From assembly GCA_964344235.1 (NCBI GenBank), contig CAYFMJ010000001.1, forward strand, positions 64,001-128,000: a stretch of 64,000 nucleotides of DNA. The letters run 5' to 3'. This stretch comes from an uncultured Methanosarcinales archaeon (GTDB taxonomy: Archaea; Nanobdellota; Nanobdellia; Woesearchaeales; GW2011-AR9). The notes under the pieces are model-generated. The model was not told the DNA's origin, did not search any database, and saw only the letters and a program-made list of their open reading frames with translations. Shown piece after piece: positions 1 to 64,000 of the stretch (positions within the stretch are counted from its first letter, which is position 1; the number at the start of each line of letters is the position of its first letter). The translations under genes were made by a program, and so were the position numbers.

Positions 1-233
1 CAATGCTTAGTGCAGGAACCAACTATTTTGAACAGATCAGAGCCTTACTTGCCGAATTCAACATTAAAACGTCTCCGGTAAACAACCATAAACTCAATGT
101 TAGAAAAGATGGAAGTGAAAGTTTATTACTTAGAATCGCCATCGAAAAAGGTTCGTTTAAGAATTTTCAAGAGCATATTGGTTTCGATCACCAAGAAAAG
201 AGAAAAAAATTAATTGCTGCTCTTAAAAATTAA
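1..233 (+). CDS. LAGLIDADG-family endonuclease, C-terminal part (5' truncated by window edge)
   Basis: Pattern 'S....EQIRALLAEFNIKT...LRIAI...F.EHIGFDH..K..KL' is typical of LAGLIDADG/DOD domain ends. It ends in its own stop codon, with no intein C-terminal HN-C/S/T. Confidence 0.65.
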   Translation, partial: MLSAGTNYFEQIRALLAEFNIKTSPVNNHKLNVRKDGSESLLLRIAIEKGSFKNFQEHIGFDHQEKRKKLIAALKN

Positions 234-237
234 AGAA

Positions 238-930
238 CTACGAATCACTGACAGAATAGCTGACTTCTTGGATGCCGCCGCCGTACGCTTGGAAGAGGAC
301 TTCTTTGACTGTAAGGTTGAAACCTTGTACGTAATAATTATCACCGTCTTGCAACCACTCGCTGAGCAGGCCGTTGATTCTTATACGCGCGCCTTTTGAT
401 TCTATGAGAGCAAGGGAAACGTTGTATTCTTTATCGTTGAGAGTGTGGGGAATTTCATCGCCAAGCGTGAGGGTCCAGGTTTCTTCGGCTGGTTCTGATT
501 CCTCTTCTTCTGGTTCTACTTCCGCAGGGTCAGTGTAATTCTCTGGTTTTGGTAAGCATTCAGCATTTTCGCAACCGAACTCACACGTTTTTGTTTTGAT
601 CCAGTCACAACTCTCCAGTTGGTAACCCATTTTTTTATCACTTTTACATTTGAATCCGGAGGTACAAACCTCTGCAGGAGGAGGTGGAGCACAAGCGTCA
701 TCAGCACAGCCGTGTTCACAGGTGGTTAAGTTCGACCAATCACAATCTTCATCCTGATATGCAATTTTCTTCTCGTCAACACATTTCATGCCAGCTGTGC
801 AAGCAGTTGTTGGTGTATCTGTTGTAGAGGCAGTGGTTGTGTTAGCGCCTGGTTGTTCAGTAAGGTCTGTTGAGGTACACCCTACAAGAAGAAGTACAGA
901 GCACAGAATAATGATTAACAGCCACCTCAT
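238..930 (-). CDS. Secreted lipoprotein with two 6-Cys repeats and a C-terminal QAYGGGI domain
   Basis: Signal peptide with lipobox LLLVGC; two tandem C-x5-C-x12-C-x7-C-x3-C-x4-C repeats. Start moved to ATG 930 (TATA-like TTTTATATAC at 955-964). Confidence 0.75.
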   Translation of the reverse strand: MRWLLIIILCSVLLLVGCTSTDLTEQPGANTTTASTTDTPTTACTAGMKCVDEKKIAYQDEDCDWSNLTTCEHGCADDACAPPPPAEVCTSGFKCKSDKKMGYQLESCDWIKTKTCEFGCENAECLPKPENYTDPAEVEPEEEESEPAEETWTLTLGDEIPHTLNDKEYNVSLALIESKGARIRINGLLSEWLQDGDNYYVQGFNLTVKEVLFQAYGGGIQEVSYSVSDS

Positions 931-985
931 TGTGTTGAAAATTAATTGATTCATGTATATAAAAGTATTCTTGCGACAAAAACAA

Positions 986-1738
986 TTAACGATAAATTTT
1001 AGGAGTGTGTTTTACTGTTGCGAGGTTTCTATTCCGTAATGCTTCTTCATATTTTAATTTTTTATTCCTATTGTTGAAGCCAATAACTTCCATATATTTC
1101 TTAACCCTTTTGTATCCGTTAATATAAATGCGGTGTGTTGTATAAGTTATGTCTCTCTTCCTATAATGCTGGGCTTCTTTTCTAAAATAATTATCTATGC
1201 CCAGTTCTTGAAATATTTTTGAACATTCTTCTGTTAGAATCTGCGATTTAAATCCACCTTGAACTATTGGGTATGCATTTGGTTTATGCTTTATTGTCAA
1301 ACAGAAATCAGCATCGGCTAAACCACGAAGAAACGCGGCTTTAATTTCCACATTACTCTCCAATATGCACTTTGGCACTGATATATTTCTTTTATTGTTT
1401 GGTATGCCAATGTTTCTTTTAAAGAATAAGCATATTGCTTTAGATTGTCTTCTTAGTTCTATTGAATTTTTCTCTTTCTTAATATCTTTGTGTAAACGTA
1501 CTTGAAATATGTCGTGCATTAATTTTCGGGCAAAGTCCATATGTTCTTCGTCCTTTATATTACCAGAGATGTTAATATTATAACAGCTTCTTCTTTTGTT
1601 GTGGTAAATACCAATATGCCCATCGCCAACAATAATTCCAATTAATTCTGCCAATTCTGGCGTAAGATGAGAAGGAAGGCAAATTCCTGCACTTTTATCT
1701 CCATTGCTTAATTCTATACTAGATAAATCAAATTTCAT
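986..1738 (-). CDS. Free-standing double-motif LAGLIDADG endonuclease
   Basis: Motifs LAELIGIIVGDG and FLRGLADAD. GGTGA Shine-Dalgarno (SD) precedes ATG 1738. Confidence 0.85.
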   Translation of the reverse strand: MKFDLSSIELSNGDKSAGICLPSHLTPELAELIGIIVGDGHIGIYHNKRRSCYNINISGNIKDEEHMDFARKLMHDIFQVRLHKDIKKEKNSIELRRQSKAICLFFKRNIGIPNNKRNISVPKCILESNVEIKAAFLRGLADADFCLTIKHKPNAYPIVQGGFKSQILTEECSKIFQELGIDNYFRKEAQHYRKRDITYTTHRIYINGYKRVKKYMEVIGFNNRNKKLKYEEALRNRNLATVKHTPKIYR

Positions 1739-1803
1739 TTTTATCACCTTTGTTTTACGCGAGATCAAAAACAAAGCGTGGAGAAATGCAATTTATTTAA
1801 TAC

Positions 1804-1835
1804 CTGCCAGTGGTTGTCTAGTGGGGAGTGGCTAG
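1804..1835 (-). promoter_or_regulatory. Conserved upstream element (core CCACTAGACAACCAC, 1810-1824), 9 nt upstream of TATA box TTAAATAA (1793-1800)
   Basis: 26/31 nt identical to 26944-26974; core recurs upstream of hef, gyrA and pcn. Confidence 0.75.
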
Positions 1836-1859
1836 TTTTTTGTTTATTATTGCCGGAAA

Positions 1860-1867
1860 TTATATAA
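1860..1867 (+). promoter_or_regulatory. TATA box of tRNA-Cys
   Basis: TTATATAA about 25-30 nt upstream of tRNA 5' end, preceded by purine-rich GGAAA (BRE-like). Confidence 0.6.
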
Positions 1868-1892
1868 AGGGACTTCTGCGAGAAATCTTTAA

Positions 1893-2024
1893 GGGTCAGT
1901 GGCCAAGTGGCTAAGACTAGTCTAGATTCTAGACTAGTAGTAAGCGGCCCCCTGCAGAGGGGCAGATCGAGGGAAGTACTTAGATTCTAAGTGCTCTCGA
2001 ATTCGAGTCCCTCCTGGCCCTCCA
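1893..2024 (+). tRNA. tRNA-Cys(GCA) with two introns (1916-1943 at 23/24; 1974-2001 at 53/54)
   Basis: Acceptor GGGTCAG/CTGGCCC, U73 discriminator, encoded CCA, anticodon arm GCCCC-CTGCAGA-GGGGC, T arm GAGGG-TTCGAGT-CCCTC. Each intron forms a 4-bp central helix with two 3-nt bulges. The spliced product is 76 nt. Confidence 0.92.
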
Positions 2025-2073
2025 TTTTCTAAATGTATTTAAACTGAAACCATTTGAAGTGTATTAAGAGAAA

Positions 2074-2484
2074 ATGAACAACAAAATTAAACTTGCCGGA
2101 TGTGTAATTCTAAAAGAAGATGCTATCCTTCTGCAACATAGAACAAAAAGAAATTGGTACGAATTACCAGGAGGAAAACTGGATGAAAACGAATCGCCAG
2201 AACAAACAGCAGTGAGAGAGCTTAAGGAAGAATTATGTTGTGATGTCGAGATTATTGAACAACTGGGAGTAAAAGACTTCGTGGAAGATGGTTTTACAAT
2301 GACTTATGTTTGGTTTCTTGCAAGAATTAAGGAAAATCAAGAGGTAAAAATTGGTGAACCAACTAAAATAAGCCATATTCATTATATCCCAATTAAAGAT
2401 CTCGAGTCTCATAACCTTTCACCCAACATGGAACGTCTATTAGAGGAGATTAAGCAAAAGAGAGTAAAATTATTTAAACCATAA
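2074..2484 (+). CDS. NUDIX hydrolase
   Basis: Nudix box GGKLDENESPEQTAVRELKEE. Confidence 0.9.
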   Translation: MNNKIKLAGCVILKEDAILLQHRTKRNWYELPGGKLDENESPEQTAVRELKEELCCDVEIIEQLGVKDFVEDGFTMTYVWFLARIKENQEVKIGEPTKISHIHYIPIKDLESHNLSPNMERLLEEIKQKRVKLFKP

Positions 2485-2499
2485 TTATAATCTCAGTAC

Positions 2500-3588
2500 A
2501 TGAATAAAAAAGCAATCTCCTCTTTAGAGCTAGCGGCACTTGTACAAGAATTGCAGTTTATTGTGAAAGGAAAGGTTTCGCAGATTTATCATCAGGAGAA
2601 GAAGGAGTTACTGCTACAATTACATGCACCAGGGCAGGGTAAACAATTGTTAAAGATAATTCCAGGGAAATTGTTGTGTTTAACGGACAGGAAAAAAGCA
2701 GGAAGTTTACGGCCAACAGGGTTTTGTATGCAGTTGCGGAAATATATCAATAATGCATTTATCAAAAGTATTCAGCAAAAAGATTCAGAACGAATTGTTG
2801 TATTTGAGTTGGAGAAAAAGGAGAAGTATTATTTGATTGTTGAATTGTTTTCCAAGGGGAATATTGTATTAGTTGATGGCAACTATAAGATTATTGCAAC
2901 GTTAACATGGCAGAAGTGGAAAGATAGGACTGTAAAGCCGGGAGAAGAATATCTCTTTCCAGAATCGCGAGTTAATTGGAAAACAATTAGTGAACCTATG
3001 TTTAAATCGTTGGTGGAAAAGAGTGAGAAGAAGAATCTGGCTACAGCTCTGGCAACAGAATTGGGCTTAGGTGGAGTGTATGCGGAGGATTTATGTTTAC
3101 GAGTGGGTGTTGATAAGAATATTGTGCCCACGGATGTGACGGCAGCACAGGCTGGGTTGTTGTTTCAGGGACTGCAAGAGATGTTAGTGTTGTTAGAAAA
3201 CCCAAAGGGGTGGATTTACGAGGAACAGGTAACGCCGTTTCCTCTTGCTGAAGAAAAAGATGAAAGGAGAACAAAGACGTATAATGAGGCGATCAATACA
3301 CTCAATCCGTTTCAAAAGAAGTCGCCGTATGAGCAAAAGATCGCTGCAATTGAGAAGACTATTGCGACACAGCAGGAAGCGATTGAGAGTTTGAAACTGA
3401 AGATTGAAGAGAATGGTAGGAAAGGAGAAAGGGTTTATGAGGAGTATGCTAACTTGCAGAAGTTGTTAGATATCGTGAAAGAGTTGCGGAAAACAGCGAC
3501 GTGGGAAGAGGTTAAAGGAGAGTTAACAAAAGAGAAGAAAATCAGTTCTGTTAATCTGAAGAAGAAAACTGTAATGATTGAGTTATGA
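2500..3588 (+). CDS. NFACT/RqcH (Rqc2/FbpA)-family protein, N-terminal domain and coiled coil only
   Basis: Typical NFACT-N motifs (F.MQLRKYI, ERIVVF, LIVELFSKGNIVLVD) and HhH-like LGLGGVYAED; ends before the RNA-binding domain. Confidence 0.8.
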   Translation: MNKKAISSLELAALVQELQFIVKGKVSQIYHQEKKELLLQLHAPGQGKQLLKIIPGKLLCLTDRKKAGSLRPTGFCMQLRKYINNAFIKSIQQKDSERIVVFELEKKEKYYLIVELFSKGNIVLVDGNYKIIATLTWQKWKDRTVKPGEEYLFPESRVNWKTISEPMFKSLVEKSEKKNLATALATELGLGGVYAEDLCLRVGVDKNIVPTDVTAAQAGLLFQGLQEMLVLLENPKGWIYEEQVTPFPLAEEKDERRTKTYNEAINTLNPFQKKSPYEQKIAAIEKTIATQQEAIESLKLKIEENGRKGERVYEEYANLQKLLDIVKELRKTATWEEVKGELTKEKKISSVNLKKKTVMIEL

Positions 3589-4284
3589 TTTTTGCATGTA
3601 ATATGCTCTTTTTTCTGAAGAGAATTTTTCTATCGCGTACCGTAGCATTGTGCGGGGCATTGTTTTATAGTGTTGTTGGAGGAACTGTTCTTCAAGAGGT
3701 TGATCTCTCTTTCCAATCTCACGTAACATCCAGCCAACTGCTTTATGGATGAGATCGTGTTTATCGTTGACTAAGATTTCGGCAATTTCTAGAGAATCTG
3801 TAAATTGGTTTTTGTGAATAAACCAGAATGTTGCTAAAATGGAGATACGGCGGTCCCAGAGGTTATCTGATTGAGCGAGGGCGTGGAGAAGTGACTTATC
3901 TTTGTCTAACAAATATCTGCCAATAACTTTATGTGCAGTTACATCAATTAAATCCCAGTTATTAGCGTATTGTTTGTGGTTAATGTAGAAATCAAATATT
4001 TCTTTTTGTTCTTCTGGTGTCGCTTTTTCAAATTTATATGTAAGAATGATGAATGAGGTAAGCCTTACTTCGTGGTATTTGCTTTTGATTGATTTCGAAA
4101 GCTCTGCAAGAGAAATGTTCACATATTTCTTAGCAATCTTTCGTTGTTCAGGGACTGTGATTCCGAGAAATACATCACCTTCACCATATTGCCCAGGGCC
4201 TGTTTTGAAGAATCGTTGTAGTACTTTTGCTTTCTCTGGGTTTTTGCGTTGCTGCAGTTCTGTGAGGAGTTGAGAGAGCATCAT
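3583..4284 (-). CDS. alkD: DNA alkylation repair protein (AlkD family)
   Basis: FFKTGPGQYGEGDVFLG, NNWDLID, KAVGWMLRE, MPRTMLRYAIE. Confidence 0.9.
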   Translation of the reverse strand: MMLSQLLTELQQRKNPEKAKVLQRFFKTGPGQYGEGDVFLGITVPEQRKIAKKYVNISLAELSKSIKSKYHEVRLTSFIILTYKFEKATPEEQKEIFDFYINHKQYANNWDLIDVTAHKVIGRYLLDKDKSLLHALAQSDNLWDRRISILATFWFIHKNQFTDSLEIAEILVNDKHDLIHKAVGWMLREIGKRDQPLEEQFLQQHYKTMPRTMLRYAIEKFSSEKRAYYMQKS

Positions 4285-5042
4285 TTCTTGTTTTTGGTAA
4301 AGCCTTCAAACGATCTGAGAACCTCCAATGGAACTGCAAAAATAATGGTGTTGCTTTGATCACTTGAAATATCATTAATACTTTGAAGAGTTCGTAGGTG
4401 AAGTGCCCCCGGTGCTTCTGCTAGCATTTCTGCGGCTTTGGCCATGTTTGTTGCAGCAACTTTCTCCCCATCTGCTTTGATGATTACTGCTCTTTTTTCT
4501 CTCTCGGACTCTGCCTCTTTAGCCATGATCCGTTTCATATCATTCGGTAATTCAATGTGTTTTAAGTCAACAGAATCAACAATAATTCCCCACGGGTCGG
4601 TTGCTTTGTCAACAAGCTGTTGGATCCTTTTTGATAATTGATCTCTTTTATTTAATAAGTCATCAAGTGGAACTTCCCCCACCACATCACGCATTGTTGT
4701 TTGTGATAATTGTGAAGTCGCAAAAAAGAAATCCTCCACTTCCAAGATGGCTTTCATTGCATCACCAATTTTAAAGTACAGTACTGCATTAACACGGACA
4801 GAAACGTTATCTTTTGTAATACAATCCTGATCTGGAACGTCAACAGCTTTAACCCGTAAGTCAACGCGCTGCCAGGATTGAATAATGGGAATGACTAACC
4901 GCAATCCTGGTTTTAGAATACCAGAGTATCTTCCCAGAGTGAATTTAACTCCCCGCTGGTATTCTTTAACAATTTTTAATCCAGATAAAACGAAAAAAAC
5001 AACGACTATGAGGGGGATATGTAGAAATGTAATGCTAACCAT
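4281..5042 (-). CDS. SPFH/band-7 (stomatin-like) membrane protein
   Basis: N-terminal TM helix, ITKDNVSVRVNAV, AESEREKRAVII, ALHLRTLQ. Start moved to ATG 5042. Confidence 0.9.
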   Translation of the reverse strand: MVSITFLHIPLIVVVFFVLSGLKIVKEYQRGVKFTLGRYSGILKPGLRLVIPIIQSWQRVDLRVKAVDVPDQDCITKDNVSVRVNAVLYFKIGDAMKAILEVEDFFFATSQLSQTTMRDVVGEVPLDDLLNKRDQLSKRIQQLVDKATDPWGIIVDSVDLKHIELPNDMKRIMAKEAESEREKRAVIIKADGEKVAATNMAKAAEMLAEAPGALHLRTLQSINDISSDQSNTIIFAVPLEVLRSFEGFTKNKK

Positions 5043-5149
5043 TCTTTTCACGTGGCAAATGAGGTATTTTAATGTTTCGATGATTGAGACCACAACCCAC
5101 TCGACAACTGCGAGTAGAGAATATAAATGAGTAATTCTGTGGGGAATCT

Positions 5150-5500
5150 ATGCAAGAGGTGTTAGCAAAATTGGAGCGGTCGAGGTTTCGCAGAAAGTTT
5201 CGTTTGTCTGAGAACGATATTGAGTATATTCAGCGAAAAACGGTTGAAGTGATGTATGATCATGCAGAGGGTTTTATCCGAGAGCGGTTACGGGAGTACC
5301 CTAGAAATGATGGAAAACAAACGCCGTGGAAAGGACATCCTGTGTTTATTGCGCAACATGCCACAGCCACTTGTTGCAGAGGATGCATGGCGAAGTGGCA
5401 TAACATTCCAAAGAATGTTGTGATGGATGAAGAACAAATTGCGTATGTAAGGGATATTATTATGACCTGGATGTGTGGGCAAATAGTAGAACATGATTGA
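5150..5500 (+). CDS. DUF4186-family protein
   Basis: SRFRRKFRL, NDGKQTPWKGHPVFIAQHATATCCRGC..KWH. Confidence 0.85.
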   Translation: MQEVLAKLERSRFRRKFRLSENDIEYIQRKTVEVMYDHAEGFIRERLREYPRNDGKQTPWKGHPVFIAQHATATCCRGCMAKWHNIPKNVVMDEEQIAYVRDIIMTWMCGQIVEHD

Positions 5501-6221
5501 GCAATCATTTGTATTTTTAGAGAGAATTGGGTTCAGGAAAGAGAGAGGTATTTGGCAACAGGGAATTAGGACATGGCAGGATTTCTTACTGTGTGAGAAC
5601 ATCCGAGGGGTTTCTGGGAAGAGAAAAGGCCATTATAATCGGAAGATACAGGAAGCGCAGCAGGCGTTGTGGCGGGGAGATTATTCTTATTTTATTGGAA
5701 AGTTGCCTCAAAAAGAGATGTGGCGGTTGTATCCGTTTGTTAAAGAAGAGTGTTGTTTTGTAGATATTGAGATTGATGGAAATGGAAGAATCGTGGTTGT
5801 GGGTGTTTCAAATTATTTTCAAACGAATTTCTTTGTGAGAGGGGTTAATTTGCAGAAAGAAATGGTTGAGAGGGAGCTGGGGAAGTATAAGGCAATAATT
5901 ACATTTAATGGCGGAGCGTTTGATGTGCCAAAACTGTGGAAGGAGTTAGGCGTTGACGTTGGGATGATACATATTGACTTAAAGCCGCTGTGTGTGAATA
6001 TGGAAATGAAAGGTGGTTTGAAAGAGGTAGAGAGACAGTTGCAGTTACGGAGACCATTTCATTTATATGGGAATCCTATTGATCTATGGAAAGCGTTTCA
6101 CGCTTCTGGTGATAGAGAATATTTGGAGTTGCTTCTCGATTATAATAGAGAGGATTGTGAAAATTTGAAGAACATTATGGAATTTGTCTATAAGGGGATG
6201 GTAAAAAATTATATAAACTGA
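5493..6221 (+). CDS. RNase H-like (YprB/RNase_H_2) exonuclease-domain protein
   Basis: DIE, TFNG..FDVP, HIDL, GGLKEVE, LLDYNREDC motifs. Confidence 0.8.
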   Translation: MIEQSFVFLERIGFRKERGIWQQGIRTWQDFLLCENIRGVSGKRKGHYNRKIQEAQQALWRGDYSYFIGKLPQKEMWRLYPFVKEECCFVDIEIDGNGRIVVVGVSNYFQTNFFVRGVNLQKEMVERELGKYKAIITFNGGAFDVPKLWKELGVDVGMIHIDLKPLCVNMEMKGGLKEVERQLQLRRPFHLYGNPIDLWKAFHASGDREYLELLLDYNREDCENLKNIMEFVYKGMVKNYIN

Positions 6222-6238
6222 TGATGTCTCTTTAGGTT

Positions 6239-7360
6239 ATGCCACAAAAAGTAACGCCTTGGGAAGTGCAAGGAAATATTGATTATAACAAGTTGATAAA
6301 AGAGTTTGGAGTTTCCAAGGTTGATAAAGCGTTGATGAAGAGAATTGAAAAGAAAGCCGGGTCACTTCATCATTTACTGCGTAGAGGAATTTTTTTTGCA
6401 CATAGAGATTTGAAGTTTGTTTTAGATGAGTATGATAAAGGTAACAAGTTCTTTTTGTATACCGGGAGAGCACCCTCCGGGCCAGTTCATTTGGGCCATC
6501 TTGTCCCGTGGATGTTTACAAAGTGGTTACAGGATGCGTTTAATGTAGAGTTGTATTTCCAATTTCCAGATGAAGAAAAGTTTCTGTTCAAGAAAGGGTT
6601 GAGCTGGGAGGATAGCCAGAAATATTTACATGAAAATATGTTAGATGTGATCGCACTTGGTTTTGACCCGAAGAAAACGCATTTTATTATTGACACAAAA
6701 CATGCGAACTTAATGTATCCTGAAGCGTTGAAAGTGGCGAAGGGAATAACATTCTCCACCGTCAAAGCGGCATTTGGGTTAAAGAATGAGAGTAATCTTG
6801 GACAAATTTTTTACACTGCTATGCAAGCTGTTCCTGCATTCTTACCGAGTGTGTTGAAGAAGAAGAAAATCCCGTGTTTAATTCCGCATGCCATTGACCA
6901 AGACCCACATTTTAGAGTGTCACGAGACGTGATTCCAAAGTTAGGGTATTACAAACCGGCATCAATTCAATGTCGTTTCTTGCCAGGGTTAGCTGGAATG
7001 GAAACTGACGGCAAGATGTCTTCCTCTATTGAGCACACCGCGATTTATACAACAGATGATGCAAAGACTGTTAAGAAGAAAATTAACAAATATGCGTTTT
7101 CTGGTGGTGGAGTAACGGTAGAGGAACATCGTAAAAAAGGCGGTAAACCGGAGATTGATGTAGCGTATCAATGGCTAACGTTTTTTGAAGAAGATGATAA
7201 GAAGCTAGAGAGAATCTACCGTGATTACAAATCAGGGAAATTGTTGAGTGGAGAATTGAAAGCAATTTTGATTGAGAAGTTGAATGCTTTCTTAGCGGAA
7301 CATCAAAAGAAACGGAAAAAAGCTGCAGCGAAAATTGACAAATTTATTCTGAAGGGGTAA
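6239..7360 (+). CDS. trpS: Tryptophanyl-tRNA synthetase (archaeal/eukaryal type)
   Basis: VTPWEV, LYTGRAPS..HLGH, AIDQDPHFR, KMSSS. Confidence 0.95.
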   Translation: MPQKVTPWEVQGNIDYNKLIKEFGVSKVDKALMKRIEKKAGSLHHLLRRGIFFAHRDLKFVLDEYDKGNKFFLYTGRAPSGPVHLGHLVPWMFTKWLQDAFNVELYFQFPDEEKFLFKKGLSWEDSQKYLHENMLDVIALGFDPKKTHFIIDTKHANLMYPEALKVAKGITFSTVKAAFGLKNESNLGQIFYTAMQAVPAFLPSVLKKKKIPCLIPHAIDQDPHFRVSRDVIPKLGYYKPASIQCRFLPGLAGMETDGKMSSSIEHTAIYTTDDAKTVKKKINKYAFSGGGVTVEEHRKKGGKPEIDVAYQWLTFFEEDDKKLERIYRDYKSGKLLSGELKAILIEKLNAFLAEHQKKRKKAAAKIDKFILKG

Positions 7361-7414
7361 GCAAACCTTTAAAAACATGCGAAATATTCTTTCCGTAAAG
7401 AGGTGATAGAGTTT

Positions 7415-7645
7415 ATGGCTCGTAGAAAAGGCACGAAGCGTTCTCCACGAAAACGGCCACCAAAGTGGCATGCTGTTCCATTAAAAGGAAGTTTCATGGT
7501 GTTGGCAATTGTTGGGTTCTTTGTGAGTGCGTATATGGTATACCCCGCAAATAAGAGTTACGGTGTTGCGTTTCTCTTAGTATTTACGGCGATGTTTATT
7601 GCTTCCCTGATTAGTATGACAAAAGCACCAGTGATTGGACAATAA
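7415..7645 (+). CDS. Small two-TM membrane protein with basic N-terminus
   Basis: GAGGTGA SD before ATG 7415; two hydrophobic helices. Confidence 0.7.
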   Translation: MARRKGTKRSPRKRPPKWHAVPLKGSFMVLAIVGFFVSAYMVYPANKSYGVAFLLVFTAMFIASLISMTKAPVIGQ

Positions 7646-7646
7646 A

Positions 7647-8087
7647 ATGGCAGAGAAACAATTACAGTGGACATTCCCGCAGAGGACTGTTAATTTTTTA
7701 CGGTTGGAGTTACTTGCAGTAGGCATTTTAGCAGTGTTAATTTTCATTGTAACATGGGTACAAGGAGAGAGTGCATTTTTCTCACTGATTATGGGCCTGC
7801 TGTTTGTTGGGATCTATTTTTTAGTATCGTTTGTTATTCAGCGGATCAGATCTGCAGAAGAGCAGTATAAGGCTAGTGGGACGCATCTTCAGGTAACAAG
7901 AAAAACTCGTTTTTCAACAAAGAAAGAGAAAGTGCATTTGAAGAAGATTCATCACCATAAATTAGATAGAGCATTTCTTGGTGGGTATGCATTAAGTCAT
8001 AAAGGCAAACACTTACTGTTTTTTAACAATACCAATGAGTTAGAGAAGTTTGATAAGCATGTTAAGAAACATGGAAAAAAGAAATAA
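7647..8087 (+). CDS. Two-TM membrane protein with soluble C-terminal domain
   Basis: ATG immediately after the upstream stop; two hydrophobic segments. Confidence 0.7.
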   Translation: MAEKQLQWTFPQRTVNFLRLELLAVGILAVLIFIVTWVQGESAFFSLIMGLLFVGIYFLVSFVIQRIRSAEEQYKASGTHLQVTRKTRFSTKKEKVHLKKIHHHKLDRAFLGGYALSHKGKHLLFFNNTNELEKFDKHVKKHGKKK

Positions 8088-8387
8088 TTAGTGTTTGAAT
8101 TTCTTGTCGAACTTCTCTTTTGCTTTGTTCTCTTTCCAGAATACTTCATGAGAAGCTCTTTTTTCAAATAAAGCAATTGCCAATTGCGTGGTTGTTTCTT
8201 CTGTGTTAATTGCTTTCTTAATAGCAAGACTTTTCGCATCTTCTAGGCATTCTTCGAGGATCCGGAAGTTGGTTCTGCGACATGCTGCTTCAACTTGTTT
8301 CTCTTCTTCTTCAGTGAGATACATTTCTTCCCAAATTGGATACGAAGAGTCCGGTTTTGTCCGGGGAAAGGTCTTTGAGAAAGGCAT
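8088..8387 (-). CDS. Hypothetical protein (helical)
   Basis: ORF from ATG 8387 (MPFSKTFP...WEE..L.EEEE) with protein-like composition. Confidence 0.65.
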   Translation of the reverse strand: MPFSKTFPRTKPDSSYPIWEEMYLTEEEEKQVEAACRRTNFRILEECLEDAKSLAIKKAINTEETTTQLAIALFEKRASHEVFWKENKAKEKFDKKFKH

Positions 8388-8418
8388 AATAGTTTGAGAG
8401 AAGGATTCAATATAAACG

Positions 8419-8679
8419 TTATGCTTTCTTTTTTTGTTTTTGCAGAAATTGAGAACCTTGTGCAGTGATAGATACAACATGGGCCGCCCGGCCGTTTGAA
8501 GGATGTTTCTTTATGGTCTTAATGGTTACTTGGCCAAAATCCTGCAGTTCTTGACAATTGGCTTTAATTGTTCTATAACCCGTATTAACTTTACGTTCAA
8601 GAATGGCGTACGTCGCGGGTTGCTCCTGTAAGTGATGGAGGATATCCTTTTTTATGTTGTATGAAGAACGCTTGGACAT
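8419..8679 (-). CDS. Small winged-helix DNA-binding protein
   Basis: ILHHL...TYAILERKVNTGYRTIKANCQELQDFGQV is a wHTH pattern with a wing. Confidence 0.65.
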   Translation of the reverse strand: MSKRSSYNIKKDILHHLQEQPATYAILERKVNTGYRTIKANCQELQDFGQVTIKTIKKHPSNGRAAHVVSITAQGSQFLQKQKKKA

Positions 8680-8734
8680 ACTGCAATATTGGTATAAAGC
8701 TTAAATATTACTACCGCACAAATTTGCAGTAAGC

Positions 8735-8863
8735 ATGGTGAAACTAATTGATTTGACGTGGTGGCTGGTCAAAAAGAAAATCTTGCCGCTTGACGTGTAT
8801 TTTTGGTTATATCAAAGGCAGTACGAGAAAGAATGGAGAAAAAGAAAGAGCGTAAAGGTGTAA
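8735..8863 (+). CDS. Possible 42-aa small protein
   Basis: Open frame MVKLIDLTWWLVKKKILPLDVYFWLYQRQYEKEWRKRKSVKV fills the intergenic gap; below ORF-track cutoff. Confidence 0.4.
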   Translation: MVKLIDLTWWLVKKKILPLDVYFWLYQRQYEKEWRKRKSVKV

Positions 8864-8894
8864 TCTTTTTATAGTGCGGCGCGATTAAAGGAAT

Positions 8895-9629
8895 ATGCCA
8901 TCATTTTGGAGACACGTTAACAGAGTACTTGAGGAGGCAGACATAGTGATCGAAGTATTAGATGCACGGTTACCGGATGAAACGAGAAATAAAGAGCTGG
9001 AGCAAAAAGTTGAGAAATTAGGCAAGAAGTTATTGTTTGTGGTGAATAAGTGTGACCTTGTTGCCAAGAGTAAAGTGGAAAAATTGCGAAGAGGGTTGAG
9101 GCCATCTGTGTTTATTTCAAGCACTGAAAAATTGGGAACGACGATTCTTAAGAAAAAAATATTGGAATTATCACGGGGGAAAGATGTCATAGTTGGTGTT
9201 GTCGGGTATCCAAATGTTGGAAAATCGTCTCTGATTAATGCATTATCTGGTAGGAAAGCTACACGAACTTCTTCTGAAAGTGGCCATACGAAAGGTATGC
9301 AGAAAGTTCGCGTTGATGGTAGGATTGTGATTCTTGATACCCCGGGAGTGTTTCCGTTTAAGGAAAAAGATAGAGCAAAACACAGTAAAATTGGTTCCAT
9401 TGATTATAGCAAAATAAGAGACCCAGAGGAGGCTGCACTACATTTGATTAACGATGAGTGGAATGTTATTGTGAAACATTATGAGGTTTCGGGAGAGGAT
9501 GCTGAAGAGATTTTAGAAGAAATTGGAAGAAAGTTTAACAAGTTACAGAAAGGAGGAGTTGTGAATATTGAGGTAGCAGCACGTTTTCTATTACGGGAAT
9601 GGCAGACAGGGAAAATACAACTAAAGTAG
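8895..9629 (+). CDS. Circularly permuted GTPase, RbgA/YlqF family
   Basis: Motif order G4 NKCD, G1 GYPNVGKS, G2 T, G3 DTPG. Confidence 0.9.
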   Translation: MPSFWRHVNRVLEEADIVIEVLDARLPDETRNKELEQKVEKLGKKLLFVVNKCDLVAKSKVEKLRRGLRPSVFISSTEKLGTTILKKKILELSRGKDVIVGVVGYPNVGKSSLINALSGRKATRTSSESGHTKGMQKVRVDGRIVILDTPGVFPFKEKDRAKHSKIGSIDYSKIRDPEEAALHLINDEWNVIVKHYEVSGEDAEEILEEIGRKFNKLQKGGVVNIEVAARFLLREWQTGKIQLK

Positions 9630-9688
9630 CAAAACTATTTTAAACAATTCTATCTTTCTTTGAAGTAATAAACTTTGAGGTGATTTTC

Positions 9689-10075
9689 ATGGGAGTATGC
9701 ACAAATTGTGTTGATAAGTATGGAGACTGGTTCTATTTCGTGTTTCGTTTATTAATCGGTCTACTGTTTTTCATGCATGGTTATGGAAAATTGTTTGGTG
9801 GAGAAGCTACTGGATTAATTTGGTGGGCAGGATTAATTGAATTGCTCGTAGGATTGGGAGTGTTCTTTGGGTTCTTTACCAGGTTAGCAGCGTTTGGCGG
9901 TGCGATTGTAATGCTAGTTGGGTATTTTATGATGCACTTTCCAATGGGCTGGAATCCGTTGCTTAATGAAGGACAAGCGGCAGTGTTGTTCTTTGCAGCG
10001 TTCTTAGTATTGATGCAGAGAGGAGCAGGTAAGTGGGCATTAGAAAGAGCTCTATTGAAGAAAGAAGTGTTCTAA
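9689..10075 (+). CDS. DoxX-family membrane protein
   Basis: FRLLIGLLFFMHGYGKL, GFFTRLAA; GAGGTGA SD before ATG 9689. Confidence 0.85.
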   Translation: MGVCTNCVDKYGDWFYFVFRLLIGLLFFMHGYGKLFGGEATGLIWWAGLIELLVGLGVFFGFFTRLAAFGGAIVMLVGYFMMHFPMGWNPLLNEGQAAVLFFAAFLVLMQRGAGKWALERALLKKEVF

Positions 10076-12261
10076 CTTCTTTCCTTTTTTTTATATTTTT
10101 TTTCCATTATTGAATTTATTTTTTCCGCAGTTTTTTGGCCGATGCCTTCTACCTCTGTAAGGTCTTCTGCAGTGAGGAGTGCTTTTATTGAGCCATACTG
10201 TTCCAGCAATTTCCGAGCTGTAGCAACGCCAATTGTTGGAAGAGAAGAAACGATAAATTCTAGCTGCTCATTGGTTGTTCTTGGTTTGTTAACGTGATAT
10301 GAAAAATCGCGTGATTTGTCTTGTTCACGTTTGGCCATAACGGCTAGCAGCGCTGCTGTGTCTCTTGCGTTTTTTGTGTATAAAACAGGGACGTGGAAGT
10401 CTAATGTTATAGATGAAAGCATGCCACGGATAGCGTTAGCGTGAACTTTTCGTACAGAATAAATATCTTCCTCACCTTCAATAATAACAACGGACTTTTC
10501 GAAATTATTTTTTAGGTGGCGGACTTGTTCGAGTAATCTTCCGTCAATTATGGAGGAAACAAAGTCGGGAACTTTCTTTAGTTCGACGCCTACTTTTCCA
10601 GAGACAACATAATCGGCAGATTCAAGTTGTGCCGTTTTGACGGAAACTCCGAGGTCAATTAATTCTTTGACAATGCGATTATTTTTTTCACGATGATCTG
10701 CTACTACTGCAACAACTTGCTCTTTTGGAATAAATGTTTGTAGAGAGGTGTTCTTTGTGGAGGGGGTGAGAGAGAATTCTTTTTTGAGTTTCTCCAAATT
10801 ACGGTACATTCGCTTTTCTTTATGATGAGAACTCCACCTATATCCTTCGTCGCGGGTTTTTTCTGTGACGAGGATGGTAACAGCACCCTCTTCTAATCGT
10901 CCTGTGCGGCCTCTCCTCTGAATAGCACGAATTGCTGAGGGAACTGGTTCGTAGAACATTACTTTATCTACTTTAGGGATGTCAAGGCCTTCCTCCGCTA
11001 CACTAGTCGCAACGAGAACATTAAATTTGTTGTTACGGAATTGATCTAAGATTTCTTTTTGTTGTTTTTGTGAAAACCCTATGCCATTTTTTTTTGTTTG
11101 ACCGACAAAGATGTGTGAGGGAATGGGGTGGAGTGTTTTAATGATTTGCTCAGCTGAGTCACGGAATTGTGTGAAGATAATGATTTTTGCATTTGGATCT
11201 GCAGTGATACGTTCCGAGGTGAGTTCTTTAAGTTTGAGAAGTTTAGGGTGTTGAATGTTTTTTTCTATAAGTTCCTCTGTCAGGTAGGCAGCTGCTTTGA
11301 AATTTTCGTCAAGTACAAGGTTTCTGACCGCTTTTACTTTCGAGGTCGTCGCTTCCTGCTTTAATTTGTTGCAATAGGAATGGAGAGGGTTGATGCCCTG
11401 TGTTTCCAATAATTCTATAGCGTGATCAACTTTCAGTGCTTCCGCAACTAATGAAACACTTTTGAGAATCTCAAAATCTTTGATGCCAGAAGATATCTTT
11501 TTCATCAATTCTCCCTGTAACCCAAGCATCTGCGTTTTTGTTAGATCAGAAGAGGAACAATAGCCATAGCCCATTGCCTGTAGAAGTTTTGATTTTCTAC
11601 AATCTTGCAGATATTTTTGAATTTTTTTGAACTCGTCGGGGAGAGGAACTTTTACCCATTGTTTCTTGATTGTTTGGACGTACGGTTTTACATCTGGGTC
11701 TTGTTCCGTTCGTACCTCAACTTTCTCGATATGAAGATTCGTGCAAACTTCTCTAATTTTTTCCATATCACTGCCAGGAGATGCGGTGAGAGCGAGGATG
11801 CGTGCGTACTTTGAACGCTTTTCGTATTGGTCAGCAATCCAGACATAAGAGTATTCGCCCGTTGCATGATGCGCTTCGTCAACTATTAGCAAAGAGGTTT
11901 CCGTTAAGTTGATGCGTTTATTGATTATGTCGTTTTCCAGCCCTTGGGGTGTTGAAACAATTATTTGGGAGGATTTCCAGAGGTCTGCACGTTTTTCTGG
12001 TTTTACAGAGCCGGTGAATAGGGAAATGTTTTCGTTCTTGAGATGGGTTTTGAGTGTCTCTACGTGTTGTTCACATAGCGGTTTTGTCGGGGCAAGCATC
12101 AGAATTTTTGATTGGGGGTATTGGTGTAGTCTTTGTGCGATGAGAAGGAAGGCAATGGCAGTTTTCCCTAAGCCAGTAGGAAGGACAACAAGTGTGTTTT
12201 TACTGACTGCCGTACCGAGGATTGTTTGTTGATAGAGCCTCGGGGTGAAGTTTTGAATCAT
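10072..12261 (-). CDS. hef: Hef helicase-nuclease (SF2 helicase + ERCC4/XPF nuclease + HhH)
   Basis: PRLYQ, LPTGLGKT, DEAH, TASPG, SVAEEGLDIP, QRRGRTGR, ERCC4-like VELKKVPDF. Start set at ATG 12261, about 25 nt from the TATA box. Confidence 0.93.
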   Translation of the reverse strand: MIQNFTPRLYQQTILGTAVSKNTLVVLPTGLGKTAIAFLLIAQRLHQYPQSKILMLAPTKPLCEQHVETLKTHLKNENISLFTGSVKPEKRADLWKSSQIIVSTPQGLENDIINKRINLTETSLLIVDEAHHATGEYSYVWIADQYEKRSKYARILALTASPGSDMEKIREVCTNLHIEKVEVRTEQDPDVKPYVQTIKKQWVKVPLPDEFKKIQKYLQDCRKSKLLQAMGYGYCSSSDLTKTQMLGLQGELMKKISSGIKDFEILKSVSLVAEALKVDHAIELLETQGINPLHSYCNKLKQEATTSKVKAVRNLVLDENFKAAAYLTEELIEKNIQHPKLLKLKELTSERITADPNAKIIIFTQFRDSAEQIIKTLHPIPSHIFVGQTKKNGIGFSQKQQKEILDQFRNNKFNVLVATSVAEEGLDIPKVDKVMFYEPVPSAIRAIQRRGRTGRLEEGAVTILVTEKTRDEGYRWSSHHKEKRMYRNLEKLKKEFSLTPSTKNTSLQTFIPKEQVVAVVADHREKNNRIVKELIDLGVSVKTAQLESADYVVSGKVGVELKKVPDFVSSIIDGRLLEQVRHLKNNFEKSVVIIEGEEDIYSVRKVHANAIRGMLSSITLDFHVPVLYTKNARDTAALLAVMAKREQDKSRDFSYHVNKPRTTNEQLEFIVSSLPTIGVATARKLLEQYGSIKALLTAEDLTEVEGIGQKTAEKINSIMEKKYKKKERS

Positions 12262-12298
12262 AGAAGTTCGAGGAGGAGTGGTTATATAAGGGTTATGT

Positions 12299-12322
12299 GT
12301 GGTTGTCGAGTGGGGGAGTGGG
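12299..12322 (-). promoter_or_regulatory. Conserved motif upstream of hef (core CCACTCGACAACCAC, 12299-12313), 9 nt from TATA TTATATAA (12282-12289)
   Basis: One mismatch to the core at 1810-1824, with identical spacing to TATA. Confidence 0.75.
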
Positions 12323-12355
12323 ATGTTTTTTATAGAAGTGGTGTTTTGAGAATAC

Positions 12356-12874
12356 ATGAAAACGATTATCTTAGTATGTGGGGTGCCAGGCGTTGGGAAA
12401 ACTTTTGTGAGTCGGAAGCTTGTTGGTGCTGTTGAGAATTGTTATTTATTGGATTCAGATGAATTTTGGACAATCCATGGTAGCAAGTACAATACAAATG
12501 ATGAGGAAAGTACGAGGGAAGCGTTCCGGATTAGTTATATCACACTGAAAACAAATGTTACGAAAGAATTGCTAGAGAAGTATGACGTTGTTATTGTTGA
12601 TGGTATTTTCACACGAAAAAGCGATAGGAAAATATTTTATGATTTTGCAGAAAGAGAAGGTTTTGCTGTGAAAATTATTCGGGTTGTGTGTTCCCCAGAG
12701 GTTGTTGAAGAAAGAATTAGAAAGCATACAGATCACGTTTGCGATCCAGAGGACAGGATGAAAGGGTTCCATCGCGCATCGAAGAAGTGGGAGGAGATTG
12801 AGCGAGAACACGTCGTTATTGATTCTAGTAAAGAAATTGATATCGTGAAGGTGGTAGAGCAATTAGGATTGTAA
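12356..12874 (+). CDS. P-loop kinase-like protein (AAA_33 type)
   Basis: Walker A GVPGVGKT, VIVDG, lid R..R. Confidence 0.8.
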   Translation: MKTIILVCGVPGVGKTFVSRKLVGAVENCYLLDSDEFWTIHGSKYNTNDEESTREAFRISYITLKTNVTKELLEKYDVVIVDGIFTRKSDRKIFYDFAEREGFAVKIIRVVCSPEVVEERIRKHTDHVCDPEDRMKGFHRASKKWEEIEREHVVIDSSKEIDIVKVVEQLGL

Positions 12875-13483
12875 GACTGGCTTTTTTGAGCTAACTTTCC
12901 TATACACCTGCCAACCAACCATCAGAATAGCAGAGATACCATAAATCCACCATACTATTTGTAAGAAGCCAGCTTGAAGGTGGGAGCCGAGATTAAGACT
13001 GTGAATCCATACTAAGAAGAAACCGATGTAACTTACCCATTCGAAGAAAGGAATGAGTTTGTGTAAAGGTTTGATTCGCATAACTAATTCGAAGAGGATG
13101 AAAATAGTGAAAGCGATGAGTGCGAGGATGATGAAGATAGCTTGTGTTGGAGCTACAAGGTCAAAGAGACTTTCGAGTGGTAAGAGATTAGCGGTTTGCC
13201 ATTGAGCAATTGCTGCCAGCAAAGGATGGGAGACAAATAAAATGAGAACCGCAACTCCTGTCCAGGCAAAGAATCTGTCAATAGAAAAATATTTCTGAAA
13301 GTGTTGTTTGAATGTACTTACTGTTATTTGCGTCCACATGACAGAAAATGCGAGTAAGCCAAGTGGTGGGAAAAGTAAGTAGAGGGAGAAAAATGAAAAA
13401 TCCCACCCAAAACTGGAACCCCACACAAAGAGGGGTAGGAGTAGTACTACAACAAATAGTGTTAAAAGAAGTTTCTTATTCAT
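12863..13483 (-). CDS. Ferric-reductase-like transmembrane protein
   Basis: Multiple TM helices with His residues (SHPLL, WIHSL) at heme-ligand-like positions. Confidence 0.6.
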   Translation of the reverse strand: MNKKLLLTLFVVVLLLPLFVWGSSFGWDFSFFSLYLLFPPLGLLAFSVMWTQITVSTFKQHFQKYFSIDRFFAWTGVAVLILFVSHPLLAAIAQWQTANLLPLESLFDLVAPTQAIFIILALIAFTIFILFELVMRIKPLHKLIPFFEWVSYIGFFLVWIHSLNLGSHLQAGFLQIVWWIYGISAILMVGWQVYRKVSSKKPVLQS

Positions 13484-13778
13484 CGGGTAAATCTTGTCTG
13501 CCAGTAATGGTGATGATATTGTTGTCTTTGGAAAGGGTTACTTCGTTAAGGTTGTTGATAACAATGTCATTGCCCATCAAATAATAGGAAACGTTTCGTA
13601 ATTCGTGAATTCTAATTTTTTCAACGTCAGGTATTTCAAGCACCTCAAATGGTACTTTCGCTTTCAAATGGGGGTTGTTTTCAGTGAATAAGCCAATAAA
13701 CGCTGTCTTAAAGCCATCTTCGTGTTTTCGTGGTTTTCGGCTGATGGTGATACTTTTTGCGTTGAATGTTTTCTCCAT
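13476..13778 (-). CDS. Hypothetical protein
   Basis: ORF in a tightly packed minus-strand run. Confidence 0.65.
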   Translation of the reverse strand: MEKTFNAKSITISRKPRKHEDGFKTAFIGLFTENNPHLKAKVPFEVLEIPDVEKIRIHELRNVSYYLMGNDIVINNLNEVTLSKDNNIITITGRQDLPDE

Positions 13779-13781
13779 ATT

Positions 13782-14123
13782 TCACTTCACGAAGTTCTCA
13801 CTTTTAAATATTCCGACAATTTCTTTCAGATGGAGGTAGTAGGAGATGCCGAAACCAAGAGCGAAGAACACCAGCGTCCAAAGTCGGCTCGTCCAGATAT
13901 TGCCGATGATGTAACCAAGCAGAAAACCGATTATGATGAGAATGAATGGGAGAATTGGTTCTGTTTGATGTTTAAGATAGTAAATTCTGCCTGCAACAAG
14001 GCCTGCCAGGAAGACAGAAATGTAGCTTAAGGTAGGACTTTTGATGAGAATTGAGGTGATGAAGCCAATAATGATGAATGTAATTGCAAATGCTTCTGCC
14101 CACTGTTCGTCCCACTTAATCAT
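13782..14123 (-). CDS. Small polytopic membrane protein
   Basis: Four hydrophobic helices; overlaps the upstream gene stop. Confidence 0.7.
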   Translation of the reverse strand: MIKWDEQWAEAFAITFIIIGFITSILIKSPTLSYISVFLAGLVAGRIYYLKHQTEPILPFILIIIGFLLGYIIGNIWTSRLWTLVFFALGFGISYYLHLKEIVGIFKSENFVK

Positions 14124-14857
14124 TTGTCAGACCCCGTGATAATGTAGATTGCACCAGCAATAGAGCCAAGGACAATGGCAATGATAATACCTGCTTTCGT
14201 TCCTGTAAGTAAGAGGACGGCTGCAAGAACAACCGTTGCAAGTGCTGTGTAATAGAGCCATCGTCGCGCGTAGAAGATTTTTAACCCATCCAACTGTGGG
14301 AATGGAAGTAATGAAGTGAAGGCCATAATCATGTTTAATTGTAACCCTTTGCTAAAGAAATAACTTTCTGGGACTGCGAGAAGCCCAATGCTAAAAAGGA
14401 TTGCTAAGATGAGGTTTCCAAAGATACCCCACATGCCAATAAAAGCTTCATTGCCCATGGAATGGCCATACCGAAATTCTCCTAGACGTTGTTTAACCAT
14501 AAATGAAGTTACCATGCCACCGATGATAACCAAAGGAATATTCCCAAAGCTGAGAAATGCGATTAACAGGGCGCCCACTAAACCTGCCCACCATACTTTA
14601 AATTCTGCTTTGTACCCTTCATTTACCGCGTAAATTTTCTGGCAAGAGATTCTAAACCAGAACGAGATGAGAGCGATGATTGTGACTAAGAAAAGGTTAC
14701 GGAAACCAATCGCTGCATCAAACACGTCAGTACCCCAATCTTTAAATGAAAAGATAAGCGCAGTCACAAGAATAGCAATAATTAAACCAGAAAGTTCTTG
14801 TTTACTAAAACGATAAAAGTCTTTGATACGTGAAAAGAGTTCTTGGTAGTGTCCCAT
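14120..14857 (-). CDS. Site-2-protease (M50)-like membrane protein lacking HExxH
   Basis: Retains LLPFPQLDG (NxxPxxxxDG-like); expected HExxH region reads FRISCQK. Confidence 0.55.
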   Translation of the reverse strand: MGHYQELFSRIKDFYRFSKQELSGLIIAILVTALIFSFKDWGTDVFDAAIGFRNLFLVTIIALISFWFRISCQKIYAVNEGYKAEFKVWWAGLVGALLIAFLSFGNIPLVIIGGMVTSFMVKQRLGEFRYGHSMGNEAFIGMWGIFGNLILAILFSIGLLAVPESYFFSKGLQLNMIMAFTSLLPFPQLDGLKIFYARRWLYYTALATVVLAAVLLLTGTKAGIIIAIVLGSIAGAIYIITGSDK

Positions 14858-14899
14858 TACACTGAAAAAGAGAAGTTGAAGTATTTAAAGGGTTTGATT

Positions 14900-16648
14900 T
14901 TAGTTCTTTTGTAATTTGTATAACTTATAGAAGTAACCTTTACGCGAGATCAGTTCATTAAATGAGCTTTCTTCAACAACGCGGCCTTTAGCCATAACAA
15001 CGATACGGTCAACGTTCCTTAGTGTTGAGAGTCTATGAGCAATTATAAGCATAGTTTTGTTTTTCAATAACTTTTCAAGGGATCTCTGAATGAGTGTTTC
15101 TGTTTTACTATCGAGTGCGGAGGTTGCTTCATCTAATATAAGTAAAGAACTGTCTTTGTAAATTGCTCTGGCAATACCAACACGTTGCCTCTCACCACCA
15201 CTTAATTGGTAACCCTTCTCCCCAATCAAAGTATTTAATCCCAGAGGGAGTTTTTTTATCAATGGATTTAATTGAGCTATTTTGGTGGCAAGTGTTAATT
15301 TTTTCAAGTCTTTTTTAGTGGAGCTTATTGCAATGTTTTCCAACAATGAAAGATTAAACATTTCTGATTCTTGCAATACGATACTGATTGTATCTGTAAC
15401 TGATTTGTGAGAATAATTCTCGAGGTCTTTATTATCAATTAGAATTCCCCCTTTTTGAGGAGAGTAAAGGCCTAGTAAAAGCTTTGCTACTGTTGACTTG
15501 CCGCAACCAGACTTACCAACTAGACCTATTTTTTCCCCGCGACTGATTGAGAGGTTTACGTTATTGAGAACGTTCTTTTCCTTGTATTTGAAGTGTAAAT
15601 TTCTAAATTCTATTTTTTTCCAGGCTTTTGATATTTTTGCCTTGTCGGTTTCTTTATCAATAATCTCTTTCCTAAAGATAGTCATGAACCTACCAACCCC
15701 ACTTTTTGAAGAAATAAAAGAAGACATGTTGTGAGTAGTTAAGTGCAGTGCAGTAGTCAGTTTATGGAGATAGGTGAAGTATACTAAAATTAAACCCAAA
15801 GTGATATTGCCCCTTACAAAATCTAGGCCAATGATCAGGATGAATGTGGCTTCAACAACTCCAGAAAATGATTTAATAGCTTTAAGTTTCTTCTCATTAG
15901 CAGCTCGCCTTTTTAGCCAAACATTGTAATATTTTTTCTCCTGGGTCTCAGCAGATTTTTGGAAAGTGTCTTTAAGACCGAGAGATTTTACAGTTAGAAC
16001 ATTAGAGGCTGATTCGTGGATCTTACCGCTAACATTTTCCCTAATTTTGTTCATTTCACTTTGCCAAAAATCTAACTTTTTGTTGTAATAGGCTTCCCCG
16101 TAGAAGTAAATTAGAGAGTAAATCGATGCAAACACCGCATACTTCCAATTTAGGGTCAAGAAAATTAGAATGCTCCCAATAAAATTCACAGATATATTTA
16201 AACCAGCATTTGAGAATTCTCTGATGCCGTTAAATATACTTTCACCTCCCTCATTGATTTTGTGAACTTTGCTTCCAGTATCCTCATTCTCGTGCCATCT
16301 AAGTTCTAAATTCATTAATTTGGACATGGCTTTAACGCGAACATCTTTTCTGATGTTAGCTGCAATAGTTTGCATTCTAACTTTTGCAAAAAATCTTAGC
16401 CAAACATGTACAACTCCAAGTATCCCGATGATTATTACAAAAATGTAAAATTTTTGTAGAGAATCTCCTGATTGGTATGTGCTAAAAAAGTCAATAGTAA
16501 GACCCAAAATAAAAGTAATTGCAAATGGGGCTAAATTCGAGATAGATCTTAGAATTGTGTAGAAGAGAAATTTGGTCCTATCTTTATCGAGAAGTGCCCA
16601 GTAATCTTTAAGATATCGAGGCCAGGTGTATTCATTCTTAACAGGCAT
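14900..16648 (-). CDS. ABC exporter, fused permease/ATPase
   Basis: TM domain, then GKSGCGKS, LSGGERQR, LILDEATSALD, IAHRL. Confidence 0.92.
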   Translation of the reverse strand: MPVKNEYTWPRYLKDYWALLDKDRTKFLFYTILRSISNLAPFAITFILGLTIDFFSTYQSGDSLQKFYIFVIIIGILGVVHVWLRFFAKVRMQTIAANIRKDVRVKAMSKLMNLELRWHENEDTGSKVHKINEGGESIFNGIREFSNAGLNISVNFIGSILIFLTLNWKYAVFASIYSLIYFYGEAYYNKKLDFWQSEMNKIRENVSGKIHESASNVLTVKSLGLKDTFQKSAETQEKKYYNVWLKRRAANEKKLKAIKSFSGVVEATFILIIGLDFVRGNITLGLILVYFTYLHKLTTALHLTTHNMSSFISSKSGVGRFMTIFRKEIIDKETDKAKISKAWKKIEFRNLHFKYKEKNVLNNVNLSISRGEKIGLVGKSGCGKSTVAKLLLGLYSPQKGGILIDNKDLENYSHKSVTDTISIVLQESEMFNLSLLENIAISSTKKDLKKLTLATKIAQLNPLIKKLPLGLNTLIGEKGYQLSGGERQRVGIARAIYKDSSLLILDEATSALDSKTETLIQRSLEKLLKNKTMLIIAHRLSTLRNVDRIVVMAKGRVVEESSFNELISRKGYFYKLYKLQKN

Positions 16649-16746
16649 ATTTTTTGAAAGTTTAAATCACGTTATAAACATGTCTGTTTTAGAATACAAA
16701 TTTTTATTAATAGATTAGAAACATAATGTTATAGAAGGCTGGTTTT

Positions 16747-17799
16747 CTATTTCTTTTGTAGTAACCACAGAACGGAAGATCCTTCGCCTCTTGGAATTGA
16801 TTCTTTTTTCAATAAAGTAAAAGCATTAGAGATAGATAATTCCCAGGAAGGTCGTGTGATAATAGCTAAACGGCCGCCCGGTTTGAGAATATATTTTGTT
16901 TGATAGTATATTTCATTAATTTTTGTTTCATCTTTCTGTGTAATATGGAAGATTACTAGGTCAAATGATTCGTTGTCGAAGTGCGTGTCAAGTTCATCCA
17001 ATTCACGTTTTGTTATAGTTATGTCTTTAGAGAGGTTGGCAAGCTTTGCGTTTTTTCTGGCTGCGGTAAAGTTCTGCATGCTAGGATCAAAGGCAGTAAT
17101 GTGTGCGGGTTGTTCTGTTGTTTTAGCAGAGATGTTTCCGAAGAAGGGAATAGCAGGGAGGTTATCTTCCTGAACTGGTTTGTTGGTGGCGAAGAGAGCT
17201 GCTTCAATCGCTAGTGTACCATCTTTCACAAAGCCAATCAATAGTTTTTCATCTTTTTGAAATTGAGAGAGTCGAATGATATGGTACGCTAGGTCTCCTT
17301 TGAACGAACCAGAATGGGGAAAGACGCGGTAGAATCGGTTGTTTAGTTCTCTGCCAAATAAGTCCAGCCCGATAAGATATTGCTGCTGGTTATAGTAAAC
17401 AAAAAGGGTAAGTGTTGGGTTTTTCAAATCGATGTTGGAAGGGAGGGAATGTTGTTTGAGTTGTTCTGCAATTTTTGTTGCTAATTCTTTTTGGATAATG
17501 GTACGTTGTTCTTGGTCTTTAACGTGTTCTACATCAATTTTGAACGTCGTGCCGTTGTTGAAAAATAATTCCCAATCGGCTTCTGGTTGACATTGCGAAG
17601 GGTCGTTGTAGCAACCAAAAGAAAGTAAGAGACGCTTGATTGATTGAGAATGATAGATAATAGTTGCTATTTCTTCTGCGGTTGTTGCTTCAAATTCCAC
17701 TGCATGTTGTAAGACTTTTGGTGTTGTGTTGATTAATTCAGAAATTTCTTGCGTTGCGGTCTTTTCTAAACCAGGGCTTGTGAGAGCATAGAGTTTCAT
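16747..17799 (-). CDS. THUMP-domain RNA methyltransferase (Trm14/UPF0020-like)
   Basis: N-terminal GLEK..QEI, THUMP region, [16 protein letters not shown]-terminal Rossmann MTase-like region. Confidence 0.7.
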
Positions 17800-20408
17800 T
17801 GTTCGTTTTGTTGAGGGAAATTTTGTTCTGGTTCAGAAGGCGTCTGCTCTTTATTGTATAAACCTGGATCAATAGAAGGATCAAATTTGATGTGGGTTTC
17901 CTGTTGTGGTTCTGGAGAATCTTCTGGCGGAGGTGTTGGTGGTTGTGAATTATCTGTTGGAAGGTCAAGTTCTTCATCGTCATCAGTGATGATTTTTGCT
18001 GCTGCTGCAACAGTATCTAGCTCCGATAACCGCATTACACGAACTCCCTGTGTTGCTCTGCCGATGAGTGAGATGTTTGCGCATTTGATGCGGATGCCAA
18101 TGCCTTGCTTTGAGATAAGCATTAGTTCTTCTGAGCCATCCACCGACATGATTGTGGTAACAGGGCCATTTTTATCCGTTACTTTGATGTTCGTTACTCC
18201 TTTTCCTCCCCTATTACAAAGACGGTATTCGGAAATGGCGGTTCGTTTTCCGTAGCCCTTTTCTGTTAACGTTAGGATTTGTAGAGACTCATCTGCCTTA
18301 ATCATACCCATTACTTCATCACCATGGCTTAAACGGACACCACGAACACCACGAGCAGTTCTACCCATTGGTCGGACGTCTGATTCTTTGAAACGGTTCG
18401 CCATACCTTTACGTGTTGCAAGAATGATTTGATCATTACCAGAGGTATAGCGCACTTTAACAAGCGTATCATTGTCATCAAGGGTCACAGCACGGATGCC
18501 TCCTCTTCGTGGGCGAGAGAAGTCTTCAAGAGGGGTTTTCTTTACAGTTCCTTGTTTCGTAGCCATCAGTAGGTAGCCTTCTTCAAAACTCCTCACAGGA
18601 ACAACTGCGGTAATGTTCTCTTGATCATTAAGTTCTAATAAGTTCTTGATATGTTTCCCTTTCGCTTGTCTGCTTCCTTCTGGAATATTGTAGACTTTCA
18701 ACCAATAGACTTGACCCCGGTCAGTGAAGTAAAGTAAGTAAGCATGTGTGCTGGCGACGTAAATTTTTTCGACAAAGTCTTCTTCTTTCATACCAGCTGC
18801 TCTAACACCTTTGCCGCCGCGACGCTGCGTCTTATAGGTGTCAAGTGGAAGTCTCTTAACGTAGCCAGAATTGGTCATCGTTACCACAACGTCTTCTTCT
18901 TCAATAAGATCTTCCATGTCAATGTCATCGTCGTCATCTCCGCGCGTAATAGTAGATCTTCGGGAGTCACCGTACTTATCTTTGATTTCTGTTAACTCTT
19001 CTTTGATTAAGGTAAGAATTTTTTCTTCTGAGGCCAGAATACTTTCATAATGGCGGATTTTTTCAAGAAGTTCATCATGCTCCGCTTTGATTTTCTCCTG
19101 TTCCAATGATGCTAGTTTTTGCAGTCGCATGTCCAGAATTGCTTTTGCTTGAATTTCTGATAATGAGTAAGAAGTGATGAGGAATTGTTTTGCGTCTTCA
19201 ACAGTTCGACTTTTCTTAATACCGGGAATAACATCATCGATATTCAGAAGTGCTTTGAGTAATCCTTCTAAAACATGAATACGTTTCTGCGCTTGTTCTA
19301 AGTCATATTTCGTTCGTTTTGTAATAACATCTTTTCTATGAAAAACGTGGTGATTCAGAATTTCTTTTAACCCCAATACTTGTGGTTGGTTATCGACAAG
19401 GGCAAGAAGGTTAATACCAAAAGAAACACGTAAACGACTGTATTTGTAGAGTTGGTTCAGCACTACTTGTGCATCGGCATTGTTTTTGAGGTCAATAACG
19501 ATTCTGATTCCTTCTCTATCGGATTCATCGTTGATGTTACGGATACCTTCAACTCGCTTGTCTCGGACAAGATTCGCAATTTGTTTGATTAGCTCTTCTT
19601 TGTTTACTTGATACGGAATTTCTTTAATGACAATTTTGTTTTCTTCCAATTCTGATATGGCTTTAATCTTTACTTTACCTTTTCCTTTTGCGTATGCATA
19701 ATGAAGGGCTTGACCGCAGACAACCTCCCCTCCTGTCGGAAAGTCAGGAGCGGGGATGTGTTGCATTAATTCTTCCGTAGAGATATCTGGGTTGTCAATA
19801 GTGGCGATGATTCCTTCACAAATCTCTGAAGCATTGTGTGGAGGAATGTTGGTTGCCATCCCTACAGCAATTCCTGAAGAACCGTTGATTAACAAGTTTG
19901 GAAGTACGGTGGGGAGGACGACAGGTTCTTGTAATGAGCCATCAAAATTGTCTCGGAAATTAACGGTGTTCTTCTCAATGTCTTTCAACATCTCTTCTGC
20001 GAGTTTCTGGAGCTTAGCTTCTGTATATCGCATTGCGGCAGCATTATCTCCATCAATGGAACCGAAGTTCCCCTGGCCTTTGATTAATGGGTAGCGAAGA
20101 GAAAAGTCCTGTGCCATCCTGACAAGGGAATCGTAGACAGCCGTATCACCGTGCGGATGATATTTACCGAGTACTTCCCCCACAATACGTGCACATTTTT
20201 TGAATGGTTTGTTGTGTAACATGCCCATGTCGTACATGGCGTAGAGAATTCTTCGATGGACGGGTTTAAGGCCATCTTTGACATCAGGTAGAGCTCGACC
20301 TACAATAACAGACATCGCGTAATTAACGTACGCTTGCTTCATTTCATCCTCAATTACTTTCGGGATGATCTGGTCAGTTGGTGTCGGTTCTGCTTCTGTT
20401 GGCGTCAT
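17796..20408 (-). CDS. gyrA: DNA gyrase subunit A
   Basis: [22 protein letters not shown], catalytic AAMRYTE, GyrA-box QRRGGKG, beta-pinwheel repeats. Confidence 0.97.
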
Positions 20409-20496
20409 GTTTTACTGTAAAATTAAGCTTTTTGAGCTTGCAATTTATCGTCGATAAAAACGTGTTTTTTAGAGATTTTTTGTGTTTATAAAGCTT

Positions 20497-20511
20497 GTGG
20501 TTGTGGAGTGG
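20497..20511 (-). promoter_or_regulatory. Conserved motif upstream of gyrA (CCACTCCACAACCAC), 5 nt from TATA TTATAAAC
   Basis: One mismatch to the hef core. Confidence 0.6.
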
Positions 20512-20579
20512 TTTTGTTGATTTACTACCAAGATGGTGTGGCGGAGAATTTATATGCATTAAGCAATAGCCAAAATATA

Positions 20580-20801
20580 ATGAGTGACCAAGTATATGCC
20601 GGCAGCGCGCCACACCCTTATATACCACATACTCCAGAAGATCAGAGAATAATGCTTGATGCACTGGGCCTGGGAGAAATCAGAGCAACAGCACGAGAAA
20701 ATCCATTGTCTCTACTAGCGAGTCCACAGACTACACCAGTTGGTTTGATAGATGAGACGAAAGCAGTGAGAGATAAGATTTTAACATGGCGTGGTCTTTA
20801 A
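20580..20801 (+). CDS. Small protein with GcvPA-like N-terminal motif
   Basis: ATG 20580 downstream of TTTATATG; YIPHTPEDQRIMLDALG. Confidence 0.45.
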   Translation: MSDQVYAGSAPHPYIPHTPEDQRIMLDALGLGEIRATARENPLSLLASPQTTPVGLIDETKAVRDKILTWRGL

Positions 20802-21418
20802 TTATGCACGCCTTCCATCGCAGCTTTAATCTCGTCTTTAGAAGATTCTTCTTTCTGATCTAACTCAATTAATCTGTCAACTTCATCTGCTTCTTTATCG
20901 ACAGATTCCGCTTCGTCAAGAACTTCCTTGGGAACTTGTTTCAAGAATGCTTGTTTTGCTTCTTCAGAAGGAAGGTCAAAATATTCAAAGAATTTTTTTG
21001 TTAATTTTATTTTATAGGTTCGACCAAATTTTTCTTTAGTGATAAAGCCCTGCTCGCCAAGTGTTTTCATGTGTTCATACGCCGCAGCACTTCTGAGTTT
21101 GATAATCTCTGATTGCACAACAGGATAACGCCACGCAATCACTGCAAGCGTCTCCATTAATGGACGTTCCAATTCTGTTGAGGAGACGATGTTACTTACT
21201 AAAGGCACGTACTCATCTAAAACAGTTAACTTCCAACCATTTTCTTTTTTGACAATGTGAAGAGAGTTGTCCTGCCCAGCGTAGGATTTTTGTAGTGAAG
21301 CGAGGATTTTGTCAACATCCTTAATCCCCAGACTGCAGAGACTGGCGATTCGTTCCGAGGTTATTTCTTTTCCAACAGCGAAGAGTACCGCTTCAACTTT
21401 CTTGTGATTGTCGCTCAT
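20798..21418 (-). CDS. scpB: SMC-Scp complex subunit ScpB
   Basis: VEAVLF, two wHTH domains, ETLAVIAWRYPV.QSEIIKLR, TKKFFEYF. Confidence 0.9.
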   Translation of the reverse strand: MSDNHKKVEAVLFAVGKEITSERIASLCSLGIKDVDKILASLQKSYAGQDNSLHIVKKENGWKLTVLDEYVPLVSNIVSSTELERPLMETLAVIAWRYPVVQSEIIKLRSAAAYEHMKTLGEQGFITKEKFGRTYKIKLTKKFFEYFDLPSEEAKQAFLKQVPKEVLDEAESVDKEADEVDRLIELDQKEESSKDEIKAAMEGVHN

Positions 21419-21989
21419 CTCTAGGGATTAGGTAATAAGTCTCCTCTTTTAAATCTATTCTTCCTTCGTCAATGAGTTGATCTAAGAAATCTTCTAATTT
21501 GTCTCTTGTAATGCCCGTCATCTTGCTGAGTTGATCGCCCGTTTTTGGTCCATTTGCGAGAAGAAGAGTAATGTAATTTTTTAAGAGGCTGCCCATACTC
21601 CGTTTCAAGATATCATTTTCCATTTTAACATGCTTAGCAACCATGTCAACTTGATGTAATTTTGATTGTAAATCGTTAAGGAATTGTGACACTTCTCCGT
21701 CAGAGAAGCGGAGTTCTTTCGGTTCTGTTACTTCGATTTGAGAAGGCATGTAGTCAAAGCAAAATGCAACAAGATCTTCTACTTTTTCTGTTTTGGCTTC
21801 TACTTCAACGAACGTCGCCCACATTCCGGCGTCTTCTCGTTCTTGAGCTTCACCAAATTCTTTGTTAACAACTTCGTAACGGTCATTCTTTTCGAGGTTT
21901 TCAACATAGTTCTGCGTCGTTTGTTCAACATGTTCTTTCGGTTTGCCAACCACTTCCATGACCGCTCTGAAATGAAGATTTTTTACCAT
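21393..21989 (-). CDS. Conserved hypothetical protein with C-terminal wHTH
   Basis: EVVGKPKEH, FDYMPSQIEV, C-terminal LSKMTGI...FLDQLIDEGRI; overlaps scpB start. Confidence 0.7.
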   Translation of the reverse strand: MVKNLHFRAVMEVVGKPKEHVEQTTQNYVENLEKNDRYEVVNKEFGEAQEREDAGMWATFVEVEAKTEKVEDLVAFCFDYMPSQIEVTEPKELRFSDGEVSQFLNDLQSKLHQVDMVAKHVKMENDILKRSMGSLLKNYITLLLANGPKTGDQLSKMTGITRDKLEDFLDQLIDEGRIDLKEETYYLIPRDERQSQES

Positions 21990-22034
21990 AGAGAGTTGGG
22001 AGGGAGGTGGTTTTTAAGTGTTTTGGAAGAAATA

Positions 22035-23876
22035 TTATTTTCTGAAAAGAACCGTTGTTGTGAGAAGTGCCAGGGTGGTAATGAACAGCGAAGGGATCAA
22101 GTTTTTTGCTTTTTCTGAACTAGATTGGTATGTGATGAAGCCAGTAGTAAAGTTGGATTGAGGTTCGTTGGTAGGAAGTGTTACGGTTTCTGGTGTGTTT
22201 GTAGGTCCTTCAATAAGGCTTACGAGAGAAAGTGTTTGATTCGTTTCAAGAAGTTGATTTGTTGGGAGTTGTGCTTGTTCAAGTTCTTTAGCGTAGGTAA
22301 GATAATCTTTACAGACATCTGGATCAACACCAGAAATTTGAAAAGTGTCTTCCTTTGTAATGTCGAAGGCTTTGACAACGAGAGTAGCTGTACCATCAGA
22401 AATAAGTTGGTGGCAATTGGGGAGAAGTTGAAATGGTAGAGTGAGTGGGTACTGTTTGTACTTATCCTCTATCAAAATTTTTGTTGTTTTGCTAATTTTC
22501 TGACCACTCTTTTCAACCCATGCTTGCACTGATTGTTTTGTTTCATTGCCTTTGTATACATGAATTTTTGCCTGAAATTGATCACCCCATTCTGCTTTCT
22601 GGTCATTGCCAAGATAAATTTTTTCAATGCAGATAGTGGATTGGGGTTCTTTGTACAAAGGATTGATACCAATTATTTTTGTGGCGATGTTGTTTTCTGG
22701 GTGGGAATCTTCACAGGGAAGATCTTCTAACCAAAACGTTGCTTGATACGTGCCCTCAGGAAGGTTGGGAGAGTAGGATTTTGTGGCTGTTGTTGTTATT
22801 GATTTGTTTGTCCAGGGTTTATATCCTTTTTTTACTTCTCCAAAAAAGTTTTCGATTGTCCCTTTTGCGGTGATGGTTTCCGGTAAACCGGTGTGACGGA
22901 GTGCTTTGACCTGAAATTCAAAAGAAGTTGGTTGCGTTAAGTCTGTGGGAGTCTCGATAGAGATTGCCCAATCGCACGTGTTTGTGTAGATGTTTTCTTG
23001 ATTTGGCGTGGGTGTTGTCTTGAACCAACCTTCTGAGAATTTGGAAAAGCTCATGCCTTCTGTTGATGATGAAAATGTAACCTCTTCAATGAGAATGTTT
23101 TCCGGTACGGGGTAGCCAGTGTACAAGCGAACAGAGTCCTCTATTTTGCTAAGTTCAAAATCGGAATCGCCATCTCTGTAAATAGTGGTGTAACATTTGG
23201 AGCAAAGTTCTATATTTTTGGTGTTGACTTCGGTGATGTATAATTCGTTGTTATCATTACCATCATAGAGAACAAGGCCATGTAAGAGCAGTGGATCTTT
23301 GCCAGAGTTGTATACCTCCACCCATTCTCCTGCTGGTTTGAATGCATCGTCATTGCCGAATGGATCAGGCATGATTTCTGTTATTTGGAGAACCGTATAA
23401 TCATAACTGAAGTCGTGAATAGAATTCTTTTTGTTTGGTGTGCCATTTATTGTAAGGGATTCTTTCCATTCGTTGTGTTTATTTCTCTCGAGTGTTTTCC
23501 CTTTTTTCCCAAGAGAACCGTCGTAAGACAGGGAGTCAGTGCTGTTAGGGCATGTGAGAGAGATAGTGTCGCCACTATTTTTTAGGCCATTGCCGAAACT
23601 TGCTTCTTGGAACGGAATGGAAGGGTGTTGTTGAGAAAACACTTCTGGGCTGCGTGCGAGAATAAGGTAAGAGTTGTTGGTTATGTTTCCAGCAAGGGGC
23701 TTGTCTTGGAGAGTGCAATTGTTGAGTGAGATTGTTTGGTTTGTAGGGTTGTATAATTCAATCCATTCATTGGTGGGATTGTCAGGAGGCGCGTACATAA
23801 TTTCGTTAAGAAAAGGAGTGGCAGCAACGTGGAAGGAGAGAAAAAGAATTGTTGTAAGTATAACAAGAAACTTCAT
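22035..23876 (-). CDS. Secreted protein with two lamin-tail domains and C-terminal TM anchor
   Basis: Signal peptide; NEIMY.P..EWIELYN and ITEIMPDP..EWVEVYN. Confidence 0.8.
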   Translation of the reverse strand: MKFLVILTTILFLSFHVAATPFLNEIMYAPPDNPTNEWIELYNPTNQTISLNNCTLQDKPLAGNITNNSYLILARSPEVFSQQHPSIPFQEASFGNGLKNSGDTISLTCPNSTDSLSYDGSLGKKGKTLERNKHNEWKESLTINGTPNKKNSIHDFSYDYTVLQITEIMPDPFGNDDAFKPAGEWVEVYNSGKDPLLLHGLVLYDGNDNNELYITEVNTKNIELCSKCYTTIYRDGDSDFELSKIEDSVRLYTGYPVPENILIEEVTFSSSTEGMSFSKFSEGWFKTTPTPNQENIYTNTCDWAISIETPTDLTQPTSFEFQVKALRHTGLPETITAKGTIENFFGEVKKGYKPWTNKSITTTATKSYSPNLPEGTYQATFWLEDLPCEDSHPENNIATKIIGINPLYKEPQSTICIEKIYLGNDQKAEWGDQFQAKIHVYKGNETKQSVQAWVEKSGQKISKTTKILIEDKYKQYPLTLPFQLLPNCHQLISDGTATLVVKAFDITKEDTFQISGVDPDVCKDYLTYAKELEQAQLPTNQLLETNQTLSLVSLIEGPTNTPETVTLPTNEPQSNFTTGFITYQSSSEKAKNLIPSLFITTLALLTTTVLFRK

Positions 23877-23982
23877 ATGATTTTTGTGAGAAGAGTATTA
23901 AAAAAAATATAGCCGATATTTATTTCACTCCTCCCGAATACTAAACAAACTTTTTAAACGTTCTTCGACTAGAAGGACTACT

Positions 23983-24480
23983 ATGGGATGGTTTAGCAAG
24001 AAGAAGAAAATACCGAAGGTGCCCTTGCCGGCAGGCCATCCAGTTGATGAGAATGCATTACGATTTCCTTCTATGCCACATTCGGAGAGAGTTATTGAGC
24101 CAGATCATGTGAAGCAAGCTGTTGGTGTTGGAAATGATAAGTCATTGCCACCTCTACCAGAGTATCCTAAGATGTCTCCGCCAGCAGCTCCTCGACGAAA
24201 GGTAGCAAAGCGACAACCTACGGCTCCGGCGATGGCGCCACCCATACCAAGAGTAGCGGGCCACCCATTATATGCAAAAGTGGATGTGTACCAGAGAGTA
24301 TTGGGGGAGTTAGATAGTTTACGGACAGATATCTCTCACTTGTCAACTGCAAATAACCATTTAGCAAAATCAGAGTTTAATGAGGAAAAGAATTTTGAAA
24401 AATTGAAACGAAACGTACGCAACATGCACGATAGATTATTGCTTGTTGACAAAGTATTATTTAAAACGCAAGGTGAATAA
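23983..24480 (+). CDS. Pro-rich protein with C-terminal coiled-coil module
   Basis: PLYAKVDVY..VL..L module is paralogous to the next gene. Confidence 0.7.
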   Translation: MGWFSKKKKIPKVPLPAGHPVDENALRFPSMPHSERVIEPDHVKQAVGVGNDKSLPPLPEYPKMSPPAAPRRKVAKRQPTAPAMAPPIPRVAGHPLYAKVDVYQRVLGELDSLRTDISHLSTANNHLAKSEFNEEKNFEKLKRNVRNMHDRLLLVDKVLFKTQGE

Positions 24481-24481
24481 A

Positions 24482-24709
24482 ATGGAACGAATGCCAGTTT
24501 TTGTAAAAATTGATGAATATAACGACGTCCTACATTTGTTAGGGTTAATTCGAAGGAAACTTGATGATGCTAAAGAGACTTTGGCTAAAATCCACGACTT
24601 AAAGAATGAAGAAGATCATCAACTAGAGACGTGGCATAACACGTTGGAAGAAGTCGAGAAAAAAGTTGATTTTATTAATCACTCATTGAGTGAACCAGAA
24701 AAGTTCTAA
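24482..24709 (+). CDS. Small coiled-coil protein (PVFVKIDEY family)
   Basis: ATG immediately after upstream stop; heptad pattern. Confidence 0.75.
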   Translation: MERMPVFVKIDEYNDVLHLLGLIRRKLDDAKETLAKIHDLKNEEDHQLETWHNTLEEVEKKVDFINHSLSEPEKF

Positions 24710-24710
24710 G

Positions 24711-25220
24711 ATGGCTGCTAAGAAAAAGAAAAGTAGTACGAAAAAGAAGAGTATACCTAGAAAGAGAACTACTGCTAAGAAAAAAACAGTCAAAGCAGTA
24801 AAAGAGCCAGAATATATGGTGCAAGTATCTGATCCGAAAATGATTCGGAAGGATTTGCTCGAGTCATTACGAGAAGTTATTATCTTTATGCAGGGGTATG
24901 AAAAGTTTCGAAGTATGCAACAAGAGAAGGTTGCCTTGTTTACTGCGTTGAAAACAGAGGTTAAAGAGTTACATGCATTAAATGAGAAGTTGCGGAAGAA
25001 ACTGCCGAAAGGGAAGTTACAACCAGTTACAGCGGAGCAACAACAGAAAAAGAATGTTGAGGAAGCTGTACAGGAGATGCCAGAGGAAGTTCCTGAAGAA
25101 CATCATGAAGAGCCGGTAGCGGCGCCACCTGCTCCTGAACCAGCAGCACCGCCGAGTGGTTTAGCTGCGTTAGAGTCGCAATTGCAGGATATTGAGCAGC
25201 AGTTGCAGAATATTCGGTAA
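24711..25220 (+). CDS. Coiled-coil protein with Lys-rich N-terminus
   Basis: ATG immediately after upstream stop; basic tail then helical core. Confidence 0.7.
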   Translation: MAAKKKKSSTKKKSIPRKRTTAKKKTVKAVKEPEYMVQVSDPKMIRKDLLESLREVIIFMQGYEKFRSMQQEKVALFTALKTEVKELHALNEKLRKKLPKGKLQPVTAEQQQKKNVEEAVQEMPEEVPEEHHEEPVAAPPAPEPAAPPSGLAALESQLQDIEQQLQNIR

Positions 25221-25271
25221 ATTATATTCTTTATTTACGATTTTATTATATTGTAAAAGTGTTTTGATAGT

Positions 25272-25739
25272 ATGCACGATGCAACACTCTGTATTCCCCT
25301 CGAAGAGGAGCACATTCGTTTAGCAATGAAAAAGCGAGGTTTTGGCGCAGGCCGGTATAATGGATATGGAGGAAAACCAGAGGCCGGGGAATCTATTGAA
25401 GATGCTGCAGTGAGAGAGTTCTATGAAGAGTCTGGTGTAAGAGTTAAGAAAGAGGATTTAGTAAAGGTAGGAGAGGTAGAATTTTACTTTCCCCATAAAC
25501 CAAACTGGGATCAAAAAGTTCATATCTATACCGTTCGTCAATGGGAGGGGGATTTTGTAGAGACGGAAGAGATGAGGCCAGGAAGATTTCATCATTCGGA
25601 AATTCCATATTCCCAAATGTGGCCGGACGATGAGTTTTGGTTACCACATGTTCTTGCTGGGAAGTATGTGATGGGGAGTATTGTATTTGGAGAAGGAGAT
25701 ACGATTCTTGAGAATCGGTTGGAGATAAGGGAGAGTTAA
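25272..25739 (+). CDS. NUDIX hydrolase, MTH1/8-oxo-dGTPase-like
   Basis: KKRGFGAG..NGYGGKPEAGESIEDAAVREFYEESG, EEMRP, MWPDD.FWLP. Confidence 0.88.
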   Translation: MHDATLCIPLEEEHIRLAMKKRGFGAGRYNGYGGKPEAGESIEDAAVREFYEESGVRVKKEDLVKVGEVEFYFPHKPNWDQKVHIYTVRQWEGDFVETEEMRPGRFHHSEIPYSQMWPDDEFWLPHVLAGKYVMGSIVFGEGDTILENRLEIRES

Positions 25740-26590
25740 GCACTATACGCATCCATTACTTGTAATACTACTTGAGGATTTGTTGTTGGAAGAGAGTGTG
25801 GTGCGCCTGGAACAACATCGATATCAAGTTCACCCACTACTAATCCCCTAACGATTGGTTCTGCTTTTGTAGGCACAACCATTGCATCTTTGCTACCATA
25901 AATCATGTGGGTTGGAACGTAAAAACCACCTAATTGCTCAGAAACATCAAAGCCAATAGCGACCCTACCCATAACATTATTTGCTCTGATTCTATGCCAC
26001 GGTTGATCTACTATTGTTTTCAGAACTGCCAATTCTGATGCGCCTTCCAATTGTGACTGGTCTGGATATGATCTTTTTGTTCCTCTTAGCAAATGTCCAA
26101 GACCGGTTATTGCAAACCCTGGCCATTCAAGCACATAACGACCAACTTTGTCAAAAAAGTGATACAGAGCAACATTTGGTGCGGTGTCTTTAAAGTTAGG
26201 TGCAGTGCAGATACCCGTTAGTTTTGAAGCATTTTTGGTACGAGAAATATAATCAACAGCCGGCATAAAACCGAAACTTGTTGCAACAAATTCTGGCCTC
26301 TCTATACCCTTACGAGCTAAAATCATTTCAAGGTCTTGAGAGTGTCTTTCTAACTCATAAAATTCTGGTTTCGTGGGAGCATCAGAATAACCAAAGCCAC
26401 GTGGGTCAAACGTTAGAGTTGGGTGACCCCTTTCATTCAGGCCCGCTTCTAGTCGTTCAAGGGAACTATGGTTCATGGAAGATCCAGGACACAATACTAC
26501 CATTTTCTTGTTCATGCCACTGCCAGAATTTATCCAATAAAATACTTCTACTCCGTCCTCAGCAACAATTTTTTGATTAGGTTGTTTCAT
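25736..26590 (-). CDS. Alpha/beta-hydrolase fold protein
   Basis: DPRGFGYSD, elbow ATSFG, GSKDAMV, GAPH. Start set to ATG 26590. Confidence 0.8.
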   Translation of the reverse strand: MKQPNQKIVAEDGVEVFYWINSGSGMNKKMVVLCPGSSMNHSSLERLEAGLNERGHPTLTFDPRGFGYSDAPTKPEFYELERHSQDLEMILARKGIERPEFVATSFGFMPAVDYISRTKNASKLTGICTAPNFKDTAPNVALYHFFDKVGRYVLEWPGFAITGLGHLLRGTKRSYPDQSQLEGASELAVLKTIVDQPWHRIRANNVMGRVAIGFDVSEQLGGFYVPTHMIYGSKDAMVVPTKAEPIVRGLVVGELDIDVVPGAPHSLPTTNPQVVLQVMDAYSA

Positions 26591-26701
26591 AGAGTGATTT
26601 AGGAGGTGGTTTTTATAAGATTTGTGTTTGTAATCATTGTGGAGTGGTTTCAATTTTATTTTAGTTACTTTTATAAAATAATCATAGTTGAAATGTTCTA
26701 T

Positions 26702-26894
26702 GCGGACGTGCCGGAGAACTCACTTCGTTCGTGCTCCAACAAACGAAGTTTGTCCGGAGTGGTCAAACGGGACGGTTCGTTTGGCATTACGGTGCCAAGT
26801 GAGTCCATACTCAAATGCTAAAACCATTTCCTGATTTAGCGTAGAGCTATCCGTTGGTTTAGTACCTACGCAGGTTCGAACCCTGCCGTCCGCA
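26702..26894 (+). tRNA. tRNA-Leu(CAA) with three introns (26717-26759 at 15/16; 26776-26808 at 30/31; 26816-26848 at 37/38)
   Basis: Acceptor GCGGACG/CGTCCGC, A73, long variable arm, T arm GCAGG-TTCGAAC-CCTGC. The spliced 84-nt product has anticodon arm ACGGA-CTCAAAA-TCCGT. BHB central helices are CCGG/CCGG, GGAC/GTCC and CTC/GAG (relaxed). Confidence 0.88.
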
Positions 26895-26943
26895 CTTTAT
26901 TATTGTATTCTTTCTTCTTAATTCAACTTTTAAATTGTAATTT

Positions 26944-26974
26944 TAGCCACTGGTCACTGGACAACCACTAGCAG
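26944..26974 (+). promoter_or_regulatory. Conserved upstream element (core TCACTGGACAACCAC, 26954-26968), 9 nt from TATA TTATATAC
   Basis: 26/31 identity with 1804-1834 (reverse complement). Confidence 0.75.
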
Positions 26975-27019
26975 AGTTTATATACAAAATCACTTACGAA
27001 GTTTCACAGTACCAAGATT

Positions 27020-27775
27020 ATGAATACAAAAATAAATCCGGAGGTTGCAGAGATCCTAGGAGCCTTTATAGGAGATGGGTGGCTTGAAAGCTCATTAGGT
27101 GCGATCTACATTACGGGTGATAAAACTGAGGATAAAGAGTATTATGATGCATTTTTAGGCCCTTTGTTTAGTGAACACTTTTCTCCCGTCACACCACAGC
27201 AATTCCCGTACTGGAATGTATATGGAATTGGTTCTTCTAAGAAAATAGCAATTGAGAAGTGCTTGAGTCTCGGTTTTCAACCAGGAAGTAAAGCACTCGT
27301 TGCAAAAATGCCAGACTTTATTATGAAAACACAAAATGTTGAGGTTAAGAAAGCTATTCTAAGGGGTATCTTTGACGCTGATGGATGTATATGGTTTGAT
27401 AGATCAAGAGCCAAGACATCTAACGAATGGAAGAGAAAATATCATTATATTCCAATTATAGAAATTTCCTCTTGTTCACAAAATTTATTACAACAAATGA
27501 AAGAAATCCTAACTACTTTTGGAATAGAATCACTTATTATACTAAAGAGTAAAGCGGGAAGAAAATTCAATAGGAATCGACATGATTCTTTCTCTTTAAA
27601 AATAAGGAAAATTGACCATGTTAAAAAATGGTTCAGTATTATTGGTTCTAGTAATTCAAGACACCAAACGAGGTATGCTGTTTGGAAAAAATTCGGCTTT
27701 CTTCCGCCAAGGACAAATATTAACCAAAGAAAGCAAATTTTAGCGGGGAAATTAGATCCTAAGAGTTTCTATTAA
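27020..27775 (+). CDS. Free-standing double-motif LAGLIDADG endonuclease
   Basis: VAEILGAFIGDGW and ILRGIFDADGC. Confidence 0.87.
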   Translation: MNTKINPEVAEILGAFIGDGWLESSLGAIYITGDKTEDKEYYDAFLGPLFSEHFSPVTPQQFPYWNVYGIGSSKKIAIEKCLSLGFQPGSKALVAKMPDFIMKTQNVEVKKAILRGIFDADGCIWFDRSRAKTSNEWKRKYHYIPIIEISSCSQNLLQQMKEILTTFGIESLIILKSKAGRKFNRNRHDSFSLKIRKIDHVKKWFSIIGSSNSRHQTRYAVWKKFGFLPPRTNINQRKQILAGKLDPKSFY

Positions 27776-27816
27776 GTTTCACATAGCTTTTTAAACACCC
27801 AAAGTATTCTTTGTGG

Positions 27817-29151
27817 ATGCCAATTGAAGTATGCAGCATCGGTGGATTCTCGAAAACAGAAGGGAATTCCGTTGCGATTAAAGTTGATGATGAAGTTGTT
27901 ATTCTTGATATGGGTTTAGGGATGGAGTCGTACATCAAGTATCAGGAAGACCGCGAAGATGTCAAGAGCGAGAAGGATTACAAAGATCTTGTAAAAGTTG
28001 GTGCGGTTCCTAATTATAGTTTCATTGCTGATTGGAAAAGCATGGTTAAGGCGATCGTGCCAAGCCATGGTCACCTCGACCACGTAGGGGCGATTCCGTT
28101 TGGTGCGCATTTATTCCCGACTGCCCCCGTGGTGTCAACACCGTATAGTATTGAGGTGCTGAAAAGTATTTTATGGGATGAGCACATTAAGTTACGGAAT
28201 GAATTAGTAACGATTCAATTAAATGGTTTGTATAAAGTGTCTGACAAGATTACATTAGAGTTCATTAATGTGACACATTCTATTCCACACACGGCAATAA
28301 TCTGCGTGCATACCCCATATGGCAAGGTGTTATATGCTAATGATTACAAGTTTGATAGACAACCAGTGATTGGAAAGAAGCCAAACTTTGCACGGTTGAA
28401 AGAGTTAGGAGATGAAGGAGTTGCGTTACTTATTGTGAACTGTTTATATGCGCACGCGCAAAAGAAAACCCCCTCTGAATCAGTTGCACGACAAATGTTG
28501 AAAGATGTGGTGTTGGGAGTAGAGACGGAAGGAAAAGCGATGATTGTGACAACGTTTAGTAGTCATTTAGCAAGGCTAAAAAGTATCATCGAAATGGGGA
28601 GGAAACTAGATCGAAAAATAGTGTTTATTGGTAGGTCGCTGATGAAGTATGTGAAAGCGGCTGAAAGAATTAATTTGGTTTCGTTTACCAATCAAGTAAA
28701 GATGATGAGGCATCGGGATAAAATTGAGCAAACATTAAGGCAAGTACAAAAGAATAAAGGGAAATATCTTATTGTCTGTACGGGCCACCAAGGGGAACCG
28801 CGAGCGGTGTTATCACGAATAGCTCGAGGGGAGCTGGACTTCAAGTTGAGTCATGGAGATGTTATAATATTTAGTTGTCAAGTTATTCCCGTTGAAGTCA
28901 GTATCAAAAATCGTGAAAGATTGGAAAAGAGTTTACGCAATTATAATGTAAGAATCTTCAGAGATGTCCACGTTTCCGGCCATGGGGCACTGGAAGATCA
29001 TCGTGATTTATTGGAATTAGTAAAGCCAAAGGAAATTATGCCGATTCACGCCGAGAACGAGAAAGCGAAGATGCTTGCTGATTTCGCAGCGAAGTTGGGG
29101 TATAAGAAAACACATATCATGCAAGATGGTGGGAGAATAGTTGTCAAGTGA
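27817..29151 (+). CDS. rnj: Ribonuclease J (beta-CASP metallo-beta-lactamase)
   Basis: SHGHLDHVGAIP, THSIP, TTFSSH..R, TGHQGEP, HVSGHG. Confidence 0.9.
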   Translation: MPIEVCSIGGFSKTEGNSVAIKVDDEVVILDMGLGMESYIKYQEDREDVKSEKDYKDLVKVGAVPNYSFIADWKSMVKAIVPSHGHLDHVGAIPFGAHLFPTAPVVSTPYSIEVLKSILWDEHIKLRNELVTIQLNGLYKVSDKITLEFINVTHSIPHTAIICVHTPYGKVLYANDYKFDRQPVIGKKPNFARLKELGDEGVALLIVNCLYAHAQKKTPSESVARQMLKDVVLGVETEGKAMIVTTFSSHLARLKSIIEMGRKLDRKIVFIGRSLMKYVKAAERINLVSFTNQVKMMRHRDKIEQTLRQVQKNKGKYLIVCTGHQGEPRAVLSRIARGELDFKLSHGDVIIFSCQVIPVEVSIKNRERLEKSLRNYNVRIFRDVHVSGHGALEDHRDLLELVKPKEIMPIHAENEKAKMLADFAAKLGYKKTHIMQDGGRIVVK

Positions 29152-29185
29152 TTTATCACCTTTCGGTGCCGATTTCTCTATGAAA

Positions 29186-29200
29186 CTACTGGACAACAAC
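29186..29200 (+). promoter_or_regulatory. Conserved motif upstream of pcn (CTACTGGACAACAAC), 5 nt from TATA TTATAAAT
   Basis: Shares ACTGGACAAC exactly with 26956-26965. Confidence 0.6.
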
Positions 29201-29249
29201 AAATCTTATAAATGGTTTTGACTCGGAGAGAGAGTAGAGGGTGTGAATC

Positions 29250-29996
29250 ATGAAATTAGTCTTAGCAGAACCACGATATTTTAAGGATAGTATTTCTATT
29301 GTTTCAGAATTAGTTACGGAGGCGAAGTTTAAGATTGGGAAGGATGGATTAGAGTTAGTGGCGATGGATCCCGCGAACGTGGCGATGGTGGTGTTTAAAT
29401 TATTAAGTAGTTCTTTTACACAGTATGAAGTTTCTGAACCAGAAGAAGTAGCAATTAATTTAGGGAATTTAAAACAGATTCTGCGAAGGGCGAAGGGTGA
29501 TGATGTTTTAACCCTTGAAACTACGGAGGATAATAAATTAAAGATTCAGATGAAAAGTGGAACGACACGTTCATTTTCAATTCCAACGTTAGAGATTGAG
29601 GATAAGGAGCAGCGTGTGCCAGATTTAACATTTCCCATTACAGTTACTATGACTGCAGATATGCTAGCTGAAGCGGTTGAAGACGTTTCCGTTGTTGCGG
29701 AGTCGGTGACGTTTCTGGGAGAGAAGCAACAATTATTAGTGAAAGCAGAAGGGGATTTATCAAAAGCGTTTATTGAAATTAAGCCGAATGATACGGCTGC
29801 CATTGTAGCGGAAGCAGATACCAAGTATAAAGCAAAGTATTCTTTGGAGTATCTGAAGAAAATGATTTCCGGTGGGAAGTTAACTGACCAAGTAACTTTA
29901 CAGTTTAACACGGATTATCCAATGAAGTTAGAATATAAGTTAACGGACAGGTTGTTGTTAAGTTTTATTCTCGCTCCTCGAGTCGATAATGATTAG
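29250..29996 (+). CDS. pcn: PCNA sliding clamp
   Basis: AMDPANVAMV, YSLEYL, PMKL.Y, FILAPRV. Confidence 0.95.
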   Translation: MKLVLAEPRYFKDSISIVSELVTEAKFKIGKDGLELVAMDPANVAMVVFKLLSSSFTQYEVSEPEEVAINLGNLKQILRRAKGDDVLTLETTEDNKLKIQMKSGTTRSFSIPTLEIEDKEQRVPDLTFPITVTMTADMLAEAVEDVSVVAESVTFLGEKQQLLVKAEGDLSKAFIEIKPNDTAAIVAEADTKYKAKYSLEYLKKMISGGKLTDQVTLQFNTDYPMKLEYKLTDRLLLSFILAPRVDND

Positions 29997-30027
29997 ATTT
30001 TTATAGTGGCGTTTTTTTAGGGTATTT

Positions 30028-30516
30028 ATGAGTATTACTAGTAAGAATGTTGGAGTCGGCCTAATTGTGTTAGGAATCGTGTTAATTAGTATTCTTTCGT
30101 TAGTGAAAATTAACTTTGATAGTCAGGCTGTGTTCCTCTGCCAGGCTGTAAGTAACGATCCAGGAGTTGAGATGGCTGACTGTCCGGCTCATACAAGTAA
30201 TATCCCTTGGTTAGTTACGGTTGGATTCGGTGTGGCGTTTCTGGTGTTGGCAGCAGGGATTTATCTGTTTGTTGCCAGTCGAGGAGTAGTGCAGAAGAGA
30301 GAGGTTAGCGTGGTGGATACAAAACACTTTTCTGAAGAAGAGAAACAGATAGTTAGTATTTTGGCTGAACGGGGTTCAATGTATCAGAGTGACTTGATTA
30401 AGGAGACTGGCTTTAGTAAAGTGAAAATAACGAGATTATTAGATAAATTAGAGCATGATGATAGAATCCTCGAGCGAAAGCGGCGGGGGATGGCGAATAT
30501 TGTTGTGTTAAAGTGA
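30028..30516 (+). CDS. Membrane-anchored winged-helix transcriptional regulator (copy 1)
   Basis: TM-loop(2 Cys)-TM, then YQSDLIKETGFSKVKITRLLDKLE...RKRRGMAN. Confidence 0.8.
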   Translation: MSITSKNVGVGLIVLGIVLISILSLVKINFDSQAVFLCQAVSNDPGVEMADCPAHTSNIPWLVTVGFGVAFLVLAAGIYLFVASRGVVQKREVSVVDTKHFSEEEKQIVSILAERGSMYQSDLIKETGFSKVKITRLLDKLEHDDRILERKRRGMANIVVLK

Positions 30517-30518
30517 GT

Positions 30519-30534
30519 TTGAAACTAGTTTCAA
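30519..30534. promoter_or_regulatory. Perfect 16-bp palindrome TTGAAACTAGTTTCAA, candidate operator
   Basis: Lies between the regulator stop and the first gene of the metal-related module. Confidence 0.55.
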
Positions 30535-30580
30535 CAGTAGATAGTTAAGGTGTTTCTTCCATCTTTTTCTAACGAGGTTA

Positions 30581-31033
30581 ATGAAAATGAATGGAAAACT
30601 GATGATTATTGCTAGTGTAGTGTTGGTACTCTTTCTTGTCGGATGTAACTCTGAAACGGGAAGCGAAACGAAAGCGGTTGTGTTTAAATCAGCGAGTTGT
30701 GGGTGCTGTGGGATTTATGCTGAGTATATGGATCATAAAGGTTTTGATGTGAACGTGGAGACAACGGAGTTAATGGGCCAGGTAAAACAGAAATATGACG
30801 TGCCATCACATTTGGAAAGTTGTCATACAACTGATGTTGGTGGTTATTTCGTTGAGGGGCATATCCCAGTTGAGGCCATTGAGAAGCTGCTTACAGAAAA
30901 ACCAGAGATTGCGGGAATTGCGATGCCAGGAATGCCTTCGGGAAGTCCGGGAATGCCTGGGCCAAAGGATGAAATATGGACTATTTATGCAGTGCATCAT
31001 AATGGAAGTATAAGTGAGTTCATGAAAATTTGA
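30581..31033 (+). CDS. DUF411-family metal-binding lipoprotein
   Basis: Lipobox LVGC, SASCGCC, SCHT, EGHIP, GMPSGSPGM. Confidence 0.88.
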   Translation: MKMNGKLMIIASVVLVLFLVGCNSETGSETKAVVFKSASCGCCGIYAEYMDHKGFDVNVETTELMGQVKQKYDVPSHLESCHTTDVGGYFVEGHIPVEAIEKLLTEKPEIAGIAMPGMPSGSPGMPGPKDEIWTIYAVHHNGSISEFMKI

Positions 31034-31039
31034 GGTGGG

Positions 31040-31555
31040 ATGATGAAGTTCAAAACAATTTCGTGGGGTACGTTGTTCTTGTTGTTGCCCTTCTCGGTAA
31101 AAGCGCATTGTCCTCTTTGTACAATAGGTGTAGCTGCTGCTGCAGGCGGAGCTGCGTATCTTGGAGTGCACGTTGCAGTGATTGGGTTGTTTGTTGGGGC
31201 ATTTGCTGTGTCAACTGGTTGGTGGGCTTCACGGTGGTTGAAGAAGCAATGTGTGCCATTTCAGAAAACGTTGATTATAGTAGCGGCGTTTTTACTCACT
31301 GTAATTCCGATTCTGCCATTGATCGAAAGTTCATATCCTTTGTATATCCCCTGGTTGGGCGTGTATGGAACAACACTTGTTGTGAATAGTGCTTTGGTAA
31401 CGAGTCTTTTAGGGGGTTTGGTAGTTGCAGGCGCGCCGTCTTTGAGCAAGAAGATCAGTGGGTTGCGAGAGGGTAAGATGATTCCATTTCAGGGAGTTTT
31501 GTTGACGTTAGCATTGCTCGCTGTTGTAGGGGTGTTGATCCAGGTGGTGATGTAA
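31040..31555 (+). CDS. Membrane protein with HCPLC motif
   Basis: Cleavable-looking signal (VKA/HCPLCT) and several TM helices. Confidence 0.75.
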   Translation: MMKFKTISWGTLFLLLPFSVKAHCPLCTIGVAAAAGGAAYLGVHVAVIGLFVGAFAVSTGWWASRWLKKQCVPFQKTLIIVAAFLLTVIPILPLIESSYPLYIPWLGVYGTTLVVNSALVTSLLGGLVVAGAPSLSKKISGLREGKMIPFQGVLLTLALLAVVGVLIQVVM

Positions 31556-32005
31556 ATGGAAGAGGTCTTTGTTATTTTTGTGAGTATAATTTCACTATTC
31601 TTGTTATTGCTAGTGGTTAAACAGTTTTTGCCTCAAAGCATTAAAGAGCGGTTGTGTGTTCTCTGTGCAGGTGTTTCTCTCACGTGGATTGCTCTGTTAG
31701 TGTTTTACTATCTTGGGGTCTTTGAAAGTAAAATATTAATTGCTTTGTTAATGGGAAATACAATGCTAGGCATTTTTTACCTTGTTGAGAAGAAAGTGCA
31801 AGAAGAGTTGAAAGTGTTTCGGTTGCCGTTCTATCTGACGTTGTTGTTTATTGCAGTTGGGTTGCTGCAGATACAGGTGTCCTTTGGAGTTGTGGTGTTA
31901 CTCGGAGCAGTATGGGCTGTGTTTTTAGGTTTGTATTTGTTTAAGCAAAATGCTACAGTACATAGGACTGTGAAAAAAATCATTGAATGTTGTAAAAATT
32001 GGTAA
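31556..32005 (+). CDS. Membrane protein with CxxC and C-terminal CC
   Basis: LCVLCAGVSLTW; ends IIECCKNW. Confidence 0.75.
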   Translation: MEEVFVIFVSIISLFLLLLVVKQFLPQSIKERLCVLCAGVSLTWIALLVFYYLGVFESKILIALLMGNTMLGIFYLVEKKVQEELKVFRLPFYLTLLFIAVGLLQIQVSFGVVVLLGAVWAVFLGLYLFKQNATVHRTVKKIIECCKNW

Positions 32006-32036
32006 AGCATAAATAGAAAATAATATTGGTGAGATT

Positions 32037-33047
32037 ATGGGAAGCGATTGTTGTCATACGGGCGGAGATTGGTATAAAGAGAAGTTCTGGATTGTCACGT
32101 TTATTGTGATTGCAGTGTTAGTTGTATCACATCTTGTTCCGTTTTTGAATCCTGTGCTTGATGCGTTTGTGGATTATCTGCAAATTATCTGGTGGGCGGT
32201 GTTGTTAGGGTTGTTTTTAGGTGGCGTAATAGATAGGTTTGTGCCGGATGAATATGTAGCAAAGTTTTTATCGAAACCAAAAAAAACGACGATTTTTAAC
32301 GCTGCCATTTTAGGTTTTTTAATGTCGGCATGCAGTCATGGGATTTTAGCTATCGCAATTCAGTTGTATAAGAAAGGAGCTTCTGTTCCGGCAGTGATTG
32401 CGTTTCTGTTAGCATCACCATGGGCGAACTTGCCGATAACGATTCTATTATTTGGATTTTTTGGGGTGAAAGCGTTGTTGTTAATTGTGGCGGCAGTTAT
32501 TATTGCAATTATTACGGGGTTTGTCTATCAGTTATTGGATAAAAAAGGCTGGATTGAGAAAGCGCCAGAAGTTATAATGCGGGATTTTGCGTTGAAAGAA
32601 GATGTGAAGAAGCGGTGGCAGAGTTATTCATTTGATTTTAGAAAGGATGTTGGTGGCGTGTTGAAGGGTATGTGGTCATTAAACAAAATGGTAACGTGGT
32701 GGATTTTGCTTGGCATGTTAGCAGCGTCATTTGTAAGAGCATTTGTGCCGACACACCTCTTTCACCAATATATGGGTGCAACGTTTCTAGGGATGGTGGT
32801 TGTATTAATAGTAGCAACGATTATTGAAGTGTGCTCTGAGGGGAGTAGCCCTTTAGCATTTGAAATTTATAATCAAACAGGGGCGTTTGGAAATAGTTTT
32901 GTGTTCTTAATGGCAGGTGTGGCTACAGATTATACAGAAATTGGTTTGCTATGGAGTAATATCGGGAAGAAAACGGCATTGTGGTTGCCAGTAATTACTG
33001 TACCGCAGATTTTAGTTGTTGGGTACTTGTTGAATGTGTTACTTTAA
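32037..33047 (+). CDS. Permease, DUF318/ArsP family
   Basis: SACSHG, AFLLASPWAN, EVCSEG; N-terminal DCCH. Confidence 0.8.
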   Translation: MGSDCCHTGGDWYKEKFWIVTFIVIAVLVVSHLVPFLNPVLDAFVDYLQIIWWAVLLGLFLGGVIDRFVPDEYVAKFLSKPKKTTIFNAAILGFLMSACSHGILAIAIQLYKKGASVPAVIAFLLASPWANLPITILLFGFFGVKALLLIVAAVIIAIITGFVYQLLDKKGWIEKAPEVIMRDFALKEDVKKRWQSYSFDFRKDVGGVLKGMWSLNKMVTWWILLGMLAASFVRAFVPTHLFHQYMGATFLGMVVVLIVATIIEVCSEGSSPLAFEIYNQTGAFGNSFVFLMAGVATDYTEIGLLWSNIGKKTALWLPVITVPQILVVGYLLNVLL

Positions 33048-33409
33048 TCAAAATATTCAACGTCGTCAGAAGTAATGGTGATTTCTTTCGGTGCTGGTTT
33101 TGAGTAGGAAGGTTTCGGTTTTTCTTGGGTTGTTGAGGTCGGTGCGTCTTTCATCGTTATGTCTTTAATTTGCATTGCTTTTTGAAAATTAAAGTTGCCA
33201 CAATTAATGCAGTTAAAGTATGCTCCAAATTTGCCAACACGTTGTTCTAGCCAGGAACCGCAGGTGCATTTGATTTCTTCGAATTTGGATTTAACATGTT
33301 TTGGGCAGACTTCGATGCCCTGCTCGTTTTTTTGAGTTGCTTGTCCTTGGCAGAATGGGCAACGGATGACTTTATAATTTCCGTATTGTTTTTTTGCTTT
33401 GAAGCGCAT
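33044..33409 (-). CDS. Small double zinc-ribbon protein
   Basis: CPFC..CPKH and CTC..GKFGAYFNCINC. Confidence 0.7.
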   Translation of the reverse strand: MRFKAKKQYGNYKVIRCPFCQGQATQKNEQGIEVCPKHVKSKFEEIKCTCGSWLEQRVGKFGAYFNCINCGNFNFQKAMQIKDITMKDAPTSTTQEKPKPSYSKPAPKEITITSDDVEYFD

Positions 33410-33446
33410 AAGAGAAGAGTTGTTGTTGATTTTATAAAACTAAGGG

Positions 33447-34442
33447 TTACTTCATCTTTTGTAAGTATAGTTGCAGTTTCTTCCAGATTTTTTCTTTTGT
33501 ATCTGAATCTATTGAAAGCCTTTGTATCTCTGCTTGCCAATCAACATCAGGAAGTTTAGTGAGGGTACCTTTAAACGTTCTACCTGCGAGGATTGATTGA
33601 TGTTCAATCTCTTTAGCCAGTTCAGACCCAAAGAGTTTTGTTGCTTTAAATTTTGAAATGGTGTTAGCGCCAGATTTTAGTAGTGTTGAAACGTATTCGA
33701 TTCGGTCTTCCCAAATCCCGCATTGGATATCTAATGTTGGAAATGCAATTCGAAGTTGAGATATCCACCATGCTTGTTCTTCCACTGTAGGTTTTTGTGC
33801 CTTTTCGAAGGGGGTTCCTGCTTGTGGGATGAGCCCGTAGATGTGAATTTTGTTAATCCCATACTTAGTTATGAAGTTTTTTAGTAAGGTAAGGTCCTCT
33901 CTTGTTTCACCCATCCCTACAATAAAAGTCATTGCCCTTTGTAGACCCATCTCTTGTGCGTTTTTAAACATGATTTCGTATGGTTTTAGGGGTTTAGAAG
34001 GGCAGACTTGTTTATGGAGTTCTGGATTGATTGTTTCAGTGGAGCCAACAACCCCTTTAATGTATGGCTGGTAGCGTTGAAGTAATGGTTTAGCGACGGG
34101 TCCAACTGAAAGCCAGATCCTTTCTCCCGTAATTTCTACAGCTGCTTTGAGGAGAAATTCTAATTCGTCTGGTTTCAGCACACCTATGCCCCCCGTGAAG
34201 AAGCCAATGTCCCAGCCAAGATGTTTAGCAAGAATGAACTCAGCGAGAATAGACTCATTACTCCTTTTTGTTTCTTTAACAACTTTTTCTTTTGGTTGGG
34301 TGCTCATATAACAAAATGTACAGTCTCCAATCATACAACCCCAGCTAAAGAAAATAGCTCTCTCGAATTTAGTCTCTAGGAGGAAGTTCTGCTTGAAAAT
34401 AACTTCGGCTTGTTCAATTATTGTTATTGGTATTTGTTCCAT
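33447..34442 (-). CDS. Radical SAM protein (biotin-synthase-like fold)
   Basis: Cx4Cx2C cluster motif CMIGDCTFC, GSTETINPELH, IVGMGET. Confidence 0.8.
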   Translation of the reverse strand: MEQIPITIIEQAEVIFKQNFLLETKFERAIFFSWGCMIGDCTFCYMSTQPKEKVVKETKRSNESILAEFILAKHLGWDIGFFTGGIGVLKPDELEFLLKAAVEITGERIWLSVGPVAKPLLQRYQPYIKGVVGSTETINPELHKQVCPSKPLKPYEIMFKNAQEMGLQRAMTFIVGMGETREDLTLLKNFITKYGINKIHIYGLIPQAGTPFEKAQKPTVEEQAWWISQLRIAFPTLDIQCGIWEDRIEYVSTLLKSGANTISKFKATKLFGSELAKEIEHQSILAGRTFKGTLTKLPDVDWQAEIQRLSIDSDTKEKIWKKLQLYLQKMK

Positions 34443-34486
34443 AGGTGTCTATTTTCTTAGATTTTTTAAAAGAGTGATGGAAGTAA

Positions 34487-35254
34487 TTAGGTTCGTAATT
34501 TATAGCCGGTTTTAAAGAGATGGACACAGAGTAGGAAGAAGAATATTGTAAGGATGCTTACCAACAGTATGGAATGGGTTAGAGGAACATCTGACACGCC
34601 AATGAAGCCGTAGCGGAATCCATCAACCATGTAGAGGATTGGGTTGAATTTTGCAACAGATTGCCAAATCCCAGGTAACATTTGGATTGAGTAGAACACC
34701 CCACCAAGATAGGTTAATGGTGTGATGAGGAATGTTGAAAAGACGCTCATTTGATCAAAGTTCTCTGCCCAGAGTGCAGTAACGATACCAGCAAAGGCAA
34801 ACAGGAGAGATGTTGCGATGATAAAGAACAGTAAGAGAAAGAGGTTATGTACTGTTACTGTGGTGAAGAGTAAACTTACTGCGAGAATGCCAAAACCAAC
34901 AAGTAACGCACGGATAATCGCCGCTATAGTTAAGCCAGCAATAATTTGCCAGTAGGCAATTGGAGACACGAGTAATTCTTCTATCCCTCGATGAAACCGT
35001 TGGATGTATAATGAGAATGACGTGGAAGCATAGGCACTCATGATAACCCCCATCATTAACAATCCAGGAAGAATAAATTCTAGATACGACGTGCCAGCAA
35101 TTTCTGAAATTCTTGACCCCAATGAGTAACCGAAGATTACAATGAAGAGTGAGGACGTTAAAATAGGAGGGATAATGGTTTGTGTCCACACACGGAATGT
35201 CCGAGTTACTTCTTTTCGCGTTAATGTCCATAATGCGGTGAGGGTTGAAGTCAT
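34487..35254 (-). CDS. ABC-2 type transporter permease
   Basis: YLEFILPGL, TPLTYLGGVFYS, NPILYMVDGFRYG. Confidence 0.9.
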   Translation of the reverse strand: MTSTLTALWTLTRKEVTRTFRVWTQTIIPPILTSSLFIVIFGYSLGSRISEIAGTSYLEFILPGLLMMGVIMSAYASTSFSLYIQRFHRGIEELLVSPIAYWQIIAGLTIAAIIRALLVGFGILAVSLLFTTVTVHNLFLLLFFIIATSLLFAFAGIVTALWAENFDQMSVFSTFLITPLTYLGGVFYSIQMLPGIWQSVAKFNPILYMVDGFRYGFIGVSDVPLTHSILLVSILTIFFFLLCVHLFKTGYKLRT

Positions 35255-35979
35255 AGGTTTGTTAGTTCAATGAACACTTCCTCCAATTTTTTATCCTTGC
35301 CAGATGATTTTAGAAGATTTTCTTTTGTATCAAGTTTGATTATTTTGCCGTGATTAATTATTGCGATTCTTTCACATAATGCTTCTGCTTCCTCTAAATA
35401 GTGAGTTGTGAGAAGAATTGTTGTGCCTTCTTTGTTGAGTTGCTGCATATATTTCCACATAGTTTTACGTGTTTCAACATCGACACCGGCAGTTGGTTCA
35501 TCTAAGATGAGGATTTTTGGTTTGTGCATTAGTGCACGAGCGATCATTAATTTACGTTTCATTCCCCCCGAGAGAGTTCGGGCCTGTTCGTTGCGCTTTT
35601 CCCATAAGTTAAGTGCAGTGAGAACTTCTTTGATTCGATCGTGGCGTTCTTTTGCAGGGATGCCGAAATAGCCTGCATTAAAGTAAAGAATGTTGTACAC
35701 TTTTTCAAAGATATCGAAATTAAATTCTTGTGGCACTAATCCGATAAGTGCACGTGCTTCTTTGTAGTCTTCCGCTACATCTTTCTCAAAGAGTTTTACA
35801 GTTCCAGATGTTTTGTTTACTAGTCCAGTAAGAACCCCAATAGCTGTTGTTTTCCCAGCACCGTTAGGACCTAATAGACCAAAGAATTCTCCTTCGTTAA
35901 TCTCTAGTGAGATGTTATCAACTGCTTTGGTATTAGGGTATGCTTTTGTGAGGTTTTTGATAGTGATTGCAGCAGCCAT
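35251..35979 (-). CDS. ABC transporter ATP-binding protein
   Basis: GPNGAGKT, LSGGMKRK, LDEPT, TTHY. Confidence 0.93.
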   Translation of the reverse strand: MAAAITIKNLTKAYPNTKAVDNISLEINEGEFFGLLGPNGAGKTTAIGVLTGLVNKTSGTVKLFEKDVAEDYKEARALIGLVPQEFNFDIFEKVYNILYFNAGYFGIPAKERHDRIKEVLTALNLWEKRNEQARTLSGGMKRKLMIARALMHKPKILILDEPTAGVDVETRKTMWKYMQQLNKEGTTILLTTHYLEEAEALCERIAIINHGKIIKLDTKENLLKSSGKDKKLEEVFIELTNL

Positions 35980-36029
35980 CTGGCGTTGATAAGGGGAAGT
36001 TATTTATAGTTTTCGAGAATGGTACGTGT

Positions 36030-36242
36030 ATGCCCCTCTACGCAGAAGGAATTTTATGGTATATTGTTCTGTTAGATTGTATTGTTTACAACATTTTTGC
36101 ATGGACTGGTTGGAGAAACAGAACAACACATTGGATCTCTCAATATTTTCCAATTAACAAATGGGTAGGGATTTGGTATTTGATTATGGTGTTGTGGTTA
36201 GGGTATTCTTTATTACGTATGGATATTATTTTGTTCCAGTGA
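36030..36242 (+). CDS. Small two-TM membrane protein
   Basis: ATG 36030 downstream of TTTATAG; two hydrophobic segments. Confidence 0.55.
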
Positions 36243-36291
36243 TTTTTGTGTTACAATAATTTTTATAAATATTAGATCAGATGTACTAGTT

Positions 36292-37482
36292 ATGGCCAAC
36301 ATTACATTTTCTGAAGGTGCTTGGAACATTCCGAATAATCCGGAGATTGGTTATATTATCGGTGATGGTATTGGCATTGATGTGACACCCGTAGCAATGC
36401 AGGTGTTAAACGCCGCGGTGGAGAAGGTGTATAATGGTGAGAGGAGGATCATGTGGAAAGAGATTATTGTAGGAGAGAAAGCGGCAGAACAAGGAAAGGA
36501 TAATTTAACAGAGGAGGCACTGCGGGAAATTGCGGATGCCAGAGTTGTGTTAAAAGGGCCGTTAACTACACCTGTTGGTTCTGGGTTTCGGTCACTAAAT
36601 GTTGCGATTAGACAAAAGTTGGACCTGTATGCTTGTGTTCGCCCAGTAAGATGGTTTGAAGGCGTCCCTGCGCCAGTGAAGCAGCCGGAGAAATTAGATG
36701 TGGTTGTATTTCGAGAAAATACAGAAGATGTCTATGCGGGTATTGAGTTTCAGGAAGGAAGTGATGAGGCGAGCGATATGATTGGTTTTTTGTGGGAGAA
36801 GGGAAAAGTTGTAAGGGGGGATTCTGGTATTGGGGTAAAGCCAATTAGTATAGCTGGTTCTAAAAGGTTAGTGAGGGCTGCGGTTAATTATGCATTAAAA
36901 CACGGAAGAACCTCAGTTACATTAGTGCACAAAGGGAATATTATGAAATTTACTGAAGGTGCATTTAAATCATGGGGGTATGAGGTAGCAAAGAAAGAGT
37001 TCGCAGATAGTGTTGTGATGGAGGGAGAAGAGGTTGAAGGAAAGATTGTTGTGAAAGATCGAATTGCTGATGCGATGTTTCAACAATTATTACTGCGACC
37101 CGGGGAATATGATGTCATTGCAACAATGAACCTTAATGGAGATTATTTATCTGATGCGTGCGCTGCGCAGGTTGGTGGGCTAGGCTTAGCTCCAGGGGCG
37201 AATATAAATTATGAGCAAGGGATTGCCGTGTTTGAAGCGACGCACGGAACTGCTCCTAAGTATGCAGGACAAGATAAAGTAAACCCAGGATCTGTTATTT
37301 TAAGTGGTGTGATGATGTTAGACCATTTAGGCTGGAAAGAGGCAGCAGCATTGGTTGTTAAAGCAATGACCAAAACAATTCAGCAGAAAAAAGTAACGTA
37401 TGATTTGGAGCGGCAGATGGAAAGTGCAACACTAGTTTCTAGTTCTGAGTTTGGTAAGGCAATTATTGAAAATATGGGTTAA
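36292..37482 (+). CDS. icd: Isocitrate dehydrogenase (NADP, IcdA type)
   Basis: [61 protein letters not shown]. Confidence 0.93.
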
Positions 37483-37515
37483 AGTTTTTAAAAGAAGCAG
37501 GTATTGGAAGAAGCG

Positions 37516-38019
37516 ATGGATGCAAAAAAGATTGGCATGGTTATTTTGGTGGTAAGTATAGCACTGTTAGTGGTATTTGTTCTGACGTCACAGAACCTGA
37601 GTACAGAAAGTGAACAACTAGGGTGTTTCAGTGATGAAAATTGTCAGCCGGTACAACAGTCTTTATCCTTGGTGAACGTAGGGTTTGGGTTTTTCGGGTT
37701 CATTCTCGCTCTTGGGTTTTACTTAGTATTTTTTTCAAAAGGAAATGAGGCTCTTTTGAATAAGTTAGAGAGTGAGGGCAAACGAATCGATGGAGAGGAA
37801 CGGTTTTCTATTCTGTTAATGGGTTTAGATGATTTTGAAAAGAAAGTGGTGCAGGAAGTGAAGAAGCAGCAAGGCATTACACAAAATACTCTGCGGTTGC
37901 GAACAGATATGTCTAAATCGAAGTTAAGTCAGGTGTTGAGTGGCTTAGAGAAGAAAGGATTGGTTGTTCGGAAACAGCAAGGTAAGACGTTAGCAGTATT
38001 TTCTAAGGTTAATTTGTAA
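37516..38019 (+). CDS. Membrane-anchored winged-helix transcriptional regulator (copy 2)
   Basis: TM-loop(2 Cys)-TM, then ITQNTLRLRTDMSKSKLSQVLSGLEKKGLV.RKQQGKT. Confidence 0.8.
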   Translation: MDAKKIGMVILVVSIALLVVFVLTSQNLSTESEQLGCFSDENCQPVQQSLSLVNVGFGFFGFILALGFYLVFFSKGNEALLNKLESEGKRIDGEERFSILLMGLDDFEKKVVQEVKKQQGITQNTLRLRTDMSKSKLSQVLSGLEKKGLVVRKQQGKTLAVFSKVNL

Positions 38020-38139
38020 TCATGAACGTTTAAACGGCTGAATTTTTTGTTTTAAGAGGTTTTGGTGGTTTGTGTTACGGCCCCAAAACATATATGGTTC
38101 TAGGAATTACTATTGTAAAAAACATTGGAGGTTATGATA

Positions 38140-38943
38140 ATGGATCCAGACCAAACGGGAGAACAGCCGAAGCATGAGCACCGAGAACACCATGGGCATC
38201 ATGAACATAAGGTGTCTCCAGTGAAACAGGAAAGTACGAGTTCTTCAAATTCTGAAGGAAAACATAAATTTTTAGTTGGAGCAGCAGTAGTGCAGGTGAT
38301 TCTTTTGCTATACATTGCTTTCCAAGTTGCAGGCGGCGGAGTTGCTGGCGTTGGTTTAGAAGGCGGAGCAGTTGTTGACCCTGGCTATGGTGAAGCAGAC
38401 GTGCCAAGCGCACCAATTGATATGGAGAGTTTAATGGATGACGATGCAATTAAAGGTGACCCAAATGCACCGGTTACAATCGTAGAGTGGAGTGACTTTG
38501 AATGTCCGTTCTGTGCACGGTTTTACTCTGATACTTTGAGCTTAATTGATGAGAAGTATATTCAAACGGGTAAAGTAAAGTTAGTCTACAGAGATTTCCC
38601 ACTAAGTTTCCATCCAAACGCACAAAAATCTGCGGAAGCAGCAGAATGTGCAGGAGAACAAGGGAAGTACTACGAAATGCATGATTTACTGTTTGAGAGA
38701 GGCGTTGCAGGTGGTGTAACGTCATATAAGCAGTTTGCACAGCAACTTGGTTTGAACACGGCAGAGTTTAACACCTGCCTTGATTCCGGAGCAATGGCGT
38801 CAGAAGTTCAGAAAGACTTCGCTGATGGTCAAAGAGCAGGCGTTCAGGGAACACCAGGGTTTATTGTCAATGGACAATTAATCTCAGGAGCACAGCCATT
38901 CCCGGTGTTTGAGCAAGTGATTGAAGCTGCACTACGTGGTTAA
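38140..38943 (+). CDS. DsbA-family thioredoxin-fold protein with His-rich N-terminus and TM anchor
   Basis: GDPNAPVTIVEWSDFECPFC, YRDFPL..HPNA, GVQGTPGF; GGAGGT SD. Confidence 0.88.
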   Translation: MDPDQTGEQPKHEHREHHGHHEHKVSPVKQESTSSSNSEGKHKFLVGAAVVQVILLLYIAFQVAGGGVAGVGLEGGAVVDPGYGEADVPSAPIDMESLMDDDAIKGDPNAPVTIVEWSDFECPFCARFYSDTLSLIDEKYIQTGKVKLVYRDFPLSFHPNAQKSAEAAECAGEQGKYYEMHDLLFERGVAGGVTSYKQFAQQLGLNTAEFNTCLDSGAMASEVQKDFADGQRAGVQGTPGFIVNGQLISGAQPFPVFEQVIEAALRG

Positions 38944-38990
38944 AATCTTTTTTTTCTTTTTTTAAAATTTTGTTTTAACAGAGGAAGAAT

Positions 38991-39377
38991 ATGGCATTAG
39001 ATAGACAACAAAAGGCATTTTTGAAGAAATCAATTCCCTTTACGGCATTTATTGGGGGGTTGTGTTGTTTTATGCCAGTTGTGTTAGTGTTGTTTGGGTT
39101 AAGTAGTGTAACATTTGCGGCTTCTCTCTCAGACGTGTTGTATTACGATTACCGATGGGTGTTTCGGAGTGTTGCGTTGTTGTTGTTATTGGGAGCGTTG
39201 GGATGGTATTTTTACAAGAAGGAAGGAGTTTGTACGCTTGATGCGATGAAGAGGAAAAGGAGGAAGATTATTAACTTTACACTGCTTGTAATAGGGGTAG
39301 CAGTGATAGCATATATCATTTGGTTATATGTGATCGTTGAGATTATTGGGTTGTTACTAGGGATATGGAATTTGTGA
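38991..39377 (+). CDS. MerT/MerF-like small membrane protein with vicinal Cys pair
   Basis: GGLCCFMPVVLVLFG in TM1; three TM helices. Confidence 0.6.
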   Translation: MALDRQQKAFLKKSIPFTAFIGGLCCFMPVVLVLFGLSSVTFAASLSDVLYYDYRWVFRSVALLLLLGALGWYFYKKEGVCTLDAMKRKRRKIINFTLLVIGVAVIAYIIWLYVIVEIIGLLLGIWNL

Positions 39378-39865
39378 AGAATATTGGGTGCGCACTACGG
39401 GAAGCGTATAGTGAAAAGAAGTATTATGTTATTAGTATTGGAGTGGCCGTCGTTATTTTTTTGTTGAATGTGTTAGTACATAATTACAAATTATTGTTTA
39501 GTGATGGTTCGTTGTTCTTTTCACTCGTTGTAGGGTTTTGGTATACTGTTTCGCCTATTGCGTTTTTCTTTTTGCTATTCTTAGCAGTATTTTCTGGAGT
39601 TGTAGTGTCGATGAGTTTGTACGTGTTACGAAGGCAGTTTAAGATAGGAGTAGCTGCTGGTTCCTCAAGTTTTGTGGCAGGATTAATTGCACCTGCTTGC
39701 CCATCCTGTGCATTAGGTTTACTCAGTGTGGTTGGATTAGGGGGGGTTGTTGGAATATTGCCGTTTAAGGGATTAGAATTAGGTTTTCTAGCAGTGGTGG
39801 TATTAGGGTGGTCGTTTATCTATCTATCAAAGAAAATAGCCACAACAGTGTGTGAGATCAAATAG
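39365..39865 (+). CDS. Membrane protein with CPSC motif
   Basis: APACPSCALG within hydrophobic segments. Confidence 0.75.
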   Translation: MEFVKNIGCALREAYSEKKYYVISIGVAVVIFLLNVLVHNYKLLFSDGSLFFSLVVGFWYTVSPIAFFFLLFLAVFSGVVVSMSLYVLRRQFKIGVAAGSSSFVAGLIAPACPSCALGLLSVVGLGGVVGILPFKGLELGFLAVVVLGWSFIYLSKKIATTVCEIK

Positions 39866-40208
39866 GACAGCCACTCTTCTCAGCGAGAACTTCTGGTGTC
39901 AATGCGCCGTTCATTCTGGAGCCATCGGCAAATTCCCAAGTAGGGTATGATTGAATACCCTCGCTCTGGCAGTATTCTGTTTGTGATTGCCCATCAGGTA
40001 GAGAACATTCGATGTAGTTTACGTTGTCAAAGCTGTCTCCTAGCATTTTCTTCTGAGCATTGCAAGCACCACACCAAAACGCCCCGAACATTTTAACGTC
40101 ATTATCTGTAAGGCATTGTGTTAATGCGTCATATTGTGTGTTTGAACAAGCGCTTAGAACAAATAGCGCTGTTATTGCGAGAATGATAACAACGTTTTTA
40201 GATTTCAT
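39858..40208 (-). CDS. Thioredoxin-fold lipoprotein resembling the Trx domain of cyanobacterial VKOR fusions
   Basis: Lipobox LSAC, GAFWCGAC..QK, YIECS, GIQSYPTW. Confidence 0.75.
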   Translation of the reverse strand: MKSKNVVIILAITALFVLSACSNTQYDALTQCLTDNDVKMFGAFWCGACNAQKKMLGDSFDNVNYIECSLPDGQSQTEYCQSEGIQSYPTWEFADGSRMNGALTPEVLAEKSGCPI

Positions 40209-40264
40209 TTTTGGGAGAAGAGAGTATCCTTATTTAAGATTAATGGAAAAAAGAAAAGAAAAAA

Positions 40265-40792
40265 TTATTCCACGACGATTTTACCTTTCATGCCCATCGT
40301 TGCGTGAGGCTGGCAGACGTAATAGTACGTTCCTGGTTCGTCGAATGAAATTGTTGCTGTCTCACCAAAACCAACTTCAAAACCACCGTTAAGAAGAGCT
40401 TTTTGGTTTTTGTTCCAGTTTTCTTCTGACACCTGTACAACGTTGTGGGTTGATCCTAGATCAAATGTTACAGAATCACCAACAGCAATGGTTACTTCAT
40501 CTGGAGTAAATGTTAAACCTTCAGTTGTGACTTCAACACTAGGGGATTCAGAAGCTGGTTCTTCGAGAGTTTCTTCAGAGTCTTCTGTTTCCTCTAACTC
40601 TTCCGGTTCTTCATCTGTTTCAGTTTCTGGTTCGTCTTCAACAAAGAGTGGTTCTTCCTCTGCATCTTCAGAGCTTTCCTCAACTGCTTCATCAGCTTGT
40701 GGAAGATCTTCTTCAACGGGTGCTTGCTGTGTGCAGCCAATGACAAGAGCGAGTGCAAGAATCGCTAATACTACAATCATTAATTTTTTCAT
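40265..40792 (-). CDS. Blue-copper (plastocyanin/halocyanin-like) lipoprotein
   Basis: Lipobox VIGC, acidic linker, HNV ... YYYVCQPHATMGMKG (His, Cys, His, Met ligands). Confidence 0.88.
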   Translation of the reverse strand: MKKLMIVVLAILALALVIGCTQQAPVEEDLPQADEAVEESSEDAEEEPLFVEDEPETETDEEPEELEETEDSEETLEEPASESPSVEVTTEGLTFTPDEVTIAVGDSVTFDLGSTHNVVQVSEENWNKNQKALLNGGFEVGFGETATISFDEPGTYYYVCQPHATMGMKGKIVVE

Positions 40793-40847
40793 ATATAATC
40801 ACCTATGCTATTTATGGAAGAATGGAGGGTTGGGAGATATTTAAAGA

Positions 40848-41711
40848 TTACTCAACACAAGACGCTAGATTTTGGTTTATTCGTGATTTGTTGAGTTTCT
40901 CTCCAATGAAAACGAGAGTGGATGGTTTATTTTCTGTTTCTTCTAGTTCCCATCTACCGACTACGTAGTTAAGAAGAAAGGATTGGTTGTTTATGGTTAT
41001 ATACCCTTTAACACGGAAAATAGAATTGGGTAGGGAGTTAAGGAACTTGGTAAGTTTCGCTTTGTTGAGAGGTTGTGGTTGAATAAGGTGGGTTTCCATG
41101 TGATGATGGTGTTCTGATTTTGTGATGTGTTGATGAGTCGCTTCAATGCCAAGGAGAATGTTGAGGTCTATCTTGCAGTGATCTGTTTCAATAATTGGTG
41201 CTTTTAGGTTAATGGTTTTGATGATTTTTTTCACTTGCTCTGTTTCTTCTCTTTTAAGTAAATCTATTTTGTTTAGCAGTAGAAGATCTGCGGTTTCAAT
41301 CTGGATCTTGGCAGAACCCTTAACGTCTGGAAAGCGGTTTGTGATATCTGCATCAACAACGGTAATGACGGCGTCAAGCGTGATGTTAGGGATGTCAGAG
41401 ATGTCAACAACTAAATTGTCTGCTTCCGCTATACCTGTTGTTTCGATGATAATTGTGTCAGGGGAGTAGAGTTCAATGATTTCCTGCAGTCCTGCTTCTA
41501 ATTCTCCTTGTAAAGAGCAGCATACACAACCTTCAAGTAGTTCTTTCACTGCAATAGTATCATGTTTAATCACTTCTGTATCGATGCCAACTTCCCCAAA
41601 CTCGTTCATAAGAACAGCGATTTTTTTGTCTGTGTGTTTGAGAATGTGTTTTAGTAGAGTCGTTTTACCAGCACCGAGGTAGCCCGAGAGGAGGATTAAA
41701 GGGGTTTTCAT
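40848..41711 (-). CDS. COG0523/CobW-family GTPase metallochaperone
   Basis: GYLGAGKTT, NEFGE, GCVCC, ETTGIA, NKID, His-rich linker. Confidence 0.9.
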   Translation of the reverse strand: MKTPLILLSGYLGAGKTTLLKHILKHTDKKIAVLMNEFGEVGIDTEVIKHDTIAVKELLEGCVCCSLQGELEAGLQEIIELYSPDTIIIETTGIAEADNLVVDISDIPNITLDAVITVVDADITNRFPDVKGSAKIQIETADLLLLNKIDLLKREETEQVKKIIKTINLKAPIIETDHCKIDLNILLGIEATHQHITKSEHHHHMETHLIQPQPLNKAKLTKFLNSLPNSIFRVKGYITINNQSFLLNYVVGRWELEETENKPSTLVFIGEKLNKSRINQNLASCVE

Positions 41712-42124
41712 TGTTGTTGTAATAGTAGTTCTTTAATTTTTGTACTTTTATGTTTATGTGGTTTGTAGGGTTTTGCTCTCAAAACTTTCGGGTAAAGATG
41801 AAGAGGGAGAAGTTTCTCAGAAAGTTGTTTCTCTGTGATAGGATGATCATATCCTAAGAGAATGATGTCTGGTTTCTTTTCTTCAATTATTTTGAAATGG
41901 TTGTCGTGATGTCCTAACGTGGCTTCATCCACTATTTGCAGGCTTTTGACAAGTTTCAGTCGCTCCTGCTCGTCAAAGATGGTTTCTTTTTGTTGGTCTG
42001 TTTTTGTTTTATCTCTTGCTACTACTACAACAAGTTTGTCAGCGTGTTGTTTCGCTTGCTGGAAGTAGTCGAGGTGTCCGAGGTGGAGTACATCGAATGT
42101 TCCAAAACACATTACGCTAGTCAT
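41708..42124 (-). CDS. ribL: FAD synthetase / cytidylyltransferase family
   Basis: GTFDVLHLGH, VVVVARD, PDIILLGYD. Confidence 0.8.
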   Translation of the reverse strand: MTSVMCFGTFDVLHLGHLDYFQQAKQHADKLVVVVARDKTKTDQQKETIFDEQERLKLVKSLQIVDEATLGHHDNHFKIIEEKKPDIILLGYDHPITEKQLSEKLLPLHLYPKVLRAKPYKPHKHKSTKIKELLLQQQ

Positions 42125-42695
42125 TTTGAGCTATAAACCGCAGTAATAACGCTACTGTACGGTCCTCTTTAATCTGTTTGTTCAAACACATTTGTTCAAC
42201 TTCATCAAACGTTTTCCACGTTGGTTCAATGATCTCGCCATGATCGAGATGTTGGCCTTTTGGATGCTCTTCAAATTCTTCAATACGAAAGCAGAATAAA
42301 TCCCAACGCATCGTTGCACCACAAGTAGATGTGTGGATATGTTTTACTTTCTTTGCAACGATTCCTGCTTCCTCTAAACATTCGGTAATGATTCTCTTTT
42401 CAGCAGCCTGTTCAATGTATTCTTGACCTTTCTCTAATGCTTCCTCATATTCGTCAAGTGTTTCGAATACTTTTCCACCAGGAATGCGATAATCATACCC
42501 CTTCTGGGCTGGCCGGTATTCATGAATCATAAGAATTTTGTTGTCTTTTACGATAAGAGCTCTTGTTCCAGGAGAACGATACGCCCATTCGTATTCTAGT
42601 GTTCGTGTCGGTTCTTTCATTAATTGTCTGCGAACACCTACTATTTTACCAGAATACACTTCTTTAGGTTCTTCTAAAGGAATTGGTTTAGTCAT
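42117..42695 (-). CDS. NUDIX hydrolase (ADP-ribose pyrophosphatase-like)
   Basis: IHEYR, PGGK ... ECLEEAG with an insertion in the Nudix box. Confidence 0.75.
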   Translation of the reverse strand: MTKPIPLEEPKEVYSGKIVGVRRQLMKEPTRTLEYEWAYRSPGTRALIVKDNKILMIHEYRPAQKGYDYRIPGGKVFETLDEYEEALEKGQEYIEQAAEKRIITECLEEAGIVAKKVKHIHTSTCGATMRWDLFCFRIEEFEEHPKGQHLDHGEIIEPTWKTFDEVEQMCLNKQIKEDRTVALLLRFIAQND

Positions 42696-42697
42696 TT

Positions 42698-42946
42698 TTA
42701 TTCTCCTCTTATCCTGTAGGCGTCAACAACTTCGCCGTTACGGAAGACAACGACCCCTCTGTCTGCAACCCCCTCGTATAACAATACTCTATCTTCTTCA
42801 ACAACGTTTAGAAGACCAGGAATATTAACAGTTTTTGTTCTCTTGCCAACTTGTAAATCGATTGTGGTGGAGTAAGGCCAATTTTCACAACCGATAACAG
42901 TTCCATCAATTGTGTGTAATGCTATCCCGTGTCCTGCAAATGTCAT
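42698..42946 (-). CDS. Hypothetical protein
   Basis: Overlaps neighbours in operon-like fashion. Confidence 0.5.
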   Translation of the reverse strand: MTFAGHGIALHTIDGTVIGCENWPYSTTIDLQVGKRTKTVNIPGLLNVVEEDRVLLYEGVADRGVVVFRNGEVVDAYRIRGE

Positions 42947-44997
42947 TTTTCTATTAATTCTGCCTCGCCAATTATTAATTTTCCGGAATGTTTTGAGTCC
43001 ATAACTTTCTGTGTTCTTACAAGTTTAATTTTCTTGTGAAATAATGGGGCGTCTAATACCAGCGACTCAAATTCTCCGCCTTCCCCAGCAATGTTTAGAA
43101 ATTGTTTTGCTTGGAGTTCTTGGAGAATTTCTTCATTAATTTCTTTACCTAACCACGATTCATCCAAACCATCAGCTGCAACTGCTGTAATGATAACGTG
43201 GAAACCGCGTTGTATTACCTCTTTCATATGCTGCTCTTGGGATTTATGCCACAGGGGGGAGAATATTTTTAATCCTAAGTTGTCACAAATCTTCTCTATT
43301 CTATCTCTCTGATATGTTGAGAATAAAGCGCCGGAGACGACACCTTCAATTTTGTGTTGTTCTTTTGCAATTTTTAATGCTGCTTCTAAATCTGCCAATT
43401 CTTTCTCTTTCTCACCTTTCGTAGGTACCTGAACGAGAGGAAGGCCCATTGCCTCTGCTTGGAGTTGAACTAGCTCTGTACCTGCAGATTGAAACATGTA
43501 AGAATATTCATTCTCCGATTTCAGATTGATTAGGCAGGTTAATTCATAATTTTGCTGATGCATAATGTGTGCAGCGGAGAGTGAATCTTTACCTGAGGAG
43601 AAGAGAACACCAAGTTTCACGTTATGGGTAGGATAGAATTGTCGGAGGTATTGTGATTTTGATTGTTTGTGTTGTTTTGCTAATTTGCCAAGTGCATTGT
43701 CTATTCTTGAACCGTATTGCGCTGCGGTTTTTTTACGATATGAGAATTGTTCTAGAATCCCTGAGTTGAGTGCGATGTCTCGTAGAATAATTTTTGTTGC
43801 TCCCCCATTTATTTTGTGTTGTGTTGGAATTTTAAGTGCGTAGTTGATGAGAGAGTGGTCTAAGAATGGTAGACGTAACTCTAGGTTATTATCCATCGTA
43901 AGAACATCGTCCCGGTAAAGGTCGCGTTCGTACATCTTTCGTAAGCCGGAAACACATTCCTGGTTAATGTTAGAGGATTTTTTATGACGCTCATAGCCGG
44001 CAAAGATTTCTTCACTTCCTAAGCCAGAGAAGATTACTTTACAGCCATCTTCTTTCGCTAGTTCACTCGCTAAGTAGAATGTTAACGCTACACCGACTTT
44101 CACAACGTTAGAGTCTTCGATTAAAGGAACTATTTTCTGGAGGTATTGGGGGAGGTCTTCCTGTTTTATGGTTTTGATTTTAAGATCAAGATTAAGTTCT
44201 TTCGCTACGTTTTGCGCTGCTGCTAAATCGGAAGGTGTGGCGGTGTCTGTGTCGAGAACAGCTGTGTAACAGGTGAAGTCATAGCCTTTTGTTTTGAAGT
44301 AATGTGCTAAGAACGTGGAGTCTATCCCGCCGGAGAAGAGAAGGCCGAATTTTTTATTTGGGATGCGTTTCTGAATTGCATTGTGTAGTAATTGTTTTGT
44401 TGTTTGTTTTATGTTTTCATAATTATCTGTGTGTTCTGGTGTGTATTCAAAGAATGGTCTTTTTGTGATTGTCAGCTTTTTGTTTTTGACATCGTATGTG
44501 AGGATGCTGCGAGGGTTTAATTCGACAATATCAATGTAACCGAGTTTCTCTAATGCTTTCTTTTCTGATGCAAAGGCGAAAGAGTCGTTGTTGTATGCGT
44601 ACCATAATGGTTTCACGCCAAGAATATCTCGAGCGAGTGTGATTGAGTTATTATTGTAATAGGCAAACGCAAAGACGCCATCAAGTTCTTCTATTTTTTC
44701 TGTATTAAATTTGTCAAGAAAATGAAGAAGAAGTTCGGCATCGTTTTGTGTGTTTAGGTTGTATTTTGTATTCATTTCTTCCCAGTTATAGATTTCGCAG
44801 TTTGCAGTGAGGGTTCCTCCATTCTGAATTGGTTGAGGGATATGATTAATAACCGCATGCAAGGTATGGCCAAGAACGCCGTTTGGTAATTGAGTGATTT
44901 GAGAACCATCTTTTCCCCGATTTTTGAGGATGTCAAGAGCGGCAGCTACATGTTCCTTTGCTTGTACATGGTTAAAGACGCCAACGATGCCACACAT
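42943..44997 (-). CDS. Asparagine-synthetase-B-like protein fused to diphthine--ammonia ligase (Dph6)
   Basis: MCGIVG Ntn start, RDILGVKPL, LFSGGIDS, SGLGSEEIFAGY, ELRLPFLD; then FSSGKDS, SYMFQ, GALFSTYQRDR, GEGGEFESLVLDAP. Confidence 0.88.
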   Translation of the reverse strand: MCGIVGVFNHVQAKEHVAAALDILKNRGKDGSQITQLPNGVLGHTLHAVINHIPQPIQNGGTLTANCEIYNWEEMNTKYNLNTQNDAELLLHFLDKFNTEKIEELDGVFAFAYYNNNSITLARDILGVKPLWYAYNNDSFAFASEKKALEKLGYIDIVELNPRSILTYDVKNKKLTITKRPFFEYTPEHTDNYENIKQTTKQLLHNAIQKRIPNKKFGLLFSGGIDSTFLAHYFKTKGYDFTCYTAVLDTDTATPSDLAAAQNVAKELNLDLKIKTIKQEDLPQYLQKIVPLIEDSNVVKVGVALTFYLASELAKEDGCKVIFSGLGSEEIFAGYERHKKSSNINQECVSGLRKMYERDLYRDDVLTMDNNLELRLPFLDHSLINYALKIPTQHKINGGATKIILRDIALNSGILEQFSYRKKTAAQYGSRIDNALGKLAKQHKQSKSQYLRQFYPTHNVKLGVLFSSGKDSLSAAHIMHQQNYELTCLINLKSENEYSYMFQSAGTELVQLQAEAMGLPLVQVPTKGEKEKELADLEAALKIAKEQHKIEGVVSGALFSTYQRDRIEKICDNLGLKIFSPLWHKSQEQHMKEVIQRGFHVIITAVAADGLDESWLGKEINEEILQELQAKQFLNIAGEGGEFESLVLDAPLFHKKIKLVRTQKVMDSKHSGKLIIGEAELIEK

Positions 44998-45112
44998 AAG
45001 TGGTTAATTTGGTAGTATTTTTATAAAATTATGGGGTTGTTGCAAAGGAAGAAGCACAATCTATAGGTCCAATGACACATAAGGATATAAGTTAAATTGA
45101 TATCCAGAAAAT

Positions 45113-45343
45113 ATGAGTGAAAGACTTGAAGAAACAGCATTTAGAATGTTTATGGAACAAAGAGGCACTACTTTTTCTGGCGACCTGAAAGATACGACCC
45201 TGTATCAAGGGTTTGTTGCTGGGTTTTATGGGCGAGCAGAAGACAGAAAAAGAGAAGTTCTGAAACAAACTGCTGAAAGTGCAGAGTATGTAATGGCATA
45301 TTTCGTTGGAGAGATAGAAGGTCGAAATCACAGGGGTTGTTAG
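45113..45343 (+). CDS. Small hypothetical protein
   Basis: 76-aa ORF filling the gap between two minus-strand genes. Confidence 0.45.
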   Translation: MSERLEETAFRMFMEQRGTTFSGDLKDTTLYQGFVAGFYGRAEDRKREVLKQTAESAEYVMAYFVGEIEGRNHRGC

Positions 45344-45346
45344 AAC

Positions 45347-46444
45347 TTAATCAAGATGAATCTCTAACACGTCTTTATCTTTCAATGCATGTTTCAACAT
45401 AACTCGCTGTGCAGGATGCTTTGCTGACTTGCCCCATACTCTTGCAAACTTGAAACGTTTGACAAAATCTTTATGTGTTTTATTGCAAACATCTCGAATC
45501 GTAGAATTACGAGGGATGATTAACGGCTCTTTCATGTCTGCTTCTTTACGAGGTTCTTTCATGTAAATACGGATGAAGTCAAGTTTTTTGAAGATCTTTT
45601 CACGTAATTCTTTAATTCCTAAATCCTCATGTGTGCTAATTACTAAATCTGCGTTCAATTCTTTTTTGACTTTTGCAACTTGACCTGCTGTTGCTAAATC
45701 TGCTTTGGTGATACAAGTAATAGCAGGGACGTATTTCTTTTGACTGCCTAAGCAGTCAATGAAGTCATCAATGTCGATGGGGGAGCGAATAAGCACTTCT
45801 GCATTAACAATCTTAAATTGTTGCATGACTTTCCTGATGGTTTCATCGTCTGTACCAATTTCAACGGTTTTACCAATATGGATTCCGCCCTGTCCTTTTT
45901 TCTTAATGTACACTTCTGGTTTAGTTTTATTCACCCGTATATTCGATTCCCATACTTCCCGCAGAATTGCTTGGTAATGTTCAGGAGTTGTGACGTCGAC
46001 TACTATTAACACTAAATCGGCGTTTTGGATAACGGCGAGCACTTCTTTTCCTCTTCCTCTACCGGATGCGGCACCAGAAACTATTCCGGGAACGTCAAGA
46101 ATTTGAATTTTTGCTTGTTTATATTCCATCATTCCCGGAACAACGGAAAGAGTGGTGAATGCATAGGCACCGACCTCTGAGTCAGCTCCTGTTAATTTGT
46201 TAAGGAGGGTTGATTTTCCTGCTGAAGGAAATCCGAGCAATAAGACGGTTCCATCACCCGATTTTCGGACAGAATAGCCGTGGTCTGATCTTCCTGTTTT
46301 TTTAGAAACACGAGATTCTTGTTTTTGCTTCAGTTGGGCAATTTTCGCTTTAAGAATTCCAATATGGCCTTGCGTTGCTTTGTTATATTTGGTTTTTTTT
46401 ATCTCGTCCTGGATTTCTTTGATTTGTTTATTATAATCGACCAT
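45347..46444 (-). CDS. DRG-family (OBG superfamily) GTPase with TGS domain
   Basis: NKATQGHIG, GFPSAGKST, YAFTT, DVPG, TKAD, C-terminal TGS. Confidence 0.92.
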   Translation of the reverse strand: MVDYNKQIKEIQDEIKKTKYNKATQGHIGILKAKIAQLKQKQESRVSKKTGRSDHGYSVRKSGDGTVLLLGFPSAGKSTLLNKLTGADSEVGAYAFTTLSVVPGMMEYKQAKIQILDVPGIVSGAASGRGRGKEVLAVIQNADLVLIVVDVTTPEHYQAILREVWESNIRVNKTKPEVYIKKKGQGGIHIGKTVEIGTDDETIRKVMQQFKIVNAEVLIRSPIDIDDFIDCLGSQKKYVPAITCITKADLATAGQVAKVKKELNADLVISTHEDLGIKELREKIFKKLDFIRIYMKEPRKEADMKEPLIIPRNSTIRDVCNKTHKDFVKRFKFARVWGKSAKHPAQRVMLKHALKDKDVLEIHLD

Positions 46445-46499
46445 GCACTATTACTTTCCTCAGCGCTTTTTAAGGTTTCTGAGATTTGCGAGGGAATTA

Positions 46500-46603
46500 A
46501 GTCAGTTTCGGCGAGTGGGGCACGGCGCGATTATGGTGTCTTATTCGAACATTTTATTCTTGGACACCATGCGCCCCATTTGGCGCCACTCGCCTTCTCG
46601 ACT
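46500..46603. ncRNA. Candidate structured RNA of unknown class
   Basis: GC-rich intergenic element with nested helices GGCGAGTGG/CCACTCGCC, GGCGC/GCGCC and ATGGTGTC/GACACCAT, plus terminal AGTC/GACT. Confidence 0.5.
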
Positions 46604-46657
46604 CAATAAAAAAGTGTTTTCGTAATGTTTATAAAATCGTGAGCAGAATAGAAGAGA

Positions 46658-47209
46658 ATGGTCAATGCGACAGCAGTCGGAGGGGTTGTAGAGACAGCGC
46701 AGTCCTACTTTTACTCAATTATCATTGGAATTGTGATTCTGTTAATTGGTTTTGGCGCGGGAGTATTAGCGAAAAGAATCGTCCACAGGGTTCTGCGAGA
46801 AATTGAGTTGAATAAGATTATGAGTAAAGTGGGAATGCGTCATAATTTAGAGCGAACGATTAGTATTGTTATCTCGTATCTTATTTACATCGTAACGATT
46901 ATCATCTTTTTGAAGCAGTTTGGTGTGATTCCCATCTACATTGTGTATCTCATTGTGGGAGCAATTCTCATGTTAATGGCATTAACATTTATTGTAGGTT
47001 TGAAAGATGTTATCCCGAATTTTGTGGCATGGGTATTGTTGCAGAGAAAGGGTAAGATTAAGGAAGGGTATCATGTTAACGTTAGGGAGATTTATGGCGT
47101 TGTAGAAAGGGTTGGTTTTTTAGAAACAGAAATTAAGACAGATAATAATGATATTTTATATGTGCCAAATTCGTTATTTTTGAAATCGAAGTTTAGAGTA
47201 AGGAAGTGA
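46658..47209 (+). CDS. MscS-family mechanosensitive channel (short form)
   Basis: TM helices, KDVIPNFVA, GVVERVGFLETEIKT, VPNS. Confidence 0.8.
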   Translation: MVNATAVGGVVETAQSYFYSIIIGIVILLIGFGAGVLAKRIVHRVLREIELNKIMSKVGMRHNLERTISIVISYLIYIVTIIIFLKQFGVIPIYIVYLIVGAILMLMALTFIVGLKDVIPNFVAWVLLQRKGKIKEGYHVNVREIYGVVERVGFLETEIKTDNNDILYVPNSLFLKSKFRVRK

Positions 47210-47449
47210 TTACTTCGCACTCTCTAACATGCTGATAACATCCCACACTTGTGTTCTATTATAAGAAGGCATGTCGATGTTGTTTAAATCTTCTAATTCC
47301 ATCAACGCTTTCTCGATAGGAAGTTCAACATCACTGGAAAGAATTGTAATAACACTGGCTGCTTTTTCTTTAAATCGTTTGCAACAGTCTGGTTCTTCTT
47401 TTAATTCGCTGAGGTACTCAATGACTTCAGTCACTTGTTGTTTGTTCAT
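47210..47449 (-). CDS. UPF0147-family protein
   Basis: EKAL..LEDL....MPSYNRTQVWDVISMLES. Confidence 0.8.
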   Translation of the reverse strand: MNKQQVTEVIEYLSELKEEPDCCKRFKEKAASVITILSSDVELPIEKALMELEDLNNIDMPSYNRTQVWDVISMLESAK

Positions 47450-47771
47450 CGTTGTTCTCTTCCTGTAATTCTTTCATAACTTCTTTCTGTAAGGATTCCA
47501 TTTGCTCTTTGAGTTTATCCTCTTGTGAAGCGAAGTTTTTCAAATGGATCTCTGCAACGTCTTTCTTTTCCTGGAGATCTTTTGAAAGGTCTTCTTTAGA
47601 AGCGGCAATCATCATTTTGCCAAGAATCTTATAACTTTTATCGGTTGTTTTTATTTCAGTCAATGCTGAGTTTAATTCTGTTAATTGTGATTCAATTTGT
47701 TGTTTTTGCATAGAGATGGAGTGAAGGTTTTGCTGCAGGAGTTGTAGTTGGTTTACCTTATCTGATGTCAT
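47427..47771 (-). CDS. pfdB: Prefoldin subunit beta
   Basis: LQLLQQNL..I..QKQQIE, YKILGKMMI, coiled coil. Confidence 0.88.
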   Translation of the reverse strand: MTSDKVNQLQLLQQNLHSISMQKQQIESQLTELNSALTEIKTTDKSYKILGKMMIAASKEDLSKDLQEKKDVAEIHLKNFASQEDKLKEQMESLQKEVMKELQEENNDEQTTSD

Positions 47772-47780
47772 TTTTAAGAA

Positions 47781-47915
47781 TTAACGTGCTTTTACTTTGT
47801 TAACGGTTCTCCGATCTTTATAGAGGATCTTACCGCCACAGTAGGGGCATCTAATTTTAGTACGAGTGTACTCGTCCTCTACTTTCTTTCCACAGTCAAA
47901 ACAAACGTAATACAT
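47781..47915 (-). CDS. rpo12: RNA polymerase subunit P (Rpo12)
   Basis: Manual translation MYYVCFDCGKKVEDEYTRTKIRCPYCGGKILYKDRRTVNKVKAR; below ORF-track cutoff. Confidence 0.93.
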   Translation of the reverse strand: MYYVCFDCGKKVEDEYTRTKIRCPYCGGKILYKDRRTVNKVKAR

Positions 47916-47916
47916 T

Positions 47917-48114
47917 TTATTTGGGTTTATAGGCTTTGCCAGCAAATTTAATGCCGGTTTTTTTACAGATCCAGATACCTAAGGAAAGTCGTTTTACTGT
48001 TGGTTTATTACAGAACGGGCTTTTGTACTTTTTTCGCTGCTGTGCTTCAATAGCGCCGAATTTCTTCTTAGGTTTTCGCCCGTACCGAGCTCCGAATCGT
48101 TTTGTTGATTTCAT
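47917..48114 (-). CDS. rpl37ae: Ribosomal protein L37ae (eL43)
   Basis: RFGARYG, VKRLSLGIW.C.K.G.KFAGKAY. Confidence 0.93.
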   Translation of the reverse strand: MKSTKRFGARYGRKPKKKFGAIEAQQRKKYKSPFCNKPTVKRLSLGIWICKKTGIKFAGKAYKPK

Positions 48115-48127
48115 GTTGTTAGTATAA

Positions 48128-48234
48128 TGGTGGGGCCGCCCAGATTTGAACTGGGGTCTAAGCGTCCCAAACGCCCAATGCTAGATTGCTCCTAGCGACT
48201 TGTGTCTTGCTAGACCAAGCTACACTACGGCCCC
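48128..48234 (-). tRNA. tRNA-Pro(TGG) with a D-loop intron (48186-48214, 29 nt, position 19/20)
   Basis: Acceptor GGGGCCG/CGGCCCC, encoded ACCA, anticodon loop TTTGGGA, T arm CCCAG-TTCAAAT-CTGGG; BHB central helix GCTT/GAGC with 3-nt bulges. Confidence 0.92.
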
Positions 48235-48293
48235 GTAGCGTCTTTATAAATGTTATGCTGAAAAAGGAGTAATTTAAAAGGTTTGTGGTTGAA

Positions 48294-49331
48294 TTAGAAC
48301 TGTTTGATTATAATGAGGGATTTGGGTGCTCTAGTGAGAATTGTCAGTTTATTGGTCCAAACAACGGTATCTTCGATTCGTAAGCCGATTTTATTCTTGA
48401 TGTAAATGCCGGGTTCTATAGTAAATGGAACATTCTTTTCTACTTTCGCTGGTTGGGAAAAGAATGGATCTTCATGGACTTCAATTCCGATTCCATGCCC
48501 CAGAGAGTGGATGAAGTATTTCGCGTGTTTTTTTAGTGTATTTCTTGCTGTTGTGTCGAGTTCCTTCAAAGAAATTTTTGGTTTGATTGCTTTAATTGCT
48601 GAAGTTTGTGCATTGAGTAAGAGGTTGTAGAGCATTTTTTGTTCTTCATTGGGAGTGCCTAAAAATATACACCGCGTCATGTCAGCACAGTAGTTTTTGT
48701 AGCGTGCGCCGAAGTCAACAAGGAGGAAACCGCGTTTTAGTGTGTCTGTAGAGGTAATGTGATGAGGAGTGGCAGCGTTTGTGTGGGTTGCAGCTATTGT
48801 GGGGAAGGCTAAAGAAGCGCCTTTGGATTTGATGTGTCCTTCCAGGAAGAACGCAACGTCTTGCTCTGTTTTGAGCGTTTTCTTGGGGAGTTCTTTTACT
48901 AAGGCATTGAAAGCTGATGTGGTGATGGAGCAGGCTTTTGCGATTAATTGTAATTCCTTCGCAGTTTTTTGTTTTCTTAATGCATTGAGCTGCTTTGAAA
49001 TATCAACAAATTTGGCTTTGGGGAATATTTTCTTTGCTTTGTCAAGCTGTTGGACTGTAAGAGAAGTCTTGTTAATGCCAACTTTCTTGGTGGTTTTACT
49101 GGTAATTGTTTTTTCAAAAGTTTTATCGAGAGTTTTGATCTTGATGTTCTTTAATCGTGGCTTTTTGTCTAATTTTGAGATGTAGAGTTTTGCTGATTTG
49201 GGAGTGATGAGGAGATAGCCGTGGGATGGTTCCATTTGAGTGAAGTAGGTGATTGTTGGATCAGGCGCCACGAAGAATGTTGTTTGGATTCTGTTCTTTT
49301 TGAGGAATCTCTGGAATTGTAAGAGTTTCAT
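48294..49331 (-). CDS. Xaa-Pro aminopeptidase (M24B)
   Basis: VDFGARY..YCADMTR, HSLGHGIGIEVHE, TIEPGIY, RIED. Confidence 0.92.
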   Translation of the reverse strand: MKLLQFQRFLKKNRIQTTFFVAPDPTITYFTQMEPSHGYLLITPKSAKLYISKLDKKPRLKNIKIKTLDKTFEKTITSKTTKKVGINKTSLTVQQLDKAKKIFPKAKFVDISKQLNALRKQKTAKELQLIAKACSITTSAFNALVKELPKKTLKTEQDVAFFLEGHIKSKGASLAFPTIAATHTNAATPHHITSTDTLKRGFLLVDFGARYKNYCADMTRCIFLGTPNEEQKMLYNLLLNAQTSAIKAIKPKISLKELDTTARNTLKKHAKYFIHSLGHGIGIEVHEDPFFSQPAKVEKNVPFTIEPGIYIKNKIGLRIEDTVVWTNKLTILTRAPKSLIIIKQF

Positions 49332-49408
49332 GAGGAAAATAAAATCAACAGTGTAATTAAATCTTATGCCTCCATAATCATTATAAACCTCAAAAATATG
49401 CTTTTTCT

Positions 49409-50611
49409 ATGCAAAAAGCGGTGTTGAAGAATGGATTAAAGGTTTTGTACCACCATAAACAGGGGAATGCGGTAGTGATTCAGGTAATGGTACATGTAGG
49501 GAGTAATAGAGAAACACCTAAAGAGCGAGGGATTTCCCACTTCCTTGAACACATTCTGTTTGAAGGAACTATAAAGAGGCCGACGAATGAATTGATTTCA
49601 AATGAAATTGAGAAGATTGGCGGCGAGTTTAATGCGTACACCGCAAATGAAAGGACATGTTTCTACATTAAAGTTCTGCAGAAGCATTTTGGAAAAGCAG
49701 TAGAGATCTTATCAGATATTTTACATAATTCATTATTTGATGAGGATCATATCAAGAAAGAGAAGCGGATTGTGTTAAAAGAGATTGATATGGTGTATGA
49801 TGAACCAACGTACTATCAATGGATTTTATTACAGCAGAGTTTGTTTTCAAAACACCCATGTAGGGTTCCAACGTATGGAGATAGGAAAGTTATTGCCAAT
49901 TTAACACGGCAGCAGGTGATTGATTATTTTGAGAAATATTACTTATCTAATAACATGACTGTTTCGATTGTAGGAGATGTGAAGCAGTGGAAACAGAAGA
50001 TTGCAAAGAACTTTACGCTGCCGCAAGGGAAAGTCCCTGCTAGGAAAAGGATAGTGGAACCTGCTGCGAAACGGAACGTTGTTAAGAGAGAGAAGAGGAA
50101 AACTCTCAATACGTATAGTATTCTTGGTTTTAAGACTGTTCCCAGAAATCATCCCGATAGTCCGGTGTTGGAAGTGATTAATGGTATTTTAGGAAGAGGG
50201 CAGAGTGGCAAGATCTTTATTGAAGTGCGAAGTAAGAGAGGATTAGCGTATGAAGTTGGAACACAGAATGTGGCGGAGATTAATTATGGTTATTTTGCTG
50301 TGTATTCAACCGTTGCAAAGGCAAAGGTTCGGTTGGTGAGAGATTTGGTGTTGAAAGAAATTGGGAAGTTATCTGCTGTAACGGAACAAGAAGTAAAAGA
50401 GGCGAAGACGTTTATTGAAGGGAGTTTCCTATTAGGAATGGATGATGCGCAGAAGTTGGCAGATCAATTATTATTCTGGTCGCAAGTTGAGGATGCGGCA
50501 CTTATGACGAAGTTTTTAGCAAGAATAAAGAAAGTTACGGTTGCTGATGTGAAGAGAGTGGTGAAGAAGTATTTTAAGAATTATACACACGTTGTGATTG
50601 AAGGGAAGTGA
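49409..50611 (+). CDS. M16 (pitrilysin-family) peptidase
   Basis: Inverted Zn motif HFLEH, NAYT. Confidence 0.92.
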   Translation: MQKAVLKNGLKVLYHHKQGNAVVIQVMVHVGSNRETPKERGISHFLEHILFEGTIKRPTNELISNEIEKIGGEFNAYTANERTCFYIKVLQKHFGKAVEILSDILHNSLFDEDHIKKEKRIVLKEIDMVYDEPTYYQWILLQQSLFSKHPCRVPTYGDRKVIANLTRQQVIDYFEKYYLSNNMTVSIVGDVKQWKQKIAKNFTLPQGKVPARKRIVEPAAKRNVVKREKRKTLNTYSILGFKTVPRNHPDSPVLEVINGILGRGQSGKIFIEVRSKRGLAYEVGTQNVAEINYGYFAVYSTVAKAKVRLVRDLVLKEIGKLSAVTEQEVKEAKTFIEGSFLLGMDDAQKLADQLLFWSQVEDAALMTKFLARIKKVTVADVKRVVKKYFKNYTHVVIEGK

Positions 50612-51551
50612 TTTTAATCCCGTTACTGTAGGCGGTTGCTAAAAAATCTAAGTTATCTATTGTGAATGTTTCTTTTAGTTTAAACCATTTTTCAAATATG
50701 CCAAAGGAAACTGGTTGGTCATTTATGTTAAAGTTTGCGTGGAAAAAGCTAGCATCTTCTAAGCAAACCGTTAGGAATGTTTCTTGCAAGATTGCGTCTC
50801 TGCAAGCTCCTTCTGTTCCTAGAAGGAATAATTCGTTTTGTGTAAGAGTTGGCACGTTAGAGATATCAGATACTGGACCCGTGATGTAGTACTGAGGGGT
50901 GTATTCCAATGATGTGCTGGCTGCGTTGTTTTGTTGCGTGCTATCTGTTACCGTGCCAGAAACCGAAAGAGTAAAGGAATGTGTCCCTTCCCCTAATGTA
51001 GGTAGGGTGAGTTGAAGGTCGTTGTAGATTGTTCCTGCAACTCGAAGTGTATGTTTTGGTTCTAATTGATAGAAGAAAATGCTGCCTTTGGTTTTTTCTT
51101 GTTGCAATTTTTGTGACGTGTCAACTGTTGAAATTTTTCCCGTGAAAATGTCAAGAGCTTGAGGGAAATCCTCGTATGGGGCACCTGATGCTGGATGGAT
51201 GGTTAATGGTATTAATTGATTATTTCTTTCAATGATATTTAGTATGTCGATTGTTCTCTGAGCGTCCCTACCAATAACATCAGATGTTAAGGTTACACGA
51301 AAATTGCCAATTGCCGGGGCAGAGCCTTCATTCGTTATTGCAAAATTTATTTGTAAAGGCGTAGCAGGAGAGAAGTGTTTCGTACCCGAGGTTGTTGTGA
51401 AAGTATGGGGAAGCTGGTTGATCTCAAAGGACGTGATTGAGACGTCTGGGGTTCCTTCATAGATATTTTGTAAATTGTATAGTTGATCTGGAAACTCTTG
51501 CGCTAGGGCCAGAGGGATTAGTACCAACAGGAAGAGGAGATATTTTTTCAT
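50574..51551 (-). CDS. Secreted protein with CARDB/Ig-like domain
   Basis: Signal peptide, ITNEGSAPA, QQNNAAS..L pattern. Confidence 0.6.
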   Translation of the reverse strand: MKKYLLFLLVLIPLALAQEFPDQLYNLQNIYEGTPDVSITSFEINQLPHTFTTTSGTKHFSPATPLQINFAITNEGSAPAIGNFRVTLTSDVIGRDAQRTIDILNIIERNNQLIPLTIHPASGAPYEDFPQALDIFTGKISTVDTSQKLQQEKTKGSIFFYQLEPKHTLRVAGTIYNDLQLTLPTLGEGTHSFTLSVSGTVTDSTQQNNAASTSLEYTPQYYITGPVSDISNVPTLTQNELFLLGTEGACRDAILQETFLTVCLEDASFFHANFNINDQPVSFGIFEKWFKLKETFTIDNLDFLATAYSNGIKITSLQSQRVYNS

Positions 51552-52621
51552 CGTGTGACGTTAAAAGATTGGACTTTCTTCAAGAGTTGTGCAGCTTTTT
51601 TGTTTTTCTTAAAATGTTGACGTGTCGGTTCAAGTAGCTGGTTGATAGCAGCTGCAACGCCTGTTTTAAGGTCGATTGATTTCAATGTTCCTTTCTTGAA
51701 AGCGGTTTCTAATTCTTCGTACGATTTGAATGAGAGGTTACCACCGTATTTTTCAGGACGTTCTATGTTTAGTGTCGGTAGTTTCTCAAAGACAATGTGT
51801 TTTGCGTATTCTAATACAGGATTGTCTTCAACAACACCGTCAATGCTATGTGCTTTCTTGAATTTTCTTCTGACATCGTCTTCGGAATCGGTCATGAAGA
51901 TAGCTGTGTTTGGTTTGGATTTACTCATTTTCATAGCGATCTTTCTGTCTGCACCTTGCAAATTAGTTTGAGAGAATTGTAATCCTAACAACATATGGTG
52001 GTGTAAAGCAATTGGTTTTTTATGGCCGAGTTTAGGGAAAATATCACGAGCAAGCATGTTTACTTTTCTTTGGTCTAGTCCTAATTGAGCGATGTCTGCT
52101 TTCAGATGAATAATATCGGCTGCTTGCATGAGCGGGTAGAGTATCTGTGCAGAAGGATTGGAAGCGGATTCTTCCCGTCCCATAATTTGGCCGCATCGTA
52201 GAACGCGTTGTACAGTTGCTGATGTTGATAGTTGTAAAACTGTCTGCCAGTAGCCCGGTTCTTTGACTAAATCAGACGCCCAGATGAATTCAACGTTCTT
52301 TGTGTCTAACCCACAGGATTTCCAGACTTCGATAAAGTATTCACCAACGGTTTGGATCTTTTTGATGTCTCCACCCATTTTATTGTTGATCATGGCATGC
52401 CAGTCCGCTACGAGCATTTTGAATTTGATGCCAGTACTAGTTAGCTTGTTAACGGTAATTGCTCGGAGAAGCCCCTGCGCGATGTGAATCTGACCAGACG
52501 GTTCGAAGCCGTCGTAAGCAATGGGAGTTTTTTTTGATTTGAGAAGTGATTCAAGCTCTGCTTCGGTGATGATTTCTTCCCCAACTTGTTTGATGAGGGA
52601 GAGTTTTTCTGTAGAGTTCAT
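51548..52621 (-). CDS. tyrS: Tyrosyl-tRNA synthetase (archaeal type)
   Basis: YDGFEPSGQIHIAQG, YPLMQAAD, GLDQRK, KMSKS. Confidence 0.95.
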   Translation of the reverse strand: MNSTEKLSLIKQVGEEIITEAELESLLKSKKTPIAYDGFEPSGQIHIAQGLLRAITVNKLTSTGIKFKMLVADWHAMINNKMGGDIKKIQTVGEYFIEVWKSCGLDTKNVEFIWASDLVKEPGYWQTVLQLSTSATVQRVLRCGQIMGREESASNPSAQILYPLMQAADIIHLKADIAQLGLDQRKVNMLARDIFPKLGHKKPIALHHHMLLGLQFSQTNLQGADRKIAMKMSKSKPNTAIFMTDSEDDVRRKFKKAHSIDGVVEDNPVLEYAKHIVFEKLPTLNIERPEKYGGNLSFKSYEELETAFKKGTLKSIDLKTGVAAAINQLLEPTRQHFKKNKKAAQLLKKVQSFNVTR

Positions 52622-52677
52622 GACTTATAGGAAAGAAGATGTGTTTAAAAAATTAATTGAAAAAAAGAAAAGAAAAT

Positions 52678-53469
52678 TTAGCCATTAATACAGAATTGCG
52701 CTGCTTTTATCCCACCAGCATAAGCCTGATAGATTATGTTGGATAACGTAAGCGAACTTCCATCAGCGAGGTTGACTGTTTCGCCCTCCATAACACTGAC
52801 TTCCTCCCCGTTAATAACCAAATCAACAGACTTTATACCACCAGCATATGCTTGGTACAGTAAATCGTCAAACACAACTTCGTAACTTTTTGAACCTGTT
52901 GTATAGGTATCTGATTCGCCTAGTTGAAGAGTTTCATCAATATCACATGGTCCCACGCAGTCATACTCTATATCAAAATCGTTTTGAGTTGGATCTGACG
53001 CACTAGCGAAAGGGTAACTAACTCCTTCAATCTTAAGTGTAAAGTCAACTTCGCCACTTGGGTCAACAGAATACTCGTATGTTTCGCCGTTTTTGTAGTT
53101 TTTGAATTTTATTTTTGGAGATGTTGCAGTTTGCTTGTCGGCACCTTTGTATTCGAAAGGTGTGCCCCCCAACATGAATGTATCCTTCTTTTCAAAAACG
53201 TCTCCACATTCTGCTTCAAATGCTTTCTGAGCAGCTGAGACATCGTCTTTTAACTCTTTAATTATGTCTACTGCCTTAGAAACCCTTTCGTAACAAGCAC
53301 TTAAGCCATAACTTGCTTCACCTACCAGAGCAGAGTCTTCTTCTACTCCTTCACCAACAAGTTCATCAAAATCCTCACCTACCGCTTGTTCAGAAGCAGT
53401 TTCTTGAGCACAACCAACAATTAGGACTAGACCAATCAATAAAATGCTAAAAATTAATATTTTCTTCAT
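52678..53469 (-). CDS. Secreted lipoprotein with two C-terminal YQAYAGGI repeats
   Basis: Lipobox IVGC; LLYQAYAGGIKS and IIYQAYAGGIKA. Confidence 0.75.
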   Translation of the reverse strand: MKKILIFSILLIGLVLIVGCAQETASEQAVGEDFDELVGEGVEEDSALVGEASYGLSACYERVSKAVDIIKELKDDVSAAQKAFEAECGDVFEKKDTFMLGGTPFEYKGADKQTATSPKIKFKNYKNGETYEYSVDPSGEVDFTLKIEGVSYPFASASDPTQNDFDIEYDCVGPCDIDETLQLGESDTYTTGSKSYEVVFDDLLYQAYAGGIKSVDLVINGEEVSVMEGETVNLADGSSLTLSNIIYQAYAGGIKAAQFCING

Positions 53470-53576
53470 TGTAAACACCTCATTTTAATTTTCTCTTGAA
53501 GGAAAAAGGACTATATAAAGTTAATTATAACAAAAAATTAGCAAAATATAAAAAATAGGGTTATTCTGAAGAGGGT

Positions 53577-54203
53577 ATGAAAGTTATCCTATTCGATTTT
53601 TGGGGAACCTTGGTACAAAACGGCGTATGGAGTCCGATTAAACAAGTTAAAAATATCTTGCAAATAGATTTACCTTTCTCTGACTATGTTGTGAGAATGG
53701 AAAGAGCGATGATGACTAAACCGTTTGCGTCATTACGAGAAGCATTTGAGGCTGTGTGTGAAGAATTTGAGATCAACGCGCCGGAAGACGTAATGGAAGA
53801 ACTTATTGGGATGTGGAATAAGAGTTGGATGTTAGCGAAGCCATTTTATGAAACAGTTGAGGTTCTGCAGGCATTGAAGGAAAAGTATACGGTTGTATTA
53901 GTATCAAATACAGATTGTATTTCTGTGAAACGAGTGTTAGAGAAATTTGAGTTAGAACAGCATTTTCACCAGATGTTTTTATCATGTGAGGTAGGGATGA
54001 TTAAGACAGATGAAGCATTCTTGGAGCATGTGTTGAAAGAAATTGGTGTAGAGAAGGAAGATTGTTTATTGGTAGGAGATAGTTTACAGAGTGATGTAAA
54101 AGCGGCGGAGAATGCAGGTATCAAAGCAATGCTGGTTGATCGTAGGGGTACGAGAGAGTACTCACAAAAGATTAAAAGCTTGTGGGAGTTACTTACGCTA
54201 TGA
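53577..54203 (+). CDS. HAD-superfamily hydrolase
   Basis: DFWGTL motif I, VSNT, K, GDSLQSD. Confidence 0.85.
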   Translation: MKVILFDFWGTLVQNGVWSPIKQVKNILQIDLPFSDYVVRMERAMMTKPFASLREAFEAVCEEFEINAPEDVMEELIGMWNKSWMLAKPFYETVEVLQALKEKYTVVLVSNTDCISVKRVLEKFELEQHFHQMFLSCEVGMIKTDEAFLEHVLKEIGVEKEDCLLVGDSLQSDVKAAENAGIKAMLVDRRGTREYSQKIKSLWELLTL

Positions 54204-55090
54204 TTGACGTTTTATTTTTAGGAACCGGCTGTATGCAGCCTACGAAAACGAGGAACCATGCCGGGGTTTTATTGCAGTATAAGAAAGAGCAGATTCTATT
54301 CGATTGTGGAGAAGCTATTCAAAGACAGATGCGCCATGCAGGCGTGAAACCGGCGAAAACTACGAGATTATGTATTAGTCATTGGCATGGAGACCACGTA
54401 TTTGGTATTCCGGGATTGTTAAGTTCAATGGGGGCCGATCAGTTTGCAAGCAAGTTGGAGATTTATGGGCCGAAAGGAACGAAAGCGTATATGAATCACA
54501 TCTTAAAGTGGTTTGCGGCGAAGGATATTATTCCATTTACAGTGCATGAAGTCTCGAAAGGGATTATTTTTGAGGGCGATGATTTTTATGTAGAAGTGGA
54601 ACCGTTGAAACATTCCGTGCCGTGTATTGGGTTTCGGTTTGTAGAGAAAGATAGGCGGAGAATTAACGTTAGTAAGGCGAAGAAGTTAGGTTTAGCAGGC
54701 CCGGTGTTAGGGAAGTTGCAGAAAGGTAAGAATGTTGTTGTTGATGGTAAGAAAATTCTTGCAGATGATGTGACATATGTTGTAGAAGGGAAGAGTGTGA
54801 GTTATGTTACTGATACGATGGAGTGTAATGGTGCTGATAAGTTGGCCAGAGGAACAGATGTGTTGATTTTAGAGGGAACGTTGTTAGATAATTTACGGAA
54901 AAATGCAATTAAGTCGAAGCATCTTACGGTGAAACAAGCAGCGTTAATTGCTTCCAGAAATGAAGCGAAGAAGTTAGTGATAACACATATTAGCCAGCGG
55001 TATAAGAGTTCTGCAGATATTGTCAGTGAAGCGAGAGATCATTTTGATAACACTATTGTAGCGGAAGATTTTATGAGGTTGAAGGTTTAG
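54200..55090 (+). CDS. rnz: Ribonuclease Z
   Basis: FLGTG, FDCGE, SHWHGDH, HSVPC.G, DT, EGT, HLT, THISQRY. Confidence 0.93.
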   Translation: MIDVLFLGTGCMQPTKTRNHAGVLLQYKKEQILFDCGEAIQRQMRHAGVKPAKTTRLCISHWHGDHVFGIPGLLSSMGADQFASKLEIYGPKGTKAYMNHILKWFAAKDIIPFTVHEVSKGIIFEGDDFYVEVEPLKHSVPCIGFRFVEKDRRRINVSKAKKLGLAGPVLGKLQKGKNVVVDGKKILADDVTYVVEGKSVSYVTDTMECNGADKLARGTDVLILEGTLLDNLRKNAIKSKHLTVKQAALIASRNEAKKLVITHISQRYKSSADIVSEARDHFDNTIVAEDFMRLKV

Positions 55091-55091
55091 T

Positions 55092-55505
55092 TTGAAATCG
55101 GCAAAGGCTAAAGGTAGCAGGGCAGAGAGAGAGTTAGTAGCATTCTTTAATGAACATGGTTGGAGCTGTCTCAGAGCTGCAGGAAGCGGTAGTAGTAAAT
55201 ATCCGGCCCCAGATATTCTTGCAGGAAATGCGATTAGAAGAGTAGCGATTGAGTGTAAAGTGACGAAGGATGAGAAAAAGTATATTCCGAATGCTGAGAT
55301 TGAGCAGTTGAATACGTTTGCCAAGAATTTTGGAGCAGAAGCGTGGATTGGTGTGAAATTAGGGAGCAATGAGTGGTTTTTTCTGATGCCAGAGGATGCA
55401 GAAAAAACAGCAGGGTCACACGTTATTTCGCTGAAAATTGCCCGTTTGAGAGGCCTACGTAAAGAAGAATTACTTGGAAATAGTAGCAATGACCGAAACA
55501 TTTAA
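55092..55505 (+). CDS. hjc: Holliday junction resolvase Hjc
   Basis: KGSRAEREL, RAAGSG, PDILA, IECK. Confidence 0.92.
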   Translation: MKSAKAKGSRAERELVAFFNEHGWSCLRAAGSGSSKYPAPDILAGNAIRRVAIECKVTKDEKKYIPNAEIEQLNTFAKNFGAEAWIGVKLGSNEWFFLMPEDAEKTAGSHVISLKIARLRGLRKEELLGNSSNDRNI

Positions 55506-55529
55506 AAGGGCAAATATACGGGTAAGGGT

Positions 55530-56339
55530 ATGCGCCTTACTCAGAAAAAAACTATTGAAATTCTTGTAGATATTATTGGTGAAGCAGGGACTAACCTGAT
55601 TGAGGAGTTAATTGGAAAAGAGAATGTTTCTGAGTTTGATTTGGCAAAGAGAACCAAAAAAGACATCAAAGTGGTTCGAAAGATGTTATACATGTTGTAT
55701 AACCATAACCTTGTTGGTTTTACGAGAAAGAAGGATAAGCAGAAAGGTTGGTATATCTATTATTGGACACTTCTACCAGAAAGTATCAAGTTTAGTTATT
55801 TCAAAACGAAGAGGGATTTGTTAGAGCGATTAAAAGCGCAGCTTGATGCGGAGCAGGAAGAATTATTTTTCGTTTGTCCAAATGATTGTGTGAGGTTAAC
55901 GTTTGATCAGGGAATGGATTTTGAGTTTCACTGCCCGGAGTGTGGGGAGTTGATTCACCAAGATGATGGTGAGAAGCGAAAAGCAGATCTGCAGAAGAAG
56001 ATTGCTAAGTTAGAAGAAGAAGTGAAAACGTTATTAGAACACCGGAAAGCTCGAAGGAAGAGAATTAAGGAGAAGAAGGAAGTTGTAAAAGCGAAGAGTA
56101 AAGTTGCAACGAGGAAAAAGGCTGTGAAGAAACCAGCGAAAAAGAAAGTTGTTAAGAAAGCTGCAACGAAGAAGAAGAGTTCTGCAAAGAAAAAAGAAGT
56201 AAAAAAGGTGACGAAGAAAAAAACGGCAGTGAAAAAGAAGGCTGCGGTGAAGAAAAAAGTAGTTGCGTCTCGAAAGAAAGCTGCGAAAAAACCAGCGAAA
56301 AAAGTTGCTAAAAAGAAAGCGACAAAAAAGAAAAAATAG
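55530..56339 (+). CDS. tfe: Transcription factor E alpha with long Lys/Ala-rich C-terminal tail
   Basis: wHTH (VRKMLYML...GWYIYYW), zinc ribbon CPNDC...FHCPECG, then KKPAKK repeats. Confidence 0.9.
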   Translation: MRLTQKKTIEILVDIIGEAGTNLIEELIGKENVSEFDLAKRTKKDIKVVRKMLYMLYNHNLVGFTRKKDKQKGWYIYYWTLLPESIKFSYFKTKRDLLERLKAQLDAEQEELFFVCPNDCVRLTFDQGMDFEFHCPECGELIHQDDGEKRKADLQKKIAKLEEEVKTLLEHRKARRKRIKEKKEVVKAKSKVATRKKAVKKPAKKKVVKKAATKKKSSAKKKEVKKVTKKKTAVKKKAAVKKKVVASRKKAAKKPAKKVAKKKATKKKK

Positions 56340-56374
56340 AGCTGGAAAGTTTATATAATTCTACATCTCTGGGA

Positions 56375-58876
56375 TTGATTATGGCAGTTTCAGTGCAAAA
56401 TTGCTCCCGAACCATGTTGTTCTTAGTGTTTGGAATTTTACTAGCTACTGTTGCGTCTGCAAGTCCAAGTGTGCAGATTAATGAGTTAATGGCGATTAAT
56501 GATAATTTTGATGTTGAGGATAATGGAAAGTCTCCAGATTGGTTTGAATTGTATAATTATGGTGAAGATAGTGTTGATTTAAAGGAATTTTATGTAAGTG
56601 ATACTAAAAATAATATGATAAAGTTTCAAATTCAAGAAGAAGTTATTATTCCCCCGAAGGGATATCATGTTCTTGTAGCCGATGGGAAAAAAGGATACAA
56701 CCATGTGGGGTTTAAATTAGGTGGGGATGGAGAGGAGTTATTACTTACTGCACCAGACGGAGAGACAATTATTGATTCTGTTGATTTTCCAAAGCAAGTT
56801 GCAGATGTTTCATATGGTAGAAGTATGGATGGGGGGATTTGGGGTTTTCTGGAGGAAGCAACGCCGGGAGAAGGAAATAGCGCTGTGTTGAAACTGAGCG
56901 AGTCGGATGAACCTTTCTTGAGTCACAAAGCTGGATTTTACGATGAAGCTATTGAATTAAAAGTTAGCTCTGTTGGAAACGTTTATTATACAACTGATGG
57001 GACCACGCCAAAGCAAAAAGAGGAGGACTTATACACTGAACCAATTGTGATTGACGAAACCACAACGATTAGGATTATGGTGGTGGAAGAGGGGAGCCTT
57101 CCATCTAAAGTGGTGACAAGAACCTATTTCATTAATGAAGAATTTACACTCCCGGTTGTATCATTTGTTTCCAACCCAGACAATTTCTTTAATGAGAATG
57201 ACGGCTTGTTTAAACAATGGAGTGAGGAAGAAGCTGAAACTGTTGAGCCAGAGGAACATGCACTTCATATGGAATATTTTGATGACGCATCGTTAGAATT
57301 CAAAATGACTGTTGATGCAAAGACCCATGGGTTTCATTCAAAGATTGATCCTGGCCCAATACCAAGAGCGTTTAGAATTTATGCAAGGGAAAAATATGGG
57401 CAGGACCGCATAGAGTATCCTTTGTTTGGAGAAGCATCCCTGCCAAGTTATAAACGAGTAGTCTTTCGGCCAGCGAGCGAGGATAAAATTTCAAACAGTG
57501 GAACACATTTTAGAGACCCGCTAGTGCATTCGATTGCTGAAAACATGGCTGTTGACACACAGGCGTATTCTCCAGTTATTGTGTTTATTAATGGCGAATA
57601 TTGGGGGATCTATAACATAAGAGAGAGGTTGGATAAATATTACGTTTCTGATCATTATGGTGTTGAGCCAGAGGAAGTTAAGATAGCAGAAGGACAAGCC
57701 CCCCTTATGGGTCCAACAGAGGTGAATCCAACAGAAGAGGATTATGAAAAATGGATTAAAGAAAAGAAAAATCAAGCTGCAGTGGAGTATGGTTCCTTGT
57801 TTCTTGAAATTACAAACATGAAGTCCGATTCTCCAGAATTTGTCACGTTTGTGGAATCTTCTTTGGATGTGGATAGTCTTTTTGATTGGCATGCTTTACA
57901 GTTGTATAGCCATAACAATGATTGGGTGCACAACAGCAAGCGGTGGAAGGCCAGTGGGTTGTGGAAGTTTATGGTTTTTGACACGGATTCCAGTTTCGGT
58001 TTGCATTCAATCGGAATTGACAAAAATAATTTAGATCATTTCTTTAAAACGCCCAAGGAAGGTAATTACTATACTTCTATCTTTCCAACAATTATGAAGA
58101 ATGACGCATTGCGAGAGAGGTTTTTGGTGCGGTTTGCTGATTTATTGAATAGTGATTTTAGAGAGGAAACCGTAGATAAAAAAATAGATTTCTTTGTTGA
58201 GTTGCTTGAGCCGGAAGTTGGCAAACATATTGCAAAATGGATTCCGGAAGATTCAGGCAATTGGCTTTGGACAAATAGTGTTGAAGAGCTGAGGCAATAT
58301 GTTGACGGGCGGACCGAAGAGTTGTATGGATTTTTTGATGAATATTTTGAGGAGATTGATGGTACGCACCCCGTTTCGGTGGGTGTTGAGTGTGGTGGGG
58401 AAGTACATGTTAATTCGATAATTGTTCAGGACGGGTTTGAAGGAGACGTTTTTAATATTTTGCAGTTTACGCCAAAGAACTTTGAAACGGAAGATTTTAC
58501 CTCCATCAAAATACAGTCGAAGATCGATAAGCTGTGGTTGCAAGAGAAAGGATTAGTGAAGGACGATGTTTCTATGTTCCGACATATTACGGAATGGGTT
58601 GAATTACCAACAACGATTTTGGAAGAAGATGGTTCTTTTGTATACTATGAATCGCAGACACCGGGCTTTAGTTATTTTATTATTGGGTCTAAGGAAAGGG
58701 TGGAGAGTCTAGAGGGGGAGGAAGAAGAGGCTACAGCAGATGAAGAAAGGGTGGAAGAAGATGTAGTTAATGTTGTGAAAAAAGCTTATGTGTATGAACC
58801 ATGGCAGGGTTTAGTTGCTTTCGTTATACTGATCACAATTGTGTTCTTAGTAGCATACAACAAAAGAAGAAAGTGA
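56375..58876 (+). CDS. Surface protein: lamin-tail + FN3/CHB_HEX_C-like + CotH kinase + PGF-pre-PGF-like + TM anchor
   Basis: INELMA..DWFELYN, YYTTDGTTP, NGEYWGIYNIRER, NNDW..N, FDTDSSFG, SQTPGFSYFII, C-terminal TM with basic tail. Confidence 0.85.
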   Translation: MIMAVSVQNCSRTMLFLVFGILLATVASASPSVQINELMAINDNFDVEDNGKSPDWFELYNYGEDSVDLKEFYVSDTKNNMIKFQIQEEVIIPPKGYHVLVADGKKGYNHVGFKLGGDGEELLLTAPDGETIIDSVDFPKQVADVSYGRSMDGGIWGFLEEATPGEGNSAVLKLSESDEPFLSHKAGFYDEAIELKVSSVGNVYYTTDGTTPKQKEEDLYTEPIVIDETTTIRIMVVEEGSLPSKVVTRTYFINEEFTLPVVSFVSNPDNFFNENDGLFKQWSEEEAETVEPEEHALHMEYFDDASLEFKMTVDAKTHGFHSKIDPGPIPRAFRIYAREKYGQDRIEYPLFGEASLPSYKRVVFRPASEDKISNSGTHFRDPLVHSIAENMAVDTQAYSPVIVFINGEYWGIYNIRERLDKYYVSDHYGVEPEEVKIAEGQAPLMGPTEVNPTEEDYEKWIKEKKNQAAVEYGSLFLEITNMKSDSPEFVTFVESSLDVDSLFDWHALQLYSHNNDWVHNSKRWKASGLWKFMVFDTDSSFGLHSIGIDKNNLDHFFKTPKEGNYYTSIFPTIMKNDALRERFLVRFADLLNSDFREETVDKKIDFFVELLEPEVGKHIAKWIPEDSGNWLWTNSVEELRQYVDGRTEELYGFFDEYFEEIDGTHPVSVGVECGGEVHVNSIIVQDGFEGDVFNILQFTPKNFETEDFTSIKIQSKIDKLWLQEKGLVKDDVSMFRHITEWVELPTTILEEDGSFVYYESQTPGFSYFIIGSKERVESLEGEEEEATADEERVEEDVVNVVKKAYVYEPWQGLVAFVILITIVFLVAYNKRRK

Positions 58877-58896
58877 CAAAGAAAAATAAATAAAAT

Positions 58897-59136
58897 TTAA
58901 CGGCGACGCCGTCGTGTTGTTTTTTTAGTGGTTCTTGAAGAACTTCGTTTTTTCCCTAACATTCTCTCGATTGCTTTCTCTTCTTTCAACACTTGGTTCG
59001 TCATTTTTTGAATGTTTAGTTCCATGCTTGCAACACGTCGCTCTAAGAGAATTAATACTCGTAGTGAATAAACGATTGCGGCAAGTGTACCGATGATTAC
59101 AGCAAGAATGACTTCAGCTAATTCTAACCCTGGCAT
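58897..59136 (-). CDS. Small single-TM protein with coiled coil and Arg/Lys-rich tail
   Basis: GAGGTG SD; TM helix, ERRVASME, RTTKKTTRRRRR. Confidence 0.7.
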   Translation of the reverse strand: MPGLELAEVILAVIIGTLAAIVYSLRVLILLERRVASMELNIQKMTNQVLKEEKAIERMLGKKRSSSRTTKKTTRRRRR

Positions 59137-59245
59137 TGTATGACACCTCTTTTAATGATGAGTTGAATGAGTGTTCTGTAGTATATAAACGTTGCGGAAA
59201 AATTGAGAGTAAACATTTATAAAATGCGTCAGAAAAAGAGGAAGT

Positions 59246-59653
59246 ATGGATGCATACGAAGCGTTGTTGAAGAAAGCAGAAGAAGAGTTGCCAGAGACAG
59301 TTCATGGTTCAGAGCGATTTACTATTGAGAAAGTTCGAGGGCATATTGAAGGAAACAAAACGGTTCTTGTTAATTTGAAAAAAATTGCAAAAGATTTAGG
59401 GAGAGATGAGAACCACTTGTTGAAATATCTATTGAGGGAGTTAGCAACACCGGGAAAATATGTTCGAGGGAGAACTATTTTCGGAACAAAAGTTGCGGCA
59501 TTAAAGATTAATAAGAAAATTAAGAAATATGCAAGTGAGTTTGTGTTCTGCTCAGAGTGTAGCAAGCCTGACACTTCATTAACTGAGGAAAAAGGAGTAA
59601 TTTATCTGAAGTGTCAGGCCTGTGGGGCGAAGAAGCCAGTAAAAAACATTTAA
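59246..59653 (+). CDS. eif2b: Translation initiation factor aIF-2 beta
   Basis: YEALL, ERF, GNKT...N, HLLKYLLRELAT.G, CSECSKPDT, CQACGA. Confidence 0.93.
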   Translation: MDAYEALLKKAEEELPETVHGSERFTIEKVRGHIEGNKTVLVNLKKIAKDLGRDENHLLKYLLRELATPGKYVRGRTIFGTKVAALKINKKIKKYASEFVFCSECSKPDTSLTEEKGVIYLKCQACGAKKPVKNI

Positions 59654-59654
59654 G

Positions 59655-59954
59655 ATGGTGTTAATTGTTGCTGAAAAAAAAGGACCACATGGTGTGTTGT
59701 TAGTTGTTACGGATAAAGATATTTTAGGGAAGATTTTTTCTGAAGGCAATGTGCAATTGGATTTAACGAAGCAGTTTTATGAAGGAAAAGAGAGAAGTGC
59801 TGAAGAGATTGCGCAACTATTTGGGAAAGCACGTGATATTCACTTTACTGGCAAAGAGGCCGTAGCGTTAGGTGTAGAGAAAGATTTAATTGATTCTGAT
59901 AGGATATTGTATGTAGAAGGCGTCCCACATGCTGAAGTGGCTATTGGTGATTAA
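59655..59954 (+). CDS. DUF424-family protein
   Basis: DKDILGKIFSEG..L....FYEG, F.G..AV..G, GVPHA. Confidence 0.85.
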   Translation: MVLIVAEKKGPHGVLLVVTDKDILGKIFSEGNVQLDLTKQFYEGKERSAEEIAQLFGKARDIHFTGKEAVALGVEKDLIDSDRILYVEGVPHAEVAIGD

Positions 59955-62900
59955 CCCATAAAAGAACCCAAACCAACTTGCTTATCTTTTTCCCTACCGA
60001 AAACGGTGTCAACTTGCATTTCTAAGATTTCTAACGTTTGTTTAAGATAGGGAGAAAAGTCATATTTCTTTGCTAGCTCTAAGGAAGGACCAAGGTATTT
60101 AATCACAGAACCGTGGGAGATGGTAAAGATAATTTTGCCATTACAAGAAGTACACCTACCGGAAAGTGGAGGTCTTCTGAATTTGGAGTTACAGCTAACA
60201 CAGCGGAAACCTTGCATGGAAAATTTCCGTAAGTTACCTTTGATATCTTTCAGAAAGTGTTTTTGGATAACTAACCGGGCAACGTCACCCATATCAACTG
60301 CGCGAACTTTTTGGGCAATATCCATTTGACCAAATAATTTTTCAGTCATCGAGGGAACGGTTTTATACGCAGAACATTGAACCCCTTTGTTGATGTTATC
60401 AACAAAATGAGTATAACCCATTTGCTCATACTGTAATTCTGTTCCTAGTCTATCGCCGATTTGTTCCACCTTTTTCTGCTCCTCTCCATACTTCACTTCC
60501 CACGGATTTTTCATCTCTAACGATGCTTCATACAGTTCAAGAGGGTATTTCCAGACAACGTCAACACCGTGCACTTGATCGTCAACCTCTGCTGGGTTAA
60601 GAACAGAGGTAAGAACTAACGGTGCGTCCATTGTTTTTGCGCCTCTTCTATCAGGTAGGTATTGTCGTGAAAAATTGAGGAGAGCATCCATTAGCAACAT
60701 CACGCATGCTTCATCGCCATCGCAATCCCTTCTCATGCCAGCGTGATAGAGAGGATGAGTAATAAGGCCCTGTGTTTCGGAAGAGCCAATTATTCTCCCA
60801 ACTAGGCCCGCTGAAATGTGTGGTGCTAACCCAATCACGAGATGACCAGCGAGGTCTTCTTCTTTCGTGATGTTGTAATATCTCTTTTGTCCATATAATT
60901 TTACAAGTAATTCATCAACAAAATTCGCAACACGGCTAAGAACTTTCGGTGCGGATTCTTCCAACGAATCAAAACCAGGCAGGATAACATCTTGTGGAAA
61001 CATTTCGAGGACTTGATTTGGGCCTGTTAATTCTTTACCGTGAATGTCTTTATGATACCCGAGTTCTTTGAGTTTTTCAATGGATGTTTTGATTTCTTTT
61101 GGTTTGAAGTGTGTTAAAGGGAGTTCTGTACAATCATAGCGAGTGGTCCCATCTTTGTTAACGTAGACACGATGTTTTGCCCGTAGTATTCCTTTGGAGA
61201 GATGTTCTACAACATGATCTTTGTTTGATGTTCCACGAACGCCTTTGATTAAATCGGGGAGGAGATTTTCTTTGATTAGTTTCTGGGCATGGTCAAGATA
61301 GTATTTTATGTCAATGTCACGTGTTTTAAATGATCTTGTTGGACCGTGACGGCAGGTTTCTTTATCAACATCACCGCAAAAGCGACAATGATATTTCTGC
61401 TCGCAGTCTTTACTACACTTTTCGCAGACAGCATACACTGTTTCGGAATCGCAGGAAGTGCAATAGAATAAAGGGAACGTGCTGCGTACTTTGCCTGCTT
61501 TCAACGCTGATTGAAAACTTCGGAGTCTATCTCCCTCGTCACCAACAGGAAACATCACTTGGGGAGAACCAGTCATGTGGCGCATTTTCGCTTTTTCTGG
61601 CCGGCCCATTCGTGCTCCAATAAATGTGCCTGCTTTATCTCTAAGAGTTGTATTACCAAGAAAATTAATTACTTCTAATCCATTTTTCTCTGCGACAGTT
61701 TCGGAGGAGAGAGTGATTTTCTCCAGGCCTTCTTGGTCTTTGACATCAAAACAAAATGCGAGGATTGTTGCTTCTTTCCGTTCTATAACTACATTTTCTT
61801 TACTGATAACTTGGTGGGGGATTCCCAATTCTTCTAGAATGCGCTTAGCTCTTGTATGGTGTTCATTTTGTTGGTTTAGGGGAACAATTATTTTTTTAAT
61901 GCCTTTTTCGTCGATTTTTATTTTACCTTCTTGCAGCCATTGTTTCACGGTGAGGAGATCTTTTCCAGAAACAAGCGACCAATAAAAAGTGTAATCTGAG
62001 TGTAGTGGAACTGAGAAGGTTTTGCTTATTGTTAGTGCTTCTTCCCACGTTGGCTTTTGAGTCAAAGGTTTACGAGTGAGGTGGTCAAGACGTTCTGCAG
62101 TAATGTTTGTTTCTTTGGCTGCTTTTGCAAGAGGTTCTTGTTCAAAGCGAGTGTTGATTGCTTTCTCTACTTCTAACGCCCACCATTCTGGGCAATAACC
62201 AACTGGAACAAGAGAATGACCGTTCTCTGAGAAGTCTCCATAATTGAAGAGTATGTCGCCAAGGAAAAGGATCTCTTTAATTTTGGGAAAGTATTGTTTC
62301 GCTTCTTGTTCTGTGTTTAATTGTATGACAGAGCCATCTTCTAATGAAACGATGGGGCCATCAATCGTTTCGCAGACCATTACTGTCGCTGCTTTTCCGG
62401 GTCTCTCAACTTTGAGTTGTGTGCCAATGGCAATGTATTTGTTCAGTACGACAAGAGTTGCGGGACTAAGAGCACAGGCAGAGAAGCCTGAGTTTCGCGT
62501 TCTACCGTAACGTAAACGGAATCCTCCGACGGCAAGAGGGTGAGTTAAGATTGGTCTACCTGCAACTAGATCCATGATGAATGTGTTGTTTGCTTTAACT
62601 TGTTTTTTCGCTGGTTCGTCATCTTTTTTCTCTTTCTTACTGCCGTGAGACGCGTGAATTCTTTCTTTCAGTGCGAGAAAGTCAGCAAGCCATTCCCATT
62701 CTAAATCAAAATCTTTTCCCCATTTCGATAATCGTTTCCATAATTTTGGCGCTTTTTGTGACAAACCTTCTGCTAATACTAACGCAACACCACCACGGAT
62801 AAGGTTGGTGTCGATTCTTGGGAGGTCTTTGTAGTTTGATACTTCAAATTTTTCTGTAGGGTCACCGTCAACTTCCACAGGAAGATGGGAGAGGAGAAAT

Positions 62901-63559
62901 TTGAGTTCATCGTCAGAGGGATGGTATTGTAAGTTAGTAATACGTTCGTGGTAATCATGCACCTCGGCATTGTAACGGTTAATTTCAACTTCTTCCGGGT
63001 CGTAGGTAGCATAGCCCATTTTTACTCGTACATAATCGGCAAGAATTACCGAGGTAGAAGAAGCTGTTCCTCCTGCTGCTCTAATTGGCCCGGCATATTG
63101 CAGGGCAAAGTATTCTTTGCCATCTTTTCGTTTTTTGATTTTTAACCCAATAAACCCTTCAAGGGGAGCGGAAACAATACCGAGTGTAAGGTAGGCGAAG
63201 CCAACTCTAATACCTACTTCCATTGCTTCTTGTTTTGTTTCAAATGTACAGAAGGTTTGTTTGGCAACTTCTTCAGCAATTTTAAAACCAACTCGCCAAT
63301 CTAGCTGGCCGTATTCTTGTTCAAGTTCAAGAATTCGTTCTGGGATTTTTGTACTCTCAATTTGTGGAGCAGCTACTGAGATAAGTCCTACAACACGTTC
63401 TGCCATGTTTTTTGCTACAGGAATTGGTACTGTTTTCTCTGGGTCAAGGCCTTTTTGGCGGGCTTTCGCAGCGAGGTTATAGCAATCTTTAACAGTAGTG
63501 TCTATTGATTTGAAATATTTCTGCATGGTGGGGGTTGCTGCGACGTCCATTTTATCCAA
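59951..63559 (-). CDS. polC: DNA polymerase D large subunit DP2 (no intein)
   Basis: YAGPIRAAGGT, GGFRLRYGRTR, GTQLKVERPGK, IGARMGRPEKAK, RRDCDGDE, C-terminal zinc finger. Confidence 0.96.
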   Translation of the reverse strand: MDKMDVAATPTMQKYFKSIDTTVKDCYNLAAKARQKGLDPEKTVPIPVAKNMAERVVGLISVAAPQIESTKIPERILELEQEYGQLDWRVGFKIAEEVAKQTFCTFETKQEAMEVGIRVGFAYLTLGIVSAPLEGFIGLKIKKRKDGKEYFALQYAGPIRAAGGTASSTSVILADYVRVKMGYATYDPEEVEINRYNAEVHDYHERITNLQYHPSDDELKFLLSHLPVEVDGDPTEKFEVSNYKDLPRIDTNLIRGGVALVLAEGLSQKAPKLWKRLSKWGKDFDLEWEWLADFLALKERIHASHGSKKEKKDDEPAKKQVKANNTFIMDLVAGRPILTHPLAVGGFRLRYGRTRNSGFSACALSPATLVVLNKYIAIGTQLKVERPGKAATVMVCETIDGPIVSLEDGSVIQLNTEQEAKQYFPKIKEILFLGDILFNYGDFSENGHSLVPVGYCPEWWALEVEKAINTRFEQEPLAKAAKETNITAERLDHLTRKPLTQKPTWEEALTISKTFSVPLHSDYTFYWSLVSGKDLLTVKQWLQEGKIKIDEKGIKKIIVPLNQQNEHHTRAKRILEELGIPHQVISKENVVIERKEATILAFCFDVKDQEGLEKITLSSETVAEKNGLEVINFLGNTTLRDKAGTFIGARMGRPEKAKMRHMTGSPQVMFPVGDEGDRLRSFQSALKAGKVRSTFPLFYCTSCDSETVYAVCEKCSKDCEQKYHCRFCGDVDKETCRHGPTRSFKTRDIDIKYYLDHAQKLIKENLLPDLIKGVRGTSNKDHVVEHLSKGILRAKHRVYVNKDGTTRYDCTELPLTHFKPKEIKTSIEKLKELGYHKDIHGKELTGPNQVLEMFPQDVILPGFDSLEESAPKVLSRVANFVDELLVKLYGQKRYYNITKEEDLAGHLVIGLAPHISAGLVGRIIGSSETQGLITHPLYHAGMRRDCDGDEACVMLLMDALLNFSRQYLPDRRGAKTMDAPLVLTSVLNPAEVDDQVHGVDVVWKYPLELYEASLEMKNPWEVKYGEEQKKVEQIGDRLGTELQYEQMGYTHFVDNINKGVQCSAYKTVPSMTEKLFGQMDIAQKVRAVDMGDVARLVIQKHFLKDIKGNLRKFSMQGFRCVSCNSKFRRPPLSGRCTSCNGKIIFTISHGSVIKYLGPSLELAKKYDFSPYLKQTLEILEMQVDTVFGREKDKQVGLGSFMG

Positions 63560-64000
63560 AGCGTAGTACTTTCACCTCTCTCGTTTTAAGGTTGACTGCT
63601 GGTACTCTTGATGGTTCGGGATCGTGACCGAGCTTTTCCTGAAAGGAAGTCATGCCCTGCCAACAACTACCACAAATCATTGTGACCCCTTTGTAGTTAG
63701 CAACAGTAGAATAATGAATGTGACCCGTAATAAGGAAATCCGGGATCTGTTTGATTAGCAATGGATCTTCTTTGTGGGAAGGGTAGTAAGGCGTTGATTT
63801 AAATGAGGGAGCGAGGTGCCTGCGTTTAAGAAGAAATTTCATAATTAAATCAGAGCGGTGATAACCTCCGTTCATTCGAATTGATTCAACATTAGCAACA
63901 TAGTAGTCAAAACTGAAGCCGTGGTATAATAAAATGTTGAAGCCTTCGAAGTCTTTTGTTTTGCCGATATTAACGTAGGAAGGATTTGTAACGAGAGTGG
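63552..64000 (-). CDS. polB: DNA polymerase D small subunit DP1, C-terminal part (truncated by window edge)
   Basis: Open frame to window end: NPSYVNI, YHG.SFD, RRHLAPS, PD..ITGHIH, GSCWQ..T.FQ; overlaps DP2 start. Confidence 0.92.
   Translation of the reverse strand, partial: TLVTNPSYVNIGKTKDFEGFNILLYHGFSFDYYVANVESIRMNGGYHRSDLIMKFLLKRRHLAPSFKSTPYYPSHKEDPLLIKQIPDFLITGHIHYSTVANYKGVTMICGSCWQGMTSFQEKLGHDPEPSRVPAVNLKTREVKVLRFG

Follow-up and report, generated by a model that had tools for sequence, protein, structure and literature searches.

The window (the whole 64,000-nt stretch of DNA that was analysed) holds hef, a DUF4186 gene and two complete LAGLIDADG genes, each preceded by a full copy of a promoter module, together with the 3' end of a third LAGLIDADG gene whose module lies before the window start. 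Sites resembling the module core lie before gyrA, pcn and an alpha/beta hydrolase gene (Table 1). The likely start of LAGLIDADG gene 1 is the ATG at 1738, which is preceded by an AGGTGA ribosome-binding site. The module before the DUF4186 gene, the fourth full module of the window, had been overlooked in the original prediction.

Table 1. Modules, associated genes and look-alike sites (window coordinates unless prefixed C1)
Feature	Position	Strand	Evidence
Module of the third LAGLIDADG gene	C1:63443-63474 (526-557 nt before window start)		matrix 37.5
Third LAGLIDADG gene, 3' end (gene C1:63538-64233)	1..233	+	LAGLIDADG_3 match at C1:63904-64182
LAGLIDADG gene 1, free-standing, double-motif LAGLIDADG_3 endonuclease	986..1774	-	Pfam LAGLIDADG_3, E 9.7e-9; acidic residues in both motifs
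Full module of LAGLIDADG gene 1 (distal CCAC box, core CCACTAGACAAC, proximal CACTGGCAG, TATA)	1790..1833	-	matrix 44.5 at 1802-1833; TATA directly after
Full module before DUF4186 gene (core CCACTCGACAACTGC, GAGTAG, TATA)	5088..5131	+	matrix 39.8 at 5088-5119
DUF4186 gene driven by the 5088 module	5150..5500	+	Pfam PF13811, E 4e-44
hef (SF2 helicase + ERCC4 nuclease + HhH2)	10072..12261	-	Pfam DEAD, Helicase_C, ERCC4, HHH_5
Full hef module, degenerate proximal box ACATAACCC	12279..12322	-	matrix 28.4 at 12291-12322; same element at hef orthologues
gyrA look-alike 15-mer, non-member	20497..20511	-	matrix <8
Partial copy before alpha/beta hydrolase, non-member	26637..26650	-	18 nt to TATA; distal box, proximal box and matrix score all lacking
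Full module of LAGLIDADG gene 2	26945..26988	+	matrix 37.8 at 26945-26976
LAGLIDADG gene 2, free-standing LAGLIDADG_3 endonuclease	27020..27775	+	Pfam
pcn look-alike 15-mer, doubtful member; lies in a distinct conserved promoter element of PCNA genes	29186..29200	+	matrix <8

The 15-nt motif and the longer module

The original prediction had described five copies of a 15-nt motif, and this observation was confirmed in part. The pattern YYACTNSACAACMAC had exactly five matches in the window, at the positions and on the strands claimed; each faced its gene, and the spacer to TTAWAWA was 9 nt at hef and both LAGLIDADG genes and 5 nt at gyrA and pcn. The shuffle expectation for the pattern (0.01 in the window) is a circular figure, because the pattern was written from the same five sites. 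The sites at hef and both LAGLIDADG genes proved to be one element, while those at gyrA and pcn were look-alikes. The gyrA site has CAC instead of GAC, the pcn site keeps GAC but has CTACT for CCACT, and both lie 4 nt nearer to TATA than the module register and are devoid of distal and proximal boxes. The partial copy before the hydrolase gene was dropped, given its wrong spacing and missing matrix score.

At hef and the LAGLIDADG genes the 15-mer forms the core of CCACnnC-CCACTnGACAAC-CACnGGTAG, a longer element. Read 5' to 3', the module (about 45 nt) runs from a distal CCAC(T/A)(C/A)C box through the core CCACTnGACAAC and a proximal box, which occupies the BRE position, is lineage-specific and reads CACnGGTAG in this family, to a TATA box; the site is non-palindromic and built of direct repeats. 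Distal CCAC and proximal boxes were found at all four window modules (the proximal box of hef being degenerate), and the invariant GAC of the core CCACTnGACAA was present at the hef site, both LAGLIDADG sites (one with TCACT) and the 5088 site. The definition of the module rests on 62 sites in 9 genomes, over which the information content dropped to zero on both flanks and thus gave sharp bounds. Conservation continued gap-free to 3 nt before TATA, so that the element includes the BRE position.

A promoter element in rigid TATA register, conserved at repair and recombination genes across genera and the order

The 1.19-Mb genome was scanned with a 32-nt matrix from which TATA was excluded. Twenty-five sites scored above 16, and 23 of these above 27; the maximum in the reversed genome, which served as the null, was 14. 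The genome has 18 copies of CACTNGACAAC, 17 of which had about 20 more conserved bases and a TATA box in common. A strict TATA pattern was present at 23 of the 25, with CCACT starting 23-24 nt before the TATA heptamer in all 23 (the four window modules included), and the remaining two read TTATAAG or TTATATT at an unchanged offset. An earlier caveat about strand skew does not apply, because the sites (15 on the + strand, 10 on the - strand) always follow the orientation of the gene. The TATA boxes of these promoters were near consensus, and their BRE scores were low (median -0.20 versus 1.78 in 476 other TATA promoters; Mann-Whitney p = 8e-6).

The 25 promoters drive a small-protein/radA operon, hef, lhr, radC, a gene for an HRDC protein, the DUF4186 gene, two tyrosine recombinase genes, two micro-ORFs and all free-standing LAGLIDADG genes. 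Members without an obvious repair role are DUF4186, the two micro-ORFs and a 195-aa protein of no known kind. The best-scoring site (51.6) precedes the gene for an 88-aa protein and radA. The predicted structure of this RadA partner (pLDDT 86) has four strands followed by a helix; its best Foldseek matches were to Pur-alpha (E 0.2), and VIA-align gave Z values of at most 4.6 (3.3 for a PC4 homologue).

LAGLIDADG genes make up 13 of the 25 module-bearing members. The module was carried by all ten free-standing LAGLIDADG_3 matches and by neither of the two matches within long, intein-like reading frames. No module-linked LAGLIDADG gene was found to reside in an intron or intein; these genes are free-standing with a promoter of their own. 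The ten aligned paralogues all have D or E as the catalytic acid in both motifs. Paralogue proteins are only 21-32% mutually identical, with nearly identical promoters. LAGLIDADG gene 2 has its best relative (55% identical) in one genome only, the others being at most 36% identical; PCNA, by comparison, is 67-80% identical within the same family. The distribution of the LAGLIDADG genes among relatives is patchy and compatible with mobility. From these features (module always present, catalytic acids kept, patchy distribution) the free-standing LAGLIDADG genes appear to be variable selfish genes on a host repair promoter, and sharing it would have the endonucleases expressed alongside the recombination machinery that homing requires. 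Since they account for so many of the members, the copy number of the module could be due in part to a spreading promoter-plus-gene cassette and not to site-by-site selection.

Across eight genomes of the same family the element was kept at the orthologous hef, radA-operon, lhr and recombinase genes, and it was found elsewhere at uvrB and polB. Five further genomes (G017, G013, G002, G018 and G014) had it at hef and three further genomes at the radA operon; lhr, uvrB, polB, Cas4, an RNase-H-like nuclease gene and seven recombinase genes of relatives also carried it. The core outnumbered its control in many genomes of the same family, with counts of 9/0 in G017, 8/0 in G013 and 7/0 in G004, and in another family (10/2 in G027). 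Throughout the order, the core followed by 10-16 nt and TATA was present in 31 of 151 genomes sampled, against one control match. The proximal box differs between families, and conservation is highest upstream of the BRE.

The interpretation first given, a DNA-metabolism regulon with a promoter motif, was partly supported. What stood is a promoter-linked element common to the radA operon, hef, lhr, radC, the HRDC gene, the Xer-like recombinases and the free-standing LAGLIDADG genes and kept at orthologues in other genera; the two-spacing model, gyrA, pcn, the hydrolase and the resemblance to ORB elements did not.

Putative regulator and rival explanations

We regard it as likely that the module is the binding site of one putative dedicated, sequence-specific regulator which would co-control a DNA-repair and recombination regulon, a possible SOS-like DNA-damage response in archaea. 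The regulon would span the radA operon, hef, lhr, radC, HRDC and Xer-like recombinase genes, and in relatives also uvrB, polB, Cas4 and the RNase-H-like nuclease; the inducing signal may be DNA damage or replication stress. The protein that would bind the module is probably an activator, because the module sits upstream of a weak BRE and recruitment of TFB/TBP would therefore need help. A TATA box near -27 would put the core at roughly -43 to -62, in the archaeal activator zone.

Because the element extends into the BRE position, a protein bound there could equally well shut out TFB. The same regulon would then have the opposite sign, the module being the operator of a LexA-like repressor whose footprint over the BRE-position box blocks TFB until damage removes it, and the near-consensus TATA boxes would allow strong promoters once freed. 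We consider this unlikely, though not negligible: conservation is strongest upstream of the BRE, the proximal box varies by family, and the weak BRE suits promoters that need recruitment. Most characterised archaeal repressors overlap TATA/BRE or the start site, which also speaks against repression here. The earlier model, in which one factor with two spacings would activate the nuclease promoters (9-nt class) and modulate those of gyrA and pcn (5-nt class) as a replication/repair switch, is improbable. It draws on the presence of ACAAC at the 5-nt-class spacing in 6 of the 489 TATA promoters of this genome, three of which are those of gyrA, pcn and mre11, and on the PCNA promoter of G004, which reads CCACACCACCACTAGACAAC at that spacing. 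However, the genes downstream of the other two 5-nt-class promoters of this genome encode a membrane protein and a secreted protein, the 3' half of the pattern overlaps the generic A/C-rich BRE of the genome, and a broad 5-nt-spacing class was rejected because the pattern turned up just 5 times in 19 relatives, twice at PCNA. The CCACT part was not conserved in any relative's gyrA promoter examined. The pcn copy belongs to a PCNA-specific element, ACTACTnnnnAACAAyAAATyTTATAAA, of which it is a local variant; among the fifteen family PCNA promoters compared, most read ACTACTTTAYAACAA without the invariant GAC of the regulon core, which was present in G004 and G000 only.

In Sulfolobales, a DNA-damage-responsive element (5'-ANTTTC-3') is bound by Orc1-2, which activates transcription (PMC6061795). 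With this precedent, the module might be ORB-like and be recognised by the only Orc1/Cdc6 of the genome, which would double as a repair regulator. Of the four ORB elements at the neighbouring origin, one (TTTCCACAGGAAAT) indeed has CCACWGGA in common with the core. The reading is very improbable nonetheless. The other three ORBs differ (CCATGTGA or CCATAAGA), the palindrome is broken because the N of CCACTNG is free, and the resemblance first noted was not borne out by the core matrix, whose best score in the origin region (-0.9) was equalled by 61% of random windows; the genome has a single Cdc6_C gene and so no spare Orc1/Cdc6 paralogue. A non-regulatory role, in which the module marks a conserved terminus, or a recombination site, of a mobile cassette (a homing-endonuclease unit or Xer-type site) spread through the genome, would account for the thirteen copies before variable LAGLIDADG genes and for those at recombinase genes. 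It too is very improbable in view of the occurrence of the element at orthologous single-copy housekeeping genes (hef, the radA operon and lhr) in several genera, invariably on the coding strand at 23-24 nt from TATA. The element also has no inverted-repeat core of the kind typical of tyrosine-recombinase sites, and its family-specific extended pattern had no exact match in viral contigs.

Several candidates were rejected. A TFB-like 232-aa protein (L081 1165-1863), considered as an alternative initiation factor, was present in only 1 of 30 relatives and adjoins an integrase fragment. A search of this genome, which is 96% complete, found no WYL-domain regulator (PF13280). HTH-LAGLIDADG proteins, considered as a WhiA-like autoregulated regulator, gave five candidates in five genomes which were 15-18% identical and not orthologous; the G009/G018 pair has standard GDG and DSDG motifs, and none of the five is marked as a conserved inactive regulator. 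An 85-aa HTH-like ORF (L007 182-439) was merely the N-terminal piece of such a protein. A palindrome in the gyrA leader was set aside as well, its second genomic copy being due to chance because it lies inside a coding region.

Relation to known systems and significance

To our knowledge, DNA-damage sensing and response in archaea outside Sulfolobales are largely unknown, and we know of nothing on gene regulation in uncultured DPANN. In the bacterial SOS response the LexA box is found at recA, uvr, small-peptide and prophage genes. The module resembles it in that one cis element joins selfish elements and small peptides to a recombinase and to excision and other repair genes; unlike the LexA box it is non-palindromic, built of direct repeats and placed upstream of TATA/BRE, with an activator more likely, and we know of no LexA in archaea. 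Archaeal upstream activator sites beside BRE/TATA include those of Ptr2 and TFB-RF1 and the GvpE UAS. The module shares their position directly upstream of the BRE, their direct repeats and their fixed TATA register, and differs in sequence, regulator and targets, none of those systems controlling repair genes.

The Orc1-2 system of Sulfolobales (PMC6061795) is similar in that a short promoter element at DNA-damage genes defines a regulon. The element is CCACTnGACAAC here and ANTTTC there, and the targets there are ups, ced and tfb3, against radA, hef, lhr, recombinases and homing endonucleases here; unlike that system, this genome has a single Orc1/Cdc6, and the matrix test gave no link to ORB. 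PafBC of mycobacteria (PMC6789036) and DriD of Caulobacter (PMC13004042) are WYL-type activators of damage regulons with upstream promoter motifs. In these systems the activator site replaces a weak core-promoter element, and the weak BRE here would be the analogue of the missing -35; those systems are, however, bacterial and sigma-factor-based, and the present genome is without a WYL-domain protein. A full-text search of the literature gave no description of the module.

A wider possibility, put forward tentatively and with more doubt than conviction, is a damage-inducible SOS-like network throughout Woesearchaeales, in which the putative activator would stand in for BRE recognition at some 10-25 promoters in each genome and into which homing endonucleases, recombinases and small peptides would be plugged. 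As a sharply delimited cis element common to radA, hef, lhr, uvrB and recombinase genes order-wide, the module provides a bait sequence for a search for the regulator. The module also supplies a list of putatively co-regulated genes, including uncharacterised small proteins and the 88-residue RadA partner. Selfish homing-endonuclease genes would be systematically adopting a host repair promoter, which would time their expression to the recombination machinery on which homing depends. If such an order-wide network exists, it would be the first archaeal DNA-damage regulon outside Sulfolobales and also the first regulatory circuit to be defined in DPANN.

A promoter module shared across the genome

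A degenerate 15-mer had been proposed as a motif common to five promoters of the window, and all five copies were matched at the positions and strands claimed (LAGLIDADG genes, 1810-1824 and 26954-26968; hef, 12299-12313; gyrA, 20497-20511; pcn, 29186-29200). Each copy lies, in gene orientation, upstream of a TTAWAWA box, with a spacer of 9 nt at hef and both LAGLIDADG genes and 5 nt at gyrA and pcn, as described. The shuffle statistic for the 15-mer was circular, the pattern having been derived from the very five sites, and the motif was therefore tested on the whole 1.19-Mb assembly, in which the window corresponds to C1:64001-128000.

Genome-wide matches of ACTNNACAAC were all listed with their sequence context. 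The sequence CACTNGACAAC occurs 18 times, and an extended architecture is common to 17 of these: a distal CCAC(T/A)(C/A)C box is followed in turn by the core CCACTnGACAAC, by a proximal CACnGGTAG box and by a TATA box. This unit of about 45 nt is referred to here as the module. A 32-nt matrix was built without the TATA box, using the reversed genome as the null. Scanning yielded 25 sites scoring more than 16 bits, of which 23 exceeded 27, against a reversed-genome maximum of 14. A strict TATA pattern begins 23-24 nt past CCACT in 23 of the 25 sites; the other two carry TTATAAG or TTATATT where the TATA box is expected. Strand composition does not account for the strands of the sites (15 on +, 10 on -), which follow gene orientation, and the earlier caveat on strand skew does not apply. 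When 62 sites from nine family genomes were pooled, information content stayed high throughout the stretch that begins with the distal box and ends with the TATA box, and fell to zero on either flank.

Within the window, shared membership of the five copies held for hef (28.4) and the LAGLIDADG genes (44.5 and 37.8) but failed for gyrA and pcn, both below 8 bits on the matrix. The partial copy proposed before the alpha/beta hydrolase gene (26637-26650) also scored below 8 bits. A fourth full module, absent from the original prediction, precedes the DUF4186 gene (5088-5119; 39.8), and a fifth sits immediately before the window start.

Genes behind the module

The top-scoring site (51.6) heads the gene of an 88-residue protein followed by radA. 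This RadA partner has 239 homologues, all in Woesearchaeota/Nanoarchaeota, and forms a conserved family without a Pfam domain; its model predicts four strands and then a helix, with weak fold matches to Pur-alpha and PC4 (predicted PC4/Pur-like topology). The module also drives hef, lhr and radC, as well as the DUF4186 gene and the genes of two tyrosine recombinases and of an HRDC/zinc-ribbon protein, and one site precedes the gene of a 195-residue unknown protein. Two micro-ORFs recall SOS-induced small peptides; the first is conserved in three relatives (G013, G017 and G018) and the second, which is followed by the gene of a 188-residue lysine-rich protein, in G017. One module has no gene behind it; about 30 nt of its leader, hairpin GGCCAAGARAGGCC included, are common with the lhr leader, and it may be a small RNA or what remains of a duplication.

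LAGLIDADG-type genes lie behind 13 sites. A genome-wide search found 10 free-standing LAGLIDADG_3 genes, all 10 with the module, and two other matches inside long (intein-like) reading frames, both without it. The paralogous proteins are just 21-32% identical while their promoters are nearly identical, and catalytic acidic residues are retained in both motifs of all 10 aligned paralogues. The second LAGLIDADG gene of the window is patchy among relatives (55% identity in one genome, 36% or less elsewhere; PCNA, compared in the same family, is 67-80% identical). In this family, then, the LAGLIDADG genes lack the conservation of housekeeping genes; they are variable and probably selfish.

On the strand opposite hef, an AAA_33/zeta-toxin-like kinase gene (window 12356-12874, +) starts just 34 nt away from the hef module, measured from the distal end of the module. 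Judging by the kinase TATA box, TTTTTATAG (about 12331-12343), the kinase transcript would be leaderless and its BRE would overlap the hef module.

Coordinates of features discussed in the text
Feature	Position	Strand	Remark
88-residue protein gene and radA	L001 230-496; radA 518-1534	+	Co-transcribed; best-scoring module
Module-driven micro-ORFs, 42 and 44 residues	L002 167-295; L003 167-301	+	
Orphan module	L009 about 1460-1500; genome C2:8140-8180	-	No gene behind
PCNA promoter element	Window 29183-29219; PCNA loci L040-L049, L128-L132		
TFB-like protein, zinc ribbon and one cyclin fold	L081 1165-1863	-	Adjoins truncated integrase
Likely replication origin	L078 2690-3225; genome C1:130551-131086		About 2.5 kb beyond window end; adjoins single orc1/cdc6

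The gyrA and pcn promoters

The second (5-nt) spacing class was not accepted, on the following results. The CCACT part is absent from the relatives' gyrA promoters examined. The 15 family PCNA promoters share an element of their own, roughly ACTACTnnnnAACAAyAAATyTTATAAA, distinct from the repair module. General promoters of the genome have an A/C-rich BRE, (C/A)(C/A)(A/G)AAAA at -9 to -3; in the 5-nt class the 15-mer overlaps this BRE with its 3' half, so that look-alikes arise more easily. Finally, ACAAC at this spacing is found at six promoters of the genome (gyrA, pcn, mre11, two unrelated genes and one more) and is rare across 19 relatives. GAC, invariant in the regulon core, occurs among the 15 PCNA promoters only in G000 and G004, and membership of pcn in the regulon is doubtful.

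The mre11 promoter (gene at C1:391051-392268, -) reads CTCCACAACAACAATCC-ATATAAA, a look-alike of the 5-nt type. The gyrA leader holds a perfect palindrome, TTTATCGTCGATAAA (window 20444-20458, gene on -), about 30-35 nt past the TATA box. Nine same-family genomes keep it in their gyrA leaders, as TTTATCG(A/T)CGATAAA or in a closely similar form, and its sole other genomic copy falls within a coding region. It is a candidate gyrA-specific operator or leader hairpin, perhaps with a role in supercoiling control.

Conservation, candidate regulators and mode of action

In same-family genomes, matches to the 11-nt core outnumbered those to a backwards control (G017, 9/0; G013, 8/0; G004, 7/0; G009, 7/2; G018, 7/1), and enrichment extended outside the family (G027, 10/2). 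Inspection of 57 core-match places in relatives with their surrounding sequence placed the module at hef (G017, G013, G002, G018, G014), the small-protein/radA operon (G017, G013, G014), lhr (G017), uvrB and polB (G009) and Cas4 (G027), as well as at seven tyrosine-recombinase genes, three RNase_H_2 nucleases, Bro-N/ORF6N proteins and many LAGLIDADG genes. Between orthologous hef promoters conservation is confined to the module, and the flanks differ. The core followed after 10-16 nt by a TATA box was found in 31 of the 151 genomes sampled from about 30 families of the order; the control gave a single match. The proximal box is lineage-dependent: GGTAG in the studied genome, CCCTCAAAA in G027 and GCGTGAG in G097 and G044. 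In G003 each of three loci (C18:4/88, C43:7288/7372, C56:36722/36806) has two core copies separated by exactly 84 nt, which suggests a repeated unit carrying both.

Several candidate regulators were considered, among them the 88-residue RadA partner, whose fold matches are weak. The 232-residue TFB-like protein was rejected as sporadic; it was found in only 1 of 30 relatives and is therefore likely to reside on a mobile element or provirus. HTH-LAGLIDADG proteins, of which five from five genomes were compared, did not qualify as a conserved orthologous regulator, and no WYL protein was found in the genome, which is 96% complete. Its one Orc1/Cdc6 lies beside a likely origin with classical ORBs, four in number (e.g. 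AGTTTCCACAGGAAATAAGGGGGT) and arranged as inverted pairs around an AT-rich stretch. The suggested resemblance of the motif to ORB elements was not upheld: the core matrix scores nothing at the origin, and CCACWGGA is common to the core and only one ORB.

No description of the module was found in full-text literature searches. The closest characterised system, the Sulfolobales Orc1-2/ANTTTC damage regulon, differs from the module regulon in motif and gene set.

With the TATA box near -27, the core is placed roughly between -43 and -62, and the BRE position is taken up by the proximal box. The main alternative to an activator is a putative repressor covering the BRE. Regulon promoters have a median BRE score of -0.20 vs 1.78 for 476 other TATA promoters (p = 8e-6). 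This weak BRE, the rigid register and the position upstream of the BRE argue for an activator; Ptr2, TFB-RF1 and GvpE are activators with which this arrangement may be compared. The module is probably an activator site, for which we infer binding, sign and signal alike, and a putative activator bound there would help to recruit TFB/TBP.

Follow-up and report, generated by a model that had tools for sequence, protein, structure and literature searches.

Short, probably protein-spliced introns interrupt most tRNA genes of a woesearchaeal genome that carries LAGLIDADG endonuclease genes beside tRNA genes

Are the tRNA-like sequences in a 64-kb stretch of a woesearchaeal genome (the window, meaning the whole stretch that was analysed) working genes, and is their heavily interrupted state peculiar to this stretch or general to the genome? 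No tRNA in the window was reported by ARAGORN, whether run without introns or in bacterial mode, or by Rfam, whether the gathering or an E-value threshold was applied. By manual reading and with a splice-aware solver we found three tRNA genes there, all of them interrupted. An uninterrupted tRNA was not found in the window, and a T-arm seed search of the window gave no further tRNA. A sequence-only reading had placed six introns in these genes, at 23/24 and 53/54 of tRNA-Cys, at 15/16, 30/31 and 37/38 of tRNA-Leu and at 19/20 of tRNA-Pro, and all of these positions were confirmed exactly.

The tRNA-Cys(GCA) gene (1893-2020, plus strand) contains two introns of 28 nt each. Its first exon (positions 1-23; 1893..1915) is followed by the intron at 23/24 (1916..1943), which has a strict hBHBh' motif with a central helix paired at 4/4, an outer helix of 2 bp and an inner helix of 9 bp. 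The second exon (positions 24-53; 1944..1973) holds the anticodon GCA, and the intron at 53/54 (1974..2001) has an HBh' motif (central helix 4/4, inner helix 9 bp) that lacks the outer helix. The third exon, with positions 54-72, the discriminator U and an encoded CCA, spans 2002..2024. The sequence 24-33 nt upstream (1860..1869, plus strand) reads as a TATA-like box and may be the promoter.

Three introns divide the tRNA-Leu(CAA) gene (26702-26893, plus strand), which is likewise preceded by a TATA-like box that could serve as its promoter, 21-32 nt upstream (26670..26681, plus strand). Exon 1 (positions 1-15; 26702..26716) and exon 2 (positions 16-30; 26760..26775) are separated by a 43-nt intron at 15/16 (26717..26759) of the HBh' type with a 4/4 central helix. 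A 33-nt intron at 30/31 (26776..26808; central helix 4/4, inner helix 10 bp) then precedes a micro-exon of only 7 nt (26809..26815), which covers positions 31-37 and includes the anticodon CAA. The third intron, also of 33 nt, lies at the canonical 37/38 site (26816..26848); its motif is relaxed, with a central helix of 3/4 and the anticodon stem as outer helix. Exon 4 (26849..26894) supplies positions 38-72 with the long variable arm and the discriminator A. The tRNA-Pro(UGG) gene (48234-48132, minus strand) has a single 29-nt intron at 19/20 (48186..48214; HBh', central helix 4/4, inner helix 5 bp) between exon 1 (positions 1-19; 48215..48234) and exon 2 (positions 20-72, discriminator A and encoded CCA; 48128..48185).

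Full cloverleaves with their conserved nucleotides were restored only when all six inserts were taken out. The solver scores of the three genes were 46-53. The same pipeline run on the reversed genome gave zero false genes and a best score of 39.8, as against at least 46 for the real genes. A perfect 4-bp central helix with flanking 3-nt bulges was present in five of the six introns, the Leu 37/38 intron pairing three of four, and by motif class one intron is strict, four are HBh' and one is otherwise relaxed. Predicted folds of the pre-tRNAs contained intron hairpins as well as acceptor stems; z was -5.6 for the Cys precursor and -3.7 for the Pro precursor. In all three genes the exons are colinear and on one strand, and these are therefore neither split nor permuted tRNA genes. 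Cloverleaf restoration, bulge-helix-bulge (BHB) geometry and genes for EndA and RtcB, which together characterise archaeal BHB tRNA introns, were all found. The three loci are thus very probably working tRNA genes with short (28-43 nt) protein-spliced BHB introns, whose excision sites are predicted from sequence. On this reading the folded pre-tRNA would present its splice sites in 3-nt bulges that flank a 4-bp helix; EndA would cut at the bulges and RtcB would join the exons.

The genome (1.19 Mb, 96% complete, Woesearchaeota of the DPANN, assembled in 37 contigs) was then the basis of a tRNA census. ARAGORN found 5 intronless tRNAs in the whole genome and Rfam 9 tRNAs. The splice-aware search gave 38 tRNA genes covering all 20 amino acids, a number that may be incomplete since several isoacceptors are missing, and 33 of the 38 were interrupted. 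These 33 genes contain 68 introns, 23 at 37/38 and 45 at non-canonical sites, and 13 of the latter are T-loop introns at 58-60. By motif the 68 fall into 22 strict, 20 HBh' and 26 otherwise relaxed introns; about 26 splice registers were weak by the criteria used and may be slightly misplaced. Two other search methods were discarded: ARAGORN with introns allowed miscalled several genes (Pro was called Ala, for example), and scanning for strict BHB motifs overlooked introns of the relaxed kind. Among the 38 genes are six unusual ones that resemble tRNA-Ser but have non-Ser anticodons, and no homologs of these were found in 40 relatives. Seeds of the 5' end also left several tRNA-like 5' fragments unexplained.

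The sequence-only reading had proposed that dense interruption extends genome-wide, a proposal that would fall if most other tRNA genes proved intronless. The census bore the proposal out, as only 5 intronless genes were found. Given the genome-wide proportion of 33 in 38, the expected chance that all three genes of the window are interrupted is ~0.65, and the window is thus an ordinary sample and no fluke. That the window misleads by chance sampling, or that its genes are pseudogenes in decay or errors of the assembly, we regard as exceedingly improbable. The failure of standard finders on these genes and the fragmentation of the assembly would fit such an explanation. However, the same interrupted state was found across the genome, no other Cys, Leu-CAA or Pro genes were found in it, the exons are highly conserved, and genomes from other genera, each assembled independently, have introns at the same positions.

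Comparison with these relatives (designated by G numbers, the present genome being G000) showed that the intron sets differ. The tRNA-Cys gene has two introns here and none in G007, G009, G013, G017 and G020, and the acceptor stem in G017 is identical to that of the present genome. A search for Cys anticodon arms with 3 mismatches returned mostly coding-region noise and was set aside. For tRNA-Leu-CAA, the 15/16 intron occurs only here and was not found in the orthologs of 10 relatives, the 30/31 intron is common to the present genome, G008 and G018, and the 37/38 intron is widespread among relatives; the G012 gene is intronless. The Pro 19/20 intron is also present in G008, G013 and G014 and missing in G002, G018 and G030, and tRNA-Pro genes of relatives carry additional lineage-specific introns at other positions. 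Rfam-detectable tRNAs ranged from 3 to 32 per genome in 24 genera of the family and from 9 to 41 in 16 other families of the order. The intron load thus characterises the order as a whole and varies strongly between genera.

Because the introns of a given tRNA differ from genus to genus, introns have recently been both gained and lost. The idea of active genome-wide intron gain was thus upheld as to density and as to differences between related genera, while the pattern is one of gain and loss together; the direction of individual changes is a matter of parsimony over few genera with no rooted tree. As to how introns might arise in new genes, copy-and-paste transposition between tRNA genes would be consistent with the T-loop 58-60 intron common to 13 genes, the 15/16 intron common to six and a 9-nt loop-region motif common to both 28-nt Cys introns. 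The common 3' ends of the T-loop introns, however, are required by pairing with the T-loop. The best cross-gene local alignments scored no more than 12, inside the shuffled null (top scores 15, 12 and 12), and the sole identical intron pair belongs to paralogous genes. Clustering of the intron sequences, which had been suggested as a means to detect such transposition, gave no families and no sign of it. Since the introns form no families, copy-and-paste spread is unsupported and we consider it very unlikely.

Protein splicing of such introns would depend on EndA and RtcB, and one gene was found for each. EndA is encoded by a single alpha-type gene (C13:3053-3652; PF01974 and PF02778; 200 aa) and RtcB by C6:21402-22718. 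Residues 29-200 of EndA align without gaps to M. jannaschii 1a79, and the remaining 28 residues form an extra Lys-rich N-terminal tail. In pairwise alignments the enzymes of N. equitans and ARMAN-2 have 6 and 5 inserted residues around the catalytic His, respectively, and the present EndA has 0; this insertion site probably corresponds to L3 of Kaneta 2018. The make-up of broad-specificity EndA (an inserted specificity loop in an enzyme that either has two subunit genes or is fused from three units) was not found here. By the published rules this enzyme, loopless like the strict-specificity enzyme of M. jannaschii, would be predicted not to cut relaxed motifs. Relaxed motifs make up about two-thirds of its substrates, against those rules, which provides a testable lead. 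The closest relatives of this EndA carry the names Woesearchaeota or Nanoarchaeota. Relatives with any EndA match had one each, with two fragments in G036, and two relatives had none. No evident relation was seen across relatives between tail length and the count of detectable tRNAs, with a tail reconstruction that is partly flawed. If the splicing enzyme tolerates relaxed motifs, new insertions could be nearly neutral, and such introns may pile up in small, drift-prone symbiont genomes.

Do the introns also confer a benefit? Randau and Soll reportedly suggested in 2008 that introns keep tRNA genes from serving as attachment sites for integrating viruses and plasmids, and the sequence-only reading had likewise supposed that interruption may shield them from use as integration sites by viruses or mobile elements. 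Integrating elements are around, as the genome has 11 tyrosine-recombinase genes, and none of these adjoins the 33 interrupted genes except in one weak case. That case is the only integrase-like ORF adjacent to a tRNA. It scores 25 bits, which is under the cut-off, and follows the 3' end of a tRNA-Glu at a distance of 146 nt; this tRNA-Glu itself carries two introns, and no att-like repeats were found on its contig. Integrase genes are likewise missing beside all 5 intronless tRNAs, and the numbers are too few for a test. The protection idea therefore found no support, 1 of 11 integrase-family genes (a weak match) lying beside a tRNA, and that an interrupted one; we think it improbable.

A different class of gene does adjoin the tRNA genes, and its presence there was unexpected: homing-endonuclease genes lie next to them. 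Two of the tRNA genes in the window have a free-standing LAGLIDADG endonuclease ORF as neighbour. One (986..1774, minus strand, 262 aa) is divergent from tRNA-Cys at a distance of 119 nt, and the other (27020..27775, plus strand, 251 aa) begins 127 nt downstream of tRNA-Leu. Both retain two motifs with acidic residues. Throughout the genome 8 of 9 free-standing LAGLIDADG ORFs have a tRNA gene no more than 127 nt away, whereas the background is 4.6% for open frames of at least 150 codons (binomial P 1.8e-10). The adjacency recurs in relatives: in 12 other genera a tRNA gene lies within 1.5 kb of 9 of 12 free-standing LAGLIDADG loci and of 0 of 17 intein loci (Fisher ~2e-5).

These endonucleases could home into tRNA genes, and the introns might then persist or spread by breaking the recognition site (immunity) or by co-conversion together with the adjacent endonuclease gene in the course of break repair (collaborative homing). 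The arrangement expected under collaborative homing, an endonuclease gene directly beside an intron-bearing target, was found at both the Cys and the Leu locus of the window. The Cys-side endonuclease was seen only in this genome, where tRNA-Cys has two introns. The Leu-side ORF has a 55%-identical homolog at the corresponding site of G008, whose Leu-CAA gene is the only other one with three introns. In G033, furthermore, an endonuclease gene stands between a complete tRNA-Pro and a partial copy of the tRNA-Pro 5' part. The association, however, is with tRNA genes, and one with introns is putative. Endonuclease-adjacent tRNAs are not more often interrupted (7 of 8, compared with 33 of 38 overall; 7 of 10 in relatives), and an endonuclease neighbour is lacking for tRNA-Pro as well as for 25 more of the interrupted genes. 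One endonuclease family lies beside an intronless tRNA-Arg here and, in G013, at ~350-600 nt from a tRNA-Cys that is also intronless. Co-occurrence of intron and endonuclease fits at tRNA-Cys and tRNA-Leu-CAA but fails for this Arg/G013 family. We regard a role of homing in intron persistence or spread as possible, though we would sooner expect it to fail. A combined scheme, in which free-standing LAGLIDADG enzymes of Woesearchaeales target tRNA genes with intron load as a by-product and a tailed, loopless alpha-type EndA gives relaxed splicing, is put forward as doubtful. If true, it would provide a DNA-level route of spread for archaeal protein-spliced tRNA introns. The replicated adjacency is a testable lead on intron origin.

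Standard annotation sees 5 to 9 of ~40 tRNAs in this genome, so that gene finding, completeness estimates and codon-reading inferences are wrong without a splice-aware search, and this error is systematic for Woesearchaeota and other DPANN. The turnover between genera makes the group a good natural system for the origin of archaeal tRNA introns.

Free-standing homing endonucleases beside their target are known from phage T4, where SegB lies in a tRNA gene cluster, and from collaborative homing at cyanophage psbA. As in those systems, an endonuclease gene outside introns adjoins a conserved gene, in which there may be an intron that lacks an endonuclease of its own. The enzyme family and the host are different, the introns here are BHB protein-spliced and not group I, and cleavage of the tRNA genes here is putative.

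Multi-intron tRNA genes are already known from Thermoproteales, ARMAN and Asgard archaea and, since 2018, DPANN, and the present genome is a dense new example. Another published intron study resembles ours in its ~2 introns per gene, repeated lineage-specific gains, lack of intron families and the many genes missed by standard finders. It differs in that no mobile-element association was seen near gains there, whereas a strong association links free-standing LAGLIDADG genes to tRNA genes here. In Thermoproteales (Sugahara 2008 and Fujishima 2010, cited in bioRxiv 10.64898/2026.10.13.758758), ~28% of introns belong to sequence families that span isotypes, which was read as transposition. Their tRNA genes resemble ours in that a gene can hold as many as three short BHB introns, mostly non-canonical and including D-arm and T-loop sites, in the many relaxed HBh' motifs, and in that most genes of a genome are affected. 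[quoted passage not shown] Kaneta et al. 2018 (PMC5829648), working on the same superphylum, reported disrupted tRNA genes in DPANN with an alpha4-type EndA and tied broad specificity to the inserted loop L3. The EndA described here has no insertion relative to that of M. jannaschii, and has the Lys-rich tail instead. New relative to that study are the full tRNA census and the intron turnover between genera.

Neither ARAGORN nor Rfam reported a tRNA over the 64-kb window, because the tRNA genes there are present but broken. Our own solver, which parses the DNA by a cloverleaf grammar but is allowed to skip candidate bulge-helix-bulge introns, returned as its best solution for each of three genes the structure proposed by the sequence-only reading, with six introns in all. 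The genes, read from sequence, are tRNA-Cys(GCA) (window 1893-2020, + strand; then discriminator U and an encoded CCA), tRNA-Leu(CAA) (26702-26893, +) and tRNA-Pro(UGG) (48234-48132, − strand; then A and CCA). Cloverleaves were obtained only with the six inserts taken out, and a T-arm scan of the window found no tRNA beyond these three genes.

Intron motifs were scored one at a time with the other introns of the same gene removed. In five of the six introns the 4-bp central helix is perfect and is flanked on either side by a 3-nt bulge. The tRNA-Cys intron at 23/24 (1916-1943, +) has the strict hBHBh' motif, outer helix included. The introns at 53/54 of tRNA-Cys (1974-2001, +), 15/16 and 30/31 of tRNA-Leu (26717-26759 and 26776-26808, +) and 19/20 of tRNA-Pro (48214-48186, −) have an outer helix of 0-1 bp and were assigned to the relaxed HBh' class. 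The 37/38 intron of tRNA-Leu (26816-26848, +) forms three of four central pairs, and its outer helix is the anticodon stem. Inner helices ranged from 2 to 10 bp. Folded as single strands, the precursors close their acceptor stems and form the intron hairpins (z = -5.6 for Cys, -3.7 for Pro). tRNA-Cys and tRNA-Leu are each preceded, at 21-33 nt, by a TATA-like box. The window introns would be excised from the pre-tRNA at the predicted junctions. Elsewhere in the window, positions 41043-41120 (+) weakly resemble a C/D-box snoRNA; the match to Rfam RF00201 (22.8 bits, E 3.5) does not reach the gathering score.

The window corresponds to C1:64001-128000 in a genome of 1.19 Mb (37 contigs, 96% complete). 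Across this whole genome, Rfam detected nine tRNAs and ARAGORN five uninterrupted ones (Thr-CGU, Arg-UCU, Phe-GAA, Ala-UGC and Leu-UAG). The solver, started from T-arm seeds, whole or split, and admitting relaxed motifs where needed, yielded 38 tRNA genes representing all 20 amino acids, a census that may miss genes. Scores of real genes were 46 or more, and noise in the real genome stayed at or below 38.4; when the same first-pass pipeline was run on the genome reversed without complementing, the best score was 39.8. The density noted in the window proved to be genome-wide: far from most other tRNA genes being intronless, 33 of 38 carry one (9 genes), two (13) or three (11) introns. The 68 introns are 13-57 nt long, 23 at 37/38 and 45 elsewhere, some splice registers being ambiguous, with non-canonical hot spots in the T-loop at 58-60 (n = 13) and at 15/16 (n = 6). 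By our own criteria 22 are strict, 20 HBh' and 26 otherwise relaxed. The last two bases of the intron, which open the 3' bulge, are AA in 27 of 45 non-canonical introns versus 5 of 23 canonical ones, and in thirteen genes the 58-60 intron has a 3' end that pairs with the T-loop's UUCR.

Six of the 38 genes are class-II and Ser-like, with a long variable arm, discriminator G and an intron at 58-60 (C12:11488-11585, +; C4:46177-46275, +; C2:7915-8020, −; C7:12253-12356, +; C2:170289-170419, −; C6:25403-25515, +, by contig). Their uninterrupted 7-nt anticodon loops carry GAU (n = 5) or UAA (n = 1) and no Ser anticodon, and their anticodon stems covary from copy to copy. Normal Ser-GCU, Ser-UGA, Ser-GGA and Ile-GAU genes occur elsewhere in the genome, and no homologs of the odd genes were found in 40 relatives searched. 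About 60-110 nt upstream of four of them (C2:8020, C7:12253, C12:11488 and C4:46177) lies a degenerate partial self-copy in the same sense, spanning D-arm to variable arm (the gene's 5' and middle portion), with the TATA box between copy and gene. C15:15904-16042 holds a tRNA-Ile with anticodon UAU; no elongator CAU gene of Ile2 type was found in the census. Two adjoining genes (C1:270527-270639 and C1:270809-270903) both read His(GUG) with encoded G-1 and C73, the second with an odd D-loop start and the loop CUGUGAC. Identical 26-nt tRNA-like 5' ends, sharing also 10 nt of upstream flank, occur at C3:24119 and C3:23074 (−), and one more sequence resembling a tRNA 5' half at C1:385938 (+). No recognisable 3' part was found near any of the three, which could be split-gene halves or decayed copies.

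The count of Rfam-detectable tRNAs served as a rough inverse proxy of disruption. Within the family, 24 other genera gave counts of 3-32 (median about 11.5); 16 other families in the order gave 9-41. Disruption is therefore an order-wide trait, but very uneven. The tRNA-Cys orthologs solved in relatives G007, G009, G013, G017 and G020 are uninterrupted, and the acceptor stem in G017 is identical to that in the genome under study; therefore both Cys introns are most simply recent gains, direction being judged by parsimony over few genera whose genomes are not independent samples. The tRNA-Pro 19/20 intron is present in G008, G013 and G014 (22-42 nt) and absent from G002, G018 and G030, with additional introns at 37/38, 56/57 or 58/59 in single genera. 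In tRNA-Leu(CAA), among the genera solved, the 37/38 intron occurs in most, 30/31 in G008 and G018, and 15/16 only in the genome under study; other genera have private introns at 56/57, about 20/21 and 21/22, and G012 has none.

Transposition of introns between genes, which the sequence-only reading had proposed to detect by clustering, found no support: when the 68 introns were locally aligned all against all, nothing rose above a shuffled null except between paralogous genes. This outcome is similar to that for Asgard and unlike that for Thermoproteales. The suggestion that fragmentation protects tRNA genes from integration likewise drew no support from the eleven integrase-family genes: only one weak match was tRNA-adjacent, beside the two-intron tRNA-Glu, and no att repeat was found there.

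LAGLIDADG endonuclease genes did show a link to tRNA genes. In the window, tRNA-Cys and tRNA-Leu each have a two-motif LAGLIDADG ORF as a neighbour, at 119 and 127 nt respectively. Genome-wide, a tRNA gene lies within 127 nt of eight of the nine free-standing LAGLIDADG ORFs, the share among long open frames being 4.6% (P = 1.8e-10), and in twelve other genera a tRNA gene lies within 1.5 kb of 9/12 free-standing loci versus 0/17 intein-borne ones. The association is with tRNA genes and is not established for introns as such: interruption is no commoner in the adjoining tRNAs than in others, and one endonuclease family adjoins intronless tRNA genes. Another LAGLIDADG ORF (C1:63538-64233, extending into window 1-233) lies 101 nt downstream of the intronless tRNA-Arg(UCU) (C1:63364-63437) and may be decaying, because one alignment has an in-frame TAA. 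A LAGLIDADG ORF also overlaps the start of the first His(GUG) gene. At one locus in a relative (L098, G033:C1, 526-1527), a LAGLIDADG ORF sits between a partial and a complete tRNA-Pro. Ahead of the ORF come a 28-nt copy of the tRNA-Pro 5' end and then a promoter-like AT stretch; its stop codon overlaps the beginning of the complete tRNA-Pro gene, which carries an intron. The arrangement resembles what an endonuclease gene inserting at a tRNA gene would leave behind.

The genome encodes a single RtcB ligase and a single EndA splicing endonuclease (200 aa, both Pfam domains); relatives with a match have one EndA each (two fragments in G036), and the most similar EndA proteins among public sequences come under the names Candidatus Woesearchaeota or Nanoarchaeota. 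Residues 29-200 align without gaps to the M. jannaschii enzyme, which has strict specificity, behind a Lys-rich N-terminal tail of 28 residues; comparable tails precede the core in many relatives. N. equitans and ARMAN-2 EndA have extra residues around the catalytic histidine that are missing from the enzyme encoded here. Separately, two adjacent ORFs of 259 and 376 aa (locus L002, C9:25033-28104, positions 286-2196, −) both match the core of class II Asp/Lys/Asn tRNA-synthetase.

Increased tRNA disruption and incomplete tRNA sets were described in DPANN, one Woesearchaeota genome included, and the broad specificity of DPANN alpha4 EndA was linked to an inserted loop (Kaneta et al. 2018, PMC5829648). 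Thermoproteales, ARMAN and Asgard were already known to have multi-intron tRNA genes, relaxed motifs and lineage-specific gains, and the same features were flagged for DPANN in 2018; our genome is therefore a further, very dense case of a known phenomenon. The replicated adjacency of endonuclease and tRNA genes goes beyond this picture, as does an EndA without the loop that seems mismatched to its substrates.

Follow-up and report, generated by a model that had tools for sequence, protein, structure and literature searches.

Multiple-intron tRNA genes are known in the Thermoproteales Pyrobaculum, Thermofilum and Caldivirga (Sugahara 2007/2008, reviewed in PMC4033280). The tRNA-Leu(CAA) gene described here and the genome that carries it have several properties in common with that group: up to three bulge-helix-bulge (BHB) introns per gene, insertion at both canonical and non-canonical sites, relaxed motifs of the HBh' and hBH types, a large share of affected tRNA genes, and a rapid gain and loss of introns. 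[quoted passage not shown] The lineage also differs, being a mesophilic-type DPANN lineage with small genomes, and the Leu(CAA) gene showed no sign of intron transposition.

Within DPANN, multi-intron tRNAs have been published for ARMAN-1, ARMAN-2 and N. equitans (PMC4033280). Broad-specificity endonucleases described for the group are the epsilon2 enzyme of ARMAN-2 (PMC3488258), the (alpha-beta)2 enzyme of N. equitans, and, in other DPANN members, an alpha4 enzyme with an 'L3' loop (PMC5829648); Kaneta et al. linked the EndA variants of DPANN to a greater number of disrupted tRNA genes and recommended curation by hand (PMC5829648). The present genome belongs to the same superphylum, and it likewise combines non-canonical and multiple introns with a tRNA set that standard finders leave incomplete.

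Two more distant systems are also of interest for comparison. The pre-tRNA-Glu of Methanopyrus kandleri has a canonical intron and a D-loop intron of the HBh' type (PMC5829648). Here, too, a D-loop HBh' intron occurs together with an intron at 37/38, and the endonuclease has no specificity loop; however, M. kandleri has two introns, and its (alpha-beta)2 enzyme was found to work inefficiently at the HBh' site (PMC5829648). The second system is a eukaryotic tRNA gene that has three introns in one tRNA, with splicing that interacts with folding of the precursor. Unlike the gene described here, it is nuclear and depends on a different endonuclease complex. The three introns that we observed equal the published maximum and do not exceed it.

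The window, i.e. the whole 64-kb stretch of DNA that was analysed, corresponds to G000:C1:64001-128000, where G000 is the genome under study. Read from the sequence, its positions 26702-26894 (forward strand, 193 nt) hold a leucine tRNA gene in four exons with three introns, 43 nt long at 15/16, 33 nt at 30/31 and 33 nt at 37/38:

26670..26678, forward strand: TATA-like box TTTATAAAA, read directly, with its centre ~28 nt 5' of the tRNA start.
26702..26716, forward strand: exon 1, tRNA positions 1-15 (acceptor 5' strand, U8, D-stem 5' strand, A14, G15).
26717..26759, forward strand: intron 1, 43 nt, at 15/16, of the HBh' type, identified by its motif and by the copy in genome G126.
26760..26775, forward strand: exon 2, positions 16-30 (D-loop, D-stem 3' strand, G26, anticodon-stem bases 27-30).
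26776..26808, forward strand: intron 2, 33 nt, at 30/31, identified by its motif and by its presence in 14 family genomes.
26809..26815, forward strand: exon 3, the 7-nt micro-exon ACUCAAA, positions 31-37 with the anticodon CAA, identified by its invariance in orthologues.
26816..26848, forward strand: intron 3, 33 nt, at the canonical 37/38 site, relaxed and hBH-like.
26849..26894, forward strand: exon 4, positions 38-73 (anticodon-stem 3' strand, 15-nt variable arm, T-arm, acceptor 3' strand, A73).
26895..26925, forward strand: T-rich trailer, read directly; likely an archaeal terminator, a putative function.

When joined, the four exons make 84 nt, which ARAGORN folded into a tRNA-Leu(CAA); the acceptor stem has 7 bp, the variable arm is long and base 73 is A73. 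The variable arm of 15 nt with a 3-bp stem, the A73 and the anticodon CAA are those of a type II tRNA-Leu. The first bases of the gene are GCGGACG and the last are CGUCCGC plus A, and a perfect T-arm stands ahead of the 3' strand. Removal of the introns restored the standard cloverleaf, as seen both in the ARAGORN fold of the joined exons and in their identity to an intronless Leu(CAA) orthologue in genome G012: 80/84 bases match, and the four differences are two compensatory pairs. An intronless Leu(TAG) paralogue in the same genome (G000:C4:34287-34370, reverse strand) has the same length and could be aligned with the spliced product position for position without gaps. The identity of the gene, its exon and intron coordinates and the 7-nt anticodon micro-exon, all given in the original prediction, were upheld by the ARAGORN fold and by the motif check. 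Positions 26702-26894 are thereby confirmed as a genuine three-intron tRNA-Leu(CAA) gene.

We also observed that a 3' CCA is encoded in the intronless Leu(TAG) paralogue and is absent from the three-intron gene (compared at window positions 26894-26900); reading of the sequence gave no CCA at the 3' end of exon 4.

As had been anticipated, standard scans missed the gene. ARAGORN, run with and without the intron option, reported no tRNA at the locus and none anywhere in the 64-kb window. The Rfam tRNA model did not find the gene at its gathering score, and relaxing the cut-off to E <= 10 for the region around the locus did not recover it either. We used a custom parser that lists all BHB-like introns and gives a cloverleaf score to every combination of at most three. 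The top parse was exactly the four-exon model, and the next-best global parses had non-Leu anticodons and lower scores. In a control, however, dinucleotide shuffling of the interior gave an equally high score in 3 of 40 cases, so the parser is permissive and weakly discriminating when used alone, and the comparative evidence is decisive.

The introns were assessed by the rule that a BHB motif has a 4-bp central helix and is cut between the second and third bases of each 3-nt bulge (a slash marks the cut). In intron 1, the central helix has 4/4 pairs (CCGG with CCGG), the 5' bulge is AG/A, and the inner helix consists of 2 bp, an internal loop and then 8 bp; the outer helix is absent, as in the HBh' type. 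The end of this intron is a copy of the exon's CCGGAG, and the intron lies inside a 6-nt direct repeat. Seven registers lead to an identical mature RNA, and a BHB with a 4/4 central helix is formed solely at 15/16. Intron 2 has the best BHB of the entire precursor, with 4/4 central pairs (GGAC with GUCC), bulges GG/U and AU/A, an 11-bp inner helix and a 1-bp outer helix. In intron 3, the central helix has 3/4 pairs (CUCA with AGAG, one A-A mismatch) and the 3' bulge CU/A is canonical; the 5' cut borders an 8-bp helix whose register is off by 2 nt, and there is no clean 5' bulge. With the anticodon stem formed, the minimum-energy fold of the intron 3 precursor is a cloverleaf with the canonical 3' bulge and a 3-bp central helix. 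Opening of the 2-nt-shifted 8-bp helix was computed to cost ~3 kcal/mol, and a strict BHB ~10 kcal/mol.

The motifs fit the published relaxed classes HBh' and hBH. The third motif had been described as relaxed in the original prediction, which agrees with its 3/4 central pairs. For introns 1 and 2 the 4-bp central helices and the placement of the bulges stood, while the strict hBHBh' form did not, since their outer helices have 0 and 1 bp; none of the three introns makes the strict motif with two 3-nt bulges and outer helices.

Two other intron features were considered and rejected. A direct repeat around a palindromic tetramer is not a general intron signature, being confined to intron 1 (6 nt) and one Pro intron. 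A box C/D arrangement in intron 3 was looked for by eye; relatives have a UGAUGA-like word and no D box, and neither arrangement occurs in G000. A BLAST search of the whole genome with all three introns found no similar intron elsewhere, and therefore gave no evidence of intron transposition.

For the comparative analysis, 113 other genomes of the family were searched for orthologues and shared introns. Intron 2 was present in 14 family genomes (G000 and 13 others). Intron 1 was common to one other genome, G126, with 89% identity and the same BHB core. An alignment of 13 orthologues (A2) showed the micro-exon bases ACTCAA to be invariant, while both of the flanking introns vary. Exons were 95-100% conserved among orthologues, and introns diverged. 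In the intron 2 BHB, 99.5% of the alignment cells were paired, compared to 27-43% in slid registers, and three compensatory pairs were present, including the series C-G / U-G / U-A in the central helix. The anticodon stem, made of the last bases of exon 2 and the first bases of exon 4, was 100% paired across orthologues; two of its pairs covary, being UA/AU in seven sequences and CG/GC in six, and exon 2 as a whole was either invariant or covarying. In the central helix of intron 3, three pairs are invariant, and the fourth, A-A here, is A-U in six genomes (UGAG), where the helix reaches 4/4. All three introns, then, have the central helix of the BHB rule in full here or in orthologues, and the structure is conserved with covariation in relatives. 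The box TTTATAAAA is also found 25-45 nt upstream of the orthologous genes, which is consistent with a promoter role. As a DPANN tRNA gene with three introns and its anticodon on a micro-exon, the locus is a clean example and is comparatively well supported.

The 96%-complete assembly yielded neither a second Leu(CAA) gene nor a further CAA anticodon arm or close copy, and TTG makes up 17.7% of the leucine codons in the genome. The splicing enzymes, both EndA and the ligase RtcB (C6:21402-22718), are encoded in the genome, as expected for protein-spliced introns. We consider it very probable that the only detectable Leu(CAA) gene is driven by its TATA box, has three BHB introns and is spliced by EndA and RtcB intron by intron; removal of intron 2 before intron 3 is the most likely order. 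The gene structure is shown by the present data, and we infer the enzymes, the order of splicing and the expression of the gene.

The pathway would run as follows. Transcription from the gene's own TATA box would give a precursor of ~193 nt. The single EndA would cut it at six sites, RtcB would join the four exons, and CCA would be added afterwards. If the 7-nt anticodon exon were freed on both sides, it would be held by one base pair; therefore, cutting and joining would proceed intron by intron, so that one side of this exon would stay covalently attached while the other side is ligated. Intron 2 would most likely leave before intron 3, because the anticodon stem that completes the intron 3 motif needs intron 2 gone, and intron 1 would be independent of both. 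According to the partition function, the central helix of intron 3 has a probability of 0.2 in the full precursor and 0.98 after removal of intron 2. The earlier suggestion of ordered splicing thus gained modest in-silico support. Counting against the model, the BHB of intron 2 is a minor conformer, with a probability of ~0.02-0.05 in every context.

The main alternative is that no pathway is obligatory, and that each of the three introns is cut independently of the others, whether all at once or in any order. We regard this as a serious possibility, though not as the probable course. The three BHB cores use non-overlapping bases and could coexist, and the central helix of intron 1 is predicted to be formed in every context (0.94-0.99). 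However, release of the 7-nt exon on both sides would leave it with its one base pair, and the intron 3 motif is predicted to form well only when intron 2 has been removed. In addition, the sequence shows that the central helix of intron 2 takes up bases 25-28 and so competes with the anticodon stem for A27 and C28.

A different concern is the exact model of a gene that is otherwise real. The 5' cut of intron 3 could be set by the shifted 8-bp helix, or introns 2 and 3 and the micro-exon could be handled in some other way. In the minimum-free-energy fold the A37/U junction indeed falls inside a helix, and a BHB-like alternative with an 8-bp inner helix can be drawn at 26814-26848. Still, this alternative would produce a 5-nt anticodon loop, while the 37/38 junction gives the same loop as in the intronless gene of G012. 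Moreover, in six orthologues a canonical 4/4 helix, extended by two inner pairs, lies at exactly the 37/38 register, and the runner-up parses carried wrong anticodons and lower scores, as described above. We judge such departures from the model very unlikely and retain the 37/38 junction.

In most relatives (G008, G045, G074, G075 and others) intron 3 opens with UCGUUUGAGU, a complement of the micro-exon ACUCAA (A2, columns 62-75). The end of intron 2 (GUGAGU) is likewise complementary to it. The UCGUUUGAGU element is absent from intron 3 of G000 in the same alignment. Judged by complementarity, three alternative partners of the micro-exon could influence the timing of splicing.

The endonuclease gene was located at G000:C13 (L021:1474-2076, reverse strand); it codes for 200 aa with the domains PF02778 and PF01974, and its residues align to all three catalytic positions, Tyr/His/Lys. 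The best PDB match was 1a79, the alpha4 enzyme of M. jannaschii, with E = 1.5e-37, an end-to-end alignment and no insertion. One copy was found in the 96%-complete assembly. By its sequence, then, the protein resembles the M. jannaschii alpha4 type, and the single gene points to a homotetramer; a second, very divergent beta subunit, or one encoded in the missing 4% of the genome, is possible. A broad-specificity endonuclease had been thought necessary for such a gene; the enzyme found belongs to neither the (alpha-beta)2 nor the epsilon2 type and is encoded by a single alpha4-like gene.

No inserted specificity loop (CSL, ASL or NEQ-type L3) was seen near the catalytic His, as the Tyr-to-His segment is just as long as in the alpha4 enzyme of M. 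jannaschii. This sets the protein apart from the EndA of N. equitans and of ARMAN-2: the segment is 6 residues shorter than in the N. equitans alpha subunit and ~5 shorter than in ARMAN-2. Therefore, the protein is an EndA without the loop named L3 in PMC5829648. At the N-terminal loop site, the sequence alignment showed a 2-residue difference from M. jannaschii. The N-terminus carries a Lys-rich extension of ~28 residues (MAKKK...KKK), which is conserved with variable length in Woesearchaeota homologues and which the M. jannaschii enzyme lacks. The homologues with 75-87% identity carry the labels Woesearchaeota or Nanoarchaeota, and this gives the placement of the organism.

Cleavage by the alpha4 type of M. 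jannaschii is reportedly confined to strict motifs (PMC4033280, PMC5829648); this counts against the proposed splicing, as does the relaxed form of all three motifs. The introns described here form a substrate set for the question of how an alpha4-like EndA deals with such motifs. We suggest, tentatively, that in this Woesearchaeota family, in which relaxed, non-canonical introns would interrupt most tRNA genes and the one EndA would have none of the known specificity loops, broad specificity may come from something new, either the Lys-rich N-terminal tail or stepwise refolding, with each splice making the next substrate. If true, the accepted link between EndA architecture and the disruption of tRNA genes would be broken.

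The Leu(CAA) gene shows why the tRNA sets of such genomes seem incomplete. In the 96%-complete genome, nine tRNA genes passed the Rfam threshold. At E <= 1e-6, Rfam recognised 8 tRNA genes in G000 and from 2 to 30 in its relatives (G000-G040, one family, completeness of 90% or more). Close relatives thus differ enormously in how far their tRNA genes are disrupted. The parser survey predicted about six tRNA genes with three introns and about six with two. As the parser is weakly discriminating, these genome-wide counts are predictions, not proofs. The predicted sites recur at 15/16, 30/31, 37/38 and ~43/44, and several of the predicted genes have a 7-nt anticodon exon. With about six three-intron genes predicted in one genome and multi-intron tRNAs already published for DPANN, the locus is not exceptional in its setting, contrary to what had been claimed for it.

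One of the predicted genes is a three-intron tRNA-Trp(CCA) at G000:C1:26799-26958 (reverse strand). In a 2026 preprint (10.64898/2026.05.13.725050), tRNA-Trp was undetected in 30 of 123 Woesearchaeales and split genes were suggested. A three-intron Trp gene, if typical of the order, may explain the 'missing' tRNA-Trp. Another tRNA-like gene, of type II with paired acceptor ends, lies at window positions 1893-2021 (forward strand); it was missed by both the parser survey and ARAGORN. The 5' strand of its T-stem (GAGGG) is ~28 nt away from the T-loop, which suggests an intron in the T-arm.

That the Leu(CAA) gene is a decaying pseudogene, in which the three insertions stay in and UUG is read by another tRNA, is extremely unlikely: the relaxed BHB motifs, the alpha4-like EndA, the failure of ARAGORN and Rfam to recognise the gene and the ability in principle of a U34 Leu(UAA) tRNA to read UUG (by established wobble rules) would all fit decay, but the exons are conserved while the introns diverge, 13 genomes show compensatory changes in the BHB helices and the anticodon stem, the promoter box is kept in orthologues, the search for another Leu(CAA) gene found none, and interruptions of this kind affect most of the tRNA genes in the 96%-complete genome, which cannot all be dead.

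Across the family, the Leu(CAA) gene has from zero to three introns, at no fewer than seven insertion sites (5/6, 15/16, ~20/21, 30/31, 37/38, the variable arm and ~59/60). This series of orthologues offers material on intron gain and loss. For example, in G118 (L029, reverse strand, ~50 nt before Leu(CAA)) we observed a 40-nt candidate intron at 5/6 with a palindromic CGCG central helix inside a 10-nt direct repeat. In G008 (L002:1442-1500), a second copy of the first 9 tRNA bases, part of an 11-nt repeat, lies 49 nt upstream. The G008 gene could have a fourth intron or a long leader, although the search for a clean BHB at this upstream copy found none. In both G118 and G008 a TATA box stands ahead of the first repeat copy.

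Downstream of the tRNA gene lies one further feature:

27020..27775, forward strand: free-standing LAGLIDADG_3 gene, 251 aa (Pfam E = 2.2e-9), 125 nt downstream of the tRNA and not part of it.

Such a gene between tRNA-Leu and RNase J was seen only in G000, G068, G060 and G008, that is, in 4 of ~15 orthologous loci. A tie between this gene and the number of introns was rejected, as G126, G054 and G015 have three introns without the gene. A tblastn search revealed four LAGLIDADG paralogues, at window positions 27020-27775 (forward strand) and 1049-1738 (reverse strand), at G000:C1:26179-26784 and at G000:C5:38396-38980. All four are within ~160 nt of tRNA genes, namely Leu-CAA, the tRNA-like gene at 1893-2021, Trp and Gln.
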